A DNA stretch of 63,237 bases, the filler included, from Stramenopiles sp. TOSAG23-6 (taxonomy: Eukaryota): the NCBI GenBank assembly GCA_900128565.1. It is 8 parts of 8 records of this genome, joined end to end, with 100 filler letters (N's around TTAATTAATTAA, not from the genome) between each part and the next. Parts side by side here need not be neighbours in the genome. Positions count along the whole stretch, not along the records: positions 47,084 to 58,738 come from LT636250.1; 7 more parts are not named here. The stretch is one strand, 5' to 3'. The position numbers were made by a program, and so were the translations under genes. Within the stretch, counting starts at the first letter, position 1, and every line of letters starts with the position of its first letter. Shown here piece after piece: positions 1 to 63,237 of the stretch. The notes beneath the pieces are model-generated. The model searched no databases. It was not told the origin of the DNA and worked only from the letters and a program-made list of their open reading frames with translations.

Positions 1-3000
1 TTCATCAAGCATTTCTGTNTCATTGGGAGCAACTTGGGACACAGAAGCAGGTGTTTCAGATTCCGAAACTGTAATTTCTGGAACAGATGTGTTGAGCGAA
101 TTGTTATTACGAAGAAGAAGTATGTTTTGGTGTAATTCCAAATTGAGATTTTCGGGTAACAATTTGTTATGGTTTGGTGTGGACTTGACCCCATGATTGA
201 GAAGCTCCTCAACCAATTTCTTACTGTGGACAATGTAAGCAAAATGCAAGGCAGTATTTCCATCATAAGTCGTTTTTTTAGCATCCGCTCCAGCCTGCAA
301 TAAATACAGAGCGCATGCAATGTGAGAATTGCATACAGCGTGAATTAATGGTGTGTAACCTTGGTTGTCGCATTCATTGATATCGCATCCTGAACGAACA
401 AGTTCCTGAATTGCAACGACATTTCCACTTTGTGCGGCGGCTGAAATAGGTTTTGTATATACTGGAAAAGTCCCAGAGTTATACTTGGATACAAACGAAG
501 ATATTGAAGACAACCTTTTTTGCATTTTATTTTGATCGATATTTGCTTTGTGCATATCGCTGCCATGTGGAGTCGCTCGAACTCTAGTAGAATCACGTGT
601 TTCATTGCCATGGGGCATGTTTGCTTTAACAATAACAATTTTAACATCTTGGCTAGGTTTTACGTTTGGTTTCTTCTTTTGTTTCAGCAAGATAAGACCA
701 TANCCAGTATTTGGCGGTAATCTTGCACCTGTCTTCTTTCCGCCTTGTGGAACAGTCACTCCATTTGCTGATGGGTGTTGAAACAGATGTTGGCATAAAT
801 TCAACTCAGCTTCAACTTCATGCGAAGTTTTATTCTGCCTCGTATGTGACACAAAAGAAGTATCACCACCAACATGCATTTTTTGCATTGAAAGTCGATC
901 GAATGCAGACGGCTCAAAAAGAACAACGCTATTTGAATGTTCTTTTTGAGATGAACTTGTCATTTCTATTTCAGTATTCGTGTTTTGTTTTGGGGTTGCT
1001 TTTTTCATTGCTACTTGTTTAGCTATTTTCTCGTCAATATCAGGAAATTTATCTGGCATAACACCTTCACTATTTTTTGAATTACGNGGATGAGGCTTTT
1101 TTTTCGTTCCAGNCCGGTGCTTCATAGATGTAGATATAACCCCAACTTCAACATTGTCATCAACTGGATGAGGCATTATCACTTCAATTGTGGATTTTCT
1201 TCTCTGTTTTGGAGGCTGGAATAAAATACTTAAACTATCCATGTATTTTTCATCCATTTTGCCCAATACCAATAAAGTACTTTCCCACATTTCACTTTCT
1301 CTTTGTTTGATTTCTTGCATTCTCCTCTTTGCTTTTAGGAACGACCGACTACTGTTTTGATCGAGTAAATGATCATTCATTATTTTTTCTAATTGCTCTA
1401 TCAATTCTTGTGTAGCATACGCATCAGTATCAATATGATTCTTCATTGCTTTAAACGCTGAAATTATTTTATTCAATTCTTGTTCGACATTATCAATCAC
1501 ATTAGTAGTCTGAGTAGATTGTGTAGAAGTAGTATCNGAAGAAGTAGATACTACGCCAACCGGTCGCTTTAGTAATGTTTTTGTGCCGATACTAAGAATT
1601 TCCATATTCCATGCAGCGATATCGTTTAAAACTTGTANTTGTGACCCAATAACTTCATCGTTANCATCATCCGACAAATCTCGACCGACCAGCCTCTCTA
1701 ATTTTCCAGGAATTTGCATTGAAGCGTTGATGACACAGTTATTTGCATTGACGCTTTCACATGCATCATTAATAGATTTCACAAGGTCACTGATATCGTT
1801 AACGCATAACTCAGTATCTTCGCCACACTCAAACAATATAACGTCATCGGGGCTTTTACCTTGAGATCCTTCCACAAAATTAGCACAAGCAGTATGTATA
1901 GCATCAATTATATTCTGTGCTGACGAAAGTTTCACATTTGCTGATGATATCCAAATGTCAATCAATCGATGGCGAAGTTCTTCCACCTCTGATATTGTCT
2001 CAATAGGCTCACCATTTTCGTCATCTTTGACGGGGACATAACCACTGATTCGAACATTGTACGATCCACCATCAGTTCCCTGATTTTGGATAGCCATTTG
2101 CATACACGATTTTCGATATTCATTTATGGATTCTGCTGAAGTTTTTGCACTCGACATGATAATACTTATTGGAACTCCGTGTGATTTCATGCTTGCCTCC
2201 GCTTCTCGTTTAGCTGATTCGGCCGCCTCGGCAACTGCGGTAACTAGTTCAGCTTTTGCACTTTCAAGAGATTTGTTCAAATTAATTATATCAGTTCGCA
2301 AATCTTCACATATAGCTTCCACAGCTGCAACTTTTTTTGCGGCATCATTTTCTGCTTGTAACTTTGCCGCCGCAATTTCTTTCTCTGCTTCAATTGCACG
2401 TTCTTCGGCTTTTGCTGCCCGGCCTTGTTCAAATTCAACTAATTTTGTGAGTTTTGTGATTTCATTTTCACTTCGGTCAAGTTTTGCCTGTGTTTCCCGA
2501 AGGTTTGCTTCAACTTCTGCTTTCCCAGAACCTGCGCTTCGAGCTTTCTCCTTCAAAGCTGATATTTCAGAATCAAATTTTAAAGCCTTTTCCTCTAGCT
2601 CATTGTATTTTTCTTGTGTATCGGAAAGTTGTTTTTTAAGTTCCATTATATTTTGCTTATCTGATGCAGCTGCTGCTCCACTGTTTTGAGCTTTTTTGAT
2701 CTCATTCTCCAAATCTTCCCGTAATTTTTGGACTGTTTCATTTAATGAAATTACAACAACATCTTTCTTTTCAAGTTCCAAAGTAAACTCTTGTTCAATA
2801 AGCTTACGTTGAGTCGCAATCTTTTCCTTGAGACCTGAATTTTTCCCCATATCTGCAATATTTTTCTTTAGGCTTAAAATTAATTCCTTTGAACTCTTTG
2901 CTTCTAGCTGTGATTCTTTCAACGCAAGCTCAGTTTTCTGTAGCGTTTCTTGGCATTCTCTTAGCTCCACCTTTGCCAGATGACTTTCCCTCTCAATATC

Positions 3001-4701
3001 GCGTTGTTCTTGTACCATAGATCTCATATTCCCCGAGTACTTAGCATTTTCCATACTTGCTTTATCGAAAGCTTTTTGAACAACGCGCAATGCGTCTTCG
3101 GCAACTTGAACCTTTTCTGCTGAATCCGCTTTGATCGTCTTGTTTAGAGCTTTAAGTTCATCTACTCTTACTTCCATTGTACCATAGTCATCAGCCATAC
3201 GCTCAAAGTCATTAATTTGTTCCTGTGCACTCTCTATCTCCCGCTTTAACTGGCGTTCACGTGCTACCATACCAACGGCATCAATTGCTCTAAGGGGTTC
3301 TAATTCTGACGCCAAGCGAGCATTTTTGAAGTGTAATAATGCAACTTTGCCTTTCAAATGTCGATTCTGTTGATACAACTCCTTATTTTTAATCATTAGA
3401 TTCTTTTCTTTTCCGACAGAAGTTTCTATTTGTCTACTTGTTACTATTTTATTTGATTTCATTAAAACCATAGATGTCATTGCATTTGAATTGCCATTAA
3501 CCTCTTTCAGAGCATCTCTGACGTCTTCAAACTGTGTCTCCAAGTCTTTAACTTCTTCACGCAGCATGATTATAAGTTCCTCCAAACTCCTATTTTTCTT
3601 TACGAGTTTGTTTCTTTGGATACCCCACTGTTCTTGAGTTTCGAGATTTATTTCATCACTTTTATCGATGGTAGCTGCCCTGAGAAGTTTTGTTTTAATT
3701 TCGCTGAGTTCCTTTTGCAATTGTTTTTCATTTTCTTGTAACTTTTCTTTTCGTTTACTAAGGACATCAACATTTTTTTCCATTTTCTGATTATCCACTT
3801 CGATACTTTGGGGTTCGAGATTNAATGATGCACCTGGAGAGTGTTTTAAAACAAATGGTGGTACATTCAGCCCTCCACGAATCGTNCCAATATCATGCCC
3901 TGTGTTAGATAAAAACTGATGAAATTGATGTTCTAGTAAACGTTTTTCGGCTCTTGCTATATTTGCCTTTGTTCGCTCAAATTCAAGTAATCTAGAAACT
4001 GGGGATGCTGCAGCGAAAGATAATTTATCGTTATTTATATCAGCATATGTGGTGCTCGCAATTTTACGAATCTTTTGGAACTCTCTCACNTCATTCATTT
4101 CAGATTGAATCGTAGTAAATTGGTCAAATATATTTTGTCTATTTCGAACAAGCTCATCCCGCATCATGGTGATTTCTTCTGTTTCGTCTTTGACTTCGTC
4201 AAATGACTCCTTTAAAGCACTTACGACTTGTTCATGTGAATTTTTCGCAGCTATCGCAGCAGCTTTCAGTTCTTCCACTTTTTGAAATAGAACTTCGTTT
4301 TCATCCAAAAGTGTATCAATTGAGCTTCTCGTTTCCTTGTTTTTTTTCTCTTGCGAGGACGTTAGAGTAGATGTATCCAAGCTTGTACCAACACTAAGCG
4401 AATTACAATCTGAAGTACTTATCAATACATCGCGTAACCTTCGATTCTCAGCTCTAAGGGTACTTGAAGTCATAACTTCATTCGTTGCTAGTTGAGCAAG
4501 ACGCCTCCTTCTCGCGTCATATTCTCCATCATCTGCTCCGTCGATAGATCCTCGAATTACATCTACTTTCAATTTTTCTACCTCCTCAGAAAGATTTATA
4601 TTATCATGCACTAAAGACATGAATGCATGAACCCCAAGGGAGCTGTTTATCGAATTTTCATTACTTGTTTCCATTTGTGATACATTAGGTGGTTCTGTAT
4701 C

Positions 4702-4734
<33 letters not shown>

Positions 4735-6705
4735 TTCATCTTTATTCTCAACTTCTTCCAAATTTGATATAGTTGATGCAATAGCTTCTTCATTGGATTT
4801 ATTTACTCGTTTACAGTCAAGCTTCATTTGATTTTCGATGCTGGTCATCATTTTTTCTATCTTTACATCTAAAAATTCTCGTCTAATTTGATCATCTTGA
4901 TCTTTATATTTCTCTAATGACAATTTTGCCGTGTTCAATTGAATTTGTAAATCGTCTATTTCTGCTTGCAGTTTGAGTTTTATATCAGTTGATTCAATAA
5001 TTTCATTCTCATTTACTTCAATTTCCTCTTTTGACAATGAATCAAACTCTTGAGGTTTTACAAGTATACCTTGATCATCACTAACCATATTACTATCATC
5101 TACATTACTTTCTTCTCCTCGGTCTTTTGTATCTTTTTTCATTTGGAAATTCTCTGCGGTTTCTTGGCGTTTTCGAGTCTTATCTTCTGTACGTTGCCGC
5201 ATTTTCCCATTTCGCTTTCTTTTTGCTTCCCCTACTTTTTGGGTTTGGACCTTTCCTTCCTTCAAATTTGTCTTCAGTTTAGCTTTTGCACGACTTTTTC
5301 TTTCAAGATCCATTTCTTTCTCCATTTCACGTTGGTTCAATTCAGAAGCATCATCATAATCAGAATTTGACGACCAAATTCCACCTGTTTCTCCAGTATC
5401 TTCATCACTTTGAACGTCTTTTTTTTCTTTCTTTACTGTCTTCTTTCTATGACTTTTAGGCCGTGATTTAATTGCATTTCGAGTACGCTTATGTTTCCCA
5501 GGAATACCTAATTTTGTGTGTTCTTCTTCAGTGTACATTTCTTCTTTTAAACTTTCTTTAAGTTTTGTCAATGTTGTATCTTGTTCTGCTATTCTGATTT
5601 GCAATGCCTCGGCTTCAGCTGTTTTTTTCTCTAATGTTTTTGTCACAATGGCGAGTTTGTCTGCCGTAGGAAGAAGCCCACCAATTTTATTTTCAAGTTT
5701 ATGAATTTGGTTATTTGCATCTTCAAGATCCTTCTCAAGTTCTTTTGATTCAAGTAAATTATTTCGCAATTCATCATTCTCCCATTTCGCGAAGGATCCG
5801 ACATCGTTTATCGTACTGGAGCCTTCAATAACTTTGTTCAATTCTTCGCTTATATACACTTCTAAATTTTTATTTTTCATTTCTAAATTACGCACAAGTT
5901 TTGCTGATTTGGTTTCCTTTAACTCCATTTCTAGTTTTAGTGCTTTTACTTCTTTTGAATTATCATTTGTGACAGTGTTAGTTGTCGGAAACCCGGTAGC
6001 ATTATTTGCTATGCCAGTCTCCAAAATTGTATTTTTCTGCTTCATTTCTCTAGCTTTAGTCCGCGCGTTTTTCAGTTTCTTTTCCAGANTATTACACTTT
6101 TCTCTAGATGATGCTAGACTTGCTTTCATTGTTTCTATTTGTATCTTTATTTTGTTGTAGTCTTCATCTTGGTCCTCATCACCGCTACCTTGTTTTTTTG
6201 ATATGGCAAATTTCTGTAGTATATCATTTTGCTCTAGGATACTCTTATTTTCATCTTTAAGTGCTAAAAGCTGATCATTCAGCTTACTAATTTCCATATG
6301 CAAATCATCAGTATCTGATCTTTTTAAGAGAACATCAGGTTGTACATGTTTTGAGGAGGCTTTAGCAGCAGTCTGAGGCCTTCTTTTGATGTATTCCTGA
6401 CCAGCCTTTGTGGTTTTAACATATGCCAGAACTCTCTCTATCTCTCTCTTTGATGGAATATCACTTTTTAGGCTCTTCTGTTTTTTTGACGCAGTTGGTG
6501 TCACTGGTGAAGACATCTTTTCTTCATATGAATGCAACTTATCACGAGAATCCCACGACGTTGCGTCTTCTGTGAGCTTGCTCCCTGATGGGGCATGATT
6601 CTGGATAAAGTTGTCTAGAGACTCTCTCTCACGAAGTGTCGCAGCTGTCAGCTTTGAGAAGAGCTCATCTGGATCTATTTCATCGTCGGAGTCGTATTCG
6701 CTCAT
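1..6705 (-). CDS. Large coiled-coil protein with C-terminal ankyrin repeats (3' end cut by contig edge), copy 1
   Basis: Same ORF as 35322-42008; E/K-rich heptads; ankyrin motifs GYTPLIHAV and GNTALHFA. Confidence 0.85.
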
Positions 6706-6934
6706 TCTAGAACGTTTTAACTGGAAATTGTAATCTTTGGTTGATACTTGATTGGTTAAGACTTAGTCACTTTTTCCATCGGATCAAATCTGTAACGTCT
6801 GCTGTCGAAGTCAAAATCTCCGATTTTTGAGACCTGTGTCCGCAGCTGCGGGTCACTCAATCTCTGGCGTGGTACCATCCAGTGGTTCTTGTGTGGTAGT
6901 ATCATTGGTTTTTAAGATCTTAAAAAGTACTCAG

Positions 6935-7342
6935 ATGTACGGCATCGAGATGATGCCACACGAAGCAAGCCTCGACATTTCAGATAAAGCAAACAACAAT
7001 CTACACCTGGAACAAAGAAATGACAAGGAGAATCAAAGTAGTGAAAACAAACTCAATAACCAATTTAGGCAACCTCCAGATTACAAGAAGTTTTTTTTGG
7101 AAGGTTTGAAAGTTTTTCAAGAGGAAAGAAAACAAATCTTATTGATGATAAAAAAACTTAGAAAATTGGGGTTTACATCTCGGGATAGTCAACGTGCTNT
7201 CAGAGTATCAGGTGGTAACTATGCACGAGCCAAGGAATTGTTACTGGCAAGACTTCGACTAAATGGAAGTTGTTCAACCCCACCGTTACCACGGCGAAAA
7301 CCATTAAGCAGTGCAGCAATNGAACGAANTCCATTNGGCTAA
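6935..7342 (+). CDS. Small protein with UBA-like domain, copy 1
   Basis: ATG at 6935; KLRKLGFTSRDSQRAxRVSGGNYARAKELLL fits the UBA pattern; 3' end N-rich and uncertain. Confidence 0.6.
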   Translation: MYGIEMMPHEASLDISDKANNNLHLEQRNDKENQSSENKLNNQFRQPPDYKKFFLEGLKVFQEERKQILLMIKKLRKLGFTSRDSQRAXRVSGGNYARAKELLLARLRLNGSCSTPPLPRRKPLSSAAXERXPXG

Positions 7343-7489
7343 GCAGCACTAACCCAACAACGCGGACANANAANGTATCAAGCANAGTGTTATAGTAAAA
7401 TTCGTTTATTATAAATCAACAGTTGAATGAAAAAAGTATACACAAGAGTAAACAAAAAAAGAAATGATACTACCCTGTAATAAATGCTG

Positions 7490-8854
7490 TTATAAAGCAC
7501 TTCTATTTGTCTTTGTACACTTTTTGTTGTTTTCAGGCACTCCACCACATGCCACAAATGCTCTCAAAAGAGCTTCACAAAAGTATTGTATTTCCTCTTC
7601 AGTGTTGTAGATGTGTACACAAACTCTAATAGCTTTCATGCGGAAGCTTACACTAATTCCTTCTTTTTCTTTGAGCCAAGATACTATATTTGATAAATTA
7701 GGAAATTGAGTNCGAAGATTTCTTTCGCTTAATGGTACCCGAAGCCCAACGATATGTGGTGCGTGCCATGTAGGAACTCTAAAACCAAGAGAACGAGCAT
7801 ACGCTGCCAGTTTTGCAGTTTTTGGTTGGCAATAACGGGCAATGCAATCACTGGAAGGCTCTTGCAGGGAAGTTACCACACGCAGCGCAGCGTGTAACAT
7901 AGGAACCCCGATAGGATTTGGTCTCCCACCTGTATCAAATTTTCTTGCACCAACCATATATTCTTCAGTGTATCCAAGATTACCTCCCAGCATCATACCA
8001 CCCTCAGTAAAGAACGAGTCCTTCTGTTTAGCTGTAAGTCCTGTTGGTGGCTTTCTATTTCTGTCATGAAAGCTGTCAGGTTCAAATAAAGGTATCCACT
8101 TTGGTGCTATATACAGTAAACAAAATCCGTATGGTCCTAATAACCATTTATGAGTGCTGCATGCTATGATATCTGCACTAACATACGAATTATTGAATGG
8201 TATAACTCCTATAGACTGAGTCAGGTCGAGAATAAGCGTTATCTTGGGAAATTTTCGGCAACGTAAAGCAATTTTTCCAATATCGAGCATACTACCATCC
8301 GACCAATGACATTGTGGTAAAGCAACAATCTTCACATTATAATTACTTATAGTTGAAAGTACTGCAGATGTCCAATCAAAATCACGTGGACGAGGAACGA
8401 CAACCAACGAGCTACCTGGACATCTTTTCACAAGCGCTTGCCAAGGCATAACGTTACTATGGTTCTGGCTCTCAAGTACCAAGATACTTTCTGTTGGGTT
8501 GAGATGAAGATTGCGAGAGACATTGCTTAATGCTGCTGAGGTAGATCCAGTGAGAGAAATAGTATTGCTATGGACTCCAAGTAGAGTAGAGTACATATCT
8601 TTAACCTTTGCTACAAGTTCCGTCGATTCTGGAATAGTCCAGGGTAAAGTTTTCTCAGCCACAGCACGTTGACCTTCTTCTCGAACACATTTAAGGTTCG
8701 GCGACCTTGAAGCACCATTGAGATATACAGGCCTGTCAGGCAATTCAAACAGATGTCGCATGCAGGGGAATGCACAGCCTAAATTGTTGAAATTTGTTGA
8801 AACAGTGCTCTTGTTCACCATCGAAACGAGTGATCTGAAGTCAGAATTGGTCAC
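7490..8854 (-). CDS. PLP-dependent class-V aminotransferase (cysteine desulfurase/lyase-like), copy 1
   Basis: YLNGASRSP, ESQNHSN, DLTQSIG, STHKWLLGPYG (PLP lysine), IRVCVHIYNTEEEI; true start probably a downstream ATG. Confidence 0.9.
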   Translation of the reverse strand: MTNSDFRSLVSMVNKSTVSTNFNNLGCAFPCMRHLFELPDRPVYLNGASRSPNLKCVREEGQRAVAEKTLPWTIPESTELVAKVKDMYSTLLGVHSNTISLTGSTSAALSNVSRNLHLNPTESILVLESQNHSNVMPWQALVKRCPGSSLVVVPRPRDFDWTSAVLSTISNYNVKIVALPQCHWSDGSMLDIGKIALRCRKFPKITLILDLTQSIGVIPFNNSYVSADIIACSTHKWLLGPYGFCLLYIAPKWIPLFEPDSFHDRNRKPPTGLTAKQKDSFFTEGGMMLGGNLGYTEEYMVGARKFDTGGRPNPIGVPMLHAALRVVTSLQEPSSDCIARYCQPKTAKLAAYARSLGFRVPTWHAPHIVGLRVPLSERNLXTQFPNLSNIVSWLKEKEGISVSFRMKAIRVCVHIYNTEEEIQYFCEALLRAFVACGGVPENNKKCTKTNRSAL

Positions 8855-9016
8855 AACAGTGAAACACCGTTTTGAATTTGCTACTATTTTTTTAAAATTT
8901 ATTTTTCAAGTTTATACCATACGTAGGCCAGGCCAGGGTTCCTTTCATATTCCAAAATAAAGTGCTGGTATAATTTATGACACAGTATGGCGTAATTAAA
9001 CTTATTATTGTTTTAT

Positions 9017-9967
9017 TTATTTAGATCTGTTGGAGAACATGTTGACAATTTTAAAGCAATCCTCTATTTCAGTTGAAATCCCTCTAGAAGCAAATAAGCG
9101 ACGATATCGTCCAAATTCCCTGTTCAATCTAACACTTTTCGCACCAGCCTCAAGTAGCATCTCTGTGACTCTCTTATGCCCAGAAAGTACAGCTACACTT
9201 ACTAGATTAAATCTTGATCCACCCGTTACTTCCGGATCCAAAATTTCGATAAGCTCGGAATCATACAAATTCACATTCACCCCTGCCTGAAGAATTTCTT
9301 TTACGAGATCTACTCGTTCTTCAACTTCTGCGGTAAACAACGTTCCATATTCAGCATTATACGGATGAATTGTGTCGCCTTTCATTATCGCAACTTCAAG
9401 CAGATCATATAAATCTCTTGGACCTAAATCTTTAAAGCCAACACCGTAATAGTTAAGTACCTGTTGATAAGTAACTAAGTTCGAATATTCGCGACTGGAA
9501 TCAAAGAATCCTGCGTAAATCTGTGAAGGTCTTTGATATTTCTGATCATAGTATAACTTTGGCAGCCTTTGATTATTGGGGATGACAGCCTTAAGATCGT
9601 TTAGCATAGTATTATAGACTCCGAAAGTAACATCATCAACGTTAGCAGTAAGTCCCGAGTATTTTCGAGATAGGTCTTCTTGTTCAAGGATTGAACGTAC
9701 GTGTTCATGGGAAATATGATAAAGGTCGTGGAATGTGGCATACCATTCAGGGTCATGCTTCGTTAGAGGGGATGGAGATTCATCATCTTCACGAAAGCCA
9801 AAAGACGAACCTGAATCCAAGAAAATTTCTTCTTCATCGAAAGACCTGGGACTATCTTCAGTAGTAGCGGCATGGTCACCGGAAAGACCATTAATAGCAC
9901 TTCCTACTTGTGTTCGCATCCCTATCGATGGTTGCACAAGAAAAAGACATAAGAGAGTACAAAACAT
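9017..9967 (-). CDS. Putative secreted protein with C-terminal ankyrin-like repeats, copy 1
   Basis: Hydrophobic N-terminus; VKEILQAGVNVN and VAVLSGHKRVTEMLLEAGA. Confidence 0.7.
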   Translation of the reverse strand: MFCTLLCLFLVQPSIGMRTQVGSAINGLSGDHAATTEDSPRSFDEEEIFLDSGSSFGFREDDESPSPLTKHDPEWYATFHDLYHISHEHVRSILEQEDLSRKYSGLTANVDDVTFGVYNTMLNDLKAVIPNNQRLPKLYYDQKYQRPSQIYAGFFDSSREYSNLVTYQQVLNYYGVGFKDLGPRDLYDLLEVAIMKGDTIHPYNAEYGTLFTAEVEERVDLVKEILQAGVNVNLYDSELIEILDPEVTGGSRFNLVSVAVLSGHKRVTEMLLEAGAKSVRLNREFGRYRRLFASRGISTEIEDCFKIVNMFSNRSK

Positions 9968-10098
9968 TATTTTCTTTTGGGTAAATTATATAAGGTTAAG
10001 TTCTAGTTAAGATGTGACTAAAATATAGGGTACCTGAAGTAGTCAGTCGTAGGCAGAGTCGAGTTTCATGCAAGCGCGCAAGGGTAGTATTAGATTTA

Positions 10099-10653
10099 GG
10101 TTCAGTCCACGCAGCTTTTTTTGACGACACGACGAGCGACACGACACGGTTTTTAACCCTAACCCTCGTGTCGAATAGCTTAAGTAGCGACCTGTTTGTA
10201 CCAAAATAATCGTGTCGTGTCGTCGTGTTTTTCAAAAAAGATTCTACAAAAACACATCGACACGACACGATTACATCGACACGACATGATTACTCAGCGC
10301 AAGTAAAACACGAAAGTGCAACGTTTTCACTCATAAAATGCATTCTAGGAAGTTTTCGATGCTGAATCTTTTTTTATAGGCTGCGTACACGATGTACACA
10401 ACTATTCTCTAATATAACCATTTGTTTATTTTCACTATAATGCATTGTAAAATAAGAACTTTTATTTTTTCTCAGGTACACAGACCACAAATTGCTATTA
10501 AATTTTTCCTTATTTCGTGTGTCATGTCGAGTCGTGTTGTGTATTTTTTTTTTTGTTCTGCATGGACACTTTTTTTTTTCTGAAAAGCATGATCTATAAT
10601 TTTCGTGTCGTGTCGCTTGTCGTGTCGCCAAAAAAAGCTGCGTGGACTGGACC
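10099..10653. mobile_element. PIF/Harbinger (Tourist-like) MITE, copy 1
   Basis: ~50-bp imperfect TIRs GGTYCAGTCCACGCAGCTTTTTTTGRCGACACGAC; TTA on both flanks (10096-10098, 10654-10656); internal CGACA/TGTCG pentamer repeats; no transposase. Confidence 0.9.
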
Positions 10654-10734
10654 TTAGATTAGTAGCAGCACGTGCAGATCTGCAGCAGTCTTTGACTTGA
10701 CTTTGAGTTCAACTTATTTATGCGCTGGTCAAAA

Positions 10735-10752
10735 TTAGGGTTAGGGTTAGGG
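10735..10752 (+). repeat. Interstitial telomere-like (TTAGGG)3
   Basis: ttagggttagggttaggg upstream of the ORF at 10866. Confidence 0.7.
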
Positions 10753-10865
10753 ATTCATGAGTCAGTCATGTGACATTTCAATCATGGCCAAGTCGAATAA
10801 AAAATAAAATCTAAAATTAAATCTCTCGATTCAACGAAGTAAAACAAGGCATTCCTTCTTATAAA

Positions 10866-11574
10866 ATGGCAAGAACATTGTTATTTTACACTTTTATTTT
10901 CTTAATTTATGATCTAGTAGTAGCTAAATTGCCATGTTTCAAGTATAGTGGAAAGAAGTTGGAGTGTTTTGTTTCTGGTTGTGAATATTATGGCAGCTTT
11001 TTATTAGGAAGTGTTGAGTTTCCAAAGAACGACTGTCATTTATCTATCACAAAGTATATCGAGGTACTTGATTCATATCGTGATTTTCTAGGTGTTGATT
11101 TCTTACCTCTGAATAAAAGTGACCCTTCCAGCCATCATGTGCAAATGAAATTAAAAGTTCCTGAACGACTATTTAGGGAACCCCAAAGTCACAATGTCAT
11201 AAAACTACTACCAACAGAGAATTGGACTAGACTCCAAAGAAATAATTATCTAAAAGAGTTATATTACAGAATGAAATCAATGCATATTACACCTCATTTT
11301 ATCGATCAAGTAGAAATACCATTTGAAAAAATCGATAAAAGGTGGATTTCACTATTTATTCAGAACAATCTAGAATTTTTTGAAAGTCAATTCGGCAAAA
11401 ACTTTATTGTAGAAGATCATCTTACACCACTACGATTTCAACAATTATTAGAGAAGAGCAAATCATCAATTTTTGCGTCGTTAAGGATTGAAATCTTAAG
11501 TAATATAGGATCAAGTTTTTTCTGCAGTATTTTAACACTGCAATATTTGTTACTTAAAACTAGAGAATATGTAT
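10866..11574 (+). CDS. Putative secreted protein, first exon (rest lost at contig end), copy 1
   Basis: Signal-peptide-like N-terminus; ORF runs into a family intron. Confidence 0.7.
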
Positions 11575-11680
11575 GTATGTTTTATATGAATTTCTAATTT
11601 AATTTTTTCTGAAATGTTTTTTTCGTACGAAATTTCGTACCTAACAATTTTTTTAGATTTTTTTTTGAAATATTTTTTCA
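11575..11680 (+). other. Introner-like intron, truncated by contig end
   Basis: GTATGTTTT donor (alternative GTATGT at 11571); TTTCGTACGAAATTTCGTACCTAAC core. Confidence 0.8.
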
Positions 11681-11780
11681 NNNNNNNNNNNNNNNNNNNN
11701 NNNNNNNNNNNNNNNNNNNNNNNNTTAATTAATTAANNNNNNNNNNNNNNNNNNNNNNNNNNNNNNNNNNNNNNNNNNNN
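11681..11780. other. Artificial contig linker (same at 23459-23558, 35222-35321, 46984-47083, 58739-58838, 60239-60338, 61739-61838)
   Basis: N44-TTAATTAATTAA-N44, stops in all six frames. Confidence 0.98.
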
Positions 11781-11863
11781 ATATTTCAAAAAAAAAAAAA
11801 AAATTGTTAGGTACAAAATTTCGTACGAAAAAAAAACAAATTTGAAAAAAAATTAAAACATAC
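11781..11863 (-). other. Introner-like intron, truncated by contig end
   Basis: AT|GTATGTTTT donor and conserved core on minus strand. Confidence 0.8.
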
Positions 11864-13190
11864 ATGCAACTAGGACACTGTCGAGAAGCGTCTTTGCTAG
11901 AATATTGAAACGCTTGCTGTAACATTCTACAGCAGCATCTATCTCTCATATATACATTATTTCTTTCATCTGTCTCTTCATTTAATAATGATGAAAGTAT
12001 GGATCTGGATGTCTTTATTTTATCTTCTGTTGTGTGCGTAATATTCTTTGAAAAATATTTCAAAAAATCTAAAAAAAAATGTTAGGTACAAAATTTCGTA
12101 CGAAAAAACAAATCGATTTTTTTGTGAAAAAAAAAATAAAAACATACTTTGCATACTTTGATAATCGGCTCTTTTTCCTCTTTTTTAACATATCATAGTA
12201 TTTTAAACTTGATAGTAATTTTACCACTGGTAAACTATGGCTACTTGTTCCCCCAGTTTCTGTTTTTGGTTTCCACACTGATGTATGTACATTCGGTGAA
12301 TTACCTCTACTATATAAGTCATATTGACCTGGACCAGGTGATGAAGCAACATGTAATTTTTTACTTTTGTTTTTTGGTGACCTCCAACGTCGTCCTTTGA
12401 GTGAGGCGTAATATAACGCTGTTGTATTATACATGCCTGGACCCGGAGTGCTTCCAGCATGTTTTAATTGATTAAGAAGTGTTCCAGAAGAAGTACCAAT
12501 ACCAAATGAAGCACTCCTGGTGTTTTCTGGAAATTTAACGTTATATTCACCTGGGGCTGGCGAAAATTTTGCCTCCATGATCATTCTGTCAACATCAGAT
12601 TTAACTTTTGTTGTATTGAACTTACCTCCTTTACTTAACTGTTTTAGTTTAATATTATATTCACCAGGTCCTGGTTCTCTTTTACTCTTGTAAATAATTT
12701 GATCAAGAGCAGATTTTGGATTGCCAGTAGAAAAAACACAACCAGATTTAGAATAGCCTAATTCAAGTAACTTGGGCTCATATTTATTCTTACGGAGATG
12801 GTTCATGGCTGCAATGCCTCTTTTATTTTGTAATTTGCGTCTTTCGGATTCTACTTGCATAGAAGCTAAGATTTGTGAACGTGTAATAGATTTAATAGAT
12901 TCACTTTGACTTGGTTCTTTCATGGATTGTGTTGAAATTGCACAAGGCTTCCATAGACTATAGTCTATAGCATATTCCGATGCCTGATTTATATCAACAC
13001 TGTCTGAATTTGTTTGAATAACTGATTGATTGGGTTTGTGACTATCAGAGTATGTTGGTGTTGTCTCATTCAAGGAGAATGAATCACTAAAGTCACTGTC
13101 AGCGTTGTTGAGAGCTGCCAATTGTTGCATTGCATGTTGAAACATCAAAGACTCTCCTTTGTGCTTTCGAGAACTTGATTGAGTGATCAT
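11864..13190 (-). CDS. SHIPPO-repeat (ODF3/STPG-like) axonemal protein; exons 13190-12148 and 12040-11864, continues into gap
   Basis: PGPGEY, PAPGEY, PGPGMY, PGPGQY repeats; frame restored by removing intron 12041-12147. Confidence 0.75.
12041..12147 (-). other. Introner-like GT-AT intron (107 nt, phase 2)
   Basis: GTATGT...CAAAGAATAT; joins the only open downstream frame; nearby AGs out of frame; exact 3' end slightly less certain. Confidence 0.7.
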
Positions 13191-13539
13191 CGAATCCTTT
13201 TTATTGAAATGAATCACATACACTGTTTATAAGAAATCACGTAGATAAATGCCATTAAGTACTATAGACATACTGTAATGATGATGATATTATGAGACTT
13301 TAGTGGATGTGGATGGATACTTGTCCTATTGTATAGTAAAAGGAAGAAATCGAGACAGTTTCACCTTTTTCTGCATTTTTAGACGAAAAATCCCCGAAAT
13401 TTGAGATTTTGGAATTCTTTTGAGCCATTCATTCAGTGCATTCTGATTTTCAACAGAAAAAAATAAATCGATACTCACACAGCTACACACAACTACACAG
13501 TCAAAACATCAATATTGGCGTTGTGCATATCGAATTATT

Positions 13540-14055
13540 ATGAGTTTCATGAAAAAAATTGTCTTTCTTCTTTGTTGTACCTTCTTCTTCACCTCCAATG
13601 CGTCAGAAGTTGCTCACAGTGGTGAAAGAGATGCCCTCGCTGGTGACAAACCAGCGTCATCACAAAACGTACAAAGAAGACGTTGGAGAAGAATTCGACG
13701 ACCTGGATTTCTATCACCTGGACATCTACGACCTGGACTTCTACGACCTGGAACTCCACGACCTGGAACTGCTGGAGCTCCTCATGCATGTGTGAATTGT
13801 CATCTAGGCAAGAGACATCGCGGCAGTTGTAAAGGTTGTCATAAATTGAACCCTGCTAAGAGACCCAAGGATGAGATGGAAAAGTTTGAACTTGATATGA
13901 GGGCACTCAACATCGCTGGTGGTAACAGTGACAAACCTCAAAAACCTTCAGAAAAGAAGAATGATCAAGAGAAGACGCCGAAACCTTCTGGTCCAGTGTT
14001 TCATTTTGAATATGAACCGGGGAATTTTAAAGTACAATTCGCTCACGGAGTTTGA
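13540..14055 (+). CDS. Small putative secreted protein with RPG repeats and two CxxCH motifs
   Basis: Signal-peptide-like start; 15-bp repeats encoding xxRPG; CVNCH and CKGCH. Confidence 0.7.
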   Translation: MSFMKKIVFLLCCTFFFTSNASEVAHSGERDALAGDKPASSQNVQRRRWRRIRRPGFLSPGHLRPGLLRPGTPRPGTAGAPHACVNCHLGKRHRGSCKGCHKLNPAKRPKDEMEKFELDMRALNIAGGNSDKPQKPSEKKNDQEKTPKPSGPVFHFEYEPGNFKVQFAHGV

Positions 14056-14295
14056 GTTTAAACATCAAATGAAATAGAAGTTGTATAGAGATATTGTGTA
14101 TAATATATGCGTCATTTATAACCAGTAGAATTTTTCGATAAAATTCAACCCTAACCCTACACGTGTGGGAAGTGTTATAGGTGTAAATGTATAACATCAA
14201 CATCAGATTATATTTACTCGTAGTAACTGTACATAAACTACAAATCAAAAAACTAATGTTAAATATAACTAAAATATTCAATTACTACAATAATA

Positions 14296-14609
14296 TTTTT
14301 TTACACCCCATGAATATGGGTGTTCCAAGTATTTTTATATTGTAAGAGGCGTGGTGTCCGTTCGTTCGTTCGTTCGTTCGTTCGTCCGGTGTCCGATTTC
14401 TAAATTTCGTAGTTAATTGGTACAAAATCAATAAAATATGAGCTGAATTTATACTATATATTCAGACTATAGATATATACACTGACTATATATAGCTGAT
14501 CAAGTAGGATTAATCCATTGTCACTTTAAACCAGGTTTGTACATTTGTAACACTTAAAGAAATAAGAAAAAAACAAAAATGGGGTGTTCAACGTCGAACG
14601 ACAATCTTT
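14296..14609 (+). mobile_element. Helentron-associated (HINE/DINE-1-like) non-autonomous element
   Basis: Inserted in a T-run; subTIR ACACCCCAT 14303-14311 with adjacent inverted ATGGGTGT; (GTTC)n/GTCC microsatellite 14356-14395; 3' subTIR ATGGGGTGT 14579-14587; terminal hairpin GTCG-AA-CGAC 14593-14602. Confidence 0.75.
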
Positions 14610-14666
14610 ATATTAGAGAAAAGCACCAACTCACTTCATTATTATCTATTACTACAATAATATTTT

Positions 14667-17600
14667 TTATATTGGAGAAAACCACCAACTCGCTTCATTA
14701 TTATCTATAGTATCGTCATTATTGCCAAGTGAGACTTCTTGTTTATTACGCCGTTCCATTAACAATAATTCTGTCAAATCTTCTGGTGTGGAATAGTTCA
14801 GGCGAAGAGGCTCTTTACCAGGTTTTTTGTCTATGAAGATATTATTCTTTTCTTGATTTGTTTGATTGACTCTTCTACGGGGATTCACTTGTTTACTATA
14901 CTTTTGATACTTTTCAGCTAATTCTGTTGATTTTTTTTTCCAATAATCAATTTCTTCTTCTGTGTCTACAAGATTTTGTCCATACTTTTTAATGACAGTT
15001 TCCAATGCTTGTGATGCTGTACAATTATTATCCCTTTTTAGCTCTGCTATTTCTTCGCCATGATCAATAGCAAGCTTATATAGGGCAATTTTATGTTCTT
15101 TCCTCTTAGATTGATATGTATCTTTTGCGTCGTTACACATCTTCATTGCTATTTCAAGCTGTTGTTGTTTATTCATTATTTTACTTTCAAATGAGTTTAT
15201 TTCAGATGTATCACGAGGTTTTTCGTGTGGTCTATTTGAATCATAAAAAGCATATCTTCTAACCAACATTTTCATTGCATCTTTCACTTCATTTATTTCT
15301 AACTCGTGTCGCTTCTGCATATCTTCTAATGCAATAGTCATGTCACTATTATGTATATCTACAAGTGTTTCTAGATCAACTGCATATTTCTCTTCCATTT
15401 TGCTCAGTGTACTTATATTTGAAGCATCAGTATCAAGGTTGTGTACATCTTTTACTGCTGTGTGCTTTTGGGTAACATCTTCACAGGTTGCTTTCCATTC
15501 TGATATTTTATGCTCGGCCGATTGAAGCTCTTGTTTATATTTATCTGCAATCTCCAACAATGCCTTCTCGTTTCTGATAGTTTGTTCTTTTATTAACCTT
15601 TCAATGTCTTTTTTGTGGTCAGATTCAATATTCTTTAAAGCGAGAATGTGTGCTTTCTCATCAGCTTCGCGGACTTCATGACTTTTGCGCAACTCTTCAG
15701 TCAAATGTTCTAATTCAAATTTAGTTTGTTGTTCAAACTCATTTGGATTATCTTTTGGCTGTTTATTCGAAAGATTATTAGTAGCTTCAGTAACAGTCTC
15801 CGAGATATTTTGTTTGTGTGGTAGAGCTTTTTTATCGTTGCGTTTTTCATGAAGCTTAAGTAGTTTGTTATACTGTTTTCTTAATGTATCTAATTCAGCT
15901 TTTATTAAAGTTATTTCGTCAGTGTGATAAGCCTCTAGTTGTTGCAGCCCTCGTGTTTTGTCGTACCGATGACTAAGTATCAGGCTTTCTATTTCAGCTT
16001 TATGCTTTTCGGTCATTCCAATTACGACATTTTTCTGTTCAATCTCTACTGATTGTAGTTTCATCTGCAAAAGTTTTAGCTTCGTAGTATTCACTTTGTC
16101 AGATTCATTTCCTTCGGCACGATGCTTACTAGCAGCTATTTCGAGTTCTTTCCTGTAATCATGTGAAATCATATCTAGAGCTGTCTTCTTATCAACGTTG
16201 TGTTTTTCTTTCATTTCGCTGATTTCTTTGTCATGCTTCAATTTAAGTTGTAAGATATCTTCTTTATGTGTTTTCTGTAGATTATACTGAGCTTCTTTAG
16301 CAATCGTAATATCATTCTCTAAACTACGTATTTTAGATCTATGTTTTCGTTCTTGATCTTGAAGTGCAATGGTATGACTCCCTTTGACTTCATCAACACA
16401 GCGACTCAATTCGTTTTTATGCTTTGCGTCAATCTTTTCAAGGATCGATTTATGTTTAGCTTCGATTTCTTCTTGTGTCAGTGAATGTTGCCTGACTATA
16501 TCATTACATTTTTTTTTTATTTCCTCTATTTCAATATTTGCCAATTCGATCTCATCCTCATGACGAGTTTGTAATTCTTGTACTGTGCCCATTTTATCGT
16601 TTTTGTGGCTTTCGACAAGATCAATCAATTCAGTATCATGTTTTTGCATCAAGCTATTCAATGATTTTGAATGTGATAAATCTTTCTTTTTCAATTTTAC
16701 TTTCAGACTAGATACCTCAGAGTCTTTCTCTTTTGTTACTCGTGTAATTTCCTTTCTCTTTTCATCATGTTTTGCCTTCCATTTCAATATTTCTTGTTCA
16801 GTCAAATTAAGTTGTTCACTGTACTTTTCAGCTGTTGCTTCTAATGCTTTTTTTTTATCACAATGAAAATCTTCTTTGTACTTTTCAATTTCTCGCTTAT
16901 GTTCAGACTCAAGTTGACTCAAAGCAATCTCGTGAGCCTTAAGTTTTGAGTTTTGGGTTTCTTTCTGAACCTTCATTTGATTTTCTAAATTACGCAATTC
17001 AGATTTGTGCTGACGTGCTAAACCTTCAAGTGCATCATTTCTATTTCCATCTGTCTCCTCTATAAGCCGCTTCATTTCAGCATTGTGTTGTTTAGCCATC
17101 GTCTCAAGTGCAGCTATGTGTATTGAATCTTGTTCTTGTTTTGATAATTGGTGTTGTTTCATCAGAGAATCATATTTGGATTTTAGATCATTCAATGAAA
17201 ATTCGGCTATTTGCATTTCATCCTCATGTCGACTTTGAAGTTCCTGCAGTGCCCCAGCTTTATCCCCGTGATGACTCTCCACCAATGTTTTTAATTCATG
17301 GGCATGTTTAGCCGATAGTTCGTTCAAAATTACTTCGTGTGATTTTTCCGTATTTTCGAGTTTCAACAAAAAAGCATTCAACTTTTCTTTGCTTTCATTC
17401 TTTTCTTCTTCCAATCTTTTTGTAGCTTCTTCGCAGTTTCTTTCCCATTGAATGATCTCATTTTCCACTGATGTCAATTGATGATTATATTTTTTAGCCA
17501 TTACTTCTAATGCGTTTGCTTTACTACTTCTATTCTCCTTCTTGAATTGTTCAATCTCTTCCTTGTGATCAGACGCTAGCTGAGCTAAAGCAAGTTCGTG

Positions 17601-20600
17601 TGCCTTTAATCTTGAAACATTTTCTTCTCTCTGAAGGGTGAGTTTATTTTCCAGAGCTCGTAGTTCAGATCTGTGTTGACGGGCTAAGTCTTCAAATGCG
17701 TTATTTTTATTACCCTCGAATTCATCCAGAGAACGCATCATTTCTTTGCGATGAAGAGTAGCCATCTTTTCAATGGCAGCTTTGTGTATTGCATCTTTCT
17801 CCTGGAGAGATAATTCATGATCTTCGATAAATTCAGCATATTCTTTTTTAATTTTATTCAAATCATTATCAGCTGATTGTGCAAATTCATCTAAATGAGC
17901 TTGAAGTTTTTCCAATGATTTTGCTTTGTCTTCTTTGTGAAGGATTTTCAGAGCCTTTAATTCGCATAAATGCTCGTCTTTTAAATCTCTCATCTTGTCT
18001 TCGTGGTTTGTTAATGCTTTATCAAGTTTATTTTCGAGTAATTTAACTTTAGTTAAATGAGTATTCTTGATATTTTCATAGTTGGCAAGTTCCTCTCCTG
18101 CCTTTTTTTCCCAATGAGCTGTCTCTGCCTCTGCAGTAGCAAGTTCTTCGTTGTATCTGCTAGCCATCACTTGTAATGCTGTCTTCTTATTATAATGATG
18201 TTCTTCCTTGATTTTTTCAATTTCTTCTTTATAATGAGATTCTAGTTTTGATAGAGCATTTTCGTGTACTTGGACTTTTGCATCAGCTACTTCTTCGCGT
18301 ATTTTATTTTGATTTTCTAAATTACGTAATTCATATTGATGTTGACGCGCCAAATCTTTAAGTTCATTCTTTTTATTTTTGTCTGCGTCATCTAAACACA
18401 TTTTCATTTCAGCTTTATGTTGTTTAGCGATTTTGTCAAGTTCAGTTCTATGAAGTTTATCCTTTTCTCTTTGTGATAATTTTCGCTTCTCTAAAATATC
18501 AGCATATTGTAATTTGATATCACGTAATTGTTTTTCTTGTATTTTTATTTCACCATCATGTCGTTTTTGAAGTTCCTGTAGTGCTAGAGACTTATCCCCA
18601 TGATGACTTTCGATCAGCGCATTCAATTCTTTTGCATATTTATCAGTCATTTCTTTCAATACAGCATCGTGTGCCATTTGAACTTTTTCAATTTTTAAAT
18701 TCATAGCTTTCACGTCTGCTTTCTGGCTTTGGATTACCTCTTTATATTGTTTTTCAGACTTCTCCATTTTTCGCTCCCCTAAAATTAATTTTTCTTCAGC
18801 GATAGCCAGCTCCTTACTATATTTATCAGCCATCGCTTGCATTGCTTTCTTTTTATTGCAATGGTGTTCTTCCTTGAACTGTTCAATCTCTTCTTTATGA
18901 TCAGTTTCAAGTTTGGATAAGGCGCGTTCATATTCCTTCACTTTTGTATCAGTGATTTCTTTATTCAGTTCAAGTTTTCCTTCAATCTCTTTTATTTCAG
19001 ATCGATGTAGCCGCACTAAATCTTCAAGAGCAGCCTTTTTATTACCATCCGCTTCTTCCAAACAATGCTTCATTTCAGATTTGTGTTTTTTGGCCAATTT
19101 CATTATTGCAGTTTCGTGTAGAGTATCCTTTTTTTTTTGTGACAATTTGGAACTCTCTACAAAATCAGTATATTGTTTTTGGATACCATTTAATTTCTTT
19201 TCTTTTATTTTTTGTTCATCATCATGCCGTTTTTGAAGTTCATTTAGTGCGTTTTTCATATCACCTTTATGACTTTCTGCTTGTGTATTAAGTTTATTTG
19301 TAAATGTATCTCTCATTTCTTTCAATACTCGTTCGCGTGTTTCTTCCGTTTTCTTCAGATTTTTGTGCATTAATTTCATTTTTATTTCATGTTCATTCTT
19401 TTGATGTCTACACTCTTGGTTTGCTTCTTTTGTCTTTTCTTGCCATTGGATGATATCATTTTCAGCTTTATCAAGTTGTTTTTTGTATTTTTCATTTAAT
19501 GCATCCACAGCTTTCTTTTTATCACAATGATGATCTTCCTTATATTTTTCGATTTCTTCCGCATGCTGAGTAGTAAGTCTAGCAATGGCAAATTCATGAG
19601 CGGTCATTTCTGCGTCGTATGCTTCCTTATGCATTAAAATTTGTCCTTCAATATCACCAATTTCAGATTTATGCTGCCAAGCAAGAGCTTCAACCTCATC
19701 TTTATGTTTTCCTCGAATTTCGTCTAAACATTTCTTCATTTCGACATCATGATGAATTTTTAACTTGTTAATTTCATCTCTATGCACTCCTTTATTTTTC
19801 TCTACTAATAACTGATGACGCTCAATATCATCTGTATACTTTGCTTTTGCATTCTCTAGTTCAGACTCAATTACAGAAACCTTTTTTTCGTGATCATTTT
19901 TGATTTCTTGTAGTATTTTCTTCATTTGCTTTTCTTTTTTCTTTGCAAGATCATCCAATTCTTCCGTGTGTTTATCATTACTTTTTCGTAATACATTTGC
20001 ATGGGTAATCTCTGCCTTTTCCAACTTCTTTTCCCAAAAGATAGTGCCTATCTTGTATTGCTTTTTACACGCTTTCATTTCGACTTCATGCTTATTTTTT
20101 ACTTCTTCATATTTTTTAGCAAAATTTTCGGTTTTATTTTGCCAACGTATTGCTTCCTTTTCAGCCTCATCAAGTTTATTATTACATTTTTCTGACATAA
20201 TATCTAATGCTTTTGATTTTTCACGACGGTGTTCTTCTTTGATCACTTCAATGCGTTCTTCATGATCCGTGATCATCGCTTCTTTTACATGAGAAAGTTC
20301 AATTTTGTGTGACTCTGATATTTCTTCCATTAATGCGTTATGACGTTCCTCCATCTCTGATGTACGTAATTGCAGTTCATCTCTGTGCTCGATGATGATT
20401 GTTTTAATCTCATCTTCATGAGCTTTCTTCTTTTCCTTCTGTGATATTTGAAGAGCATCACAATGTAGTGTGAAAAAATATGTTTTTTTGATTTGTTTTG
20501 TTAGGTACAAAATTTCGTATGAAAAAAAAATTGATTTATTAGAGAAACGTACTTTTTCCTTAGCAAGACCAAGTGCTTCTTTCGCTGAAGCTCTTTCAAT

Positions 20601-21488
20601 TTCGTGTTTTTCTGATAATAAATTCATATCCATAACATGTTTCTCGACAATTTCATTCATTAAAATTTTATGCGATGCTTGTGCCTCATCCAAATTTCTC
20701 TTGAGTGATGAAATTTCAGCGTTGGCATTATTTAAATGTTTTTCGTGTTGTCGGACCAAATCTTCTTTATTTCTTTTTAGATGAGACATTTCATTCATAA
20801 CACGATCCATGTGTTTTGCATGTTCACTCGCAGCATCTTCTAAAGCTATATTGTTTCTCTTTATTTGATCTGTTTTGAATTTCATTGTTGTAAGATCATT
20901 TTCAATAGATCGCAATTCATATCTATGTTTTCTAGACAAATCTTCAAGAGCATCTTTTTTACCCCGTTCAGACTTTTCCAGACATTCTGCCATATCGGTT
21001 TTATGTTGATGCTTCAGAGATTCAATTTCGCGTTTATGTAAAAAGTCTTTTTCTCTTAATAACATTTCAGTTCTCTCGGAAAAAAACGCATCGTGAGATG
21101 ATTTCGATTCAGCTAATTCGTTATCTAAAATTGACCGTTTCGTTCGCTCAAAATAGGACGTCTCGTCGTTATTACTTTCTTTGGATTTCGTTTTCCATTT
21201 CTTGCGCAAATCACTCAATGAATCCACACCAGCTAGTTTGCTCTCAAACTGTAACGCAGCTCTGGTTTTCTCTAGCTTCGTTTTATTATCACGTTTAGGT
21301 GATTTCTTTGGCGTAGTGGAAACGCTCGTTTTATCAAGAGTAGAGAGTTTTTGTTTTGGTGCTGATTTTTTTAAGGGCTCTTTCTTCTCAGCGTCGTTTG
21401 ACGTAATGATTCGTTTAAGCCATTTATCATTAGGAGGGCCTTTTGACTCCGTAGAGTCATTAGAATGTGTTTGCATCATAGAGTACAT
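14667..21488 (-). CDS. Giant His-rich coiled-coil protein with 222-aa repeats; one in-frame intron (20463-20552)
   Basis: 2273-aa ORF; recurring HKEEIE..KE.HH..KK.AL motif at 666-bp spacing. Confidence 0.85.
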   Translation of the reverse strand: MYSMMQTHSNDSTESKGPPNDKWLKRIITSNDAEKKEPLKKSAPKQKLSTLDKTSVSTTPKKSPKRDNKTKLEKTRAALQFESKLAGVDSLSDLRKKWKTKSKESNNDETSYFERTKRSILDNELAESKSSHDAFFSERTEMLLREKDFLHKREIESLKHQHKTDMAECLEKSERGKKDALEDLSRKHRYELRSIENDLTTMKFKTDQIKRNNIALEDAASEHAKHMDRVMNEMSHLKRNKEDLVRQHEKHLNNANAEISSLKRNLDEAQASHKILMNEIVEKHVMDMNLLSEKHEIERASAKEALGLAKEKVRFSNKSIFFSYEILYLTKQIKKTYFFTLHCDALQISQKEKKKAHEDEIKTIIIEHRDELQLRTSEMEERHNALMEEISESHKIELSHVKEAMITDHEERIEVIKEEHRREKSKALDIMSEKCNNKLDEAEKEAIRWQNKTENFAKKYEEVKNKHEVEMKACKKQYKIGTIFWEKKLEKAEITHANVLRKSNDKHTEELDDLAKKKEKQMKKILQEIKNDHEKKVSVIESELENAKAKYTDDIERHQLLVEKNKGVHRDEINKLKIHHDVEMKKCLDEIRGKHKDEVEALAWQHKSEIGDIEGQILMHKEAYDAEMTAHEFAIARLTTQHAEEIEKYKEDHHCDKKKAVDALNEKYKKQLDKAENDIIQWQEKTKEANQECRHQKNEHEIKMKLMHKNLKKTEETRERVLKEMRDTFTNKLNTQAESHKGDMKNALNELQKRHDDEQKIKEKKLNGIQKQYTDFVESSKLSQKKKDTLHETAIMKLAKKHKSEMKHCLEEADGNKKAALEDLVRLHRSEIKEIEGKLELNKEITDTKVKEYERALSKLETDHKEEIEQFKEEHHCNKKKAMQAMADKYSKELAIAEEKLILGERKMEKSEKQYKEVIQSQKADVKAMNLKIEKVQMAHDAVLKEMTDKYAKELNALIESHHGDKSLALQELQKRHDGEIKIQEKQLRDIKLQYADILEKRKLSQREKDKLHRTELDKIAKQHKAEMKMCLDDADKNKKNELKDLARQHQYELRNLENQNKIREEVADAKVQVHENALSKLESHYKEEIEKIKEEHHYNKKTALQVMASRYNEELATAEAETAHWEKKAGEELANYENIKNTHLTKVKLLENKLDKALTNHEDKMRDLKDEHLCELKALKILHKEDKAKSLEKLQAHLDEFAQSADNDLNKIKKEYAEFIEDHELSLQEKDAIHKAAIEKMATLHRKEMMRSLDEFEGNKNNAFEDLARQHRSELRALENKLTLQREENVSRLKAHELALAQLASDHKEEIEQFKKENRSSKANALEVMAKKYNHQLTSVENEIIQWERNCEEATKRLEEEKNESKEKLNAFLLKLENTEKSHEVILNELSAKHAHELKTLVESHHGDKAGALQELQSRHEDEMQIAEFSLNDLKSKYDSLMKQHQLSKQEQDSIHIAALETMAKQHNAEMKRLIEETDGNRNDALEGLARQHKSELRNLENQMKVQKETQNSKLKAHEIALSQLESEHKREIEKYKEDFHCDKKKALEATAEKYSEQLNLTEQEILKWKAKHDEKRKEITRVTKEKDSEVSSLKVKLKKKDLSHSKSLNSLMQKHDTELIDLVESHKNDKMGTVQELQTRHEDEIELANIEIEEIKKKCNDIVRQHSLTQEEIEAKHKSILEKIDAKHKNELSRCVDEVKGSHTIALQDQERKHRSKIRSLENDITIAKEAQYNLQKTHKEDILQLKLKHDKEISEMKEKHNVDKKTALDMISHDYRKELEIAASKHRAEGNESDKVNTTKLKLLQMKLQSVEIEQKNVVIGMTEKHKAEIESLILSHRYDKTRGLQQLEAYHTDEITLIKAELDTLRKQYNKLLKLHEKRNDKKALPHKQNISETVTEATNNLSNKQPKDNPNEFEQQTKFELEHLTEELRKSHEVREADEKAHILALKNIESDHKKDIERLIKEQTIRNEKALLEIADKYKQELQSAEHKISEWKATCEDVTQKHTAVKDVHNLDTDASNISTLSKMEEKYAVDLETLVDIHNSDMTIALEDMQKRHELEINEVKDAMKMLVRRYAFYDSNRPHEKPRDTSEINSFESKIMNKQQQLEIAMKMCNDAKDTYQSKRKEHKIALYKLAIDHGEEIAELKRDNNCTASQALETVIKKYGQNLVDTEEEIDYWKKKSTELAEKYQKYSKQVNPRRRVNQTNQEKNNIFIDKKPGKEPLRLNYSTPEDLTELLLMERRNKQEVSLGNNDDTIDNNEASWWFSPI
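20463..20552 (-). other. Introner-like GT-AT intron (90 nt, phase 0, no in-frame stop)
   Basis: GTACGT...TACCTAAC...TTCACACTACAT; its translation is an F/I-rich insert in a coiled coil. Confidence 0.8.
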
Positions 21489-21772
21489 GTTGAATACACT
21501 ATCAGGCTTTACTTGTATAGAACGATTTGAGAAAATAAGAAGATTTTCTTGGTAATTTTGTAACGGATGACTTCAAATTTTACAAATTACAAATTCGGAG
21601 ATAATGAAAAATATTCAGGTACCAAGACAGGTTTGTTCAGATACGCAAAAAAAAAAAAAAAAAACGTTCATATTGTTTTTTGCCAAATCTGCTCTACGTC
21701 TCTTTGGATTCCGTACGATTCTTTTGTACTTATTACCAAAATGAAAATAATTCAAGTGTTATTATAATTTCT

Positions 21773-23407
21773 TTATTTGACTTTACTCTCCATAGCAATT
21801 TCTTCAGGCTGGACACCAAGTGCTGCATCGCCGTTTATAGAGAGACCACGAGCAACAGAAATATTTTCGCCATTTTGTTGTAAAAATTTAAAATATGAAT
21901 CAGTAATCCTTTTTCGTTCTTTCCGCCGAGTACTTAAATTCCAAGACGTGAGTTGTTGTTGTCGTGCAATTTCATCTTCAGTAAAATTATGCTGTGCCAA
22001 CCATGCCATTGGAGCACACCTAAGAAGAAAACATAACATATCTGTACGCTGTATCGCTTTTGCCGTAGCTCTTTGACGACCTTCTTTTCTATGAAAATTT
22101 GCATACATTTGTAATAATTTGACACCTCGAGGACGCATCAAGGCATCCTTTGTACTGCCTACAAAAGCAGGATGTCTCATTCGATCTAAAAACTCTAAAA
22201 TATCCTTATTTCGTTTATCCTCAACTCGCCGCGCCTCATCCATATTCTTTTGTCTTTCATCATTACAAAGGGTACATCCTAAACCAAATTCAATGCCATT
22301 TGGGGGGTGACGACATCGAAGAGGACAAAGCAGTGGATCATTATGTTGTATCCCAGGACATGCTACATATTCTTCATCATCGTTATCTTTGGCATATGAT
22401 GTGTTTGTATTAAGCCCCGATGATAACTTTTTAACATTTTTACCAGTTTTGTATTTAGCAAGTGTCTTCCATACTCCAGGTTTATGGCAGTTGACACAAA
22501 AATGAGTATTACCCCAACAACAAAATGAAGCGACTGAGCAACAAAATCTACATTTATGTGCAATCCAATCCTTTCCATGTTTTGGGCATTCTTCTACATT
22601 ATCTACAGCACAACTTGGACATAAAAGATCTTTGGCAACATCATCTTCATCTTCTTCGTCTTCATCAGCGGCACCACAACGATAATTTCCACCAAAATAA
22701 GGTCGCTTACACTTATAACATTGATAAAACACAAATTCATGTAACGCAAATTGAAGAGGTTTTTGATAAAAATCACCACCAGGTTTAATCACCGCGGCAT
22801 CTTTATCTAAACCTTCCATTTTGAAACGAAGTAAAGCTCTACGATGAACATCCGCTTCTAATGCAATCATAGGCCCAACAATGTCTTCAACCGACCAATG
22901 ACGAATTTGTTCCTTACACTGTGGACATTTCATAAACTCAAATGACATTCGATGACCAGGATATCCCTTTTCTAATAAATCTCGAACACACGCTGCATGA
23001 AAAAGATGCCCACATTTTAGCTGTATCGTAGGTGCGTTCCCGAGAGCATCCACATAACAAATCGTGCAATATTCTTCACTCATGTTCAAATCACAAGTAA
23101 GGCATGTATTTTGGAAAAATATTTCAAAAAAAATCATTAAGTATACAATTTCGTACTAAAAATAAATTCGAAATTGAAAAAAAAAATAAAAACATACATG
23201 GAGGACACGCTTTTGCAGATGGATCCCAGCCGGGCACGGCACCTTCCCATAAAACTTCTCTCAATTCTATTCCTAATGGTTCATGGTCTGCGGAAGTATT
23301 AAAAAACAAAACGGCAGGAATAATTTCCTCTGAAATTCCATGAAAGAATATACGCTGTCGTTGGCCGTCCACAGAAACGTGAAGTGTACCGCGTCGTTGA
23401 TTGAGAC
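21773..23407 (-). CDS. MYCBP2/Highwire-like RING-Cys-relay E3 ubiquitin ligase, C-terminal part; exons 23407-23198 and 23103-21773
   Basis: RING (CTIC...CGHLFHAAC...CPQC), YQCYKCKRPYFGGNYRC, CPKHG, KCRFCCSVASFCCWGNTHFC, CPLRCRHPPNGIEFGLGCTLC match the MYCBP2 C-terminus. Confidence 0.88.
23104..23197 (-). other. Introner-like GT-AT intron (94 nt, phase 1)
   Basis: CAT|GTATGT...AATACAT|G; gives ACPPCLTC before the RING. Confidence 0.85.
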
Positions 23408-23458
23408 ATGTATTTTGGAAAAATATTTCAAAAAAAAATCGTTAGGTACAAAATTTCG
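23408..23458 (-). other. Introner-like intron, 3' part (ends AATACAT)
   Basis: TACCTAAC...GAAATATTTTTCCAAAATACAT; 5' part in gap. Confidence 0.75.
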
Positions 23459-23561
23459 NNNNNNNNNNNNNNNNNNNNNNNNNNNNNNNNNNNNNNNNNN
23501 NNTTAATTAATTAANNNNNNNNNNNNNNNNNNNNNNNNNNNNNNNNNNNNNNNNNNNNCAC

Positions 23562-23723
23562 GTATGTTTGCATTAGGAACTTCGATTTTTTTTTTTCGTA
23601 CGAAATTTTGTACCTAACGATTTTTCAAAATTTGCATTAGGAATTTCGATTTTTTTTTCTATGAAAATTTTTGTACCTAACGATTTTTCAAAACCAACTT
23701 TTAAATATTTTTTCACAATACAT
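23562..23723 (+). other. Introner-like GT-AT intron with internal ~63-bp tandem duplication
   Basis: GTATGT start, two TACCTAAC cores, TTCACAATACAT end; upstream exon in gap. Confidence 0.75.
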
Positions 23724-24020
23724 ATTGCTGTATCAAAACCAAAAGACGATGAAGTGAAAGAAAAATCAAATTCTGTTCCTGTTATTGAAGATCCGAAAGA
23801 TTCAATAATGAGAAATCTTGAGACTAAGAAAATTAGTGAAAATAACGAAGAGGCAGAAGAAGACGCAGACACTGAAAATAGTATAGACATTGAAAAGATT
23901 GCTATGCCATCTACAGTGTTTGGTGGGTCTCCGGTAAAAACTGCTGAATCTACACAGAAACGAAAAAGAGTTTTTTCAGGAATCCAATCAGAAAATGCAA
24001 AGAAAGGTCGCGTAGAGTGA
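23724..24020 (+). CDS. Last exon of an unknown gene (acidic/basic low-complexity tail)
   Basis: Open frame after the intron, ending KRKRV...KKGRVE. Confidence 0.6.
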   Translation: MAVSKPKDDEVKEKSNSVPVIEDPKDSIMRNLETKKISENNEEAEEDADTENSIDIEKIAMPSTVFGGSPVKTAESTQKRKRVFSGIQSENAKKGRVE

Positions 24021-24519
24021 GCAAAATGAATAGAATCATTAGAATGCCTCTACGTTGTACGAGTAGGTCATCATATATAATGTAGTATGTTTATGATATT
24101 TGTTTAGATCTGAATTTTTTAATAAATACAAATGGAAAAATATATATAATATAGTATATAGTATAGTATAGTATAAATAAGGCAGTTCGGTTTTTCGGTC
24201 AATTTTATAAAAAGTAATATTTTCATTGCAATTTGCAAAGATACTTAAAACCCTACAGTAACCATGATTAGCTAATAATTACGATTATATCATAATGATG
24301 AAATATAATATCATAACTTTCTCAGACAAAAAAAGTTTGAACATTTTCGACCACTCATTTTTTGACAGCCTGACTGAGTCAAAATGAGTCAAAATTCATG
24401 GAAAGTTCTCTGCTCCTATCAAAGAGTCTCTCCGATTGCTCGGTAGCACCAGTATACCAGTAGCTAAATATACCAACTCCGAGAAAGTCTAAGGATTCGT
24501 ACATTAAAAAGACGGAATA

Positions 24520-25440
24520 ATGTATGAACTTTCATACGAAGACATTGTTGATGAATCGCCCCTTACAATAAATGTTGAAACAAATGCAGCTCATTACTCA
24601 AATTTTGATCCAAAAGAAGAGTCTCCAAAACAAGACCAAACAGATGATTGGTTCGTAAAAGCCTTTATCCTTTTGAATACACTTTCTGTGTACTTTTGTT
24701 GCCAAATGATGAAATATTTGCCATGGATTCACCGACATGAACAAGTAACATCTATAGCGTTATTTTATAATGCTCTCCATTCGGTACTAGTGGTTCTCGG
24801 AATATACTTTATCAATCCAGTGCATGTATTTCCTCAAAACAGCAAAACTGTGTACAGCATAGTAAGCCATATCAGTGCATTTTCGTTTGCTTCCATGGGT
24901 AGTATATCTTGGCTTTCAGATTTTACGCTTACACCTGGCTTTTGGTCAAGATTGCCTGTCAACGGAAAAATCTGCATTGCTGCAGGTTTTATTATCATAA
25001 CTGCTGTTGTTGTTTTTCAAGGATATCGTGCATATACGCAGAAGACATTTTATCAGCAATTTGCTCCGTTGTCTCTGATTATTCTACTTTGGTTTAGTCT
25101 TTGGGTTTTGTTGGAAGAAAATCAAATAAAACATTCACTTCACTTACATCATGCTCTATTTGGTGGTATATTCTCCTGTTGGTTCACTGACTTTTTGGAT
25201 ATGTGGGAAGTAACTTTGAATAGCGTATTTATCGGAATTTGTATAGAAGGTATCAACTTCTATGCTATTGAAGATTTTAACCTCTTTGTTGTCTCAAATG
25301 ACCCAGTACATTGGAGTGGTGTTGTTATTACTTGGGCAGTTTTAGTAGTACTACTTGCTTTCACAGTTGTAGGTCAATCTGAGTGTTTGCTTGCTATCAA
25401 GGAGAAATATCTGATATTTTTTAAAATGTCTGATAAATAA
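24520..25440 (+). CDS. Multi-pass membrane protein of unknown function
   Basis: 306-aa ORF with many hydrophobic segments and an HLHH motif. Confidence 0.8.
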   Translation: MYELSYEDIVDESPLTINVETNAAHYSNFDPKEESPKQDQTDDWFVKAFILLNTLSVYFCCQMMKYLPWIHRHEQVTSIALFYNALHSVLVVLGIYFINPVHVFPQNSKTVYSIVSHISAFSFASMGSISWLSDFTLTPGFWSRLPVNGKICIAAGFIIITAVVVFQGYRAYTQKTFYQQFAPLSLIILLWFSLWVLLEENQIKHSLHLHHALFGGIFSCWFTDFLDMWEVTLNSVFIGICIEGINFYAIEDFNLFVVSNDPVHWSGVVITWAVLVVLLAFTVVGQSECLLAIKEKYLIFFKMSDK

Positions 25441-25763
25441 TGTGTGATAGTGCCACTATAGGGGTTTTTGCTGCTATATATAAGCGCAAATTTCATACAT
25501 TTTTGAAATTGTTTAAGAATATGAATTTTCGTGAAGATCAATGTAAAATATACTATATTATACTGTTACATAATCAATAAAGTCCATTAATCAAAATAAT
25601 TCGTACAAACTTTTCCTAAAAAACACGAAAAGTTCGTCTTCTCCTCAAAACATTTTTTTTGAAGGAAGGACATCATACGTAACTAGGCTATCGTGTAACC
25701 GTAAGTGTCACATGAAGGTATTTATAAGGGTATTTGCCTAGTTTTGTGTCAGCACCTACTAGT

Positions 25764-28700
25764 ATGGCAGATGATGTCGCGGATAGCATGCTAGATGCTT
25801 TCACGGCACCAGATGCCTCTGATATCTTAGTAGATACTGATACTGAAGGACTGCGTTCGCCTGCAGCAACCACCGATTCATTAGAAAGAAGCTCAGATAG
25901 TGCTAGCAGTGATGATATCACAGCAATAGATAGTAAAATAGAAACAGAAAGTAATAGACAGATTGATAGGCTTCGCCCGGGTGTAGGAGTTTCAGTAAGG
26001 GTTAATCAAGATGTTCCTAACGCCAAAAGCTACGGGTTCTATGGTCTACAATTTAGTGACGCCTTCGATGGTGAAGGTCTAAAAATATCAAAAATTGGAC
26101 CTGGTCCAATTTTAGATTGTAAGAAAGTAGAGGTTGGCATGTGTATTGTAGCAGTGCACCCAAGTCGGCCTTCTAAAATGTTTGATAGTTCCATTTCAAA
26201 TTATATGATTATGGCAAAGTATAAAGTTGCTAAAACATTCCTAAAACAAACTGCACACTTATCAAAAGAAATAATATTTGCATTTGTCACTCCTCAGATT
26301 CGGGAGAGTATTAAACATGCATGTGCGACGAGGCTACAGCGTACATTTAGAGGTTATTCTGTCAGACTTAATTACTTTCAGGGAAATTTTGATGAGGTCA
26401 CTGCAAGACACAAAGATGAAGAAACTATAGAAGAAGTTACAAAAGTGCAATTGAAGAGGTCCCTATTTGACGCTGAAATACCGACAAAAATAAGAGTTGA
26501 AGTTGTTGCTGCTAGAAACACTATAAAAGAGGTTGCACTCATTGGTGGTACCAGACGATGTCATGGCTGTGAATTTGCACCGGGAGTGTACGAAACAGGC
26601 TTAGTAGTAGATGGTTTTCATGAGCTTGATAATGGTGATCTTGGGCCAATCCAGATGAATGGAGGTGTATTTGTTGGTATGTCTCTTGTAGCAATTGAAA
26701 GATCAAAAGATAATCATAGTTTCCAACTCCCCATAATTAGTAAATATCCTGCGCTTATTGAGTCAGATCGTCTAATAAACTTCTTGCAAAACACCAGTCA
26801 TGAAAAGAAAGTGCTCGTTTTTGGTATGCTATCTAGTAAAGCAAGACAAAAAATGCAAGAATATTGTATTAAGAAATTACAGAGGCAATTCCGCAGATGG
26901 TATAAGAATATGACATATGCAGAACGAATAAAGAGACTCAAGGCTGCAATTAAAAAATATGAACAAATAGAAACCAAATACAAGTTAAAACTGAAGGCAT
27001 TGTCAAAATATTTAAATGATATTGAAGCAAAAGAGGAAACTTCGAAGTTGAGTGAGAAGAAAAAGTATGTGAAATTTTTTAGAAAAAGACTGGAAAAGAC
27101 TCTACTAATGCTCAGGAGAAATCCTCCGACGCTAGTTTCACGAAAAAGTAAAAGCAAAAGCAAAACTTTGCCAAAAACAATAGCCCCAAAGAAAAAGCAG
27201 ATACATTCTCCAATAAAAACTAAAGAAAGAAAAGTTACCCCAAAGCAAATGAAGTCTATCTCAAGACTTAAAGATATACCTGAAGAAACAAAAATTAAGC
27301 CAATGAAAATTAAGTCTACCTCAAAGCTTGAAGATATACCTGAAGAAAGAAAAGTTAAGCGAAAGAAAATTAAGCCTATCGCTAAATTTAAAGATATACC
27401 TGAAGAAGCAAAAACATTGCCAAAACACATAAACTCTGTGCCCAAACTTGAAGATATACCGGAAGAAACATTATTTGAAAAATTTGTGCCTGGTGAAAAA
27501 AGACATAAAACCCCAGAAGAAGCCGTAGAACAAAAATATGTCGTAGAGTTACACCAGAAACAATTCATAGATGTAGAAAACCATTTTGAAAATGAAACTG
27601 TAAATATACTTGATCAAAAGATTCCAGAAAATAGATCTGAAGCTGATGCGTTGAGATCTCCACGCTGGACTGACTGGGAAATGAAATATGATGAAACACT
27701 TGGAAAGAATTATTGGGTAAATTTATATACGGCTGAGTTTTCGTGGGGATCAAAACATCCATTCGAAACAGCAAATGGGCAACGATATAGCACATTTCGA
27801 CAAAGTTCACTTCGTGGACAAGCCAATACCAATAGTGCATGTACGTTCGCATGATAAATTTCAACTTTATTTATTTTTTCGTACTAAATTTTGTACCTAA
27901 CGTTTTTTTTGTGTGACATGTTTTTTCACAGTACATTTAGTGGAGATAATGGAATTGGGGCAACAGACTCAAATAATCTTTATTTTAATGATAACTTGGA
28001 AAAAACGTCTAAGGGCAGTAGAAATTCTAAAGCAGTAACGCTACATGATCGACTCTACAGCGAGCCTACGGTTAGTATGTTTAGACATCAACAGGGACAT
28101 CGTAACCATCCAGATTTTCTTCATGCGACTTCAAACAGAAAACGAAAAAAATCCAAGTCGCCAGAAAATAGGAAACAAAAAGCAGGGAGATTTAATGTAA
28201 AGAAAGATACAAATATTTCGAGCATTCTTGGGGCATTGAATACTCTTAGTATTGATATTAATAATATTGGATTACATAGATACCCGCCCAGTGCACTGAC
28301 TCACAAAACACATGTTGATAGAGATACTACATACTCAAATAAAGAGAAAGTAGAAAAAATAATATGGAATGAATTTCCTGAAATTCTTCACTTTCTGAAA
28401 ACCCAGCTTGGAAGAAAAAATATATCCATCATGCAGCTATTTAATTTAAGCGACAGCAATAAGGATAATCATCTTACTTGCGATGAATTTATCAAAGGTT
28501 TATTGATTACAGGTATTCGGCCTTTGCCAAAGGATGCTCAACTTCAAGATATGTTTGCATCGTTTGATCATGAAGGAAGAGGAAAAATATCGTTTAGTGA
28601 TTTAGAAAAGGGAATGCGTCAGAGTCTTGGGATACATATTCCGTATCCTATACCTACATTGCATCCAAAAAAGAAATTGCATCCAAAAAAGAACCCAGTA

Positions 28701-30806
28701 AAAATACAAAGCACTATTATTCGTGTCTCTGAAGCAGAACGACTTAGTTTGGCAGGCTATACTGAAAGTAAAAACATTAATAATGAATGGATTCGGAAGA
28801 CTCCTTCCATTAGACATAATAAAGAATCTAGATCACTTCCTCAAGTACGTGGACCAAAAAGTAGAAAATCGGGAAATTATACTCACCCCAGAAAGCAAAA
28901 GAACATTGAGGTTTCAAAGGTATTAAATGAAGATCGAGTTAAGAAAATGCACAAGATCTCACGAGAGAAAATTTACGCTGAATTACAATCCACCCAAGAT
29001 CGTTTAAGAAAACAACTACAACTTCGTCAAGATGAATTTAGTAGGCAAAAAGAAATCACTGGAAAGAATGATACATTTGATGCACGAAAGATAAACAGAA
29101 AGCTTAAAGCTTTGCAGAAGCGACTCCATTCTCGTCAAACAGAATTAGCAGCAGCAGAAAATAAATTAGCCGAGGTAGGTCGTCTTAATACAGCATTAGA
29201 GGTAAGTGCTGTGGCAGCTGGAGAAATTAAGTTTTTGAATTCTATAACGACTACCCCAAAAAAGTCATTATTGGAAGCTGAAGCTTTGCAAGATGTTGTA
29301 AGTGCTGATGATATGACCGCATCTGGGAGACTTCAAAAGAGTGATAGACGTACAATTGTTTTAGGTGATCTATACAATGAGTGTAAAGCCTTACTCGTCG
29401 ATAATACCGCTGCTCGTAATACTTACAACCGCGTTCAAATACTATTTGAGCATGCAGAAATGAATGATATTCATTTCAAAGAAGCATCGGCTGTCCTTCA
29501 AAGCGAGTTGAAACAATTAAAAATGGAATTTGAATCGTCTCGAAAACGCAGAGATAAAGCACAATATAGATGCCGCGAAGCTCATGATAAAAACACCCAA
29601 ACAAATCGCGAATGCGCAAACATGGGAAAAATTTTACAAAAACGTAAAAAAGACTTTACAAATAATGCTGCAGAATTGTTAATAGAAGACAAACCAAAAT
29701 CTTTGCCTGTTGGTACAAAAGTTGGCAAATGGTTAATACTGAACGACGAGGAAGGCAACGTATATTACTATGATCAAAACAAAAATATAGCACAATGGGA
29801 TTGTCCAGTTGAAGTCAACGACTATGCAAATACAATGAGTAATCAATCACGAAAAAAAGGTACATTGAAAAGTCTTACCAAAAGGAAAGGTGAGTTGCTT
29901 CAACGTAGGAAAAATACAAGAAAACTTCATGGACGTAGAGACAAACGATTTTTACAAAATACCTCATTTGGGCGCACTAAGGTCAGCGCAAGACCAACTT
30001 CATTATTAGAAAGGGAAGTAAATGTTCTTCAAATGCGAATTAAACAAACCAAAAAGATAAGTACCCAGGATGCGCAAGGGCATTGTCGAGCACTTAAAGA
30101 TATTGATCGGACATCGCTTAAAATAGAAAAAGAGTGTAAAAATATAGTCGCAAATATACAGAAATTGGACATTACTCTACAAGTCAACAAAAAAACGTCC
30201 GAGAGAATTCAAAAAGTCCTTCGAGGGTTAGACTGCGAAGAGAAGACTGACAGCGATGGGAAAATAGACATTGTAGTTGATTCGAAACAAACGATTCCAG
30301 CAAAAGGAGCGACGCTTGATTATACACAACTGTCTCGTATGTTGAGGAAAGAAATGCTTGGTTCGAAAGTTCGCGCAGAAAATTTCAATGTAACAACGAA
30401 AGTAGAAACAACTCCAAAGATTGGACCTGGTGGCAAATCATATTTTATGGATGTTAACGAATTAATTATTTACGATGAAAGCGCCAAAGAAAAAGGACTT
30501 TGGGATAAAAATAATAAATCTGTAATGCTTTTCGATTCCTCAGATATGGCAGAAATACAAAAATCTATCCAAGAAACTTCAGAAAAACCTATTGCAGTTG
30601 AGAAGGATGAGAAGTTCCCAATTAATTCTACGCTTCTTCTATTGAATGTTTGGCCAGGATTGGTGCAAAATGATGAAAATGTGAGTGCTCTTGTTTTAGG
30701 TTATTATCATGGAAACGTAGTTCTTTTGATAAAATCAAAACAACTTTCTTGGGTACAAGCTTTTGGATTAAATAACATACCCGTGATTGAAAATGATACA
30801 GACTAA
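25764..30806 (+). CDS. Large multidomain protein (IQ motifs, WW domains, EF-hands, coiled coil); exons 25764-27840 and 27937-30806, ~1648 aa
   Basis: IQ-like ATRLQRTFRGY and IKKLQRQFRRW; WW-like WEMKYD...YWVN...SW and WLILND...YYYD...QWDCP; EF-hand DSNKDNHLTCDEF and DHEGRGKISFSDL; two ORFs joined by GT-AT intron. Confidence 0.8.
27841..27936 (+). other. Introner-like GT-AT intron (96 nt, phase 1, contains in-frame TGA)
   Basis: CAT|GTACGT...TTCACAGTACAT; flanking CAG and TAG are out of frame. Confidence 0.85.
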
Positions 30807-30911
30807 TTTAGGTGAAGGGTTTACTAGAAAAAAATATATAGAAAACCATATTCAAAAGAGTTTAATAAACAAATATTTAATTTAAAAACATTTTTTTTCA
30901 CAATATTTCTA

Positions 30912-33908
30912 TCAACAATTTGGTTTATACGAAGCAACAACAGTCTCATTTGCGTCCAATTCATGGTGTGCTGTAGACCAGTCAACGGCAGATGCCCAAG
31001 AAGATGCTTGATCTGTTTTACACCACTCTCGCAAATCATTGACTTCAATAATAATTTCTCTTTCTCTTCTTGGACAAACTAAAAGATTTTTTTCATTTTC
31101 TACTGAGGCACAATACAATTCATTATTTCCTGATGATAGTCTTGACACGACTGATATACCAGGCGCTTGGTGCAATAGTTTTATTAAACTTCCAAAAGTA
31201 GATCGAGCTCCAGTTTTATTCCAGCTTATATAATTGCCTAATTTTGAAACACAAAATCCATACACTCCCTTAAAATTACCCTTATGATGTAAATGTTGTC
31301 GTTGTACTATTTGATTTCGAAGAAAATAAAATACCTCATTTTCATTACCATTTTTCACGATTGTTTCCATTTGTTCATGTACAGAGTTGCATACTGCATA
31401 GTTTGGATCCCCCAACTTAGAGCAAGGTTGAAATTTTGATTCAGAATATTTCATTGGAAGAAATCTTTGTAGAGCATAGTTTCCAACTTTACTTACAATG
31501 AACCGAAGTTGAGTCACATTTGTTGGGTAATAATTTATTGGTCCCACAAAATGTTCTCTGAACTGAAGTAATATATCTGCAGTCTTTGTAAGACAAATTC
31601 CTCGAGAACCTCCGATAAGATTAATAACAATCGCACCTTCATTGAGAACATTGTCCGCCTCAAACACTTCAGACTCACGATTTAGCCAAGGCGTTATTGA
31701 GCCATTTTCTGTTTCTGTTATAAAACGTCTACCATCATCAAGACGTAATACATTAATTCCTATGAGATTTTTTGGTGTTCTACTATTCATTTCTTCAATA
31801 TTCTCTTTACATCCTTTTATATTCTTGTTTTGCTTTATGATTTTTGTACTACTATTACTATGCTCATCACAAAGGACCTCGCGATAAAGATCTAACGCCT
31901 TCGCATCGCCAAAATCCAACCATTGATCTTTGAGCGTCAGATGATCAAAAACTATTTTGAGATGTCGCATCGAAACCAAATTGTTCTTTATTAATGACTT
32001 CACTAAAGTACATGCAGCAGAAACTGACTGAGATGTATCACGAATACACCAACTATTTAATAAGACAGACGCCAACCTTGATTGATACTGCGGATCATTA
32101 CATCTTGCTGAATGCATAAAATATTTACTTTTGAATTTAGTATGTTTTTTCAAATAATCAAAGACTTCTGCTTCTCCCAATGTATCATTTTCTATTCGAA
32201 GTCGAGTCAATAAAGTTTCAAATGTATTATGTATTTTAGAAAAATATTTCAAAAAAAAAANGTTNGGNAACAACATTTCGTACGAAAAAAAACTCGATTT
32301 TTTTGTAAAAAAAAAAAATAAAACATACATGATTTGGAATCACTTTTGCATCTTCCATGGTTTCTAAAACAACCATTTTACTGAACGAGGAATCGTGTGA
32401 AAATTTGACTATATTATTGAAATAAGACACATCATTACAAAGAAAGGTAGACAAATTGTCTAGGAGCATCCACAATGCTGCAATGGATTCATCAGAGCCT
32501 TCTGTAATCCAATTTATTACTTTTTCGTTTCGCATGTATTTTGGAAAAATATTTCAAAAAAAAAATTGAAAATTTGTTAGGTACAAAATTTACTATAAAA
32601 AAAAAAAATCGATTTTTTTGTTTAAAAAAAAAAATAAAACTTACATATTTTGTATTTCATTCGGTGTATAGGACATACAAGATATATCCGATATATCCGA
32701 TATATCAGAAACATCAGGAACATCTGATATACGTAGTACTTCTGGATGTGCTTGTTGTTTTATCCCATACAATCTATCGGAAATAGGAGTACTATAAGAA
32801 TCAAAATCATCGGATTCATCATCTTGTTTAAAGCTTTCCTCTAATGCTCTCTCATGCCATGACATTGCTCCTTTATTATCCCCTTCAATTTGCTTCATAA
32901 GACCAATAATGTTACACGTCTTTTCACCTACATGATTTGACTCTGTAGTGGGAATGTATTTTGGAAAAATATTTGAAAAAATTTCTAAAAAATTTGTTAG
33001 GTACAAATTTTTTTACCAAAAAAAAAAATAAATTCGATTTTTTTGTTAAAAAAAAATAAAACATACATATCTTTAATGAGTTGTATCATATGGTCACTAC
33101 TATGACAAGCCCTCAGAACTTCAGAGACCAACTCATCATCTACAAAACCATCAAAACCAGCAGACACTAAATGATCAAAAATATACCACGATGCTTCTTG
33201 GGCATGAAAATTAGGTAATTTGAGTAAACTTCGAATCAAGCTTCGCCTTTTACAAGCTATTTCTTGAGTTGTCAGTGTCATGATTGACTCGAAATATTTT
33301 TGATACTGTGGATAAGTGTCATTCAATTCATTTGCCTCACTTTCTCGGCCTTCCACTCGGAGTCGTAAAAGAAGTATTTGATACGTCTTGTGATCTGGAA
33401 AGATTGAAGTTTTCTCGAGAGTTGATATAAAGTCTCGCATCTCAAGCGTTGTGTAACAAGTATTTAAAATGAAGTGAAAATCATCAGGTGAAACATATGC
33501 ACGTTTAGCATGTATTCTATCTTGAATCATTGCTTTTGCTGAGTCAATTTCGTCTCTGTTTACATGACTGTTAATTTGACCCCGTATTAAACGTTCACTC
33601 TGTTTCACTCGAGGTTTTACATCTGAACGTTTCTCTTTAACTCGAGATTCTACACGGGAAAGTTTCGCTTTAACTAGAAGTTGCGAAGGGGAAGGTTTCT
33701 CTTTAACTCGAGATTGTACACGGGAAAGTTTCGCTTTAACTAGAAGTTGCGAAGGGGAAGGTTTCGCTTTAACTCGAGGATGCAATTTCACACGAGAGTT
33801 AGTTCCGTAAGCCCGATAGAATGTTCCAACACCACAATGGATACGTGTACCAGTAAACACTGAAATGCCATTCCACTGAAATCTTTGGGGTAGTCTAATT
33901 ATATTCAT
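30912..33908 (-). CDS. PPR-like helical-repeat protein, possibly organelle-targeted; exons 33908-33067, 32953-32645, 32533-32329, 32228-30912
   Basis: Internal repeat IFPDHKTYQILLLRLRVE / VIPNHNTFETLLTRLRIE; all three GT-AT introns restore frame; start codon uncertain. Confidence 0.7.
32229..32328 (-). other. Introner-like GT-AT intron (100 nt, phase 0)
   Basis: CAT|GTATGT...AAAATACAT; spliced product aligns gaplessly with the protein's other repeat. Confidence 0.88.
32534..32644 (-). other. Introner-like GT-AT intron (111 nt, phase 2)
   Basis: AT|GTAAGT...CCAAAATACAT|G; canonical U2-type donor. Confidence 0.85.
32954..33066 (-). other. Introner-like GT-AT intron (113 nt, phase 2)
   Basis: AT|GTATGT...CCAAAATACAT; internal TTTTAG out of frame. 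Confidence 0.85.
33630..33778 (-). repeat. 66-bp coding tandem repeat (~2.2 copies)
   Basis: RVKxKPSPSQLLVKAKLSRVxS repeated. Confidence 0.85.
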
Positions 33909-34289
33909 TCTACAATAGAATTCATCGTAAATTTCAAATTTGTGTAATTCTAGTAAAAGTACAACTACAATGTTTGCTAACTTACAAAAAAATGGTGTTA
34001 CTGCTGCTGACTTCTTCTTTTTTGGTACAAAATATCGTACGTAATATACGACGTCTTTCAAAAATTTAAATTTCATTAAATTTTTTGTATATTTTCGATT
34101 TCGCATTTATTTCGATTTTTCGCCTTTCATTTTTGACCGGAACAACAACAAAAACGAATAATTAAAATTAGGTATCGACAATATCATCCGACAACAACAT
34201 TCTGACTATCACCTGTCTTTACAATTTCGCGTTTGACGTACATGCTATCACACACATTCTATTGAGAATAGTTTTCTCCACCTAGTTAA

Positions 34290-35109
34290 ATGATACATAG
34301 TAAGTGTGCACCAACTTGTATGACTATACAATCTGTGACAAACAATGAGTCTGTACGCGTGAGCGAAGAAAGTAGTAAAGGCAACACTAGTAAAGAGAAA
34401 CTTCGAAATTCTGTATGCAACAAAACTTCGCCTCCCGCTAATTCCATTGGACGTATTGATGGACGGCAGCTTTTATCCTGTAGCTTCTCCGAAGAAGTCT
34501 CACATTCATTAGATACTATTCAAACAGTGGATGTTAAAAATAAAACTGAGGGGATAAATGAAAGTTCAGTGAGAAAGCTGGCGTTATCTTCTGATTGGAC
34601 CAATACTTGTGACAGAAACAACACCTTAAAATTGAAATCTCTTTCAGATATCATTGTTAATGATAAAGATGATAAAGATGATTTGTTTAGAAAGTATAAT
34701 TCTGGTACAATTCAAAAATCTTCTGTTGCCTCTATTACTGAAAAATTAGGCATTCTAAATGACAAATCTCTAAATTCCTTGAAAAAAACTTCACCTACTT
34801 CAAAAACATACTGTGGGAAAGACAGTGTAGCAAAATGTGATGTACCGTCAACTGATAGTAGGGATAATATGAGAGAATTTCACGAATCGACTACAGAGGA
34901 TTTCTGCACAGAGTCAAGTGAGAGTGAATTATCGACCATCAGCAGTACAAGCAGTATTAAAAAGTCTGTACGAAAATTGTTACCTAAAGGCAAAGGAATT
35001 CAAATCTTACGAGAAGGACGTGAGTTGACAAAGTTAAAGGCTGCAGTTCGATTTGAAGTAGAAAAGTTTCTAGCCCTTGCCCCTATTTCGTTAATTTCGA
35101 TGAAATTGT
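34290..35109 (+). CDS. First exon of an unknown Ser/Thr/Lys-rich protein
   Basis: Long ORF running into a family intron at the contig end. Confidence 0.65.
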
Positions 35110-35221
35110 GTATGTTTTATTTTTTTTTTTAACAAAAAAATCGAATTTATTTTTTTTTTTTTAGAAAAAATTTTTGTACCTAACAAATTTTTTAGATTTT
35201 TTTTTCAAATATTTTTCAAAA
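35110..35221 (+). other. Introner-like intron, truncated by contig end
   Basis: GTATGTTTTAT donor, TTGTACCTAAC, AAATATTTTTC. Confidence 0.8.
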
Positions 35222-35321
35222 NNNNNNNNNNNNNNNNNNNNNNNNNNNNNNNNNNNNNNNNNNNNTTAATTAATTAANNNNNNNNNNNNNNNNNNNNNNN
35301 NNNNNNNNNNNNNNNNNNNNN

Positions 35322-38300
35322 TTCATCAAGCATTTCTGTNTCATTGGGAGCAACTTGGGACACAGAAGCAGGTGTTTCAGATTCCGAAACTGTAATTTCT
35401 GGAACAGATGTGTTGAGCGAATTGTTATTACGAAGAAGAAGTATGTTTTGGTGTAATTCCAAATTGAGATTTTCGGGTAACAATTTGTTATGGTTTGGTG
35501 TGGACTTGACCCCATGATTGAGAAGCTCCTCAACCAATTTCTTACTGTGGACAATGTAAGCAAAATGCAAGGCAGTATTTCCATCATAAGTCGTTTTTTT
35601 AGCATCCGCTCCAGCCTGCAATAAATACAGAGCGCATGCAATGTGAGAATTGCATACAGCGTGAATTAATGGTGTGTAACCTTGGTTGTCGCATTCATTG
35701 ATATCGCATCCTGAACGAACAAGTTCCTGAATTGCAACGACATTTCCACTTTGTGCGGCGGCTGAAATAGGTTTTGTATATACTGGAAAAGTCCCAGAGT
35801 TATACTTGGATACAAACGAAGATATTGAAGACAACCTTTTTTGCATTTTATTTTGATCGATATTTGCTTTGTGCATATCGCTGCCATGTGGAGTCGCTCG
35901 AACTCTAGTAGAATCACGTGTTTCATTGCCATGGGGCATGTTTGCTTTAACAATAACAATTTTAACATCTTGGCTAGGTTTTACGTTTGGTTTCTTCTTT
36001 TGTTTCAGCAAGATAAGACCATANCCAGTATTTGGCGGTAATCTTGCACCTGTCTTCTTTCCGCCTTGTGGAACAGTCACTCCATTTGCTGATGGGTGTT
36101 GAAACAGATGTTGGCATAAATTCAACTCAGCTTCAACTTCATGCGAAGTTTTATTCTGCCTCGTATGTGACACAAAAGAAGTATCACCACCAACATGCAT
36201 TTTTTGCATTGAAAGTCGATCGAATGCAGACGGCTCAAAAAGAACAACGCTATTTGAATGTTCTTTTTGAGATGAACTTGTCATTTCTATTTCAGTATTC
36301 GTGTTTTGTTTTGGGGTTGCTTTTTTCATTGCTACTTGTTTAGCTATTTTCTCGTCAATATCAGGAAATTTATCTGGCATAACACCTTCACTATTTTTTG
36401 AATTACGNGGATGAGGCTTTTTTTTCGTTCCAGNCCGGTGCTTCATAGATGTAGATATAACCCCAACTTCAACATTGTCATCAACTGGATGAGGCATTAT
36501 CACTTCAATTGTGGATTTTCTTCTCTGTTTTGGAGGCTGGAATAAAATACTTAAACTATCCATGTATTTTTCATCCATTTTGCCCAATACCAATAAAGTA
36601 CTTTCCCACATTTCACTTTCTCTTTGTTTGATTTCTTGCATTCTCCTCTTTGCTTTTAGGAACGACCGACTACTGTTTTGATCGAGTAAATGATCATTCA
36701 TTATTTTTTCTAATTGCTCTATCAATTCTTGTGTAGCATACGCATCAGTATCAATATGATTCTTCATTGCTTTAAACGCTGAAATTATTTTATTCAATTC
36801 TTGTTCGACATTATCAATCACATTAGTAGTCTGAGTAGATTGTGTAGAAGTAGTATCNGAAGAAGTAGATACTACGCCAACCGGTCGCTTTAGTAATGTT
36901 TTTGTGCCGATACTAAGAATTTCCATATTCCATGCAGCGATATCGTTTAAAACTTGTANTTGTGACCCAATAACTTCATCGTTANCATCATCCGACAAAT
37001 CTCGACCGACCAGCCTCTCTAATTTTCCAGGAATTTGCATTGAAGCGTTGATGACACAGTTATTTGCATTGACGCTTTCACATGCATCATTAATAGATTT
37101 CACAAGGTCACTGATATCGTTAACGCATAACTCAGTATCTTCGCCACACTCAAACAATATAACGTCATCGGGGCTTTTACCTTGAGATCCTTCCACAAAA
37201 TTAGCACAAGCAGTATGTATAGCATCAATTATATTCTGTGCTGACGAAAGTTTCACATTTGCTGATGATATCCAAATGTCAATCAATCGATGGCGAAGTT
37301 CTTCCACCTCTGATATTGTCTCAATAGGCTCACCATTTTCGTCATCTTTGACGGGGACATAACCACTGATTCGAACATTGTACGATCCACCATCAGTTCC
37401 CTGATTTTGGATAGCCATTTGCATACACGATTTTCGATATTCATTTATGGATTCTGCTGAAGTTTTTGCACTCGACATGATAATACTTATTGGAACTCCG
37501 TGTGATTTCATGCTTGCCTCCGCTTCTCGTTTAGCTGATTCGGCCGCCTCGGCAACTGCGGTAACTAGTTCAGCTTTTGCACTTTCAAGAGATTTGTTCA
37601 AATTAATTATATCAGTTCGCAAATCTTCACATATAGCTTCCACAGCTGCAACTTTTTTTGCGGCATCATTTTCTGCTTGTAACTTTGCCGCCGCAATTTC
37701 TTTCTCTGCTTCAATTGCACGTTCTTCGGCTTTTGCTGCCCGGCCTTGTTCAAATTCAACTAATTTTGTGAGTTTTGTGATTTCATTTTCACTTCGGTCA
37801 AGTTTTGCCTGTGTTTCCCGAAGGTTTGCTTCAACTTCTGCTTTCCCAGAACCTGCGCTTCGAGCTTTCTCCTTCAAAGCTGATATTTCAGAATCAAATT
37901 TTAAAGCCTTTTCCTCTAGCTCATTGTATTTTTCTTGTGTATCGGAAAGTTGTTTTTTAAGTTCCATTATATTTTGCTTATCTGATGCAGCTGCTGCTCC
38001 ACTGTTTTGAGCTTTTTTGATCTCATTCTCCAAATCTTCCCGTAATTTTTGGACTGTTTCATTTAATGAAATTACAACAACATCTTTCTTTTCAAGTTCC
38101 AAAGTAAACTCTTGTTCAATAAGCTTACGTTGAGTCGCAATCTTTTCCTTGAGACCTGAATTTTTCCCCATATCTGCAATATTTTTCTTTAGGCTTAAAA
38201 TTAATTCCTTTGAACTCTTTGCTTCTAGCTGTGATTCTTTCAACGCAAGCTCAGTTTTCTGTAGCGTTTCTTGGCATTCTCTTAGCTCCACCTTTGCCAG

Positions 38301-41300
38301 ATGACTTTCCCTCTCAATATCGCGTTGTTCTTGTACCATAGATCTCATATTCCCCGAGTACTTAGCATTTTCCATACTTGCTTTATCGAAAGCTTTTTGA
38401 ACAACGCGCAATGCGTCTTCGGCAACTTGAACCTTTTCTGCTGAATCCGCTTTGATCGTCTTGTTTAGAGCTTTAAGTTCATCTACTCTTACTTCCATTG
38501 TACCATAGTCATCAGCCATACGCTCAAAGTCATTAATTTGTTCCTGTGCACTCTCTATCTCCCGCTTTAACTGGCGTTCACGTGCTACCATACCAACGGC
38601 ATCAATTGCTCTAAGGGGTTCTAATTCTGACGCCAAGCGAGCATTTTTGAAGTGTAATAATGCAACTTTGCCTTTCAAATGTCGATTCTGTTGATACAAC
38701 TCCTTATTTTTAATCATTAGATTCTTTTCTTTTCCGACAGAAGTTTCTATTTGTCTACTTGTTACTATTTTATTTGATTTCATTAAAACCATAGATGTCA
38801 TTGCATTTGAATTGCCATTAACCTCTTTCAGAGCATCTCTGACGTCTTCAAACTGTGTCTCCAAGTCTTTAACTTCTTCACGCAGCATGATTATAAGTTC
38901 CTCCAAACTCCTATTTTTCTTTACGAGTTTGTTTCTTTGGATACCCCACTGTTCTTGAGTTTCGAGATTTATTTCATCACTTTTATCGATGGTAGCTGCC
39001 CTGAGAAGTTTTGTTTTAATTTCGCTGAGTTCCTTTTGCAATTGTTTTTCATTTTCTTGTAACTTTTCTTTTCGTTTACTAAGGACATCAACATTTTTTT
39101 CCATTTTCTGATTATCCACTTCGATACTTTGGGGTTCGAGATTNAATGATGCACCTGGAGAGTGTTTTAAAACAAATGGTGGTACATTCAGCCCTCCACG
39201 AATCGTNCCAATATCATGCCCTGTGTTAGATAAAAACTGATGAAATTGATGTTCTAGTAAACGTTTTTCGGCTCTTGCTATATTTGCCTTTGTTCGCTCA
39301 AATTCAAGTAATCTAGAAACTGGGGATGCTGCAGCGAAAGATAATTTATCGTTATTTATATCAGCATATGTGGTGCTCGCAATTTTACGAATCTTTTGGA
39401 ACTCTCTCACNTCATTCATTTCAGATTGAATCGTAGTAAATTGGTCAAATATATTTTGTCTATTTCGAACAAGCTCATCCCGCATCATGGTGATTTCTTC
39501 TGTTTCGTCTTTGACTTCGTCAAATGACTCCTTTAAAGCACTTACGACTTGTTCATGTGAATTTTTCGCAGCTATCGCAGCAGCTTTCAGTTCTTCCACT
39601 TTTTGAAATAGAACTTCGTTTTCATCCAAAAGTGTATCAATTGAGCTTCTCGTTTCCTTGTTTTTTTTCTCTTGCGAGGACGTTAGAGTAGATGTATCCA
39701 AGCTTGTACCAACACTAAGCGAATTACAATCTGAAGTACTTATCAATACATCGCGTAACCTTCGATTCTCAGCTCTAAGGGTACTTGAAGTCATAACTTC
39801 ATTCGTTGCTAGTTGAGCAAGACGCCTCCTTCTCGCGTCATATTCTCCATCATCTGCTCCGTCGATAGATCCTCGAATTACATCTACTTTCAATTTTTCT
39901 ACCTCCTCAGAAAGATTTATATTATCATGCACTAAAGACATGAATGCATGAACCCCAAGGGAGCTGTTTATCGAATTTTCATTACTTGTTTCCATTTGTG
40001 ATACATTAGGTGGTTCTGTATCATTATCATTATTATTTTCATCTTTATTCTCAACTTCATCCAAATTTGATATAGTTGATGCAATAGCTTCTTCATTGGA
40101 TTTATTTACTTGTTTACAGTCAAGCTTCATTTGATTTTCGATGCTGGTCATCATTTTTTCTATCTTTACATCTAAAAATTCTCGTCTAATTTGATCATCT
40201 TGATCTTTATATTTCTCTAATGACAATTTTGCCGTGTTCAATTGAATTTGTAAATCGTCTATTTCTGCTTGCAGTTTGAGTTTTATATCAGTTGATTCAA
40301 TAATTTCATTCTCATTTACTTCAATTTCCTCTTTTGACAATGAATCAAACTCTTGAGGTTTTACAAGTATACCTTGATCATCACTAACCATATTACTATC
40401 ATCTACATTACTTTCTTCTCCTCGGTCTTTTGTATCTTTTTTCATTTGGAAATTCTCTGCGGTTTCTTGGCGTTTTCGAGTCTTATCTTCTGTACGTTGC
40501 CGCATTTTCCCATTTCGCTTTCTTTTTGCTTCCCCTACTTTTTGGGTTTGGACCTTTCCTTCCTTCAAATTTGTCTTCAGTTTAGCTTTTGCACGACTTT
40601 TTCTTTCAAGATCCATTTCTTTCTCCATTTCACGTTGGTTCAATTCAGAAGCATCATCATAATCAGAATTTGACGACCAAATTCCACCTGTTTCTCCAGT
40701 ATCTTCATCACTTTGAACGTCTTTTTTTTCTTTCTTTACTGTCTTCTTTCTATGACTTTTAGGCCGTGATTTAATTGCATTNCGAGTACGCTTATGTTTC
40801 CCAGGAATACCTAATTTTGTGTGTTCTTCTTCAGTGTACATTTCTTCTTTTAAACTTTCTTTAAGTTTTGTCAATGTTGTATCTTGTTCTGCTATTCTGA
40901 TTTGCAATGCCTCGGCTTCAGCTGTTTTTTTCTCTAATGTTTTTGTCACAATGGCGAGTTTGTCTGCCGTAGGAAGAAGCCCACCAATTTTATTTTCAAG
41001 TTTATGAATTTGGTTATTTGCATCTTCAAGATCCTTCTCAAGTTCTTTTGATTCAAGTAAATTATTTCGCAATTCATCATTCTCCCATTTCGCGAAGGAT
41101 CCGACATCGTTTATCGTACTGGAGCCTTCAATAACTTTGTTCAATTCTTCGCTTATATACACTTCTAAATTTTTATTTTTCATTTCTAAATTACGCACAA
41201 GTTTTGCTGATTTGGTTTCCTTTAACTCCATTTCTAGTTTTAGTGCTTTTACTTCTTTTGAATTATCATTTGTGACAGTGTTAGTTGTCGGAAACCCGGT

Positions 41301-42008
41301 AGCATTATTTGCTATGCCAGTCTCCAAAATTGTATTTTTCTGCTTCATTTCTCTAGCTTTAGTCCGCGCGTTTTTCAGTTTCTTTTCCAGANTATTACAC
41401 TTTTCTCTAGATGATGCTAGACTTGCTTTCATTGTTTCTATTTGTATCTTTATTTTGTTGTAGTCTTCATCTTGGTCCTCATCACCGCTACCTTGTTTTT
41501 TTGATATGGCAAATTTCTGTAGTATATCATTTTGCTCTAGGATACTCTTATTTTCATCTTTAAGTGCTAAAAGCTGATCATTCAGCTTACTAATTTCCAT
41601 ATGCAAATCATCAGTATCTGATCTTTTTAAGAGAACATCAGGTTGTACATGTTTTGAGGAGGCTTTAGCAGCAGTCTGAGGCCTTCTTTTGATGTATTCC
41701 TGACCAGCCTTTGTGGTTTTAACATATGCCAGAACTCTCTCTATCTCTCTCTTTGATGGAATATCACTTTTTAGGCTCTTCTGTTTTTTTGACGCAGTTG
41801 GTGTCACTGGTGAAGACATCTTTTCTTCATATGAATGCAACTTATCACGAGAATCCCACGACGTTGCGTCTTCTGTGAGCTTGCTCCCTGATGGGGCATG
41901 ATTCTGGATAAAGTTGTCTAGAGACTCTCTCTCACGAAGTGTCGCAGCTGTCAGCTTTGAGAAGAGCTCATCTGGATCTATTTCATCGTCGGAGTCGTAT
42001 TCGCTCAT
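35322..42008 (-). CDS. Large coiled-coil protein with C-terminal ankyrin repeats, copy 2 (3' truncated)
   Basis: >2200-aa ORF; ankyrin motifs near the C-terminus. Confidence 0.85.
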
Positions 42009-42237
42009 TCTAGAACGTTTTAACTGGAAATTGTAATCTTTGGTTGATACTTGATTGGTTAAGACTTAGTCACTTTTTCCATCGGATCAAATCTGTAACG
42101 TCTGCTGTCGAAGTCAAAATCTCCGATTTTTGAGACCTGTGTCCGCAGCTGCGGGTCACTCAATCTCTGGCGTGGTACCATCCAGTGGTTCTTGTGTGGT
42201 AGTATCATTGGTTTTTAAGATCTTAAAAAGTACTCAG

Positions 42238-42645
42238 ATGTACGGCATCGAGATGATGCCACACGAAGCAAGCCTCGACATTTCAGATAAAGCAAACAAC
42301 AATCTACACCTGGAACAAAGAAATGACAAGGAGAATCAAAGTAGTGAAAACAAACTCAATAACCAATTTAGGCAACCTCCAGATTACAAGAAGTTTTTTT
42401 TGGAAGGTTTGAAAGTTTTTCAAGAGGAAAGAAAACAAATCTTATTGATGATAAAAAAACTTAGAAAATTGGGGTTTACATCTCGGGATAGTCAACGTGC
42501 TNTCAGAGTATCAGGTGGTAACTATGCACGAGCCAAGGAATTGTTACTGGCAAGACTTCGACTAAATGGAAGTTGTTCAACCCCACCGTTACCACGGCGA
42601 AAACCATTAAGCAGTGCAGCAATNGAACGAANTCCATTNGGCTAA
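42238..42645 (+). CDS. Small UBA-like domain protein, copy 2
   Basis: Identical to 6935-7342. Confidence 0.6.
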   Translation: MYGIEMMPHEASLDISDKANNNLHLEQRNDKENQSSENKLNNQFRQPPDYKKFFLEGLKVFQEERKQILLMIKKLRKLGFTSRDSQRAXRVSGGNYARAKELLLARLRLNGSCSTPPLPRRKPLSSAAXERXPXG

Positions 42646-42792
42646 GCAGCACTAACCCAACAACGCGGACANANAANGTATCAAGCANAGTGTTATAGTA
42701 AAATTCGTTTATTATAAATCAACAGTTGAATGAAAAAAGTATACACAAGAGTAAACAAAAAAAGAAATGATACTACCCTGTAATAAATGCTG

Positions 42793-44157
42793 TTATAAAG
42801 CACTTCTATTTGTCTTTGTACACTTTTTGTTGTTTTCAGGCACTCCACCACATGCCACAAATGCTCTCAAAAGAGCTTCACAAAAGTATTGTATTTCCTC
42901 TTCAGTGTTGTAGATGTGTACACAAACTCTAATAGCTTTCATGCGGAAGCTTACACTAATTCCTTCTTTTTCTTTGAGCCAAGATACTATATTTGATAAA
43001 TTAGGAAATTGAGTNCGAAGATTTCTTTCGCTTAATGGTACCCGAAGCCCAACGATATGTGGTGCGTGCCATGTAGGAACTCTAAAACCAAGAGAACGAG
43101 CATACGCTGCCAGTTTTGCAGTTTTTGGTTGGCAATAACGGGCAATGCAATCACTGGAAGGCTCTTGCAGGGAAGTTACCACACGCAGCGCAGCGTGTAA
43201 CATAGGAACCCCGATAGGATTTGGTCTCCCACCTGTATCAAATTTTCTTGCACCAACCATATATTCTTCAGTGTATCCAAGATTACCTCCCAGCATCATA
43301 CCACCCTCAGTAAAGAACGAGTCCTTCTGTTTAGCTGTAAGTCCTGTTGGTGGCTTTCTATTTCTGTCATGAAAGCTGTCAGGTTCAAATAAAGGTATCC
43401 ACTTTGGTGCTATATACAGTAAACAAAATCCGTATGGTCCTAATAACCATTTATGAGTGCTGCATGCTATGATATCTGCACTAACATACGAATTATTGAA
43501 TGGTATAACTCCTATAGACTGAGTCAGGTCGAGAATAAGCGTTATCTTGGGAAATTTTCGGCAACGTAAAGCAATTTTTCCAATATCGAGCATACTACCA
43601 TCCGACCAATGACATTGTGGTAAAGCAACAATCTTCACATTATAATTACTTATAGTTGAAAGTACTGCAGATGTCCAATCAAAATCACGTGGACGAGGAA
43701 CGACAACCAACGAGCTACCTGGACATCTTTTCACAAGCGCTTGCCAAGGCATAACGTTACTATGGTTCTGGCTCTCAAGTACCAAGATACTTTCTGTTGG
43801 GTTGAGATGAAGATTGCGAGAGACATTGCTTAATGCTGCTGAGGTAGATCCAGTGAGAGAAATAGTATTGCTATGGACTCCAAGTAGAGTAGAGTACATA
43901 TCTTTAACCTTTGCTACAAGTTCCGTCGATTCTGGAATAGTCCAGGGTAAAGTTTTCTCAGCCACAGCACGTTGACCTTCTTCTCGAACACATTTAAGGT
44001 TCGGCGACCTTGAAGCACCATTGAGATATACAGGCCTGTCAGGCAATTCAAACAGATGTCGCATGCAGGGGAATGCACAGCCTAAATTGTTGAAATTTGT
44101 TGAAACAGTGCTCTTGTTCACCATCGAAACGAGTGATCTGAAGTCAGAATTGGTCAC
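42793..44157 (-). CDS. PLP-dependent class-V aminotransferase, copy 2
   Basis: Identical to 7490-8854. Confidence 0.9.
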   Translation of the reverse strand: MTNSDFRSLVSMVNKSTVSTNFNNLGCAFPCMRHLFELPDRPVYLNGASRSPNLKCVREEGQRAVAEKTLPWTIPESTELVAKVKDMYSTLLGVHSNTISLTGSTSAALSNVSRNLHLNPTESILVLESQNHSNVMPWQALVKRCPGSSLVVVPRPRDFDWTSAVLSTISNYNVKIVALPQCHWSDGSMLDIGKIALRCRKFPKITLILDLTQSIGVIPFNNSYVSADIIACSTHKWLLGPYGFCLLYIAPKWIPLFEPDSFHDRNRKPPTGLTAKQKDSFFTEGGMMLGGNLGYTEEYMVGARKFDTGGRPNPIGVPMLHAALRVVTSLQEPSSDCIARYCQPKTAKLAAYARSLGFRVPTWHAPHIVGLRVPLSERNLXTQFPNLSNIVSWLKEKEGISVSFRMKAIRVCVHIYNTEEEIQYFCEALLRAFVACGGVPENNKKCTKTNRSAL

Positions 44158-44319
44158 AACAGTGAAACACCGTTTTGAATTTGCTACTATTTTTTTAAAA
44201 TTTATTTTTCAAGTTTATACCATACGTAGGCCAGGCCAGGGTTCCTTTCATATTCCAAAATAAAGTGCTGGTATAATTTATGACACAGTATGGCGTAATT
44301 AAACTTATTATTGTTTTAT

Positions 44320-45270
44320 TTATTTAGATCTGTTGGAGAACATGTTGACAATTTTAAAGCAATCCTCTATTTCAGTTGAAATCCCTCTAGAAGCAAATAA
44401 GCGACGATATCGTCCAAATTCCCTGTTCAATCTAACACTTTTCGCACCAGCCTCAAGTAGCATCTCTGTGACTCTCTTATGCCCAGAAAGTACAGCTACA
44501 CTTACTAGATTAAATCTTGATCCACCCGTTACTTCCGGATCCAAAATTTCGATAAGCTCGGAATCATACAAATTCACATTCACCCCTGCCTGAAGAATTT
44601 CTTTTACGAGATCTACTCGTTCTTCAACTTCTGCGGTAAACAACGTTCCATATTCAGCATTATACGGATGAATTGTGTCGCCTTTCATTATCGCAACTTC
44701 AAGCAGATCATATAAATCTCTTGGACCTAAATCTTTAAAGCCAACACCGTAATAGTTAAGTACCTGTTGATAAGTAACTAAGTTCGAATATTCGCGACTG
44801 GAATCAAAGAATCCTGCGTAAATCTGTGAAGGTCTTTGATATTTCTGATCATAGTATAACTTTGGCAGCCTTTGATTATTGGGGATGACAGCCTTAAGAT
44901 CGTTTAGCATAGTATTATAGACTCCGAAAGTAACATCATCAACGTTAGCAGTAAGTCCCGAGTATTTTCGAGATAGGTCTTCTTGTTCAAGGATTGAACG
45001 TACGTGTTCATGGGAAATATGATAAAGGTCGTGGAATGTGGCATACCATTCAGGGTCATGCTTCGTTAGAGGGGATGGAGATTCATCATCTTCACGAAAG
45101 CCAAAAGACGAACCTGAATCCAAGAAAATTTCTTCTTCATCGAAAGACCTGGGACTATCTTCAGTAGTAGCGGCATGGTCACCGGAAAGACCATTAATAG
45201 CACTTCCTACTTGTGTTCGCATCCCTATCGATGGTTGCACAAGAAAAAGACATAAGAGAGTACAAAACAT
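44320..45270 (-). CDS. Putative secreted ankyrin-like protein, copy 2
   Basis: Identical to 9017-9967. Confidence 0.7.
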   Translation of the reverse strand: MFCTLLCLFLVQPSIGMRTQVGSAINGLSGDHAATTEDSPRSFDEEEIFLDSGSSFGFREDDESPSPLTKHDPEWYATFHDLYHISHEHVRSILEQEDLSRKYSGLTANVDDVTFGVYNTMLNDLKAVIPNNQRLPKLYYDQKYQRPSQIYAGFFDSSREYSNLVTYQQVLNYYGVGFKDLGPRDLYDLLEVAIMKGDTIHPYNAEYGTLFTAEVEERVDLVKEILQAGVNVNLYDSELIEILDPEVTGGSRFNLVSVAVLSGHKRVTEMLLEAGAKSVRLNREFGRYRRLFASRGISTEIEDCFKIVNMFSNRSK

Positions 45271-45401
45271 TATTTTCTTTTGGGTAAATTATATAAGGTT
45301 AAGTTCTAGTTAAGATGTGACTAAAATATAGGGTACCTGAAGTAGTCAGTCGTAGGCAGAGTCGAGTTTCATGCAAGCGCGCAAGGGTAGTATTAGATTT
45401 A

Positions 45402-45956
45402 GGTTCAGTCCACGCAGCTTTTTTTGACGACACGACGAGCGACACGACACGGTTTTTAACCCTAACCCTCGTGTCGAATAGCTTAAGTAGCGACCTGTTT
45501 GTACCAAAATAATCGTGTCGTGTCGTCGTGTTTTTCAAAAAAGATTCTACAAAAACACATCGACACGACACGATTACATCGACACGACATGATTACTCAG
45601 CGCAAGTAAAACACGAAAGTGCAACGTTTTCACTCATAAAATGCATTCTAGGAAGTTTTCGATGCTGAATCTTTTTTTATAGGCTGCGTACACGATGTAC
45701 ACAACTATTCTCTAATATAACCATTTGTTTATTTTCACTATAATGCATTGTAAAATAAGAACTTTTATTTTTTCTCAGGTACACAGACCACAAATTGCTA
45801 TTAAATTTTTCCTTATTTCGTGTGTCATGTCGAGTCGTGTTGTGTATTTTTTTTTTTGTTCTGCATGGACACTTTTTTTTTTCTGAAAAGCATGATCTAT
45901 AATTTTCGTGTCGTGTCGCTTGTCGTGTCGCCAAAAAAAGCTGCGTGGACTGGACC
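45402..45956. mobile_element. PIF/Harbinger-type MITE, copy 2 (same locus)
   Basis: Identical to 10099-10653 with the same flanks. Confidence 0.9.
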
Positions 45957-46168
45957 TTAGATTAGTAGCAGCACGTGCAGATCTGCAGCAGTCTTTGACT
46001 TGACTTTGAGTTCAACTTATTTATGCGCTGGTCAAAATTAGGGTTAGGGTTAGGGATTCATGAGTCAGTCATGTGACATTTCAATCATGGCCAAGTCGAA
46101 TAAAAAATAAAATCTAAAATTAAATCTCTCGATTCAACGAAGTAAAACAAGGCATTCCTTCTTATAAA

Positions 46169-46877
46169 ATGGCAAGAACATTGTTATTTTACACTTTTAT
46201 TTTCTTAATTTATGATCTAGTAGTAGCTAAATTGCCATGTTTCAAGTATAGTGGAAAGAAGTTGGAGTGTTTTGTTTCTGGTTGTGAATATTATGGCAGC
46301 TTTTTATTAGGAAGTGTTGAGTTTCCAAAGAACGACTGTCATTTATCTATCACAAAGTATATCGAGGTACTTGATTCATATCGTGATTTTCTAGGTGTTG
46401 ATTTCTTACCTCTGAATAAAAGTGACCCTTCCAGCCATCATGTGCAAATGAAATTAAAAGTTCCTGAACGACTATTTAGGGAACCCCAAAGTCACAATGT
46501 CATAAAACTACTACCAACAGAGAATTGGACTAGACTCCAAAGAAATAATTATCTAAAAGAGTTATATTACAGAATGAAATCAATGCATATTACACCTCAT
46601 TTTATCGATCAAGTAGAAATACCATTTGAAAAAATCGATAAAAGGTGGATTTCACTATTTATTCAGAACAATCTAGAATTTTTTGAAAGTCAATTCGGCA
46701 AAAACTTTATTGTAGAAGATCATCTTACACCACTACGATTTCAACAATTATTAGAGAAGAGCAAATCATCAATTTTTGCGTCGTTAAGGATTGAAATCTT
46801 AAGTAATATAGGATCAAGTTTTTTCTGCAGTATTTTAACACTGCAATATTTGTTACTTAAAACTAGAGAATATGTAT
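46169..46877 (+). CDS. Putative secreted protein first exon, copy 2
   Basis: Identical to 10866-11574. Confidence 0.7.
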
Positions 46878-46983
46878 GTATGTTTTATATGAATTTCTAA
46901 TTTAATTTTTTCTGAAATGTTTTTTTCGTACGAAATTTCGTACCTAACAATTTTTTTAGATTTTTTTTTGAAATATTTTTTCA
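46878..46983 (+). other. Introner-like intron, truncated (duplicate of 11575-11680)
   Basis: Same sequence as copy 1. Confidence 0.8.
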
Positions 46984-47762
46984 NNNNNNNNNNNNNNNNN
47001 NNNNNNNNNNNNNNNNNNNNNNNNNNNTTAATTAATTAANNNNNNNNNNNNNNNNNNNNNNNNNNNNNNNNNNNNNNNNNNNNATACATNCATAAATNTT
47101 ATTATGCTCTATTGTATCACTATTATACTTGACCGTTCAATGTTGAACTTCTAGTAGTATAAATGGTTTGTCTCAACACATACAAGCATATTTTGATATG
47201 AAATACATGCAATAGTGTAACCCCAACGCTTCACATTAGTATATATATATATTGTGAGCGAAACGTTACGTTAAAGTACTCAAAAATATATACTAAAACA
47301 TTTATTATAGCACTACTTCTGGTACAAGAAATGAGAAAGATGCTCAGTTTGGAAATGTCATTCACAACTTCCAAATTGAATTCAAAATAATAAATGAATC
47401 AGACTGTAGCTTTGCATATGTACTAATCATGTGTACTCATAGCAGTATGTAGCTCGGCGTTCCATAATATTTCTATGAACATTGTCATTGAGATGCACTA
47501 AAGAGCAACTAGAAAGATACTATAATATCAAGGTAAATCATAGGTAAATCCTATATAGTAAATTGCCACGTGGCGGTTGTCTCATATTTTGTAAAATCTC
47601 ATATTCTGATCTGCGGTGGAGATCAGTCAGTCAAACACGAAAACCTCTTTTTTTTCAAAGAGAAAAAGAAAAACGTCCTTGGAAGGTTGGCCAAAAAAGA
47701 AGACAAAAAGGTGTTATATCTCTCGGATCAAGGTCAGAGCTTCTAAAACTCAGACTTGAAAT

Positions 47763-48673
47763 ATGCCCCCCCAAAAGAAGAAAGGGCGATGCTCCAAGAA
47801 GAAAGCAGAGAAGATTGATCTACTCATGTTGCTTCCAGATGATGTGCTAAAATTGATGGTTCAGTTACTCACAATAACAGAGCTAGCCAAAATGTCGGAA
47901 GTCTCTAAGCTGCTTAAAAGAATTGCACGACAGGCACCACTGTTTAAAGTTGCTTCGACTGGTCTTAACTTGATCAATACCTTTTACATGTATCAACACT
48001 TTGAAGAAGGAGAAAGTGATGTTGATCCAAGACTTAACACTGTGATCTCATTTAAAAAACTTGATGCATTCTCACAATTTACTGTTTTACTTGAGTTTCA
48101 TCAAAAGTGTGTTAAAAACCTTCGTATCCACTATGTTGATCTTCTTGTTGATGGTTGCAAAAAGACTTGCTTTGGGGAACCAATTGAATTTGTAAGAGAT
48201 GATAGAGCAATGATAGAGTACAATTTGCTTACCATTGAGAGACAAGCCCTCTTGGACAACATAGCCAGTGTGAGTATGGCACAAGATGACCTTTGTTATA
48301 ATGATGGTGAAGGAGGGCCATCTTATTATGCATCTGCATTTCTAGGTGATGTGCACGAACAATGGACTGGATCTTGGTATAGAGATTGGTTCCATTCTGA
48401 GATATTGCGTGGTCACACTTATGATGATGGTTCAGACTATGAGGGTTCTTTTGGTATTGGTAGTGATGAACATTTACGCGAGCTGCTAGTCTCTACAATG
48501 GATAATATTTGTAACTTAATGAGAGGTTTGTTTTATTTTTTTAATTTCGAATTTATATTTTTTCGTACGAAATTTTGTACCTAACGTATTTTTTTTAAAT
48601 ATTTTTCCAAAATACAGGTCGNTCCNAAGNANTGNCNAANGGCACNTATATTCCTAGGAAGACATCTATTTGA
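47763..48673 (+). CDS. F-box protein; exons 47763-48525 and 48618-~48673 (end uncertain, N-rich)
   Basis: F-box-like LLMLLPDDVLKLMVQLLTITELAKMSEVSKLLKRIA. Confidence 0.75.
48526..48617 (+). other. Introner-like intron, canonical GT-AG variant (92 nt)
   Basis: AG|GTTTGT...core...CCAAAATACAG|GT. Confidence 0.85.
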
Positions 48674-49299
48674 CTCATTACTTTGTTTTGACACAAACCC
48701 AGACTCTGTCACAGGATGTCTTGTCCAAGACTACTTTAAAAAGAAAATCCCAACAAAGTAAAAATTTGTTAATGTAATTTTGTATGAAAAAAGAATTGTA
48801 AAAATAATGGATAAAAATAACACCAAAAAGAGAGAATTTATTTCAATTTTTGTCTCTACAGGCAATGATAATATTGTATTAGTGTTTAAAGTCAAATTAA
48901 ACTTGATAATAAAACAAGTATACATTTTTTGACGTCTCGCATTCATCTTTTTTTTAGTTTTGTATTTTACATTTGCATTTTTTTGTGTGTTGATTGATAA
49001 AATGAATAAGCATCGCATTCAGTATGAGGAAAGTTTTGGAAAAAAAAAGACAAAGGAAGATAAACATAATGCGAAACGATTTGGTAAGCAAGAACAAGAA
49101 AGTACTAACAAAGTAGCAAAACGACGATCAATGAAAACAAAGCGATAGGAAGAAAGAAAATAAATCTTGAATCATATATTAAATACAGAAAATTGGTCTT
49201 TTATCGTTTTGTAAATTGTATGCCTACCAAGTTTTCGTGAGCTAGCGATGCCTACGATCAAGATAGAGACTTTATCCAAATACAACGAGGTAGCTCCTT

Positions 49300-50061
49300 T
49301 TATTGCATGCAACAACACTGCTGTTCCGCGACGGTGTGCTCGACAGATTGAATCTGCAAAGTCAGCTTGTCAACTTTCTTGCTGAGTTTGCGAATCTCCT
49401 CGAGGACGGGCTCGACATTCGATTTAAGCTCGAGCAGAGCATTTCCCGTCGCGAGCGCATCTTGTGCTGCATTGAGGGCCATCTTTGTTTCGCTTGCTTC
49501 TTTCTCCAACTTCGCGGCAATTCCTGTGGTGTCCAATGCGTCGATTTTCTGGCTGAGTGTGTTGTCCATGAAATCGATCTTCTGGCCGAGTTTAAACAAG
49601 TTACCGTTCACCTTAGCCGACATTCTGGCACCTGCATCAGCAGTGTTATACATACCAGTTCCAGAAAGTTTAATATCGCTCAAGCACTCAATTGGAAGGG
49701 AATCGAGTGGTTTGAACCCTGGTGGAACTGTAAACGTTATAGTTGGACCTAAATGGTTTTTTACTTTACCACCACGAGGAACCATAACCATTTCATATTG
49801 ACCTGGAGGTGGAACATGTTTAGGAGCCCATAAAAATCCATCCCTCCTACCAGTTTGGGCTCGATACCAAGAGTTTTTGGTAAGCAGTTTTTCAGTCCCG
49901 GGAGTAAGAATACCTATCCAAGGACCGGCGTCACCAGCAGATTGTTTTGCATTGGGAGGAAAAGTAAAACTTACTTTAGATGACCATGTGATAATTTCTG
50001 AAGACGCATCTGCATTAGCGAAATCAAAATGAGCCGTTGGATATAACTGTTTTTGAGGCAT
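49300..50061 (-). CDS. Protein with SKICH-like N-terminal domain, coiled coil and Cys-rich C-terminus (QQCCCMQ, possible lipidation)
   Basis: WIGI...W...PGQYE pattern; heptads; terminal CCCMQ. Confidence 0.7.
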   Translation of the reverse strand: MPQKQLYPTAHFDFANADASSEIITWSSKVSFTFPPNAKQSAGDAGPWIGILTPGTEKLLTKNSWYRAQTGRRDGFLWAPKHVPPPGQYEMVMVPRGGKVKNHLGPTITFTVPPGFKPLDSLPIECLSDIKLSGTGMYNTADAGARMSAKVNGNLFKLGQKIDFMDNTLSQKIDALDTTGIAAKLEKEASETKMALNAAQDALATGNALLELKSNVEPVLEEIRKLSKKVDKLTLQIQSVEHTVAEQQCCCMQ

Positions 50062-50477
50062 TTTGTCAACTTTCTTTTTTAGTAGCTACTTCTAAAGCCT
50101 CAGATCAAGACGATAAAAAAACGGTTATCCCGTCTAAAGTACCTGGATACAGGTTGTAACCTTTGGTAACGGTAGCAGTTACGAATTTAACCGTCATACA
50201 TACCCGTCAAAGTCTCAGAGAGGGGTCATATTTGATTTGGGATACAAACGTGTCTTTATTGATAACACCACCACCACACTATATGAATGAACAGCACGGA
50301 ACAGCACGCACGCACGAAATGAAATCCTGAAATAATTTTTATAAAATTCATTATACTAATAATAGAAAAATAAATTTACTTTTAAAGATACACTTAAACT
50401 CAATTTGCGTTATTTGGTGCATTATTAGTGGATCATTTCAGAGTTAATATATCAGTAACATCATACTTACCGCATAC

Positions 50478-52010
50478 TTAATGGTATACTTTTAATGAAT
50501 CATTTGATTTTGGACGATTAAATCGAAACAAATCTGAGTAATCAGGCTTTTCATTTATTGTTGTTCTCCCTGGAAAAGATTTTGTGTTTTGAGTGTTTTG
50601 AGATATTTTTCTCTTTTTTTGTGTCTTTTTAGTCTTATCCTCAATGGATTTAGTCACAATTTTATATTTTACAGCGTCTGAGTCGCCGCTACTTTTTTCA
50701 TCATTACTGTATGGTATAACAGCAACAGTATGAGATCGAAGGTTTTGACTTGGTATAAGGTAATGTGTGATTTGTTGATTCTTTTTTGTTTTCTTTGGTA
50801 CTTCTTCAACTTGTTGTTGTTGTTGTTGTATTGGCATGGGTACTTCTGCAACTTCTTTTTGTTGACTCATTGGCGGTTGCTTTTTTTGTTTCTGCAACAT
50901 TTGTTGCTGTTTTAGGTTTTGTATTATTTGCTGTAATTGTTGTATTTGTTGTTGTTGTTTATACTGTTGTTGTTGTTGTTGTTTATATTGTTGCTCTTGT
51001 TGCTCTTGCTGTCGTTTATAGTGTTGCTGTTGTTTATATTGTTGCTGCTGATGTTGTTGTTGTTGCTGTTGTTTATATTGCTGCTGCTGCTGTTGTTGTT
51101 GTTGTTCATATTGTTGTTGCTGCTGCTGTTGTTGTTGTTGTTTATATTGTTGCTGCTGTTGTTGCTCACCTTCATTGACAAAAGAGTAATTTGGGATGAT
51201 ATCAGGTTGTACATTGTTTTCAATCACCACTTCTGCTTTATCTTTTGAATGAACAATATTTGTTTTTATATGTGCATCATCTGGTTGAATCCATTTGATT
51301 TCTTCTTTTGGTTGAATAATTTTTGGTATCATAAATTTACCTTTGTCTTGTGGTTGAATAATTTTTGGTATCATAAATTTACCTTTGTCTTGTGAGTCTT
51401 GTGGTTGAATCATTCTTGGTATTATAAATTTATCTTTGTCTTGTGGTTGAATAATTTTTGGTATCATAAATTTATCTTGTGTTTGAATCCAGCGAATTTC
51501 TTTTTTTGGCTGAATAATATTCGGAAGCACATCTTTTTGTAATACATCATCAAGCCCTACTTTGTTTTCTTTCTTACTTTGAAGAACCTCTGGTTTTATT
51601 GAAGGTGTTAATAATCCTTCAATATTTGGTGTAGTCTGTAGCTGGATTTCTATGGTAGCTTCATTTCCTTCACTGTTTAACTTTTCGATTTTCATCGGTT
51701 GAATTTGTTCAGTATTGGCAGTCTTGGATTGATCATCATTATTTACTGAAACAACTTCAATTTTTAGAGTTATCTCTGGTACTAACTTTTCAGTTTCAAT
51801 CGTTTCATCTTCAATGCTTCCTTTTTCTTGTGCAAATCGTAATTGTGTCGCTCGAGACTTTTCAATGGAGTTTTGTTTCTGTTGTTTCTCTAAAGTAGCT
51901 TTTGAAAACAGTCGAGTTGGAGAACTGAAAAAAACGTCGTTATACATTGTAGAAACCATACTAATTTCAAGCATGAATAAAAGGAATACTGTTGAGAGTA
52001 TGATCCTCAT
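50478..52010 (-). CDS. Putative secreted Gln-rich protein with KFMIPKIIQPQD repeats
   Basis: ATG at 52010 followed by a signal-peptide-like segment; long poly-Q tract. Confidence 0.75.
   Translation of the reverse strand: MRIILSTVFLLFMLEISMVSTMYNDVFFSSPTRLFSKATLEKQQKQNSIEKSRATQLRFAQEKGSIEDETIETEKLVPEITLKIEVVSVNNDDQSKTANTEQIQPMKIEKLNSEGNEATIEIQLQTTPNIEGLLTPSIKPEVLQSKKENKVGLDDVLQKDVLPNIIQPKKEIRWIQTQDKFMIPKIIQPQDKDKFIIPRMIQPQDSQDKGKFMIPKIIQPQDKGKFMIPKIIQPKEEIKWIQPDDAHIKTNIVHSKDKAEVVIENNVQPDIIPNYSFVNEGEQQQQQQYKQQQQQQQQQQYEQQQQQQQQQYKQQQQQQHQQQQYKQQQHYKRQQEQQEQQYKQQQQQQYKQQQQIQQLQQIIQNLKQQQMLQKQKKQPPMSQQKEVAEVPMPIQQQQQQVEEVPKKTKKNQQITHYLIPSQNLRSHTVAVIPYSNDEKSSGDSDAVKYKIVTKSIEDKTKKTQKKRKISQNTQNTKSFPGRTTINEKPDYSDLFRFNRPKSNDSLKVYH
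50810..51165 (-). repeat. Coding (CAA/CAG)n poly-Gln microsatellite region
   Basis: (ttg/ctg)n on plus strand. Confidence 0.9.
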
Positions 52011-52336
52011 TTGAAGGCAAATGTAAGTCACGTAACACGAGAAAGATATATATGTAATAGCAATGTAGCTACTGTATTTTTGTGTGTTTGTGCACTTTAC
52101 ACGTCGGCGAGTTTGGATATGGCGCATCCAAAATTTCAAAATTTTCGAAAAATTCCGAAAAATTCAAAAAAACTTCATCATACAAGATACCCGGTAACGT
52201 TCAGTTCAGCGAAAATCGGATAAATCGTAGTAGGCAACAAGGTACTGTATTTATCACTCTTTAAAGTCACGTATATTAACAGAGAAATTAAAGTATTGCT
52301 CGGTACATAATAAGTTCACTCGAATCTCGAGTCAAT

Positions 52337-53485
52337 ATGATATCCATGTCATTTCCCGATGGCGGGTCTATTTCTATTAAAGAGGTTATCAAAGGACCAG
52401 ATCTTGAGGAGCATTCAAAGTTATTGCCCTTTTTTGTTGCAGAACTTTCGAAACCGCAGGATGCAAGTAAAATTATGAGGACTTTGAACTCAGAACTGAG
52501 ACTGTCTGAAGAGTTCAGGCATTTACGCCGAATAAAAAAAGAGGTTATAGAAATAGATAGTGATAGTGTCTCTACTATAGAGAAGGATATAAATAAACAG
52601 GAAGATCCTAGGAATACAGGTAAAAATGAAAAAAATACAAGTAAAAAAAACATTCGTTTGTTCATCCTACTCTGTCAAAAACATCAGGAATCAAAATTAT
52701 CAGCTTTATTACAAGGACCACTTCAATCATTTCAATTATCACCCGTTATCATAAATGTACCTAAATACGCTGCATTGACTCTTGAAGAATTTCATGAAAA
52801 ACGAAAGCGTGGATGTTGGCCTGAAATCTTCAAAAGATCGCCACCTCGAAATGTATTAAAAATAGATGAGTTACCTATAGTATATAAATATATGCGTTTG
52901 GCATTAAAGGAAGCTACGATATCGGCCGATCGTGGCGACGTAGGCGTCGGCGCTGTATTAGTTAATACCGAAAAAGATATTGCTGTGTTTTCTTCTGGTG
53001 CTACACAAAATGTTCATCCTCTTCAGCATGCTGCAATGTGTTGTATCGAAGGTGTTGCGAGCAAGCAACGTGAAGAAGACGCGATTCAAGGAGCGAGGCG
53101 GAGTCGAAAATCTACAAAATCAGAATTATTAGAGAGTAAAAACAGTGTTAGTACAAATTACTCAGTATCTAATGTAAAGGATAATAACTCTACCCCTAAA
53201 AAAAATATAGCTTCAAACAAAAATATAAATTCAACTTGTCCACAGTATTTATGTACTGGATTTGATGCATACTTGACTCGCGAGCCATGTACAATGTGTG
53301 CAATGGCATTAGTACATAGTAGAGTGAAACGAGTTTTTTATGGGACTTCAAACTTGTCTGCAGGTGGTCTTGGATCTTGCTATAGTTTACATGAAATATC
53401 TGAATTAAACCATCATTTCCAGGTATATAAACTGTCAGGAGGGTCGATATTAGAAGACTGTGAACGTCTCTTGAATAAAAAATAA
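52337..53485 (+). CDS. ADAT3: tRNA adenosine-34 deaminase, non-catalytic subunit (Tad3)
   Basis: HPLQHAAM (catalytic Glu absent), YLCTGFDAYLTREPCTMCAMALVHSRVKRVFYG, LNHHFQVY. Confidence 0.92.
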   Translation: MISMSFPDGGSISIKEVIKGPDLEEHSKLLPFFVAELSKPQDASKIMRTLNSELRLSEEFRHLRRIKKEVIEIDSDSVSTIEKDINKQEDPRNTGKNEKNTSKKNIRLFILLCQKHQESKLSALLQGPLQSFQLSPVIINVPKYAALTLEEFHEKRKRGCWPEIFKRSPPRNVLKIDELPIVYKYMRLALKEATISADRGDVGVGAVLVNTEKDIAVFSSGATQNVHPLQHAAMCCIEGVASKQREEDAIQGARRSRKSTKSELLESKNSVSTNYSVSNVKDNNSTPKKNIASNKNINSTCPQYLCTGFDAYLTREPCTMCAMALVHSRVKRVFYGTSNLSAGGLGSCYSLHEISELNHHFQVYKLSGGSILEDCERLLNKK

Positions 53486-53672
53486 ATTACAAGATAAAAA
53501 TTATTTTGATAGAAATATTTATATTTTGGTCAGACGAAAATGTAGAAATATTTATTGTTTTGGTTGGATGAAAATGTAGAAATATACATTTTTTTAAATA
53601 CAGCTTTGCATATACGGTTTTATGTATTGCAAATAGTTTCATTCAAGACACATATTTTTCAATATTGTTATT

Positions 53673-56248
53673 TTAAAAGGGTAAATGTCGTTGTACAAGA
53701 TGTGGTCCAATTTCTTCAAAATGTTGCTTTGTAAGACATAATGCAGAAAATGTACTCATTGAACCCATAATAGAGCCACCTTTCCATGCTCCATACTCTG
53801 GAGCACTTACTATATTTGTTTTTTGTAAAGGTACTTTCGCAGAAATCTCTTGTGAAAAACGTTGTTGAAAACCTTTGAATTTCGTGCTTCCTCCACTAAG
53901 AATTATATTATTATAAAGGTCATTTTGTATCTCCATCTTTTCCTCTATACTTCCAGGAGGTTTGATTCCGTCTATTGCATTGGCTATTAATGTATGGACA
54001 CCTACAATTTTACTACGATTTCCTATTGTTTTCTCACCCCATCTTCCTTTCTGTTTCCATAACAAAGGTTTGAGTTTCTTATACGTGTGAGTTGACGTAT
54101 CACTTTTAGGATACTGGATTAGCATGTCGTCAAACAGAGAAGGATTGAAAAGACACTCTGGGCCACGAATTCTTTCATTTCCAAATTTTATAATATTGCC
54201 ATCTGGTAATTCGTAGCCTGGTAATTTACGTTCTCCTTTTTCAAGAAGAACAGCACAATCCCGTTTATATATATCATCACATGTGTCCCCTACGGCTACA
54301 TAGCAAAGTGAGTGCTTGACATGTGATGCTAAATGATATTCTAAAAATTTTGGGACTCGGGTGCTTACTTCATATGCACCTTCTGATCGGGCAACAGAAG
54401 CAGCTTCACGCATTCTTTTGTCTATATGGCCATGTAACCAATCAGTAATCCTCTTGCCACCAAATGGTAATCTTCGAAGTCCTCTGTGTAATAACTCTGC
54501 ATCGAAAAAGGGTGCAGCCCATGTGACACCGCCTCCACAATCAAGAACACAGCCAGTGGTACGTCCCGTCGCGTAGAGGGAGAGCTGTGAATGACATCCT
54601 AGAAAAAGACCTGGCATGTTAACTTCATCAAAGAGAACTGTTGCAAGTTTTTCATAGTAACCAGGAAGTTCAGCCGGATGAACCGTAAAAATTAAAGCAC
54701 GATCATTTGCTGTTGTTGTGAGAGGTTTTTCGATTAAATGGTTTACATATGCTGCTAACTCCGACCATCCCCTATCATTCTGCCCAAATCCTAGTTTATA
54801 ATCTACAACTCCATGTATGGTGAAAAATATATTTACTACCTGTATTGTTTGAACATTCGTTAGGTATGGTATTCTCTATACAAAATAAAAAAAATAAAAA
54901 AAATAAAAAAAAATAAAAAAAAATGAAAAAAAAATGAAATTCATAATGAAATCGTACAGTGTCTTCGTCTACATGCGTCATGCCACGAATACTTCCCGTA
55001 TCATAAAGTCTTCGAACATTCATTCGTTGATGTGAATAGCACGCATCCCAACCAAACCGAAATTTACTTTTTTTACCTTCCGGTATTAACATTTTTGATT
55101 GAGGCATGAATCCTGTAAAGTTCAATGGACAGTTTTGTCGAGGGATTCCAATACACGTTTGATCAGTGATCCAAGGTTCGCATGTATTGTGAAAAAAAAA
55201 TGAAATCATGAAAAAAATCGTTAGGTACGAAATTTCGTACGAAAAAACAATTAATATATCCATTTGATGATGAAAACGTACATGTTCCTGCCATACCAAC
55301 TTTAGTGATTTCACTTCCACAATCCATTACAATGCTTGGATTATTATACCATTTAATTTTAAATCTTCGTTTAAATTCAAAACGAGAAATGTAACCACTT
55401 CCATCTTCATCAAAATCTTCAAAATCGCTCAAAGTGCCCATTTTTGCTTTAAAAAAAGCTTTTTTAGAAATAAAACCACTACCATCAGTATCAATATTTG
55501 TAAATATTTCATCTCTTCGTTTTTCTTCATCTCTTTCACGTTTTTTATCGCGTTGTCGCACATTTTTATGTCGAATATCTAGATTTTGTTCAGTCGTATT
55601 TGAATTTAAATTTGAATTTACACTTGAATTTAAATTTGATTTAGCATTTGATTCAGTATTTGAATGAACATTATCTATATCCTTAGATGTATCCTGAGAT
55701 GCTTTGAATATTTCTTCATCAGACGATGAAGTTTCGTTTTCCCACTGGTAGAGTTTTTCTTCTACTTCTTCTTTCAATTTGGGCATTAGAAAAGCTGTAT
55801 CTCGTAATTCAAGCATTTCAATTACTTTGCTCTCCTTCTGAAATCCTTCACTATCTGCTTTGCCAGGTTTTGTTGACATAACTAACGGGGTATCAAATGC
55901 ATGGTTAACTTCATCTACACCTGCACCCGAAGCCACTAGTGCCTTGACACATGTCCAAAATCCATTTTTACACGCTAAATGAAGAGGTGTATTTCCATCA
56001 GAAAGCTCCTTCGCATTCAAGTCAGTCATACTTAAACTGGAAAGAAAATTTGTCATTTTGTAATTTCCTTTATTGACTGCAGTTAGAAGAGCATTCATTT
56101 TTGACTGGGGAAATGCGTTTACGTCCATTCCAGCTGCAAGAATAATAGCCACAGATTCCACATCGTCTTTTCGTGCGGCTTGCAATAGTTTCATACCCAT
56201 CACCTTTTTCTCCATTTCAGTCAATGGACTTGCTGTTATAATACTCAT
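53673..56248 (-). CDS. Ankyrin + EF-hand + actin-related fusion protein (~776 aa); exons 56248-55282, 55181-54958, 54812-53673
   Basis: GNTPLHLAC; DTDGSGFIS and DEDGSGYIS; actin motifs VMDCGS, SLYATGRTTGCVLDCGGG, YELPDG, LYNNIILSGGST, AWKGGSI. Confidence 0.85.
54813..54957 (-). other. Divergent family intron, GT-AT (145 nt); in-frame alternative AG at 54840
   Basis: GTACGA...ATACCTAAC...ATATTTTTCACCATACAT; both ends preserve frame. Confidence 0.65.
55182..55281 (-). other. Introner-like GT-AT intron (100 nt, phase 1)
   Basis: ACAT|GTACGT...TTCACAATACAT|G; gives AGTCEPWITDQTCIGIPR, colinear with actin [18 protein letters not shown]. Confidence 0.9.
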
Positions 56249-56690
56249 TGTATACTGTTTCTAGAGTTATATGTAACACGTCAAGTCTTCATTTTTTACT
56301 CGCATTCACTTCCAATATTTATACACTTGCTAGTAGTAGGATATATACAAACAACGAAATCAACGGACATACGTACGAATAAACGGCCGAAATCCTACTA
56401 CCACTAACCCTAGCTACTAGAATCTGATGGGTCGATACCCAGGTACCCTAACTACTGCTATTATATTGAATCCATCCAACTATTTTGATTTGATAGACAC
56501 ATTTTTATCATGATTACTATTAAATTTTGAAGAAGAATCAAATTAAAGAAACAAAATTCTTGCTGATTCCAAAAGAATATTTTTTTTATTTTCAATATAG
56601 AAATGAGGGGGGTGGCACTTGAGCAAATTAATAAATTCGTTTTTGTAGCGAAATAGTACGAAATAAGTGCACTTGAAATGCATTTCCAAG

Positions 56691-57170
56691 TTATTGCGCA
56701 TTGGTCGCAACGAGATATCCTCCCCAAGCAGACAATGCCAACATGAGTACTTCTGGTACATAGTGCATTGGGTACTTCACTGGCAATTTATCCCCGAGAA
56801 AGTTGAACTTGGCGTTCCATGGGTACAGCAAACCAACAGCTAAAGAAGATGCAGCTCCAATCTTAACAGCAACTGCTGGTGGTAATAAAGTCATAGAATA
56901 ACACAATGCCAGGAGAGACACAGATTGACCTCGAATCCTATAATGTGAACATAAAAAATGTATAGAGAAAACACTTTGTTAGTAATAAATTGGCATTTCA
57001 AAAGTGATGAAAAGTACGCCGAAGACAATAACATACCAGAACTTCAACATTGGAGTAGCAGGAGTTTCAAAGTGGTCTGTCACCATTTTCGCTGGAGTGA
57101 AGAGCATCTGTAAACCATACAGTCCAAAGGTGCCAGCGAAAACCTTCACGTAAGTAGTTGCAAGAGACAT
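56691..57170 (-). CDS. Small membrane protein (~126 aa); exons 57170-57037 and 56937-56691
   Basis: Two hydrophobic ORFs joined in frame (MLKFW-IRGQSV) by a canonical intron. Confidence 0.8.
56938..57036 (-). other. Conventional GT-AG intron (non-family)
   Basis: GTATGT...TACTAAC...TTCACATTATAG. Confidence 0.88.
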
Positions 57171-57496
57171 TTTAGGAGTTAGGTGAAAGAAGAGAGGAAA
57201 AGTTTTATTTTTTTGCTGAGATTGTGTGCCGATTTGTGAATGGTGTGAAATTGAAATTCGCTTGAAATTCATTGCTGTCATTATTATTCCAATACAAGAA
57301 CACGAAATAAATCGAAATCTCAAATCTAATAAATCGTTCGAGAAAATTTTTTACGCGCGCAAATTATTCGGAATTTTTTTAATTAGTATTATCTTTTGTA
57401 CTTAAAAAAAACCTTGCTTGCTTACACATTTTAATAATTCTCTCAATGGATTTATAGAAGGGCAGACATTTTTATTGTATCCCCTTATTTGTTTAA

Positions 57497-58685
57497 ATGG
57501 GACACGTTAAATATGGAAAAAGTGCTCCTAAAAACGACAGGTCTGCGTTTGCTCGAATTCCTGATGCTGTTCTTCGCCTTTTTATTGCAATGGCTCCCGC
57601 AGAGACACTGGGTAGACTTTGTGCTTTGAGTCATTTCCGACAAATTGCAAAAGAAGACACATACTGGCGACCCTTATTTATGAAAACATATGGTCATAAA
57701 AAAGGCAAAAATGGTGATAGCGTTCAAAAGAGCAATCAATTTGAAGGGCAGGTTGCTGAACTAGTTCGTCGCTTCATCGAAATCACGAATGCTGAACGCC
57801 AAACAGCTTACTTTTACCTTGAGCTTGCACAAGGTAACAATATATCTACTCTACCAACTTTGGAAAATGCAATCCAGATTTATTATAATAGTGCACAAGC
57901 ATTACCAGCTTCTTCATGGGTTCCTGCTCGCTTACCTGGACTTTCATCAACGTCTATACGTTTTATTTGTTTTTCAATTTTTTATCTAATTTTTTTTTCA
58001 TATGAAATTTTGTACCTAACAAATTGTACAAAAAAAAAAATTTCACAATATATTCAAAGAAAGACTCTGATTCAAACACGCTTCTTTCTTCTGGAATAAA
58101 AGTTTCGCAAACAACCAAAGAACGAACGTTCAAAATGGTTGCAGGTGGTTTAGAATTCCGACCAACAACAAAGTATTATTATCGTTTTGCTCGAAAATTT
58201 GTGAAGTCAGCCATTCGTGATGACTATATTACGATTCGATTTGACGCACCTAACCCTAACCCTACCTCTAATAGTGAACAATTATTAGGAATTGATGGAA
58301 ATTGTGGAAATGGTTTAATTTCAAAATTAGATAAACCAGCGCGAAGAAGAGCAGGGATTAAGAAAGTAAAGGTAAAAAGAAAAGACCGCGATGATCATAA
58401 TAAGAAACGAAAGGATGGAACTGTTCTGAGGAGTACTACACCGATACGTTTTTTTTTTTTTTCAATTTTTTATCTAATTTTTTTTTCGTACGAAATTTCG
58501 TACCTAACAAAAATTGTATGAAAAAAAAATATATATTTTTTCACAATATATATACGTCGTGACAGTAATACGCCACATAGTGACGTAAGCAATGGTCGAT
58601 TATCTCCTCCCACCATCATTACAAATGGACGATTTTTACCAGAATATAATGCTTTGAAAACACCAAGTGTTCTTCAAGTAGGTAT
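57497..58685 (+). CDS. F-box-like plus UBA-like protein, N-terminal exons 57497-57955, 58054-58443, 58552-58685
   Basis: FARIPDAVLRLFI...LCALSHFRQIAKEDTYWR; VRRFIEITNAERQTAYFYLE...LENAIQIYY; frames joined by AT-AT introns. Confidence 0.7.
57956..58053 (+). other. Introner-like AT-AT intron (98 nt, phase 0)
   Basis: ATACGTTTT...TACCTAAC...TTCACAATATAT; restores frame. Confidence 0.75.
58444..58551 (+). other. Introner-like AT-AT intron (108 nt, phase 0)
   Basis: ATACGTTTT...TACCTAAC...TTCACAATATAT; 6-nt repeat ATACGT makes the boundary slideable. Confidence 0.72.
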
Positions 58686-58738
58686 GTATGTTTTATTTTT
58701 TTTTCAAATTTGAATTTTTTTTTCGTACGAAATTTTGT
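58686..58738 (+). other. Introner-like intron, truncated by contig end
   Basis: AT|GTATGTTTTAT...TTTCGTACGAAATTTTGT. Confidence 0.8.
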
Positions 58739-58838
58739 NNNNNNNNNNNNNNNNNNNNNNNNNNNNNNNNNNNNNNNNNNNNTTAATTAATTAANNNNNN
58801 NNNNNNNNNNNNNNNNNNNNNNNNNNNNNNNNNNNNNN

Positions 58839-60213
58839 TTGATTTTGAAAATTTGTTATATTGACAAAATTGTGCATATTTTTCATGTGATTTGGCAAGT
58901 TTTATTTGAAATGTAGCTATTTGTAATGTCCATTGATGTTTTTGTATTTGCTGTTTTTGTTGTATTTCAGTATTTTTTTGTTCATTAGGGTTAGGGTTTA
59001 CAGGGTTAGGGTCAACAATTATTTTTTTTTTTTGTATTGAAAATAAATTTTGTTTTTTTTCTTTAGTTGATTTTTTTGTCATACAATCAACATTTTCAAG
59101 AGTACAAATAAGCACAGGACTTGATGAATCATTTAAATTCATTGGAATGACAAAAGCTAAAAAATCAATTTTTAATTCTACAAAAATTCGTTTTGAATGA
59201 ATCATTGCATCAGCAAAAATATTTCGTGATTCTTGAATTGATTCTATTAATTTACGGTTTGTAAGTTTTTTAGGTTTTTCAGGTTTTTTAGGGTAATTAT
59301 CTGAGTCTGGAATATTGTTTGTAGTGTTGTTGTTTGTATATATTTCACTATTTTTTATATTTTTTTCAATATTNTTTTCAATATTTTTTTCAATGTTTTC
59401 AATTTCAATATTTTTTTCAATTTCTGGAGTTGAAAAAAATAAAAGTAAAAATTCAATACATCGTTTGTTATACACAAATAAAATAGGAGAAATTTGAAAT
59501 TGAACATTCATATCTAATANATCATCTGGAGGATTTTTATGAATGAAAATACGAGCTATACATTTTCTATTTGTACCTTTTTCGTGTTTTTCATGTTTTT
59601 CGTGTTTTTCATGTTTTTGATATTTTGGTTTAATTATATATTTAAATTCATTGTTTGAATTATTTCCATTATTTTCACTATAATNATCATTAATATTGTC
59701 ACAAACCTGTAATGAATCCAAAAGTAGTTCAATAGTATTTGACATAATCATTTTTTTATAATGATATGATCCTTCAAACATAATCATCAAAGACGATTTT
59801 TTATCAAATTTTTCATTTTTAGCAAAATCATCAAAACTTTTCGTACGAAATGTTGTACCTAACGATTTATCAAAAAAATGTTCAGTCACTAGTGATATTC
59901 TACAACATTTTAGATGTAACTGAATATCAGTCATAATATAATCTATAGGTACCTGATAAGTATTGATATTCACAGCATCTTGTGAGCTTAATGTAGTGAT
60001 ATCCATACCCAATTTTTGACTTAAAGAAAAAATATCTACTTCAAAATCATCATCAATTCCATGTATTTTAGAAAAATATTTCAAAAAAATTCTAAAAAAT
60101 TTGTTAGGTACAACATTTANTATNAAAAAAAAATTCGATTTTTTTGCNAAAAAAANAATAAAACATACATTCTCCCCAATGGCCCAATTGTACCAACCTG
60201 CCCAAGAATAATC
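58839..60213 (-). CDS. VPS13: VPS13-family lipid-transfer protein, internal fragment; exons 60213-60169 and 60060-58839
   Basis: SWAGWYNWAIG, NPPDD...ISPILFVYNKRCIEFLLLFF, FVIPMNLND...VLICTLENV resemble the VPS13 N-terminal region (recognised by eye). Confidence 0.7.
60061..60168 (-). other. Introner-like GT-AT intron (108 nt, phase 0)
   Basis: AT|GTATGT...CTAAAATACAT|G; restores frame. Confidence 0.85.
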
Positions 60214-60238
60214 CTATATTGTGAAGGGAAAAAAAAAA
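60214..60238 (-). other. 3' end of an intron ending in AG
   Basis: TTCACAATATAG, family-like 3' motif; rest in gap. Confidence 0.6.
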
Positions 60239-60338
60239 NNNNNNNNNNNNNNNNNNNNNNNNNNNNNNNNNNNNNNNNNNNNTTAATTAATTAANNNNNN
60301 NNNNNNNNNNNNNNNNNNNNNNNNNNNNNNNNNNNNNN

Positions 60339-61642
60339 TTTCTTTCCTTTAAACGAGACTTTGAACATTCAGTTTCTGTTGAATGTAGACGTGTTATGAG
60401 TGCTTGTTCTTCCTGTTGAGTATTTCGTTTTGATTTTGAATGAGTACGAAGAACTGAAATTTCTTTGTTTTTCATTGATTTCTTTGAACTACTCCAGATT
60501 GGCCTTTTCGGTGTTGATTTTATAATTTTGTGTTCTGATCTGCTTTTAGTTTTTCGGTGTGGATGTACTTTTTTTTTTCTCTCTCCATTTTGATAATGAC
60601 TTTTATGTCCATTTTTATAATAACTTTTATATCCATTTTGATGTCTATCTTCAGACACTAACCATCTTGCTTTATTACACCCAATACCATCTACATTATC
60701 AAATTCATTGATTTCAATGGGACCACCGTTTACCCAACTATTACTCTGTCCACTTTCTTTAAAATCATCCCCCAAACGTAAAAATGAAGCATTTGTATCA
60801 TCAAAGTTATTGTCCACTGCTAAAATCCGTTTATGTATGTTCGCTTCAAAAGATCTTTCTTCTATTTTATCATCCAAACTTTGCTGTAGCTTCCATAAAT
60901 CCGAAATTGGCGGACGATTTCTTTCATACTCATCTGCTACATCCAAAATTGGTGGACGGTTTCTTTCATACTCATCTGCTCCACTTTTTTGCTTTCCTTG
61001 TTTTTTCTTTGGTTTTGTTGTCTGTTTCAAAGACCGATGGATAATTTTCGTATTCTGAATTGCGCTGATTCCTGATTTATTTTTATCTTTTCGACTTGAA
61101 TGGCTAAAACTGGAGCTATGATTTTTTGTTCCATCATAATCCTGCCTATGAGTTTTTTTGTCATTTATGAAACTTCGACTTTGTACTTTTTTTTTTCTTC
61201 TTTTTCTTTTTTTTATACCGATGTTTTTATCATTATCTAAGGTTTTCATGACACTATGGAGAATTGAAGTGTCATCGTTATCAAGCACAGCGTTCGCAAC
61301 AATACAAAGTTGTTCAATTTTTCTTGCTTTCCATTTTTCTTTTTCCCAATTTGTATTATGTACTATATCATTGTAGTTTTTCTCAGATAAACCTAATGAT
61401 AACTCCTCCATTTCAACCTCTACCTTTGCAGCATTTGCCAATGGGGATGTTAATATAGGTTCAGCGGGTATCGGCCCCTCTTCTACTAATGTTTCATTTA
61501 TTTCTGAATAAATTTGTTTCTCTAATTGTTTTATTTTAGATTCCATTACACTTTGCTGTTTTTTAGAGCTGTTTTTTATTTCCATAATCATATTATGAAG
61601 ACGTGATGAATCTTCGGACTGATCAGATAATTGCAATTTCAT
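60339..61642 (-). CDS. Unknown Lys-rich protein fragment
   Basis: >430-aa ORF; 42-bp duplication ADEYERNRPPI; contig has 55-bp terminal direct repeat. Confidence 0.6.
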
Positions 61643-61838
61643 TGCATCGAGTTTTTGTTGGAGAGCTGCATTTTTAATTACTTTTTCTTTCCTTTAAACG
61701 AGACTTTGAACATTCAGTTTCTGTTGAATGTAGACGTGNNNNNNNNNNNNNNNNNNNNNNNNNNNNNNNNNNNNNNNNNNNNTTAATTAATTAANNNNNN
61801 NNNNNNNNNNNNNNNNNNNNNNNNNNNNNNNNNNNNNN

Positions 61839-63181
61839 AGCAGCATTTGAACGATACATTGCACCATTTTCAGCAGCATTTGAACGATACATTACACCAT
61901 TTTCAGTAGAAAATTGTAAGTGGTTTTGTTTCCTCATTGATGATATTTCCCCTCGAAATGACGATTCAGATGATGATCCAAGAAATGGCAATGATTTGCT
62001 ACACTTTGGAGCATTCATGATTTCATCGAATGCCTCTCTGAATGATCCTCTTCGATTTGAAGTAGATCGTCGCTTGGTCAAACTTGACATATACTATAAA
62101 AAATATAAAAATTAAAAATTGTTTAGGTACAANATTTCNTATNAAAAAAAATCCGAAACATTCATGTGTAAAATGTATCGAAATAAAAACTAAAGAAAGC
62201 TGTTAGGTACAACATTTCGTATGAAAAAAAAATCCGAAACATTCATGAGTAAAATGTACATAATGCTTGTTGGCGAAGTATCAAACCGTTTAAACTNGTA
62301 ATTCGGTATTCTTGCTCTCTGTTCCATCTCCTTTACAGCCATATCAAAATCAGAAAGACCGCCAGGATTAGGTGGAGGGAATTCATAAGAACATCTTTCA
62401 CGATGTATTGTAAAAAAAATTGAAATTTTTGAAAAAATGTTAGCTTAGCTAAAGATGAAATACAAAATAATTATTAGGTACAAAATTTCGTATGAAAACA
62501 AATATAAAGTACACTTGGATGAGCCCGTTGGACACTCTCTACAGTTGCACCTTCGGCAAAAATTGCATCTAATTTTGCTTCAGTTTCTTTTTTCGTCAAA
62601 CCACCAAAGAATCTCGAACCAAAATTCAAGTGTAAAGGAAATCTCTCAGCGGGTAGACTATTACATGTATTGTGAAAAATATTTTTTTTTGTAAAATTTG
62701 TTAGGTACGGAATTTCGTACGAAAAAAAAATTTAGACAAAAAATTGAAAAAAATAAAAGATACATGGAAAACCATTATCCAACAATGATAGTACTTCTCT
62801 ACGTTTAGGCTTCTCATTTTTTTCGTGATATTTGACAAACGATTCAAATGCATAGTGAAAAAATATTTAAAAAATTTTTAATTTGTTTGGTACAAAAATG
62901 TTTTGAAAAAAAATAAATTTAAAATTCATGCTGAAAAACATATTCCAAAAAAACAAAAAAAAAAAGTTTTTGTTTTTTTTGTTAGGTACAAAATTTCGTA
63001 TGAAAAAAAAATTAAAATTCATGATGAAAAACATACACGCACTTTCATTAACTTCGACAACATCTTCAGATACAGATATCTTTTTGATTTTCTTGTTATA
63101 GTATTTACCACTTGTTTTAACGAGAACTTGGGACTTTATTTCGAAAATATGAGGATACTTTGAAAGAAAATCTTTTACCAT
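61839..63181 (-). CDS. Unknown protein fragment; exons 63181-63037, 62847-62764, 62664-62513, 62402-62260, 62088-61839
   Basis: Continuous open frame only after removing four GT-AT introns. Confidence 0.72.
62089..62259 (-). other. Introner-like GT-AT intron with internal duplication (171 nt, phase 2)
   Basis: AT|GTACAT...two cores...TATAGTATAT|G; the TAG just upstream leads to a stop. Confidence 0.78.
62403..62512 (-). other. Introner-like GT-AT intron (110 nt, phase 0)
   Basis: GTACTT...TACCTAAT...GCTAAC...TTACAATACAT. Confidence 0.8.
62665..62763 (-). other. Introner-like GT-AT intron (99 nt, phase 1)
   Basis: CAT|GTATCT...TACCTAAC...TTCACAATACAT|GT. Confidence 0.85.
62848..63036 (-). 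other. Introner-like GT-AT intron with internal duplication (189 nt, phase 1)
   Basis: GTATGT...two cores...TTCACTATGCAT. Confidence 0.8.
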
Positions 63182-63237
63182 TTTGTAAACAATATTCTAC
63201 ATTTTAAAATTTTAGCATATATTACAAAATTGTATAC

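Follow-up and report, generated by a model that had tools for sequence, protein, structure and literature searches.

Repeated interruptions of coding exons

The analysed window comprises 63,237 nucleotides of Stramenopiles sp. TOSAG23-6 (GCA_900128565.1), in which 8 contigs are joined via N44-TTAATTAATTAA-N44 linkers. The underlying draft assembly is of low quality: it contains stretches of N, and some contigs occur twice, contigs 1 and 4 being copies of each other at 99.8% identity. An identical protein carries the source label MAST-3 stramenopile, and the gene model published for it passes over the AT introns. The coding exons, which include those of a RING-finger, an actin-related and a VPS13-like gene, contain 18 complete interruptions of 90–189 nt, all in gene-sense orientation (Table 1). 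A family profile built from 14 copies returned 30 matches when scanned against the window, which after curation comprise these 18 complete copies and a further 6 that are truncated at contig ends, 5 of them unique and 1 a duplicate, within 63 kb. The 3' ends of the complete copies are YAT in 17 (CAT in 13, of which ACAT 12 and GCAT 1, and TAT in 4) and CAG in one, which terminates in ACAG. Donors are GTAYGT-like with a GT start in 16 of the 18, the other two starting with ATACGT, and the terminal pairs of the AT-ended copies are thus GT..AT (15) and AT..AT (2). The tally in the first-pass annotation of 18 complete gene-sense interruptions, 17 of them YAT-ended, is therefore reproduced by the profile and its curation.

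All of the interruptions belong to a single repeat family of introner-like elements. Related copies are numerous and occupy unrelated loci within genes, where all 23 unique copies (18 complete, 5 cut) lie in sense relative to the adjoining long ORF. A 24-nt core gives 16 matches in the window (at most 3 mismatches) against none in 100 shuffles, and pairwise identity among aligned copies has a median of 69% and a maximum of 91%, with the 5' end, core and 3' end held in common. Each copy displays the same layout, in which GTAYGT (aligned consensus GTAyGTTTT) is followed by the palindrome CGTACGAAATTTYGTAC, whose 3' arm is fused to the ACCTAAC branch motif, by a T-run and by the conserved end ..CA[C/A]AATACAT. 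The distance from ACCTAAC to the 3' end is 33–47 nt, measured in the 15 copies for which the core motif was the one picked by the script. RNA structure is weak in prediction, five copies giving z-scores between -0.4 and -3.8. The boundaries of the repeat coincide with those of the intron, as the contigs that hold other copies part from the sequence precisely at the intron ends, leaving loose ends at 55181 and 58684. The first-pass annotation had overlooked that the interruptions form a single family.

Removal of the segment from GT to AT restores a single reading frame in all 15 AT-ended copies that can be tested, the chance expectation being 1/3 for each. Two of the 17 were left out of the test, the copy at 23562 with just 3 nt of upstream exon and the 90-nt copy at 20463, which is open in frame; every testable copy thus behaves as claimed earlier, although the testable number is 15 and not 16. 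Intron phases 0 (n=7), 1 (n=5) and 2 (n=4) are all represented, as had been reported. Multi-intron genes turn into single ORFs, one upon removal of four introns, one of 956 aa upon removal of three and one of 780 aa upon removal of two, while a gene with one intron yields 512 aa. Similarly, a complete copy, GTATGT..CACAATACAT, sits on L001, an independent contig of metagenomic origin, within an ORF whose frame, read by eye, is restored by its removal.

Table 1 Copies of the element in the window and the ordinary intron used as comparator.
Feature	Position	Strand	Borders	Phase	Remarks
Contig-end-cut copy	11613..11680	+			duplicate at 46916-46983
Contig-start-cut copy	11798..11863	-
Element/intron	12041..12147	-	GTATGT..GAATAT	2	no sliding of boundaries possible; out-of-frame AGs at 28 and 5 nt before end
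Element/intron, 90 nt	20463..20552	-	GTACGT..CTACAT	0	open in frame, hence frame-uninformative; boundaries cannot be slid
Element/intron, diverged core	23104..23197	-	GTATGT..ATACAT	1	RING-finger gene; removal gives the 512-aa frame
3' half of copy	23408..23458	-	..AAAATACAT		cut by contig end
Element, internal tandem duplication (2 branch cores)	23562..23723	+	GTATGT..ATACAT		3 nt from contig start
Element/intron	27841..27936	+	GTACGT..CACAGTACAT	1	between 704 and 955 open codons; AG 5 nt before end out of frame
Element/intron	32229..32328	-	GTATGT..ATACAT	0	gapless vs P0121; AT single best in-frame acceptor, 609 vs at most 600
Element/intron	32534..32644	-	GTAAGT..ATACAT	2	6 of 6 AGs, branch motif to +125, out of frame
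Element/intron	32954..33066	-	GTATGT..ATACAT	2	gapless vs P0121 between CHS.DHM and IEGD; AG 12 nt past branch motif, out of frame
Contig-end-cut copy	35110..35219	+
Family member ending ACAG	48526..48617	+	donor GTTTGT		downstream exon N-filled
Element/intron, actin-related gene	54813..54957	-	GTACGA..ATACAT	0	in-frame AG 27 nt before end, a possible acceptor
Element/intron, actin-related gene	55182..55281	-	GTACGT..ATACAT	1	junction gapless vs actin profile positions 7-42
Ordinary intron, non-family comparator	56937..57035	-	GTATGT..TACTAAC..TATAG		absent from polyA RNA contig, present in DNA contig
Element/intron	57956..58053	+	ATACGT..ATATAT (AT..AT)	0	between 153 and 155 open codons
Element/intron	58444..58551	+	ATACGT..ATATAT	0	followed by 6-nt direct repeat ATACGT
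5' half of copy	58686..58738	+			contig-end cut; other copies' contigs part ways just before 58684
Element/intron, VPS13-like gene	60061..60168	-	GTATGT..ATACAT	0	upstream exon only 15 codons
Element, internal duplication	62089..62259	-	GTACAT..GTATAT	2
Element/intron	62403..62512	-	GTACTT..ATACAT	0
Element/intron	62665..62763	-	GTATCT..ATACAT	1	direct repeat CATGTA on both flanks
Element, internal duplication	62848..63036	-	GTATGT..ATGCAT	1

Splicing signals of the element and of an ordinary intron

The element presents the GTRNGT-like 5' site of U2-type introns, together with a CTAAC branch motif and a pyrimidine run tens of nucleotides from the end, and departs from that type at the 3' terminus, where the near-universal AG gives way to AT in 17 of 18 copies. 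Outside the repeat family a single intron was found in the window, at 56937..57035; it is of the GT-AG class and combines the GTATGT donor of the element with a perfect TACTAAC, the branch motif lying 40 nt from the 3' end by our count. A polyA RNA contig is spliced at its AG and passes over two upstream ACAT. Thus the spliceosome of this organism still uses AG, and since ACAT alone is no acceptor, the use of AT needs a context beyond the dinucleotide. The earlier proposal of an AT majority among the introns of the organism at large does not hold as worded: AT-ended behaviour of the interruptions is supported, indirectly, whereas the AT majority belongs to one mobile repeat family that brings its own ..TACAT end.

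Removal by the minor spliceosome, with a machinery that tolerates GT-AT and AT-AT termini, would account for the terminal pairs. PMC1557818 lists GT-AT (7) and AT-AT (12) among non-canonical U12-type introns and describes AT-AN and GT-AT as competent for U12-type splicing, so the first-pass statement that U12 introns are GT-AG or AT-AC was incomplete, and a stramenopile, Blastocystis, is credited with hundreds of minor introns (PMC10639083). The internal signals argue otherwise, since the 5' site is GTAYGTTT and not RTATCCTT, a T-run is present, and the RNA-validated GT-AG intron shares its GTATGT donor, with a branch motif that is a perfect TACTAAC. U12-type introns have the branch site TCCTTAAC about 10–20 (up to 26) nt from the 3' end, and not ACCTAAC at 33–47 nt as in the element. 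An Rfam search of the window returned no match, snRNAs included. On the splicing signals, minor-spliceosome removal is considered unlikely.

Complementarity of the borders

The first and last bases of the element can pair, +1 with -3 and +2 with -4 in 18/18 copies, +3 with -5 in 16/18 and +4 with -6 in 10/18. Both ATACGT copies display a double change, A1/U-3, and G.U pairs occur in three copies. Direct repeats of at least 3 nt overlap the borders in 10/18 copies, compared with 7.7% by chance. These features, which have counterparts in Amoebophrya and euglenids (PMC7789003 and PMC11282704), are what would be expected if the elements were removed from RNA without ordinary spliceosomal 3' site choice, the pairing of complementary ends setting the cut, a mechanism that has been proposed for Amoebophrya introners and euglenid non-conventional introns. 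The helix is, however, just 3–4 bp long and absent from the predicted minimum-energy folds, and the two copies with A1 lie next to each other and belong to one subfamily, and hence count as one event. Moreover, every copy carries a strong GTAYGT and CTAAC, as does the validated spliceosomal intron, and the borders are uniform rather than variable, making removal outside ordinary spliceosomal 3' site choice quite improbable. A euglenid-type non-conventional intron, with variable non-canonical borders, no pyrimidine tract and a stable helix joining its ends, likewise does not fit the uniform borders, the T-run and the short helix missing from those folds.

Position of the 3' end

By our count AGs occur between the branch motif and the AT end in six copies. 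They are out of frame at 12041, 27841-27936, 32954, 60061 and 62089, in agreement with the first-pass annotation, and one is in frame at 54813-54957. With the consensus donor held fixed and 60 nt around the 3' end searched, 8 of the 13 GT-start copies judged offer no in-frame stop-free AG, while 5 have an in-frame AG within that distance. A reading as AT..AC, shifted 2 nt upstream, yields the same mRNA in 8/18 copies, including all three introns compared with the homologue P0121, and is impossible in the other 10/18, which lack either an AT before the GT or an AC at -4/-3.

The homologue P0121 (35% identity) aligns without gaps across two junctions, 32954/33066 and 32229/32328, each lying between conserved motifs. 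For three introns 31 AG acceptors were tried: 28 lie out of frame, each with at least 27 stops, and the remaining three, in frame, score 521–589 compared with 609 for AT, a loss of 20–88. Shifts of 3 nt match or beat the AT site at 2/3 junctions (615 and 609 vs 609). In the actin-related gene the AT junction at 55182..55281 is similarly gapless, and the G.P motif is kept. True boundaries that are canonical, whether AT..AC or a cryptic or downstream AG, would dispense with an AT acceptor and can draw on the 8 copies readable as AT..AC, on the 5 with an in-frame AG nearby and on the one AG-ended family member. Against this stand the 10 copies in which AT..AC is impossible, the rejection of every AG acceptor in the three P0121-tested introns, the 8 of 13 judged copies with no in-frame AG within 60 nt and the termination of the repeat unit itself at ..CAT, so that canonical boundaries appear very unlikely.

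RNA and DNA depth

In the DNA metagenome run X3, element-bearing bins reach depths of 6442–18000 compared with ~6.7 for single-copy bins, a ~1000-fold excess, whereas in the polyA RNA run X10 the same bins lie at 2–7.5 against 1.7–7.5 for expressed exons; these are contig depths summed over organisms and therefore rough. The element is thus ~1000-fold depleted in polyA RNA relative to DNA, and its presence there at about single-gene depth despite the DNA excess indicates that it appears to be taken out of mRNA. Among the RNA contigs matched to the window none was found to span an AT junction, and for that reason the exact cut after AT is a position that we infer. Contigs of the non-polyA RNA runs X6 and X7 continue from exon into element and are unspliced RNA or carried-over DNA.

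That the elements are not precisely removed at all, being disabling transposons, assembly or amplification artefacts or somatically eliminated DNA, might be argued from the draft assembly and the X6/X7 contigs but is extremely improbable, given the same insertions at identical sites and flank depth in the independent metagenome X3 (records 12 and 14), the copy in a further metagenome contig, the polyA depletion, and the 23/23 sense orientation and 15/15 frames, which neither random disabling insertion nor DNA-level excision would lead one to expect.

A probable AT-ended introner family

The interruptions behave as introns with AT, and not AG, at the 3' end, a reading supported indirectly by the restored frames, the gapless P0121 alignment at two junctions, the rejection of nearby AGs there and the depletion in polyA RNA. 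They probably represent an introner family of the major spliceosome with an AU 3' splice site in an uncultured, MAST-3-labelled marine flagellate of the stramenopiles. Under such a mechanism, non-coding mobile introns of ~100 nt would insert in sense orientation into coding exons, each copy supplying its own splicing signals, namely the yeast-like GTAYGT, ACCTAAC, the T-run and the conserved 3' end. The repeat unit would itself be the intron, whose exact GT-to-AT removal gives back the uninterrupted frame. The U2-type spliceosome would take the elements out, its second step accepting A(-2)U(-1) here while ordinary introns continue to use AG. Pairing of the intron's first and last bases, +1..+3 with -3..-5, may be what determines this; alternatively, G1.U-1 together with U2-A-2 may play this role. 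A family of this kind would escape surveys that take annotated GY-AG introns as their starting point. On the best reading, it adds an AT-ended form to the transposon-like introns with non-canonical borders.

Comparison with known systems

Introner-like elements that lack TSDs and TIRs resemble the present family in that many short non-coding intron copies occupy unrelated gene sites, bring their own splicing signals, have the intron as repeat unit and generate no fixed target-site duplication; their borders are GY..AG, in contrast to the AT end of 17/18 copies here. In the Micromonas and Aureococcus introners (PMC11282704), short elements have likewise inserted en masse into the genes of marine protists and are removed as introns, and Aureococcus is likewise a stramenopile. 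They are MITE-like DNA transposons with TIRs, fixed TSDs, one splice site derived from the TSD and canonical borders, whereas the present copies display end complementarity of 3–6 nt, direct repeats of 0–6 nt and an AT 3' end. A DNA-transposon-type introner, with fixed-length TSD and TIR, was accordingly rejected.

Non-AG 3' ends in transposon-like introns, handled by an adapted U2 spliceosome, are described for Fritillaria borealis (PMC11282704), where, as here, canonical introns are few. Its borders are diverse, AG-AC and AG-AT being commonest and the 5' end non-GT. In contrast, the 5' and branch sites here keep a strongly canonical form, the departure being confined to the final base. The introners of Amoebophrya, another marine protist, share repeated introns, complementary ends and 3–5 nt direct repeats at the borders, and PMC7789003 reports for them no consensus dinucleotide, inverted repeats of 8–20 nt and no U1 snRNA found; the present family differs in its uniform GT..AT borders and U1/U6-type donor. 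Finally, the non-canonical U12-type GT-AT and AT-AT introns have the same terminal pairs (PMC1557818) and in animals amount to a handful, while the elements described here form a high-copy family whose 5' site, branch motif, branch distance and T-run fit the U2 type.

Element copies, borders and reading frame

The genes of the window are interrupted by 18 complete elements of 90-189 nt, and a further six copies, among them one duplicate, are truncated where contigs end. A recount bore out the 18 interruptions and 17 YAT ends of the first-pass annotation, with 13 copies ending in CAT, 4 in TAT and a single one in ACAG. The donor, described there as resembling GTAYGT, begins with GT in 16/18 copies, mainly as GTAYGT, and two copies (57956 and 58444) start with ATACGT. 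Each of the 23 unique copies has the same orientation as the long open reading frame (ORF) next to it.

Excision from GT to the terminal AT joins the flanking long open frames in every testable copy (15/15, one fewer than the 16 counted previously). The test set comprised the 17 AT-ended copies minus 23562-23723, which lies 3 nt from a contig start, and 20463-20552, which is open in frame and thus uninformative. Retention of the latter would lengthen a protein of more than 2200 aa by 30 residues instead of disrupting it. As had been stated, all three intron phases are represented; phases 0, 1 and 2 account for 7, 5 and 4 copies, respectively. The AGs reported earlier between branch motif and element end are present and out of frame; 54813-54957 holds one more, which is in frame and stands 27 nt from the element end. 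Clusters of single Ns within readable sequence indicate low-quality base calls, and since one of them directly follows the AG-ended copy, the downstream frame of that copy is not judgeable.

Positions, along the window, of the genes, element copies and other features discussed
Feature	Position (strand)	Description
Gene with four introns	61839-63237	Single ORF after removal
Gene with three introns	30912-34106	Single ORF of 956 aa after removal
Actin-related gene, two introns	53673-56260 (-)	Single ORF of 780 aa after removal; ankyrin repeats and EF-hands N-terminal
RING gene, one intron		Single ORF of 512 aa after removal
AG-ended copy	48526-48617	Ends ACAG
Copy open in frame	20463-20552 (-)	90 nt
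Copies with internal tandem duplications	23562-23723; 62089-62259; 62848-63036	162-189 nt
Core fragment	59838-59871 (+)	34 nt, antisense within a minus-strand VPS13-like ORF
Ordinary intron	56937-57035 (-)	99 nt, GTATGT..TACTAAC..TATAG
Small membrane-protein gene	~56690-57170 (-)	Holds the ordinary intron
Deposited actin-related model (P0001)	53673-54875 (-)	Identical to the window
Segments dropped by P0001	54342-54380; 53949-54083	39 and 135 nt, in-frame GT..AG, no branch motif
ORF with repetitive region	50478-52163 (-)	561 aa
Near-zero DNA depth	50669-51342	Within the 561-aa ORF
Repeats skipped in depth mapping	50799-50842; 50932-51166	Within the 561-aa ORF
Single-N clusters	48618-48646; 7322-7385; 32261-32268; 62133-62143	First follows the AG-ended copy
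Duplicate contigs 1 and 4	1-11680; 35322-46983	99.8% identity
Linkers, N44-TTAATTAATTAA-N44	11681-11780; 23459-23558; 35222-35321; 46984-47083; 58739-58838; 60239-60338; 61739-61838	Separate the eight contigs

The interruptions are copies of one repeat family

The interruptions are copies of one repeat family, a property overlooked in the first-pass annotation. The CTAAC-type branch motif forms a portion of a 24-nt core, TTCGTACGAAATTTCGTACCTAAC, which occurs 16 times at up to 3 mismatches versus none in 100 shuffles. The copies can be aligned over their whole length and share the order GTAyG with a T-run, an A/T-rich stretch, the palindrome CGTACGAAATTTYGTAC leading into CTAAC, a second T-run and CA(C/A)AATACAT. 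Identity between pairs of copies reaches at most 91% (median 69%), the copies fall into at least two subfamilies, and three of them owe their greater length to internal tandem duplications that include the branch core. Contig breaks often fall inside copies, as expected for a high-copy repeat. In an independent DNA metagenome run (X3) the summed depth of element bins is 6442-18000 versus ~6.7 for single-copy bins. Contigs of other copies part from the window sequence exactly at 55181/55182 and immediately before 58684, and therefore the repeat unit ends at the inferred intron end. One more complete copy, GTATGT..CACAATACAT, was found in JGI metagenome contigs (contig L001), inside an ORF whose frame is restored by its removal on a by-eye reading of the sequence. 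Searched with the core pattern, neither viral contigs nor prokaryote genome contigs gave a match. Thus, the core, the shared length, the depth and the L001 copy point to introner-like elements, that is, mobile, non-coding introns.

Direct repeats of at least 3 nt overlap the borders in 10/18 copies, versus 7.7% by chance; their length ranges from 0 to 6 nt, with none in three copies. The flanks tend to ..(C)AT|G(TA).., resembling the joined ends of the element. A duplication of fixed length agrees less well with this pattern than a target preference or microhomology, and direct insertion and reverse splicing are both compatible with it.

A 34-nt core fragment is read in frame (..DKSLGTTFRTKS..) within the VPS13-like ORF and may be the exonised remnant of an antisense insertion. 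L001 also carries, at ~2260-2330 and ~1880-2030 in minus-strand numbering, short telomere-like CCCTAA/TTAGGG repeats directly past its gene and, further on, a ~60-nt tandem repeat.

Depletion from polyadenylated RNA

Element bins in the polyA RNA run X10 have a depth of 2-7.5, the same order as that of expressed single exons (1.7-7.5), while in DNA the element stands at ~1000 times single copy; these are rough contig depths summed over organisms, set against a contrast of three orders of magnitude between DNA and polyA RNA. Were thousands of copies kept in mRNAs, the depth of the shared core in X10 would be expected far above that of one gene, which is not the case. A few short polyA contigs carry unspliced copies. 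The non-polyA runs X6 and X7 are DNA-like, displaying the same core excess together with pieces that run from exon into element.

Position of the 3' splice site

The position of the cut was examined against P0121, a 581-aa, 35% identical homologue of the three-intron gene. Two AT junctions align without gaps, with 30 residues in both proteins between CHS.DHM and IEGD at 32954/33066 and 19 residues from ETM to LL at 32229/32328; the third (32534-32644) also aligns but adjoins a large gap. As alternative acceptors, all AGs between the branch motif and +150 (+125 for 32534-32644) were scored. Of these 31 sites, 28 are out of frame and create at least 27 stops, and the three in-frame ones score 521-589 versus 609 for the AT model. 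When the acceptor was moved in 3-nt steps, AT was the single best site for 32229-32328, while at the other two junctions the -3 site scored 615 and 609, respectively above and equal to the AT site.

Frame alone, tried against all canonical pairs with donor shifts of at most 30 nt and acceptor shifts of at most 60 nt, was rejected as a test: many in-frame AT-AC or GC-AG pairs arise in such AT-rich DNA, and the consensus donor was therefore held fixed. Under this constraint, an in-frame, stop-free AG occurs within 60 nt of the element end in 5 of 13 judgeable GT-start copies and is lacking from that range in the other 8 (60061 was left out as not judgeable). For the two AT-start copies, in-frame AC sites lie 12 nt downstream. 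An AT..AC reading with a 2-nt shift leaves the mRNA unchanged in 8/18 copies, including the three tested against P0121, and is impossible in the other 10. GT..AT, or AT..AT in two copies, is the only reading that fits all copies.

In the actin-related gene, the AT junction yields a gapless 36-residue match to actin profile positions 7-42 with the G.P motif kept, at only 7 bits. The profile was discarded as an acceptor test, as it separates in-frame alternatives from the AT model by ~2 bits or less; of its results, the gapless N-terminal match alone is of help. Within 48647-58738, no RNA contig of X6, X7 or X10 bridges 54813-54957, 55182-55281, 57956-58053 or 58444-58551, missing cover being evidence neither way. 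The many apparent joints between 58020-58553 and 58683-58701 were rejected as cross-matches among element copies. A search of metagenome contigs gave no related locus for the 400-aa exon 31029-32228, and searches of proteins gave none sharing words with the middle actin-related exon and, within 525-1672 aa, none matching the 955-aa exon 27939-30803; Pfam gave no conserved domain spanning most junctions. Frame, colinearity with the homologue, the fixed-donor comparison and the actin match together support the AT acceptors well, albeit indirectly, with the cut itself deduced from sequence.

An ordinary intron ending in AG

The small membrane-protein gene contains an ordinary intron, with a polyA contig joining 56936 to 57036 and a DNA metagenome contig keeping the intervening sequence. 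It has the donor of the elements and, by hand count, resembles them in the 40 nt that separate its branch motif from its 3' end; on the same count, two ACAT upstream of the AG, at +21 and +35, are passed over. Thus, the organism has not made a simple exchange of AG for AT, and AT use goes with the element context. As no further convincing non-family intron was found in the window, the tally stands at 17 AT versus 2 AG. The earlier view of AT as the majority acceptor is partly supported: AT acceptors have good indirect support, but they are tied to one mobile family, and the organism still splices at AG.

A tentative splicing mechanism

The elements would be removed by the major spliceosome, as argued from the shared GTATGT and CTAAC, the T-run and the 33-47 nt spacing. 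The A at -2 is invariant (18/18 copies, 19/19 with L001), and the last base alone is altered, to U. The two ends are complementary: +1:-3 and +2:-4 pair in 18/18 copies, +3:-5 in 16/18 and +4:-6 in 10/18, with G.U pairs in three copies. The two ATACGT copies carry an A1/U-3 double change, which counts as one event because both are neighbours of one subfamily. An alternative register would pair G1.U-1 and U2-A-2, and both registers would also accommodate A1. The end helix is absent from predicted RNA folds, and only 2/5 copies fold clearly better than shuffles.

We put forward, as a possibility that falls somewhat short of an even call, that in this free-living stramenopile a U2-type spliceosome routinely ligates exons at an A-U 3' site in perhaps a thousand or more mobile introns and keeps AG for ordinary ones. 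The acceptor would be set by Watson-Crick or wobble pairing of the intron's first and last bases (G1.U-1 or A1-U-1, or +1..+3 with -3..-5), replacing the usual G1-G(-1) contact. If true, the organism would offer a natural case of second-step 3' site recognition being rewired, either by a selfish intron family or to accommodate one.

Gene content and annotation

The eight contigs have a G+C content of 25-40% and carry long ORFs with spacers of 100-300 nt between them. Contigs 1 and 4 differ by 3 mismatches and one 18-nt gap, and features there are therefore counted twice. Pfam matches include a class-V aminotransferase, a SHIPPO-repeat (flagellar) protein, RING, IQ, EF-hand, UBA-like and VPS13-like proteins, and an actin-related protein with ankyrin and EF-hand domains ahead of the actin part, an unusual combination among actin-family proteins. 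One segment of the 561-aa ORF, probably coding sequence with internal repeats, has near-zero depth in the DNA metagenome although its flanks are covered there.

The sole close protein in a large database carries the EukProt label GSMAST32 'assembled CDS' and is identical to the window at 256/256 aligned residues; it is therefore a deposited gene model of the same genome, and its label points to MAST-3, a group of uncultured marine stramenopiles. The deposited actin-related model P0001 starts at an internal Met (exon residue 87), past the AT introns, and everything upstream of them is missing. The two GT..AG segments that it drops are probably an annotation artefact of homology-guided prediction, and its structure suggests an annotation blind to AT introns. 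Gene finders restricted to GY-AG break or truncate genes of this organism, and introner surveys built from annotated introns would miss AT-ended families.

Significance and comparison with known systems

Few signals in eukaryotic genes are as constant as the 3' AG of U2-type introns. A high-copy family that combines normal 5' and branch signals with an AU end would let second-step site choice be tested cleanly in a natural setting, and would add a stramenopile to the few lineages that pair mobile introns with relaxed splice-site rules. Literature searches of main texts returned neither a described family of GT-AT introns nor non-canonical introns reported from MAST-3, and a term search of the main texts of three MAST genome papers (PMC5778133, PMC8163842, PMC12614181) returned no mention of non-canonical introns; intron statistics may stand in the supplementary tables.

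Among the U12-type introns of animals, GT-AT and AT-AT occur as rare pairs (PMC1557818). The 5' site, branch motif and spacing of the present elements do not fit the U12 type. Canonical introners are described from Micromonas, Aureococcus and many others (PMC9860276). The review PMC11282704 and PMC7789003 describe transposon-like introns with non-canonical borders in several lineages, including Polarella and euglenids; in Fritillaria the commonest borders are AG-AC and AG-AT, and in Amoebophrya there is no border consensus, with inverted repeats of 8-20 nt and direct repeats of 3-5 nt.

Follow-up and report, generated by a model that had tools for sequence, protein, structure and literature searches.

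The gene with three family introns

The window, that is the whole stretch of DNA analysed here (63,237 nucleotides, filler included, from Stramenopiles sp. TOSAG23-6, GCA_900128565.1), is made up of 8 short contigs with about 51 kb of unique sequence, and the host is an uncultured, MAST-3-like, heterotrophic marine stramenopile. One gene on the minus strand appears as ORF pieces at 32997-34106, 32641-33012 and 30912-32339, together with fragments of the 32236-33553 type, and is interrupted by three copies of a repeated element (a slash marks an exon-intron boundary here and below):

Family intron I, 32229-32328, minus strand: 100 nt; exon ...TCAT, then GTATGT...ATACAT, then AAT; contains three single N.
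Family intron J, 32534-32644, minus strand: 111 nt; ...ATAT/GTAAGT...ATACAT/GCG; upstream phase 2 agrees with downstream 1.
Family intron K, 32954-33066, minus strand: 113 nt; ...ATAT/GTATGT...ATACAT/TCC.

The preliminary description had three near-identical copies in this gene; three there are, but with pairwise identities of 85-87% they are similar rather than near-identical. The phase at intron I is 0/0, and the frame stays open for 75 codons on one side of it and 314 on the other. The exon between J and K, and likewise that between introns O and P (below), gave no hits when searched against longer proteins, and no gene model or homologue spans the junctions of either.

Census of the family

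The family is a T-rich element of about 100 nt, the copies of which were found by an iterated nhmmer profile search of the window. The search gave 31 hit rows, and when tandem or double hits and palindromic second-strand hits had been merged and a duplicate contig collapsed, 22 sense elements, one antisense fragment and one weak ambiguous hit were left. A 23rd sense copy (Y), which has no nhmmer hit, was spotted by eye. The 23 sense copies lie within genes and are spread over at least 12 of them in the unique sequence, and family copies are co-oriented with their host genes bar the antisense fragment R. The copies outside the three-intron gene are as follows.

Copy A, 11571-11680, plus strand: ends at contig end; donor GTATGTATGT after exon ...AATAT.
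Copy B, 11781-11863, minus strand: ends at contig end; exon end GCAT.
Intron C, 12041-12147, minus strand: 107 nt; exon end AA, intron end AATAT; 9-nt tandem duplication at donor.
Intron D, 20463-20552, minus strand: 90 nt; exon end AA; reading through stays open in frame.
Intron E, 23104-23197, minus strand: CCAT/GTATGT...ATACAT/GCC.
Copy F, 23408-23458, minus strand: 3' half alone; ...ATACAT/GTC.
Intron G, 23562-23723, plus strand: 162 nt with internal 63-nt duplication; at contig start; exon end AC.
Intron H, 27841-27936, plus strand: GCAT/GTACGT...AGTACAT/TTA; C4:G-6 pair; AG 5 nt before the end apparently skipped.
Copy L, 35110-35221, plus strand: ends at contig end; exon end GT.
Copy M, 48526-48617, plus strand: sole GT-AG member; GAG/GTTTGT...ATACAG/GTC.
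Intron Y, 54813-54957, minus strand: 145 nt; diverged member; box ATACCTAAC; exon end CT.
Intron N, in an actin-like gene, 55182-55281, minus strand: ACAT/GTACGT...ATACAT/GCG.
Intron O, 57956-58053, plus strand: begins ATACGT, finishes ATATAT (A1 with T-3).
Intron P, 58444-58551, plus strand: begins ATACGT, finishes ATATAT; shares 6-nt repeat ATACGT with next exon.
Copy Q, 58682-58738, plus strand: ends at contig end; donor GTATGTATGT after exon ...GTAG.
Fragment R, 59811-59881, plus strand: sole antisense copy; in frame in an open minus-strand ORF (exonised).
Intron S, 60061-60168, minus strand: GAAT/GTATGT...ATACAT/GGA.
Intron TU, 62089-62259, minus strand: 171 nt; two units fused via a common TACAT; TTAT/GTACAT...AGTATAT/GTC.
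Intron V, 62403-62512, minus strand: exon end GT.
Intron W, 62665-62763, minus strand: CCAT/GTATCT...ATACAT/GTA; 6-nt repeat CATGTA.
Intron X, 62848-63036, minus strand: 189 nt, two units; exon end GT, intron end TGCAT.

Copy A is also present at 46874-46983, on the duplicate contig. Intron D lies in a giant coiled-coil gene, and comparison of the repeat units of that gene was ambiguous. The first tally of complete copies was made without the two that begin ATAC instead of GTAC (57956-58053 and 58444-58551).

Pairwise identity across the family is 53-91%, and both the profile search and the comparison of copies bear out the earlier claim that a single intron repeat family is shared by unrelated genes; there is good support for taking the GT-AT introns to be an introner family. 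Contigs of the window break inside family copies, and no clear intergenic copy was seen in the window. In a T-richness scan for additional introns, any signal was drowned out by A-rich coding regions read on their antisense strand.

The family was also sought elsewhere. A scan of metagenomes for the core motif produced one locus, L001, an independent metagenome contig that reads ACAT/GTATGT...ATACAT/GG. Two pattern scans of viral contigs gave 0 and 0 matches and a first scan of prokaryote genome contigs gave none; the single match of a second prokaryote scan, in a Treponema MAG and without a family hit, was dropped as chance. Contigs of public sequencing runs, X3 (metagenome DNA) and X6, X7 and X10 (RNA), were placed on the N-free stretch 52200-58738 (6.5 kb, 5 copies). 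From X3, 3,915 contigs match elements on this stretch, with 8 long pieces listed as unique cover, and summed depth is 7,000-22,000 over element bins as against about 7 over unique DNA. Three introns, N, O and Y, lie within reach of the X3 contigs; all are present in that related population, and no intron-less allele was found among the contigs reaching them.

Structure of the element

The family consensus reads GTATGT ... CGTACGAAATTTYGTACCTAAC ... TTTTTC(A/C)AAATACAT, in which GTATGT is the donor and a branch-site-like box, TACCTAAC, and a T-rich tract are the other internal features; in most copies 33-47 nt separate the box from the intron end. The termini GTAT...ATAC-AT of the preliminary description were confirmed in the sequence and the inverted terminus GTAT/ATAC is real, but it is only 4 bp long. 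Amongst the 19 complete copies used for statistics, which are those of the window plus the one from L001, the terminal positions pair as +1:-3 in 19, +2:-4 in 19, +3:-5 in 17 and +4:-6 in 12, with two variant pairs, A1:T-3 (O, P) and C4:G-6 (H, TU). Of the 19 introns, 18 finish in AT, irrespective of how the exon ends. Minimum-energy folds of eight copies contained no end-to-end stem, and six of the eight were no more stable than shuffles (absolute z below 2). A search of Rfam returned 0 families, and a scan of 24 ORF stretches of the window yielded no transposase domain.

Evidence on the proposed removal of the introns

Long flanking frames pair unambiguously in 14 copies, and all of these are consistent with excision of GT...AT. 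The frame test is not decisive in four copies: W and X, which have two frame pairs each, G, which has nearly no upstream exon, and M, the downstream frame of which is ambiguous because of an N in the downstream exon. AG acceptors were rejected for the family, as AGs before the end disrupt the frame in C, H and K; in C the AG lies 5 nt upstream of the frame-consistent end, and an AG is absent near the end of intron N in every equivalent register. Across junction N the actin-like protein has no gap against the 11 actins displayed, and junction Y sits in a lineage-specific insert of the same protein, so that homology cannot set its register. In a public gene model, the actin-like gene begins at an internal Met, and both family introns lie upstream of this start.

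The window also holds an intron of a different kind:

Comparison intron, not of the family, 56938-57036, minus strand: TG/GTATGT...TTACTAAC...ATTATAG/G; canonical GT-AG.

Its frame is kept only by the AG site, an ACAT 21 nt upstream of the AG breaking it, and it shares the donor GTATGT with the family. The occurrence in the window of a GT-AG intron with a TACTAAC box suggests that ordinary introns are also present in the organism. An AT-AC register for the family was rejected, as the donor GTATGT matches that of the canonical intron and the repeat-less copies have no initial AT. U12-type introns have AT-AC ends, a donor ATATCCTT and a branch box about 10-20 nt from the 3' end. The copies with an AT repeat can be written as AT...AC and the CCTAAC box is similar to the branch consensus of U12 introns; this identity too was rejected, on a start that is ATGTATGT and not ATATCCTT, a donor context of (AT)GTATGT, the 33-47 nt spacing of the box, and the repeat-less copies, which do not begin with AT.

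The RNA runs X6, X7 and X10 yielded 102 joints, and among the 15 listed there was no clean skip of a family intron, all 15 being between repeat copies. The three listed pieces of X6 that reach family introns (55240-55421, 57788-57986 and 58296-58498) all continue into them. Relative to exon depth, depth over the elements has a similar magnitude in RNA libraries and in DNA, for which carry-over DNA or pre-mRNA is one possible explanation among others. On the evidence of the reading frames and of homology, it is plausible that the GT-AT introns are removed by splicing.

The proposed insertion site and origin of the AT acceptor

AT closes the upstream exon in 10 of the 19 complete copies, compared with a background of 0.091 over 37,066 exonic positions (p=1.7e-6). 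The match of exon end to intron end noted earlier is above background in the window plus L001; the original tally, 9 of 15 complete GT-AT copies, was reproduced exactly. The exon ends in CAT in 6 of the 19 (p=3.5e-7) and in ACAT in 2, and the next exon begins with G in 9 (p=0.006). The direct-repeat length summed over copies is 54, whereas random exonic placements gave 12.8 +/- 4.3, the highest value in 20,000 trials being 35. The one GT-AG copy that had been placed after an AG-ending exon is indeed there (M): its AG at the exon end is matched by AG at the intron end, with a background for AG of 0.070. The enriched repeat and copy M speak for the proposal that the acceptor comes from a target duplication, which fits less well with the 8 of 19 copies in which the intron ends in AT and the exon in AA, AA, AC, CT, CT, CG, GT or GT. 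In seven of these eight, one letter out of the two still matches (expected 0.50, p=0.036). Identity to the consensus is unlinked to the presence of the repeat (0.76 vs 0.72, p=0.28), and intron C, which lacks the AT repeat, yet ranks among the copies nearest the consensus. The consensus of the empty site is the palindrome ACAT/GT (A8 C9 A14 T14 / G9 T7 of 19), the profile of which is symmetric (14/14, 9/9 and 8/7 of 19), as expected of DNA-level insertion with a 2-bp staggered cut. The repeat ranges in length from 0 to 6 and often extends into the element's own AC or GTA, running into the GTA side for 3 nt in W and 6 nt in P.

The favoured reading of these data, and in our judgement the probable one, is that the GT-AT family consists of spliceosomal introns derived from one high-copy mobile element, an introner, with an AT acceptor taken from the target. 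The element supplies the donor, the branch-site-like box and the T-rich tract, and the intron would be cut after ...ATAC-AT, at AT instead of the AG with which nearly all known introns finish, any AGs between the box and the AT end being skipped; the repeat-less copies would presumably be cut in the same register. Insertion, by a putative mobilising enzyme, would take place at the DNA level into sites resembling ACAT/GT and would leave the target in two copies, one being the AT, in many cases CAT, that closes the exon and the other the AT that closes the intron. With two target copies of AT, excision of GT...AT would restore the original coding sequence exactly. It may well be that sense copies alone survive in genes because the internal splicing signals are on the sense strand only. 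That the AT acceptor is a duplicated target is plausible, but the variable length of the repeat and its extension into AC and GTA tell against a fixed 2-bp duplication and call for an added target preference. The hallmarks of a transposon are also weak: the inverted terminus spans no more than 4 bp, the folds leave the ends unpaired, and neither a transposase domain in the ORF stretches scanned, nor a clear intergenic copy, nor an empty allele turned up. We know of no textbook precedent for an intron with the ends G1...U-1.

The same observations on the repeat are shared by a rather doubtful alternative, in which the introner is the same but ...ACAT is its own fixed 3' end and the repeat, instead of stemming from a transposase stagger, is due to microhomology at the joint or to integration that is site-specific or guided by homology; an example of such integration would be a circular form (joined ends ATACAT/GTAT) recombining with a look-alike ACATGT site. 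An intron-end AT that disregards the exon end, a repeat of graded length that runs into the element's own letters on both sides, and an empty-site consensus identical to the junction of the element's two ends are all accommodated, as are the unit joints of TU that pass through a common TACAT. Matching AGs in copy M would then be coincidence, the symmetric profile suits a staggered cut equally well, and neither a recombinase gene nor a circular form was seen.

A further proposal concerns the acceptor, and is put forward tentatively as somewhat unlikely: the element may define its own AG-independent 3' splice site, a 4-bp helix between +1..+4 (GUAU) and -6..-3 (AUAC) docking the 3' end, so that the cut would fall two nucleotides past the helix, after A-2 U-1. 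Such docking would lead to upstream AGs and CATs being ignored, and to copies with G1 changed to A also carrying C-3 changed to T, and copies with C4 being able to carry G-6. Were it true, a conventional spliceosome handling GT-AG would also process thousands of GT-AT introns.

Other explanations for the family

Returning to spread of the mobile element at the DNA level, a quite improbable alternative is spread at the RNA level, with the excised intron reverse-splicing, its cDNA recombining into the genome, and the exon-end preference reflecting what the spliceosome accepts. The ratio of 23 sense to 1 antisense copy without a clear intergenic copy, and the full set of splicing signals inside the element, would be accounted for in this way. 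The antisense in-frame fragment R would not, and neither a palindromic, symmetric target nor a match to the intron's own end is predicted; moreover, selection alone accounts for sense orientation in a gene-dense genome, and the sense orientation of Micromonas introners has been explained by selection. Very improbable, too, is the view that the introns and their positions are old, with sequences made alike by gene conversion from one intron to another and no new insertions involved: the X3 population does carry the three introns that its contigs reach, but the flanking repeat and palindromic target preference would be unexpected, 3,915 X3 contigs match elements, and the contig breaks within copies are as for a young repeat. 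Equally remote is the suggestion that the elements stay in RNA, either because they are excised from DNA at another life stage, as in ciliates, or because they mark dead genes, since the RNA contigs that pass from exon into intron at all three junctions reached, and short, AT-rich elements with inverted ends and a dinucleotide repeat at their borders, are offset by strand-specific copies with donor, branch-like box and T tract, by frames open for hundreds of codons on both sides, and by the presence of the elements at full depth in a single-cell-type assembly and in the independent metagenome X3, on which ground ciliate-type internal eliminated sequences were rejected.

Comparison with known systems

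Recruitment of splice sites from target duplications has been described (PMC11282704, 10.1101/2020.10.14.339549), as have, for Fritillaria, non-AG 3' ends (AC, AT) derived from an exonic TAC (PMC11282704). The introners of Micromonas pusilla and Aureococcus anophagefferens, also marine picoeukaryotes, resemble the present family in being short, non-autonomous-looking repeats that form many introns in unrelated genes, with short flanking direct repeats and with one splice site internal and the other at the repeat; in that account, however, they have canonical GT/GC-AG ends, duplications of 3 bp (Micromonas) or longer and clearer inverted termini (PMC11282704), whereas the present family has an AT acceptor, a repeat centred on the AT of ACATGT and a 4-bp inverted terminus. 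The introner-like elements of dinoflagellates (Polarella, Symbiodinium) are likewise described as having thousands of copies, target-duplication splice sites, single-strand classes and a tolerance of unusual splice dinucleotides, but with a flexible donor (GT/GC/GA), an acceptor that is always AG in the material described, and duplications of 3-8 nt with loosely constrained sequence (10.1101/2020.10.14.339549).

The MITE-derived introns of Fritillaria borealis share AC/AT acceptors, derived from a trinucleotide of the exon that recurs where the intron finishes, and their removal is ascribed to the major spliceosome; they are reported to differ in non-GT donors (AG-AC, AG-AT), in about 95% of introns being non-canonical and in a lineage with duplicated U2AF genes (PMC11282704, PMC13326754), unlike the perfect GTATGT donor and at least one coexisting GT-AG intron found here. 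Amoebophrya introners (PMC7789003) and the nonconventional introns of euglenids (PMC11282704) are described as having borders overlapped by 3-5-nt direct repeats, ends with inverted repeats and a splice register that is ambiguous inside the repeat, in which they resemble the present family, but their inverted repeats are 8-20 nt and form hairpins and their end dinucleotides are highly variable. In the present family 4 bp can pair, the folds leave the ends unjoined and the ends are uniform; a hairpin-type non-canonical intron was rejected on the lack of a stem across the ends in all eight folds.

Implications

The family is a variant of known phenomena, namely introners and Fritillaria-type non-AG introns. 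Confirmation of splicing would add a further lineage, a heterotrophic stramenopile, to those (appendicularians, Amoebophrya and euglenids) in which introns break the AG rule, in this case introns with which a mobile element has filled the genes. The donor and branch-like box are textbook, the last intron base is the sole difference and at least one normal GT-AG intron lies nearby, so that the family would offer an uncomplicated natural experiment on the choice of site in the second step of splicing. To judge from the internal start in the model of the actin-like gene, these ecologically dominant protists probably have gene sets that are truncated at such introns.

Composition of the window

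The window comprises eight joined contigs and is no single continuous stretch of the genome. Its GC content is ~35% and its linkers read N44-TTAATTAATTAA-N44. The top protein match of the actin-like gene is a EukProt record whose name begins GSMAST32, identical to the window translation wherever it covers it, and the host is therefore taken to be a MAST-3-like uncultured marine stramenopile.

Contigs, each with the linker following it
1-11680, first contig; linker 11681-11780
11781-23458, second contig; linker 23459-23558
23559-35221, third contig; linker 35222-35321
35322-46983, fourth contig, an almost exact duplicate of the first; linker 46984-47083
47084-58738, fifth contig; linker 58739-58838
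58839-60238, sixth contig; linker 60239-60338
60339-61738, seventh contig; linker 61739-61838
61839-63237, eighth contig

The repeat family

The preliminary description had reported one repeat element recurring as introns in unrelated genes, three times in one of them, and this was confirmed. The element is T-rich; copies I, J and K all lie in one minus-strand gene and are 85-87% identical to one another. An iterated nhmmer profile yielded 31 hit rows in the window; before counting, rows were merged where a copy had been hit twice, where its palindromic core had matched on the opposite strand too, or where the contig was duplicated, leaving 22 elements in sense orientation, to which a more diverged sense copy, Y, recognised by eye, is additional. 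A single weak match at 34015-34047 is ambiguous. On the sense strand an exon ending in (C)AT is followed by GTATGTTTTATTT ... CGTACGAAATTTYGTACCTAAC ... TTTTTC(A/C)AAATACAT and then by an exon opening with (G). The ends had been described on the plus strand, and the description is equally valid on the gene's strand, GTAT being the reverse complement of ATAC. Contig ends truncate six copies, the family repeat thus being a place where the assembly breaks. The window holds no clear intergenic copy, no transposase domain was found among the 24 ORF stretches scanned and an Rfam search returned 0 families.

Family copies named in the text
11571-11578, doubled GTAT in contig-end copy A
12041-12147 (-), C; donor region tandemly duplicated, 9 nt (12139-12156)
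20463-20552 (-), D
23562-23723 (+), G; internal 63-nt duplication (23585-23710)
27841-27936 (+), H
32229-32328, 32534-32644 and 32954-33066 (-), I, J and K
48526-48617 (+), M
54813-54957 (-), Y
55182-55281 (-), N, in the actin-like gene
57956-58053 and 58444-58551 (+), O and P
58682-58689, doubled GTAT in contig-end copy Q
59811-59881 (+), R; sole antisense copy, a fragment in frame within an open 466-codon ORF (...FFDKSLGTTFRTKSFDDF...), which looks like an exonised insertion
60061-60168 (-), S
62089-62259 (-), TU; two-unit intron, the units sharing a joining TACAT
62665-62763 (-), W
62848-63036 (-), X; two-unit intron

Isolated N's are grouped in or beside copies (32261, 32265, 32268, 48622-48646, 60120-60156, 62133-62143) and may mark sites where merged reads or cells differ within the repeat.

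Intron status

Each complete copy was examined for upstream and downstream codon phases that stay open over long stretches. All 14 copies with an unambiguous phase pair fit exact GT...AT removal, or removal of an equal-length window shifted inside the repeat; the test was indecisive for W and X (two frame pairs each), M (N's downstream) and G (scarcely any upstream exon). Removing intron N from the actin-like gene joins MDCGSEITKVGMAGT to CEPWITDQTCIGIPR, gap-free against ...GSGMCKAGFAGD and DAPRAVFPSIVGRPK of the 11 actins displayed, and AG ends none of its possible registers. Some copies have AG dinucleotides downstream of the branch-like box yet ahead of the frame-consistent end: C, H and TU at 5 nt short of that end, C, K and S at 12-13 nt past the box. 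These were rejected as acceptors since the frame, read from the open phases, would break. The GTATGT donor recurs at 56938-57036 in an intron that does not belong to the family; this intron also carries a TTACTAAC box and its acceptor is an AG, the one site at which its frame is kept, so that ordinary GT-AG introns appear to be present in the organism beside those of the family. The shared donor places the family 5' cut at the G of GTATGT and therefore the 3' cut after AT. Frames, homology and signals, not RNA, are what indicate that the copies would be spliced. The earlier proposal that the repeated introns are introners is well supported by shared sequence, frames fitting GT...AT removal and an enriched flank repeat.

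Public-run contigs were compared with 52200-58738. The DNA run X3 comes from a different sample, with scattered single-letter differences from the window; 3,915 of its contigs matched, 8 long pieces being listed as unique cover, and no intron-free allele occurred among those reaching introns N, O and Y. Its summed depth, which is not a copy number, was 7,000-22,000 over element bins compared to ~7 elsewhere and points to thousands of family copies in the organism or near relatives. Contigs of the RNA runs X6 and X7 gave thin cover (16 of 30 bins); all three listed X6 pieces reaching a family intron run on inside it, and none of the 15 joints displayed of 102 was a clean skip of a family intron.

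Intron ends and the origin of the acceptor

Positions +1 to +4 can pair with -3 to -6 in 19, 19, 17 and 12 of 19 copies, giving 67 pairs at the +1:-3 offset as against 3-51 at others. A1 with T-3 is common to O and P, probably as one event because the two are 87% identical and share a gene; C4 accompanies G-6 in H and TU, and five other C4 copies keep A-6. Folds joining the two intron ends were predicted for 0 of 8 copies. A 4-bp inverted terminus with slight covariation is too weak to be classed as a transposon TIR, though it does suggest a role in positioning the 3' cut.

The tally reported previously was reproduced: in 9 of 15 complete GT-AT copies the upstream exon ends in AT, and the single GT-AG copy follows an exon ending in AG. 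Flank statistics cover 19 complete copies, 18 in the window and one on the metagenome contig L001.

Flank features in the 19 copies
Exon end AT: 10/19, background 0.091, p=1.7e-6
Exon end CAT: 6/19, background 0.016, p=3.5e-7
G opening the next exon: 9/19, background 0.196, p=0.006
Summed repeat length: 54, random 12.8 +/- 4.3 (maximum 35 in 20,000 random exonic placements)

The empty-site profile of these flanks is A8 C9 A14 T14 before the junction and G9 T7 after it, with the palindrome ACATGT as consensus and counts declining symmetrically from the A/T step. Such a target would be the expected trace of a DNA-cutting enzyme with two-fold symmetry whose cuts are staggered by 2 bp. The main rival is integration guided by homology, with the ...ACAT end belonging to the element itself; it draws on the same consensus, as ACATGT also arises when the element's own ends are joined (ACAT to GTAT). 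Eight of the 19 introns end in AT despite exon ends AA, AA, AC, CT, CT, CG, GT or GT. Seven of these eight retain one of the two AT letters (expected 0.50, p=0.036), which hints at decay through point mutation, but repeat presence is not linked to family-consensus identity (p=0.28) and C is among the copies nearest the consensus yet has no repeat, both of which count against decay. The repeat is 0 to 6 long and may sit on the right side (ATACGT in P). The repeat-less copies and this variable, sometimes right-sided repeat are at odds with a plain 2-bp duplication, and target duplication therefore ranks as the likeliest individual source of the intron-end AT with roughly even odds only. The earlier view of the acceptor as a product of the target duplication is plausible, no more: enriched exon-end AT and the symmetric target are in keeping with it, and the 8/19 AT-ending introns without exon AT are not.

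Other features

Short TTAGGG-type telomere-like arrays of 2-3 units lie at 10735-10752, 14149-14160, 58248-58265 and 58985-58996, with a counterpart in the duplicate contig at 46038-46055 and a further array at ~2270-2330 of L001; TTAGGGTTAGGG with at most one mismatch gave 8 matches compared to 0.08 expected. Some arrays are near gene ends and one pair is within the O-P exon. The gene model of the public actin-like protein P0001 (53676-54812, minus strand) begins only past the two family introns of that gene, at an internal Met, and omits in-frame segments 54342-54380 and 53949-54083 with GT-AG-like borders; annotation by the GT-AG rule seems to overlook family introns. An ankyrin and EF-hand ORF (55282-56260, minus strand) runs stop-free and in frame into the actin-like first exon. 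This points to a fusion protein or, alternatively, to two genes lacking an in-frame stop between them. A minus-strand ORF of 2,301 codons (14670-21572), for which no Pfam match was found, contains at least five tandem 666-nt (222-residue) units at 16798-20128, K/E-rich and probably coiled coil; around intron D, the unit that carries it falls ~22 residues short of its paralogues.

Relation to known systems

Passages of the sources cited here describe splice sites derived from target duplication as established in Micromonas, Aureococcus and dinoflagellates (PMC11282704; 10.1101/2020.10.14.339549), non-AG acceptors from a repeated exonic trinucleotide as established in Fritillaria (PMC11282704; PMC13326754), and Amoebophrya introners as having direct and inverted repeats with free-floating splice dinucleotides (PMC7789003); large introner surveys, in the sections available, regard 3' ends besides AG/AC as suspect (PMC12130899). 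The literature searched yielded no mention of repeated introns, or of introns with non-AG ends, for MAST-3, supplements being outside the scope; in the available text of PMC5778133 "intron" and "splice" are confined to methods passages, and in that of 10.64898/2026.04.17.719054 intronic fractions are the sole intron content. What is distinctive here is that a textbook donor and a near-consensus branch box are combined with an AT acceptor, and this in a stramenopile where GT-AG introns apparently occur too.

What the first reader, a model, noticed from the sequence alone, without database searches (positions are those of the whole stretch)
55182..55281. Homology-anchored test case for the AT acceptor (actin fold)
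Excision gives GMAGTCEPWITDQTCIGIPR, colinear without gaps with actin [20 protein letters not shown]. There is no AG between the branch motif and this point. The flanking repeat ACATG lets the boundary be written GT-AT or AT-AC; copies without a repeat (20463-20552, 62403-62512, 62848-63036) favour GT-AT.
Basis: partly seen in the sequence, partly recalled or inferred. Interest (0 to 1): 0.75.

Follow-up and report, generated by a model that had tools for sequence, protein, structure and literature searches.

The report
Transposon-like intron that ends in AT
This 100-base stretch is a real intron in an actin-like gene, one of a large family of transposon-like introns that end in AT instead of the almost universal AG, so this protist's splicing machinery seems to accept an unusual end signal.

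Summary
On the minus strand, 55281..55182 is a 100-nt, AG-free, 25% GC insert (GTACGTTTT...GTACCTAAC...TTTTTCACAATACAT). It splits an ankyrin + EF-hand + actin-like gene.

Similarity to actin alone is a weak anchor: exon 2 alone matches no actin profile. A 779-aa orthologue found here (P0121) settles the junction. Exon 1 ends at its residue 321, the split codon is 322, and exon 2 covers 323-398 with no gap at the junction. The only in-frame GT-AG alternative (55296..55113) would delete 28 residues that the orthologue keeps.

The gene's second intron (54957..54813) is a stronger case. Exon 3 aligns from residue 399 only if the intron ends at CAT, bypassing an in-frame AG 27 nt upstream.

The insert belongs to a family of 18 complete copies in the window: 15 GT-AT, 2 AT-AT and 1 GT-AG. 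All lie in the sense orientation in genes. Excision at G/ATAYG...YAT restores long reading frames.

Best reading: a MITE/introner-like element removed by a major-type spliceosome at a YAT 3' site. AT precedes the GT in about half of the copies, like a 2-bp target duplication.

No RNA data were available. The GT-AT register is favoured, not proven. I found no description of such a family in print.

The parts
55282..56248 (-). Exon 1 of the actin-like gene (ATG at 56248..56246): ankyrin repeats, EF-hands and the first about 20 residues of the actin fold. It ends ...GMAGT plus one base (T) of a split codon.
   Evidence: Pfam finds Ank and EF-hand. hhalign of the tail against actin positions 7-24 gives E 4e-4. 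BLASTP to P0121 residues 13-320 gives E 1e-80 and ends at GMAG.
55182..55281 (-). The finding: a 100-nt intron, GT...AT as written, 25% GC, with no AG anywhere inside.
   Evidence: Excision is needed for the frame (length mod 3 = 1). Read-through hits a stop at codon 39.
55276..55281 (-). 5' splice-site-like hexamer GTACGT. The family consensus is GTAYGTTTT.
   Evidence: Position counts over 17 copies: +1 G 15 and A 2; +2 T 17; +3 A 16; +5 G 14; +6 T 16.
55225..55240 (-). Perfect 16-nt palindrome GTACGAAATTTCGTAC. Its 3' arm overlaps the branch-like motif.
   Evidence: 21 matches at up to 3 mismatches against 0.32 expected. It forms a hairpin in the centroid fold. The 5' arm decays in copies E, F, I, K and M while the 3' arm is kept.
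55220..55228 (-). Branch-point-like motif GTACCTAAC (CTAAC), 39 nt upstream of the intron end.
   Evidence: 21 exact copies in the window. The distance to the 3' end is 33-47 nt in 17 of 18 copies. Copy O has a second CTAAC at 37 nt.
55182..55200 (-). 3' block: a T-run followed by CACAATACAT. The family consensus is TTCA[CA]AATA[CT]AT.
   Evidence: Position counts over 17 copies: -1 T 16 and G 1; -2 A 17; -3 C 13 and T 4; -4 A 16; -5 T 16.
54958..55181 (-). Exon 2 (two bases of the split codon plus 74 codons), CEPWITDQ...HVDEDT. It encodes the actin N-terminal strands and an enlarged loop.
   Evidence: BLASTP of 54958-55179 to P0121 residues 323-398: E 2e-25, 51% identity. GC is 0.41.
54813..54957 (-). 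Second intron of the gene: 145 nt, GTACGATTT...CACCATACAT, same family. It bypasses an in-frame AG.
   Evidence: Exon 3 aligns to P0121 from residue 399 only from the base after 54813. The 9 codons between 54839 and 54813 are unaligned. Global alignment scores are 2031 against 2012.
54840..54841 (-). In-frame AG inside the second intron (AACAATACAG), 27 nt before its AT end and about 19 nt after the branch motif. Apparently not used.
53676..54812 (-). Exon 3, the main body of the actin-like domain. The stop codon is at 53675..53673.
   Evidence: Pfam Actin E 6e-59, profile positions 73-408 of 410. 57% identity to P0121 residues 399-779.
55113..55296 (-). Rival canonical intron: GTATGGCA (donor at 55296) to TTTACAG (acceptor G at 55113), 184 nt, in frame and without stops. 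Rejected.
   Evidence: It would delete 28 residues that P0121 retains (global score 1915 against 2031). The actin-HMM score is 191.9 against 197.8 bits.
12041..12147 (-). Family copy A (107 nt, GT-AT). AGs at -28 and -5 are out of frame.
20463..20552 (-). Family copy B (90 nt, GT-AT, AA before the GT).
23104..23197 (-). Family copy X (94 nt, GT-AT) in a RING-finger gene.
   Evidence: phase 1, with 59 and 60 open codons on the two sides.
23562..23723 (+). Family copy C (162 nt, two cores, GT-AT). The 5' flank is cut by a spacer.
27841..27936 (+). Family copy D (96 nt, GT-AT). AGs 5 nt before and 4 nt after the end are out of frame with the element's own donor.
32229..32328 (-). Family copy G2 (100 nt, GT-AT).
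32534..32644 (-). Family copy E (111 nt, GT-AT).
32954..33066 (-). Family copy F (113 nt, GT-AT).
48526..48617 (+). Family copy H (92 nt). The only complete copy ending in AG, at the position where the others have AT.
57956..58053 (+). Family copy K (98 nt, ATACG...TATAT, AT-AT).
58444..58551 (+). Family copy L (108 nt, ATACG...TATAT, AT-AT).
60061..60168 (-). Family copy M (108 nt, GT-AT).
62089..62259 (-). Family copy N (171 nt, tandem double copy, GT-AT). The AG at -5 is out of frame.
62403..62512 (-). Family copy O (110 nt, GT-AT).
62665..62763 (-). Family copy P (99 nt, GT-AT).
62848..63036 (-). Family copy Q (189 nt, tandem double copy, GT-AT).

Best explanation
The stretch 55281..55182 (minus strand) is a spliceosomal intron descended from a short, AT-rich, MITE/introner-like mobile element.

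Signals the element brings:
- a good major-type 5' splice site (GTAYGT)
- a CTAAC branch site next to a small palindrome
- a long T-run
- a conserved end, ...CA[CA]AATAYAT

Mechanism proposed:
- The intron is cut out between ...GGAACAT and GCGAACC..., most simply as GT...AT.
- This restores the actin-like reading frame (GMAGT|CEPW).
- The terminal AT looks like one copy of a 2-bp AT target-site duplication, or a preferred AT insertion site. In this view the element donates the GT, and the AT that ends the intron comes from the target, as AG does in classical introners.
- The second catalytic step therefore accepts YAT about 33-47 nt downstream of the branch site. It does so even when an AG lies nearer.

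Status of each step:
- Shown: the family, the frame restoration and the residue-exact exon junctions against an orthologue.
- Inferred: removal at the RNA level, use of the major spliceosome, the exact register, and the origin of the AT as a target duplication.
For: (1) Junction.
- Exon-by-exon BLASTP to the orthologue P0121 (779 aa, same Ank + EF-hand + Actin architecture) is contiguous. Exon 1 reaches residue 320/321. The split codon stands for residue 322. Exon 2 covers 323-398. Exon 3 covers 399-779.
- Global alignment scores: GT-AT model 2031, variant using the internal AG of intron 2 2012, rival GT-AG 55296..55113 1915.
- Two near-invariant actin residues straddle the junction with unchanged spacing: actin G24-x3-P28, P0121 G320-x3-P324, window G-T|C-E-P.

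(2) Family.
- There are 18 complete copies: 15 GT-AT, 2 AT-AT, 1 GT-AG.
- 14 of 18 have at least 34 open codons on both sides in one phase. The other 4 are limited by an N or a spacer.
- 9 of 18 have lengths that are not multiples of 3. The 8 of these that can be tested all restore the frame, against about 10% of random excisions (520 and 512 of 5000).
- All 18 complete and 6 partial copies lie in the sense orientation of the host ORF.

(3) AG is not the site.
- From the element's own donor to the first AG after the branch motif, 13 of 17 non-AG copies would be frameshifted.
- One (this intron) would create TGA at the junction.
- 3 would stay open, and one of those is contradicted by the orthologue.
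- Copies A, D and N hold an AG 5 nt before the YAT end that is out of frame.

(4) Spliceosomal look.
- The conserved blocks are the 5' GTAYGTTTT, TACCTAAC and the 3' end.
- Copies are otherwise only 48-85% identical, median 66%.
- Intron GC is 14-27% against 28-48% in the flanks, leaving aside copy C's spacer-cut 5' flank at 0.13.

(5) AT target.
- AT precedes the 5' GT in 11 of 22 scorable 5' ends against 9.4% expected (P 1.3e-6).

(6) Register.
- At intron 2 the GT-AT register gives D-T-G-V against E-T-G-V in the orthologue. A register 2 nt upstream would give D-N-G-V.
Against: - No transcript evidence of any kind was available. A search for proteins containing exon 2 found none.
- Only one orthologue exists in the databases searched. 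It is itself a gene model (name g331.t1), not a cDNA.
- At this intron the ACATG repeat makes the register undecidable.
- Some copies have in-frame canonical alternatives: B (AG at +24), K (AG at +6, or GT +4 with AG +10), and D shifted by +4 (27845..27940).
- The two A(+1) copies, K and L, both have an in-frame AC 12 nt further on, so they might be AT-AC.
- G is tolerated at -1 (copy H and the partial copy V), so AT copies might be spliced inefficiently.
- How a major-type spliceosome would prefer YAT over a nearby AG is unexplained.
- An end-to-end helix (AUGUAU/AUACAU) forms in only 2 of 5 minimum-energy folds (copies P and D). Only 1 of 5 folds beats its shuffles.
- A 2-bp AT duplication cannot be told from an insertion preference.
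Confidence: 0.75

Rival explanations
1. Same intron and same mRNA, but cut 2 nt upstream at both ends (AT...AC). This would be a U2- or U12-type AT-AC intron, with the A(+1)/C(-1) pairing known from such introns.
For: The ACATG repeat allows it at this intron. 9 of 18 complete copies have AT before the GT, and 13 of the 17 tabulated have C at -3. AT-AC is an established class.
Against: - 9 of 18 complete copies have AA, GT, CT, AC, AG or CG instead of AT before the GT.
- 4 of the 17 copies have T at -3, so their upstream register would end in AT, not AC.
- The conserved GTAYGT would then begin at +3, which matches neither U1 nor U11/U6atac recognition (established knowledge, recalled).
- At intron 2 this register replaces a Thr shared with the orthologue by Asn.
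Confidence: 0.1
2. The real intron is a canonical GT-AG intron of 184 nt (donor GTATGGCA at 55296, acceptor TTTACAG at 55113). The element is merely buried inside it, and the CEPW...NFT segment is not coding.
For: It is in frame and free of stops. It gives KVGF, which resembles actin KAGF. It uses the first AG after the branch motif.
Against: - It deletes 28 residues that are present and 50% conserved in the orthologue: MAGALEPWVVQPTNIGINQRMCPHDFE against MAGTCEPWITDQTCIGIPRQNCPLNFT.
- Scores are lower: global 1915 against 2031, actin HMM 191.9 against 197.8 bits.
- The 69 nt beyond the element have exon-like GC of 0.43 against 0.25 in the element.
- It would ignore the family's own donor.
Confidence: 0.02
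3. The family is removed by the minor (U12-type) spliceosome. That machinery is known to tolerate GT-AT and AT-AT termini.
For: [quoted passage not shown] Both G and A occur at +1 here. The T-run after +5 loosely recalls RTATCYTTT.
Against: - None of the 18 copies has TCC at +4..+6 of RTATCCTT, and only copy P has C at +5.
- The branch motif is CTAAC, not TCCTTRAC.
- The branch motif lies 33-47 nt from the 3' end, not about 10-26 nt (the U12 rule is recalled).
- No snRNA gene was found in the window, so the presence of a minor spliceosome is untested.
Confidence: 0.08
4. The inserts are not spliced from RNA. Either they are excised from DNA, like ciliate internal eliminated sequences, or they are plain transposon insertions in dead or polymorphic genes of a single-cell assembly.
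For: The ends are short inverted repeats (ATGTAT/ATACAT) with a flanking AT, as for cut-and-paste elements. There are no RNA data. The public gene model for this locus is truncated.
Against: - All 24 intragenic copies are in the sense orientation.
- They carry 5' splice-site, branch-site and T-run blocks that stay conserved while the rest diverges. DNA excision would need none of this.
- Several genes carry 2-4 copies and keep long frames after excision, which argues against pseudogenes.
- The copies are diverged (median identity 66%), so they are not fresh insertions.
Confidence: 0.05

Closest known systems
Introner elements: MITE-like, intron-generating transposons of Micromonas, Aureococcus, Symbiodinium, Chrysochromulina and others
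   Same: - Many similar short copies sit at unrelated positions, inside genes and in the sense orientation.
- They are AT-rich relative to the exons.
- They have short inverted ends and a short flanking repeat.
- The element supplies one splice site and the duplicated target supplies the other, so splicing restores the original coding sequence.
(Passages of PMC9860276 and PMC11282704; here.)
   Different: - Described introner families use GT, GC or GA at the 5' end and AG at the 3' end. The published surveys start from annotated introns and vet or discard families with unfamiliar splice sites (PMC12130899, methods passage).
- Here the 3' end is AT in 17 of 18 complete copies.
- The putative duplication is only 2 bp and cannot be told from an insertion preference.
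Non-canonical, MITE-derived introns of the tunicate Fritillaria borealis
   Same: - The introns derive from transposons, and their non-AG 3' ends (AC, AT) trace back to the exonic or target sequence.
- They are removed by a U2-type spliceosome, and the machinery has adapted: duplicated, divergent U2AF subunits bind non-canonical 3' ends (PMC13326754, abstract, introduction and discussion section; PMC11282704, passages).
   Different: - In Fritillaria the 5' end is also non-canonical (AG-AC and AG-AT prevail) and termini are very diverse.
- Here the 5' site is a textbook GTAYGT and only the last base departs from the rule.
- The lineages differ (animal versus, to judge by the record's handle, a stramenopile protist).
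- Nothing is known here about U2AF.
Non-canonical introner elements of the dinoflagellate parasite Amoebophrya
   Same: These are repeated introns with inverted repeats and 3-5-nt direct repeats across the borders, in a marine protist (PMC7789003, passages).
   Different: - Amoebophrya shows no consistent terminal dinucleotides, a hairpin joins the ends, and U1 was not found.
- The nuclear gene fragments quoted in that paper are about 54-58% GC.
- Here the termini are uniform, classical 5' splice-site, branch-site and T-run signals are present, the end-to-end helix is weak, and the window is about 35% GC.
U12-type introns with GT-AT or AT-AT termini, and isolated U2-type GT-AT introns
   Same: The terminal dinucleotides are the same. 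They show that a spliceosome can ligate after AT (PMC1557818, passages, including a GT-AT intron of DGCR2 conserved between human and mouse).
   Different: Those are rare single introns with U12 signatures, or one-off cases. Here GT-AT is the rule for a whole family, with U2-like signals and a distant branch site.
Group II self-splicing introns (5' GUGYG ... AY 3')
   Same: GU at the start and A-pyrimidine at the end (recalled, not tested).
   Different: No group II domain structure is present. The copies are only 90-190 nt long, and Rfam finds nothing in the window.

Membership tests
Introner / MITE-derived spliceosomal intron family | Many sequence-similar copies at unrelated intron positions | tested here: met
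   The core motif occurs 30 times (21 exact) against 5.4 expected. There are 18 complete and 6 partial copies. Pairwise identity is 48-85%.
Introner / MITE-derived spliceosomal intron family | Copies lie in genes in the sense orientation, and their removal restores the reading frame | tested here: met
   14 of 18 copies have at least 34 open codons on both sides in one phase. All 8 testable copies whose length is not a multiple of 3 pass, against about 10% of random excisions. This gene was checked against an orthologue.
Introner / MITE-derived spliceosomal intron family | Terminal inverted repeats | tested here: inconclusive
   Only about 6 nt (ATGTAT/ATACAT), and that counts 2 exon bases. 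Pairings over 17 copies: +2/-4 T-A 16; +3/-5 A-T 15; +1/-3 G-C 13, A-T 2, G-T 2. This is too short to name a superfamily.
Introner / MITE-derived spliceosomal intron family | Target-site duplication | tested here: inconclusive
   AT precedes the GT in 11 of 22 5' ends against 9.4% expected. A fixed 2-bp motif cannot be told from an insertion-site preference.
Introner / MITE-derived spliceosomal intron family | Empty sites in relatives, or presence/absence polymorphism | not testable with these tools
   Only the orthologue's protein (P0121) is available, not its DNA.
Major (U2-type) spliceosomal intron | 5' splice site GTRAGT or GTAYGT | tested here: met
   GTACGT at this intron. Family counts over 17 copies: G 15 and A 2 at +1, T 17 at +2, A 16 at +3, G 14 at +5, T 16 at +6.
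Major (U2-type) spliceosomal intron | Branch site CTRAY followed by a pyrimidine tract | tested here: met
   CTAAC lies 39 nt from the end and is followed by T-runs. Actual branching was not observed.
Major (U2-type) spliceosomal intron | 3' terminal AG | tested here: not met
   There is no AG in the intron. The end is CAT. 17 of 18 complete copies end in AT.
Minor (U12-type) spliceosomal intron | 5' splice site RTATCCTT | tested here: not met
   GTACGTTT at this intron. None of the 18 copies has TCC at +4..+6.
Minor (U12-type) spliceosomal intron | Branch site TCCTTRAC close to the 3' end (about 10-26 nt) | tested here: not met
   No such motif is present. The conserved CTAAC lies 33-47 nt from the end.
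Minor (U12-type) spliceosomal intron | Minor snRNAs present in the genome | not testable with these tools
   Rfam finds no RNA family in the window. The rest of the genome is not at hand.
Actin / actin-related protein fold (host gene) | Actin-family domain over its full length, including the N-terminal phosphate-binding strand | tested here: met
   - Exon 3 matches Pfam Actin at E 6e-59, profile positions 73-408 of 410.
- The exon-1 tail matches actin 7-24 at E 4e-4.
- The orthologue's residues 304-334 align ungapped to solved actin residues 2-32.
- Exon 2 alone is not significant.
DNA-eliminated sequences (ciliate IES type) | Excision independent of transcription strand; TA-bounded ends | tested here: not met
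   All 24 intragenic copies are in the sense orientation. The ends are AT...AT, not TA. Somatic versus germline DNA is not testable.
Euglenid-type nonconventional introns | Ends held together by a stable helix, no pyrimidine tract, no GT-AG-type signals | tested here: not met
   A T-run and GTAYGT are present. The end helix appears in 2 of 5 minimum-energy folds, and 1 of 5 folds beats its shuffles.

The most novel reading that the evidence does not exclude
In this protist lineage, essentially all introns descend from one mobile-element family and are spliced at a non-AG (YAT) 3' site. In this sample, 24 of 24 recognisable introns in about 51 kb of unique sequence belong to the family.

The machinery would otherwise be major-type, yet it passes over nearby AGs. 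That implies a re-tuned 3' splice-site recognition step, involving for example U2AF-like factors, step-2 factors or snRNA changes.

It would also mean that standard GT-AG gene finders systematically mis-annotate such genomes. Truncated models, spurious introns, low gene counts and apparent pseudogenes would follow.
Probability: 0.45. Interest if true: 0.9.

Novelty: new variant of a known kind. Interest (0 to 1): 0.78.

Why it matters
- The AG at intron ends is among the most conserved signals in eukaryotic genes. Known large-scale departures are few: Fritillaria, Amoebophrya, euglenozoans and Physarum U12 introns. A genome in which a proliferating element has made GT-AT the common intron type, with an ordinary 5' site and branch site, would isolate the 3'-end recognition problem in a clean natural experiment.
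- It would add a case where a transposon's target dinucleotide, not AG, became the splice acceptor.
- The practical consequence is immediate. The public gene model for this locus (P0001) starts inside exon 3 and removes two stretches that the orthologue conserves. Gene catalogues and loss or pseudogene inferences for such genomes may therefore be artefacts of GT-AG-only annotation.

Tried and rejected
- Transcript-derived proteins spanning the junction: a search with exon 2 against longer proteins had 1 candidate and none scored. A search with exon 3 against longer proteins found only P0121 as an orthologue.
- Exon 2 against an actin alignment by hhalign: no meaningful match.
- Rfam at gathering threshold and tRNA scan of the window: nothing. 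No snRNA clue was obtained.
- Pfam on exons flanking the other copies: most junctions lie in unconserved or low-complexity proteins, so no further homology anchors were found.
- RNA folds of five copies, each with two exon bases. The terminal helix appears in the minimum-energy fold of copies P and D only. Z-scores were -0.8, -0.7, -3.0, 0.0 and -0.5. I dropped structure-guided end joining as the main mechanism.
- Enumerating all in-frame GT/GC-AG and AT-AC pairs near each copy was too permissive to be useful. I replaced it with the first-AG test.
- A shift of the donor to the second GT of GTAYGT (+4) was considered. The matching acceptor positions have no common dinucleotide, and the fit at copy D looks coincidental.
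- Structure prediction of the orthologue from alignment A2 was submitted. It had not finished after 14 polls, so no structural result is used.
- Two paper-reading runs failed on term format. I read sections of the paper instead.
Other copies of the family, the orthologue's locus and the spliceosome genes therefore stayed unchecked.
Full report
**What is there.**
- The window is not one locus. It is eight pieces joined by N44-TTAATTAATTAA-N44 spacers. The finding lies in the piece 47084-58738.
- On the minus strand an ORF starts at ATG 56248. It encodes ankyrin repeats and EF-hands (Pfam) and then ...IVMDCGSEITKVGMAGT.
- That tail matches the N-terminus of actin: hhalign against 24 actins, positions 7-24, E 4e-4.
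- The frame then breaks. 55281..55182 reads GTACGTTTTC ... TTTTTTCGTACGAAATTTCGTACCTAACGA ... TTTTTTTTTCACAATACAT. This stretch is 25% GC against 38-45% in the flanks and contains no AG.
- Removing exactly these 100 nt joins two frames that are open for 79 and 80 codons.
- ACATG stands at both borders, so five registers give the same mRNA.

**Is the junction right?**
- Actin similarity alone is thin.
  - An HMM built from 74 fetched actins aligns the spliced product ungapped over positions 7-42, but for only 5.3 bits.
  - Exon 2 alone finds nothing in an actin profile.
  - A canonical rival exists. GTATGGCA at 55296 to TTTACAG at 55113 is in frame and stop-free, and costs only 6 bits against the actin HMM (197.8 against 191.9).
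- A profile-free scan of 1.84 billion representative proteins with exon 3 turned up P0121.
  - It has 779 aa and is 58% identical over exon 3.
  - It carries the same Ank + EF-hand + Actin architecture.
  - It is held in eukprot under the name g331.t1.
- Exon-by-exon BLASTP, with no joined sequence, is contiguous.
  - Exon 1 aligns to residues 13-320 and ends at GMAG.
  - Exon 2, starting after the split codon, aligns to residues 323-398 (E 2e-25).
  - The last full codon of exon 1 and the split codon account for residues 321 and 322.
The canonical rival scores 1915 with a 28-residue gap.
- Two near-invariant actin residues straddle the junction with unchanged spacing: G24-x3-P28 in actins, G320-x3-P324 in P0121, and G-T|C-E-P in the window.
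- The exon-exon junction is therefore settled as far as protein comparison can settle it.

**A second, better test in the same gene.**
- The next intron (54957..54813, 145 nt) is a member of the same family.
- It offers an in-frame AG (AACAATACAG, G at 54840) about 19 nt after the branch motif, and then the family's usual end CACCATACAT 27 nt later.
- Translated from just after that AG, exon 3 aligns to P0121 only from its tenth residue, at orthologue residue 399. That directly follows residue 398, where exon 2 ends. The nine codons in between are unaligned.
- The AT-ended model scores 2031 and the AG-ended model 2012.
- The border here has no AT in front of the GT. A register 2 nt upstream would change the Thr shared with the orthologue (D-T-G-V against E-T-G-V) into Asn.

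**The family.**
- GTACCTAAC occurs 30 times at up to 1 mismatch against 5.4 expected. The palindrome GTACGAAATTTCGTAC occurs 21 times at up to 3 mismatches against 0.3 expected.
- I delimited 18 complete copies of 90-189 nt and 6 copies cut by piece ends.
- Termini of the complete copies: 15 GT-AT, 2 AT-AT (K and L) and 1 GT-AG (H).
  - One partial 3' end is AT (T) and one is AG (V).
  - All four partial 5' ends are GT.
- Consensus: GTAYGTTTT ... TTTTCGTACGAAATTTYGTACCTAAC ... T-runs ... TTCA[CA]AATA[CT]AT.
- Fourteen of 18 copies have at least 34 open codons on both sides in a single phase. The other four are limited by an N or a spacer.
- Nine copies have lengths that are not multiples of three. 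The eight testable ones all restore the frame, whereas random excisions of 98 or 100 nt do so in about 10% of trials.
- Among the copies whose length is a multiple of three, all but B and M hit a stop on read-through.
- One short gene piece (61839-63237) carries four copies in a row, with exons of about 80-210 nt.
- All 24 intragenic copies are in the sense orientation. The only antisense trace is a core fragment inside an ORF that stays open.
- Copies are 48-85% identical (median 66%). The 5' site, the TACCTAAC arm and the 3' end are kept, while the other arm of the palindrome decays.

**AG is not what is used.**
- I tested splicing from each element's own donor to the first AG after the branch motif. 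Among the 17 non-AG copies:
  - 13 would be frameshifted
  - this intron would create a TGA at the junction
  - 3 would stay open (B, K and intron 2), and intron 2 is contradicted by the orthologue.
- That is what chance gives for frame (about one third), whereas the YAT end always fits.
- Copies A, D and N even carry an AG 5 nt before the YAT end that is out of frame.
- Caveats:
  - Frame arguments fix the acceptor only modulo 3.
  - A few copies have in-frame canonical alternatives (B, K, and D shifted by +4).

**How it probably works.**
- The signals are those of the major spliceosome: GTAYGT, CTAAC at 33-47 nt from the end, and a T-tract. The exception is the last base.
- They are not those of U12-type introns. 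There is no TCCTT at +4 and no TCCTTRAC near the end. GT-AT and AT-AT are nevertheless known rare U12 subtypes (PMC1557818 and bioRxiv 10.1101/2020.10.12.336362, passages).
- AT precedes the GT in 11 of 22 5' ends against 9.4% expected. Together with the intron's own last AT, this extends a short inverted repeat (ATGTAT...ATACAT).
- Position +1 covaries with position -3: G-C 13, A-T 2, G-T 2, and no A-C. K and L may share descent, so this is one or two events.
- The simplest account is the introner scheme described for Micromonas and others. The element supplies one splice site, the duplicated target supplies the other, and splicing of the element plus one repeat restores the original codons (PMC11282704 and PMC9860276, passages). 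Here the target dinucleotide would be AT rather than AG.
- Fritillaria offers the precedent that target-derived, non-AG 3' ends can be handled by a U2-type spliceosome with divergent U2AF (PMC13326754, abstract and two sections read).
- An RNA helix between the ends is not a convincing guide. It appears in 2 of 5 minimum-energy folds, and only one fold beats its shuffles.
- The following remain inference:
  - that removal is at the RNA level
  - which spliceosome acts
  - the exact register
  - the transposition mechanism.

**Identity of the organism and the state of annotation.**
- The best database hit to exon 3 is P0001, named eukprot GSMAST32.ASY1.ANO1.44.1. It is identical to the window's translation except for two removed stretches, and it starts at Met 54617 inside exon 3.
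- The handle reads like a marine-stramenopile (MAST-3) single-cell assembly. I did not try to trace it further.
- Both stretches that this model removes as GT-AG introns (54341-54379 and 53950-54084) are conserved in P0121. The model is therefore wrong there, and it misses the two real introns.

**Known or new?**
- Full-text searches gave no paper describing introns of this kind or non-canonical introns in MAST lineages. The searches were:
  - GT-AT / non-canonical introns / introner
  - MAST-3 / introns / splice
  - introner / stramenopile / non-canonical splice / terminal inverted repeat
  - non-canonical introns / stramenopile / MAST / single-cell
- In the passages I read of three papers on MAST genomes (PMC5778133, PMC12614181, bioRxiv 10.64898/2026.04.17.719054), introns are mentioned only in methods or in architecture statistics. 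I did not see their supplements.
- Published introner surveys start from annotated introns and vet or discard families with unfamiliar splice sites (PMC12130899, methods passage). They would therefore be likely to miss this family.
- I rate it a new variant of a known kind: transposon-derived introns with a non-canonical border.

**Verdict.**
- Confidence that this is an intron whose 3' end is not AG and whose product is GMAGT|CEPW: about 0.9.
- Confidence in the whole preferred account (major-type splicing, GT-AT register, introner origin): about 0.75.

Noticed in passing
window 11681-11780, 23459-23558, 35222-35321, 46984-47083, 58739-58838, 60239-60338, 61739-61838: The window is a concatenation of eight pieces joined by N44-TTAATTAATTAA-N44 spacers. 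Five pieces are about 11.7 kb and three are about 1.4 kb. Features that seem cut by N runs are cut by piece ends.
   Followed up: yes
window 1-11680 and 35322-46983: These two pieces are the same sequence (99.8% identical). They differ by an 18-nt CATTAT-repeat indel at 4713, two substitutions (4756, 4808) and one N. This may reflect redundancy or two haplotypes or cells in the source assembly. The family copy at 11575 is identical in both.
   Followed up: partly
window 53950-54084 and 54341-54379 (minus strand): The public protein model for this locus (P0001) starts inside exon 3 at 54617. It removes these two stretches as GT-AG introns. Both are conserved in the orthologue P0121, so they look like annotation artefacts.
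   Followed up: yes
window 57956-58053 and 58444-58551 (plus strand): Copies K and L begin ATACG (A at +1) and end TATAT (T at -3), a paired change relative to G...C in most copies. Both also have an in-frame AC exactly 12 nt past the AT end, so AT-AC splicing further downstream cannot be excluded for them.
   Followed up: partly
window about 59775-59925 (plus-strand element core at 59843-59863, inside the minus-strand ORF 58786-60060): An antisense fragment of the element core lies inside the VPS13-like ORF, which stays open through it (...DKSLGTTFRTKSFDD...). It may be an exonised antisense insertion.
   Followed up: no
window 62848-63036, 62089-62259, 23562-23723: Three introns are tandem or nested double copies of the element, with two cores each. 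They are apparently removed as one unit.
   Followed up: partly
window 48526-48617 (plus strand) and 60214-60238 (minus strand): Two copies have G instead of T at the last position (AAAATACAG, CACAATATAG). The same site therefore exists in both AG and AT versions within the family.
   Followed up: partly
window 12041-12147, 27841-27936, 62089-62259: Copies A, D and N carry an AG 5 nt before the YAT end (CAAAGAATAT, CACAGTACAT, TATAGTATAT). It is out of frame with the element's donor and seems to be ignored.
   Followed up: yes
window 50481-52163 (minus strand): This is a long ORF with extensive poly-Q / QQQYK repeats and no Pfam match.
   Followed up: no
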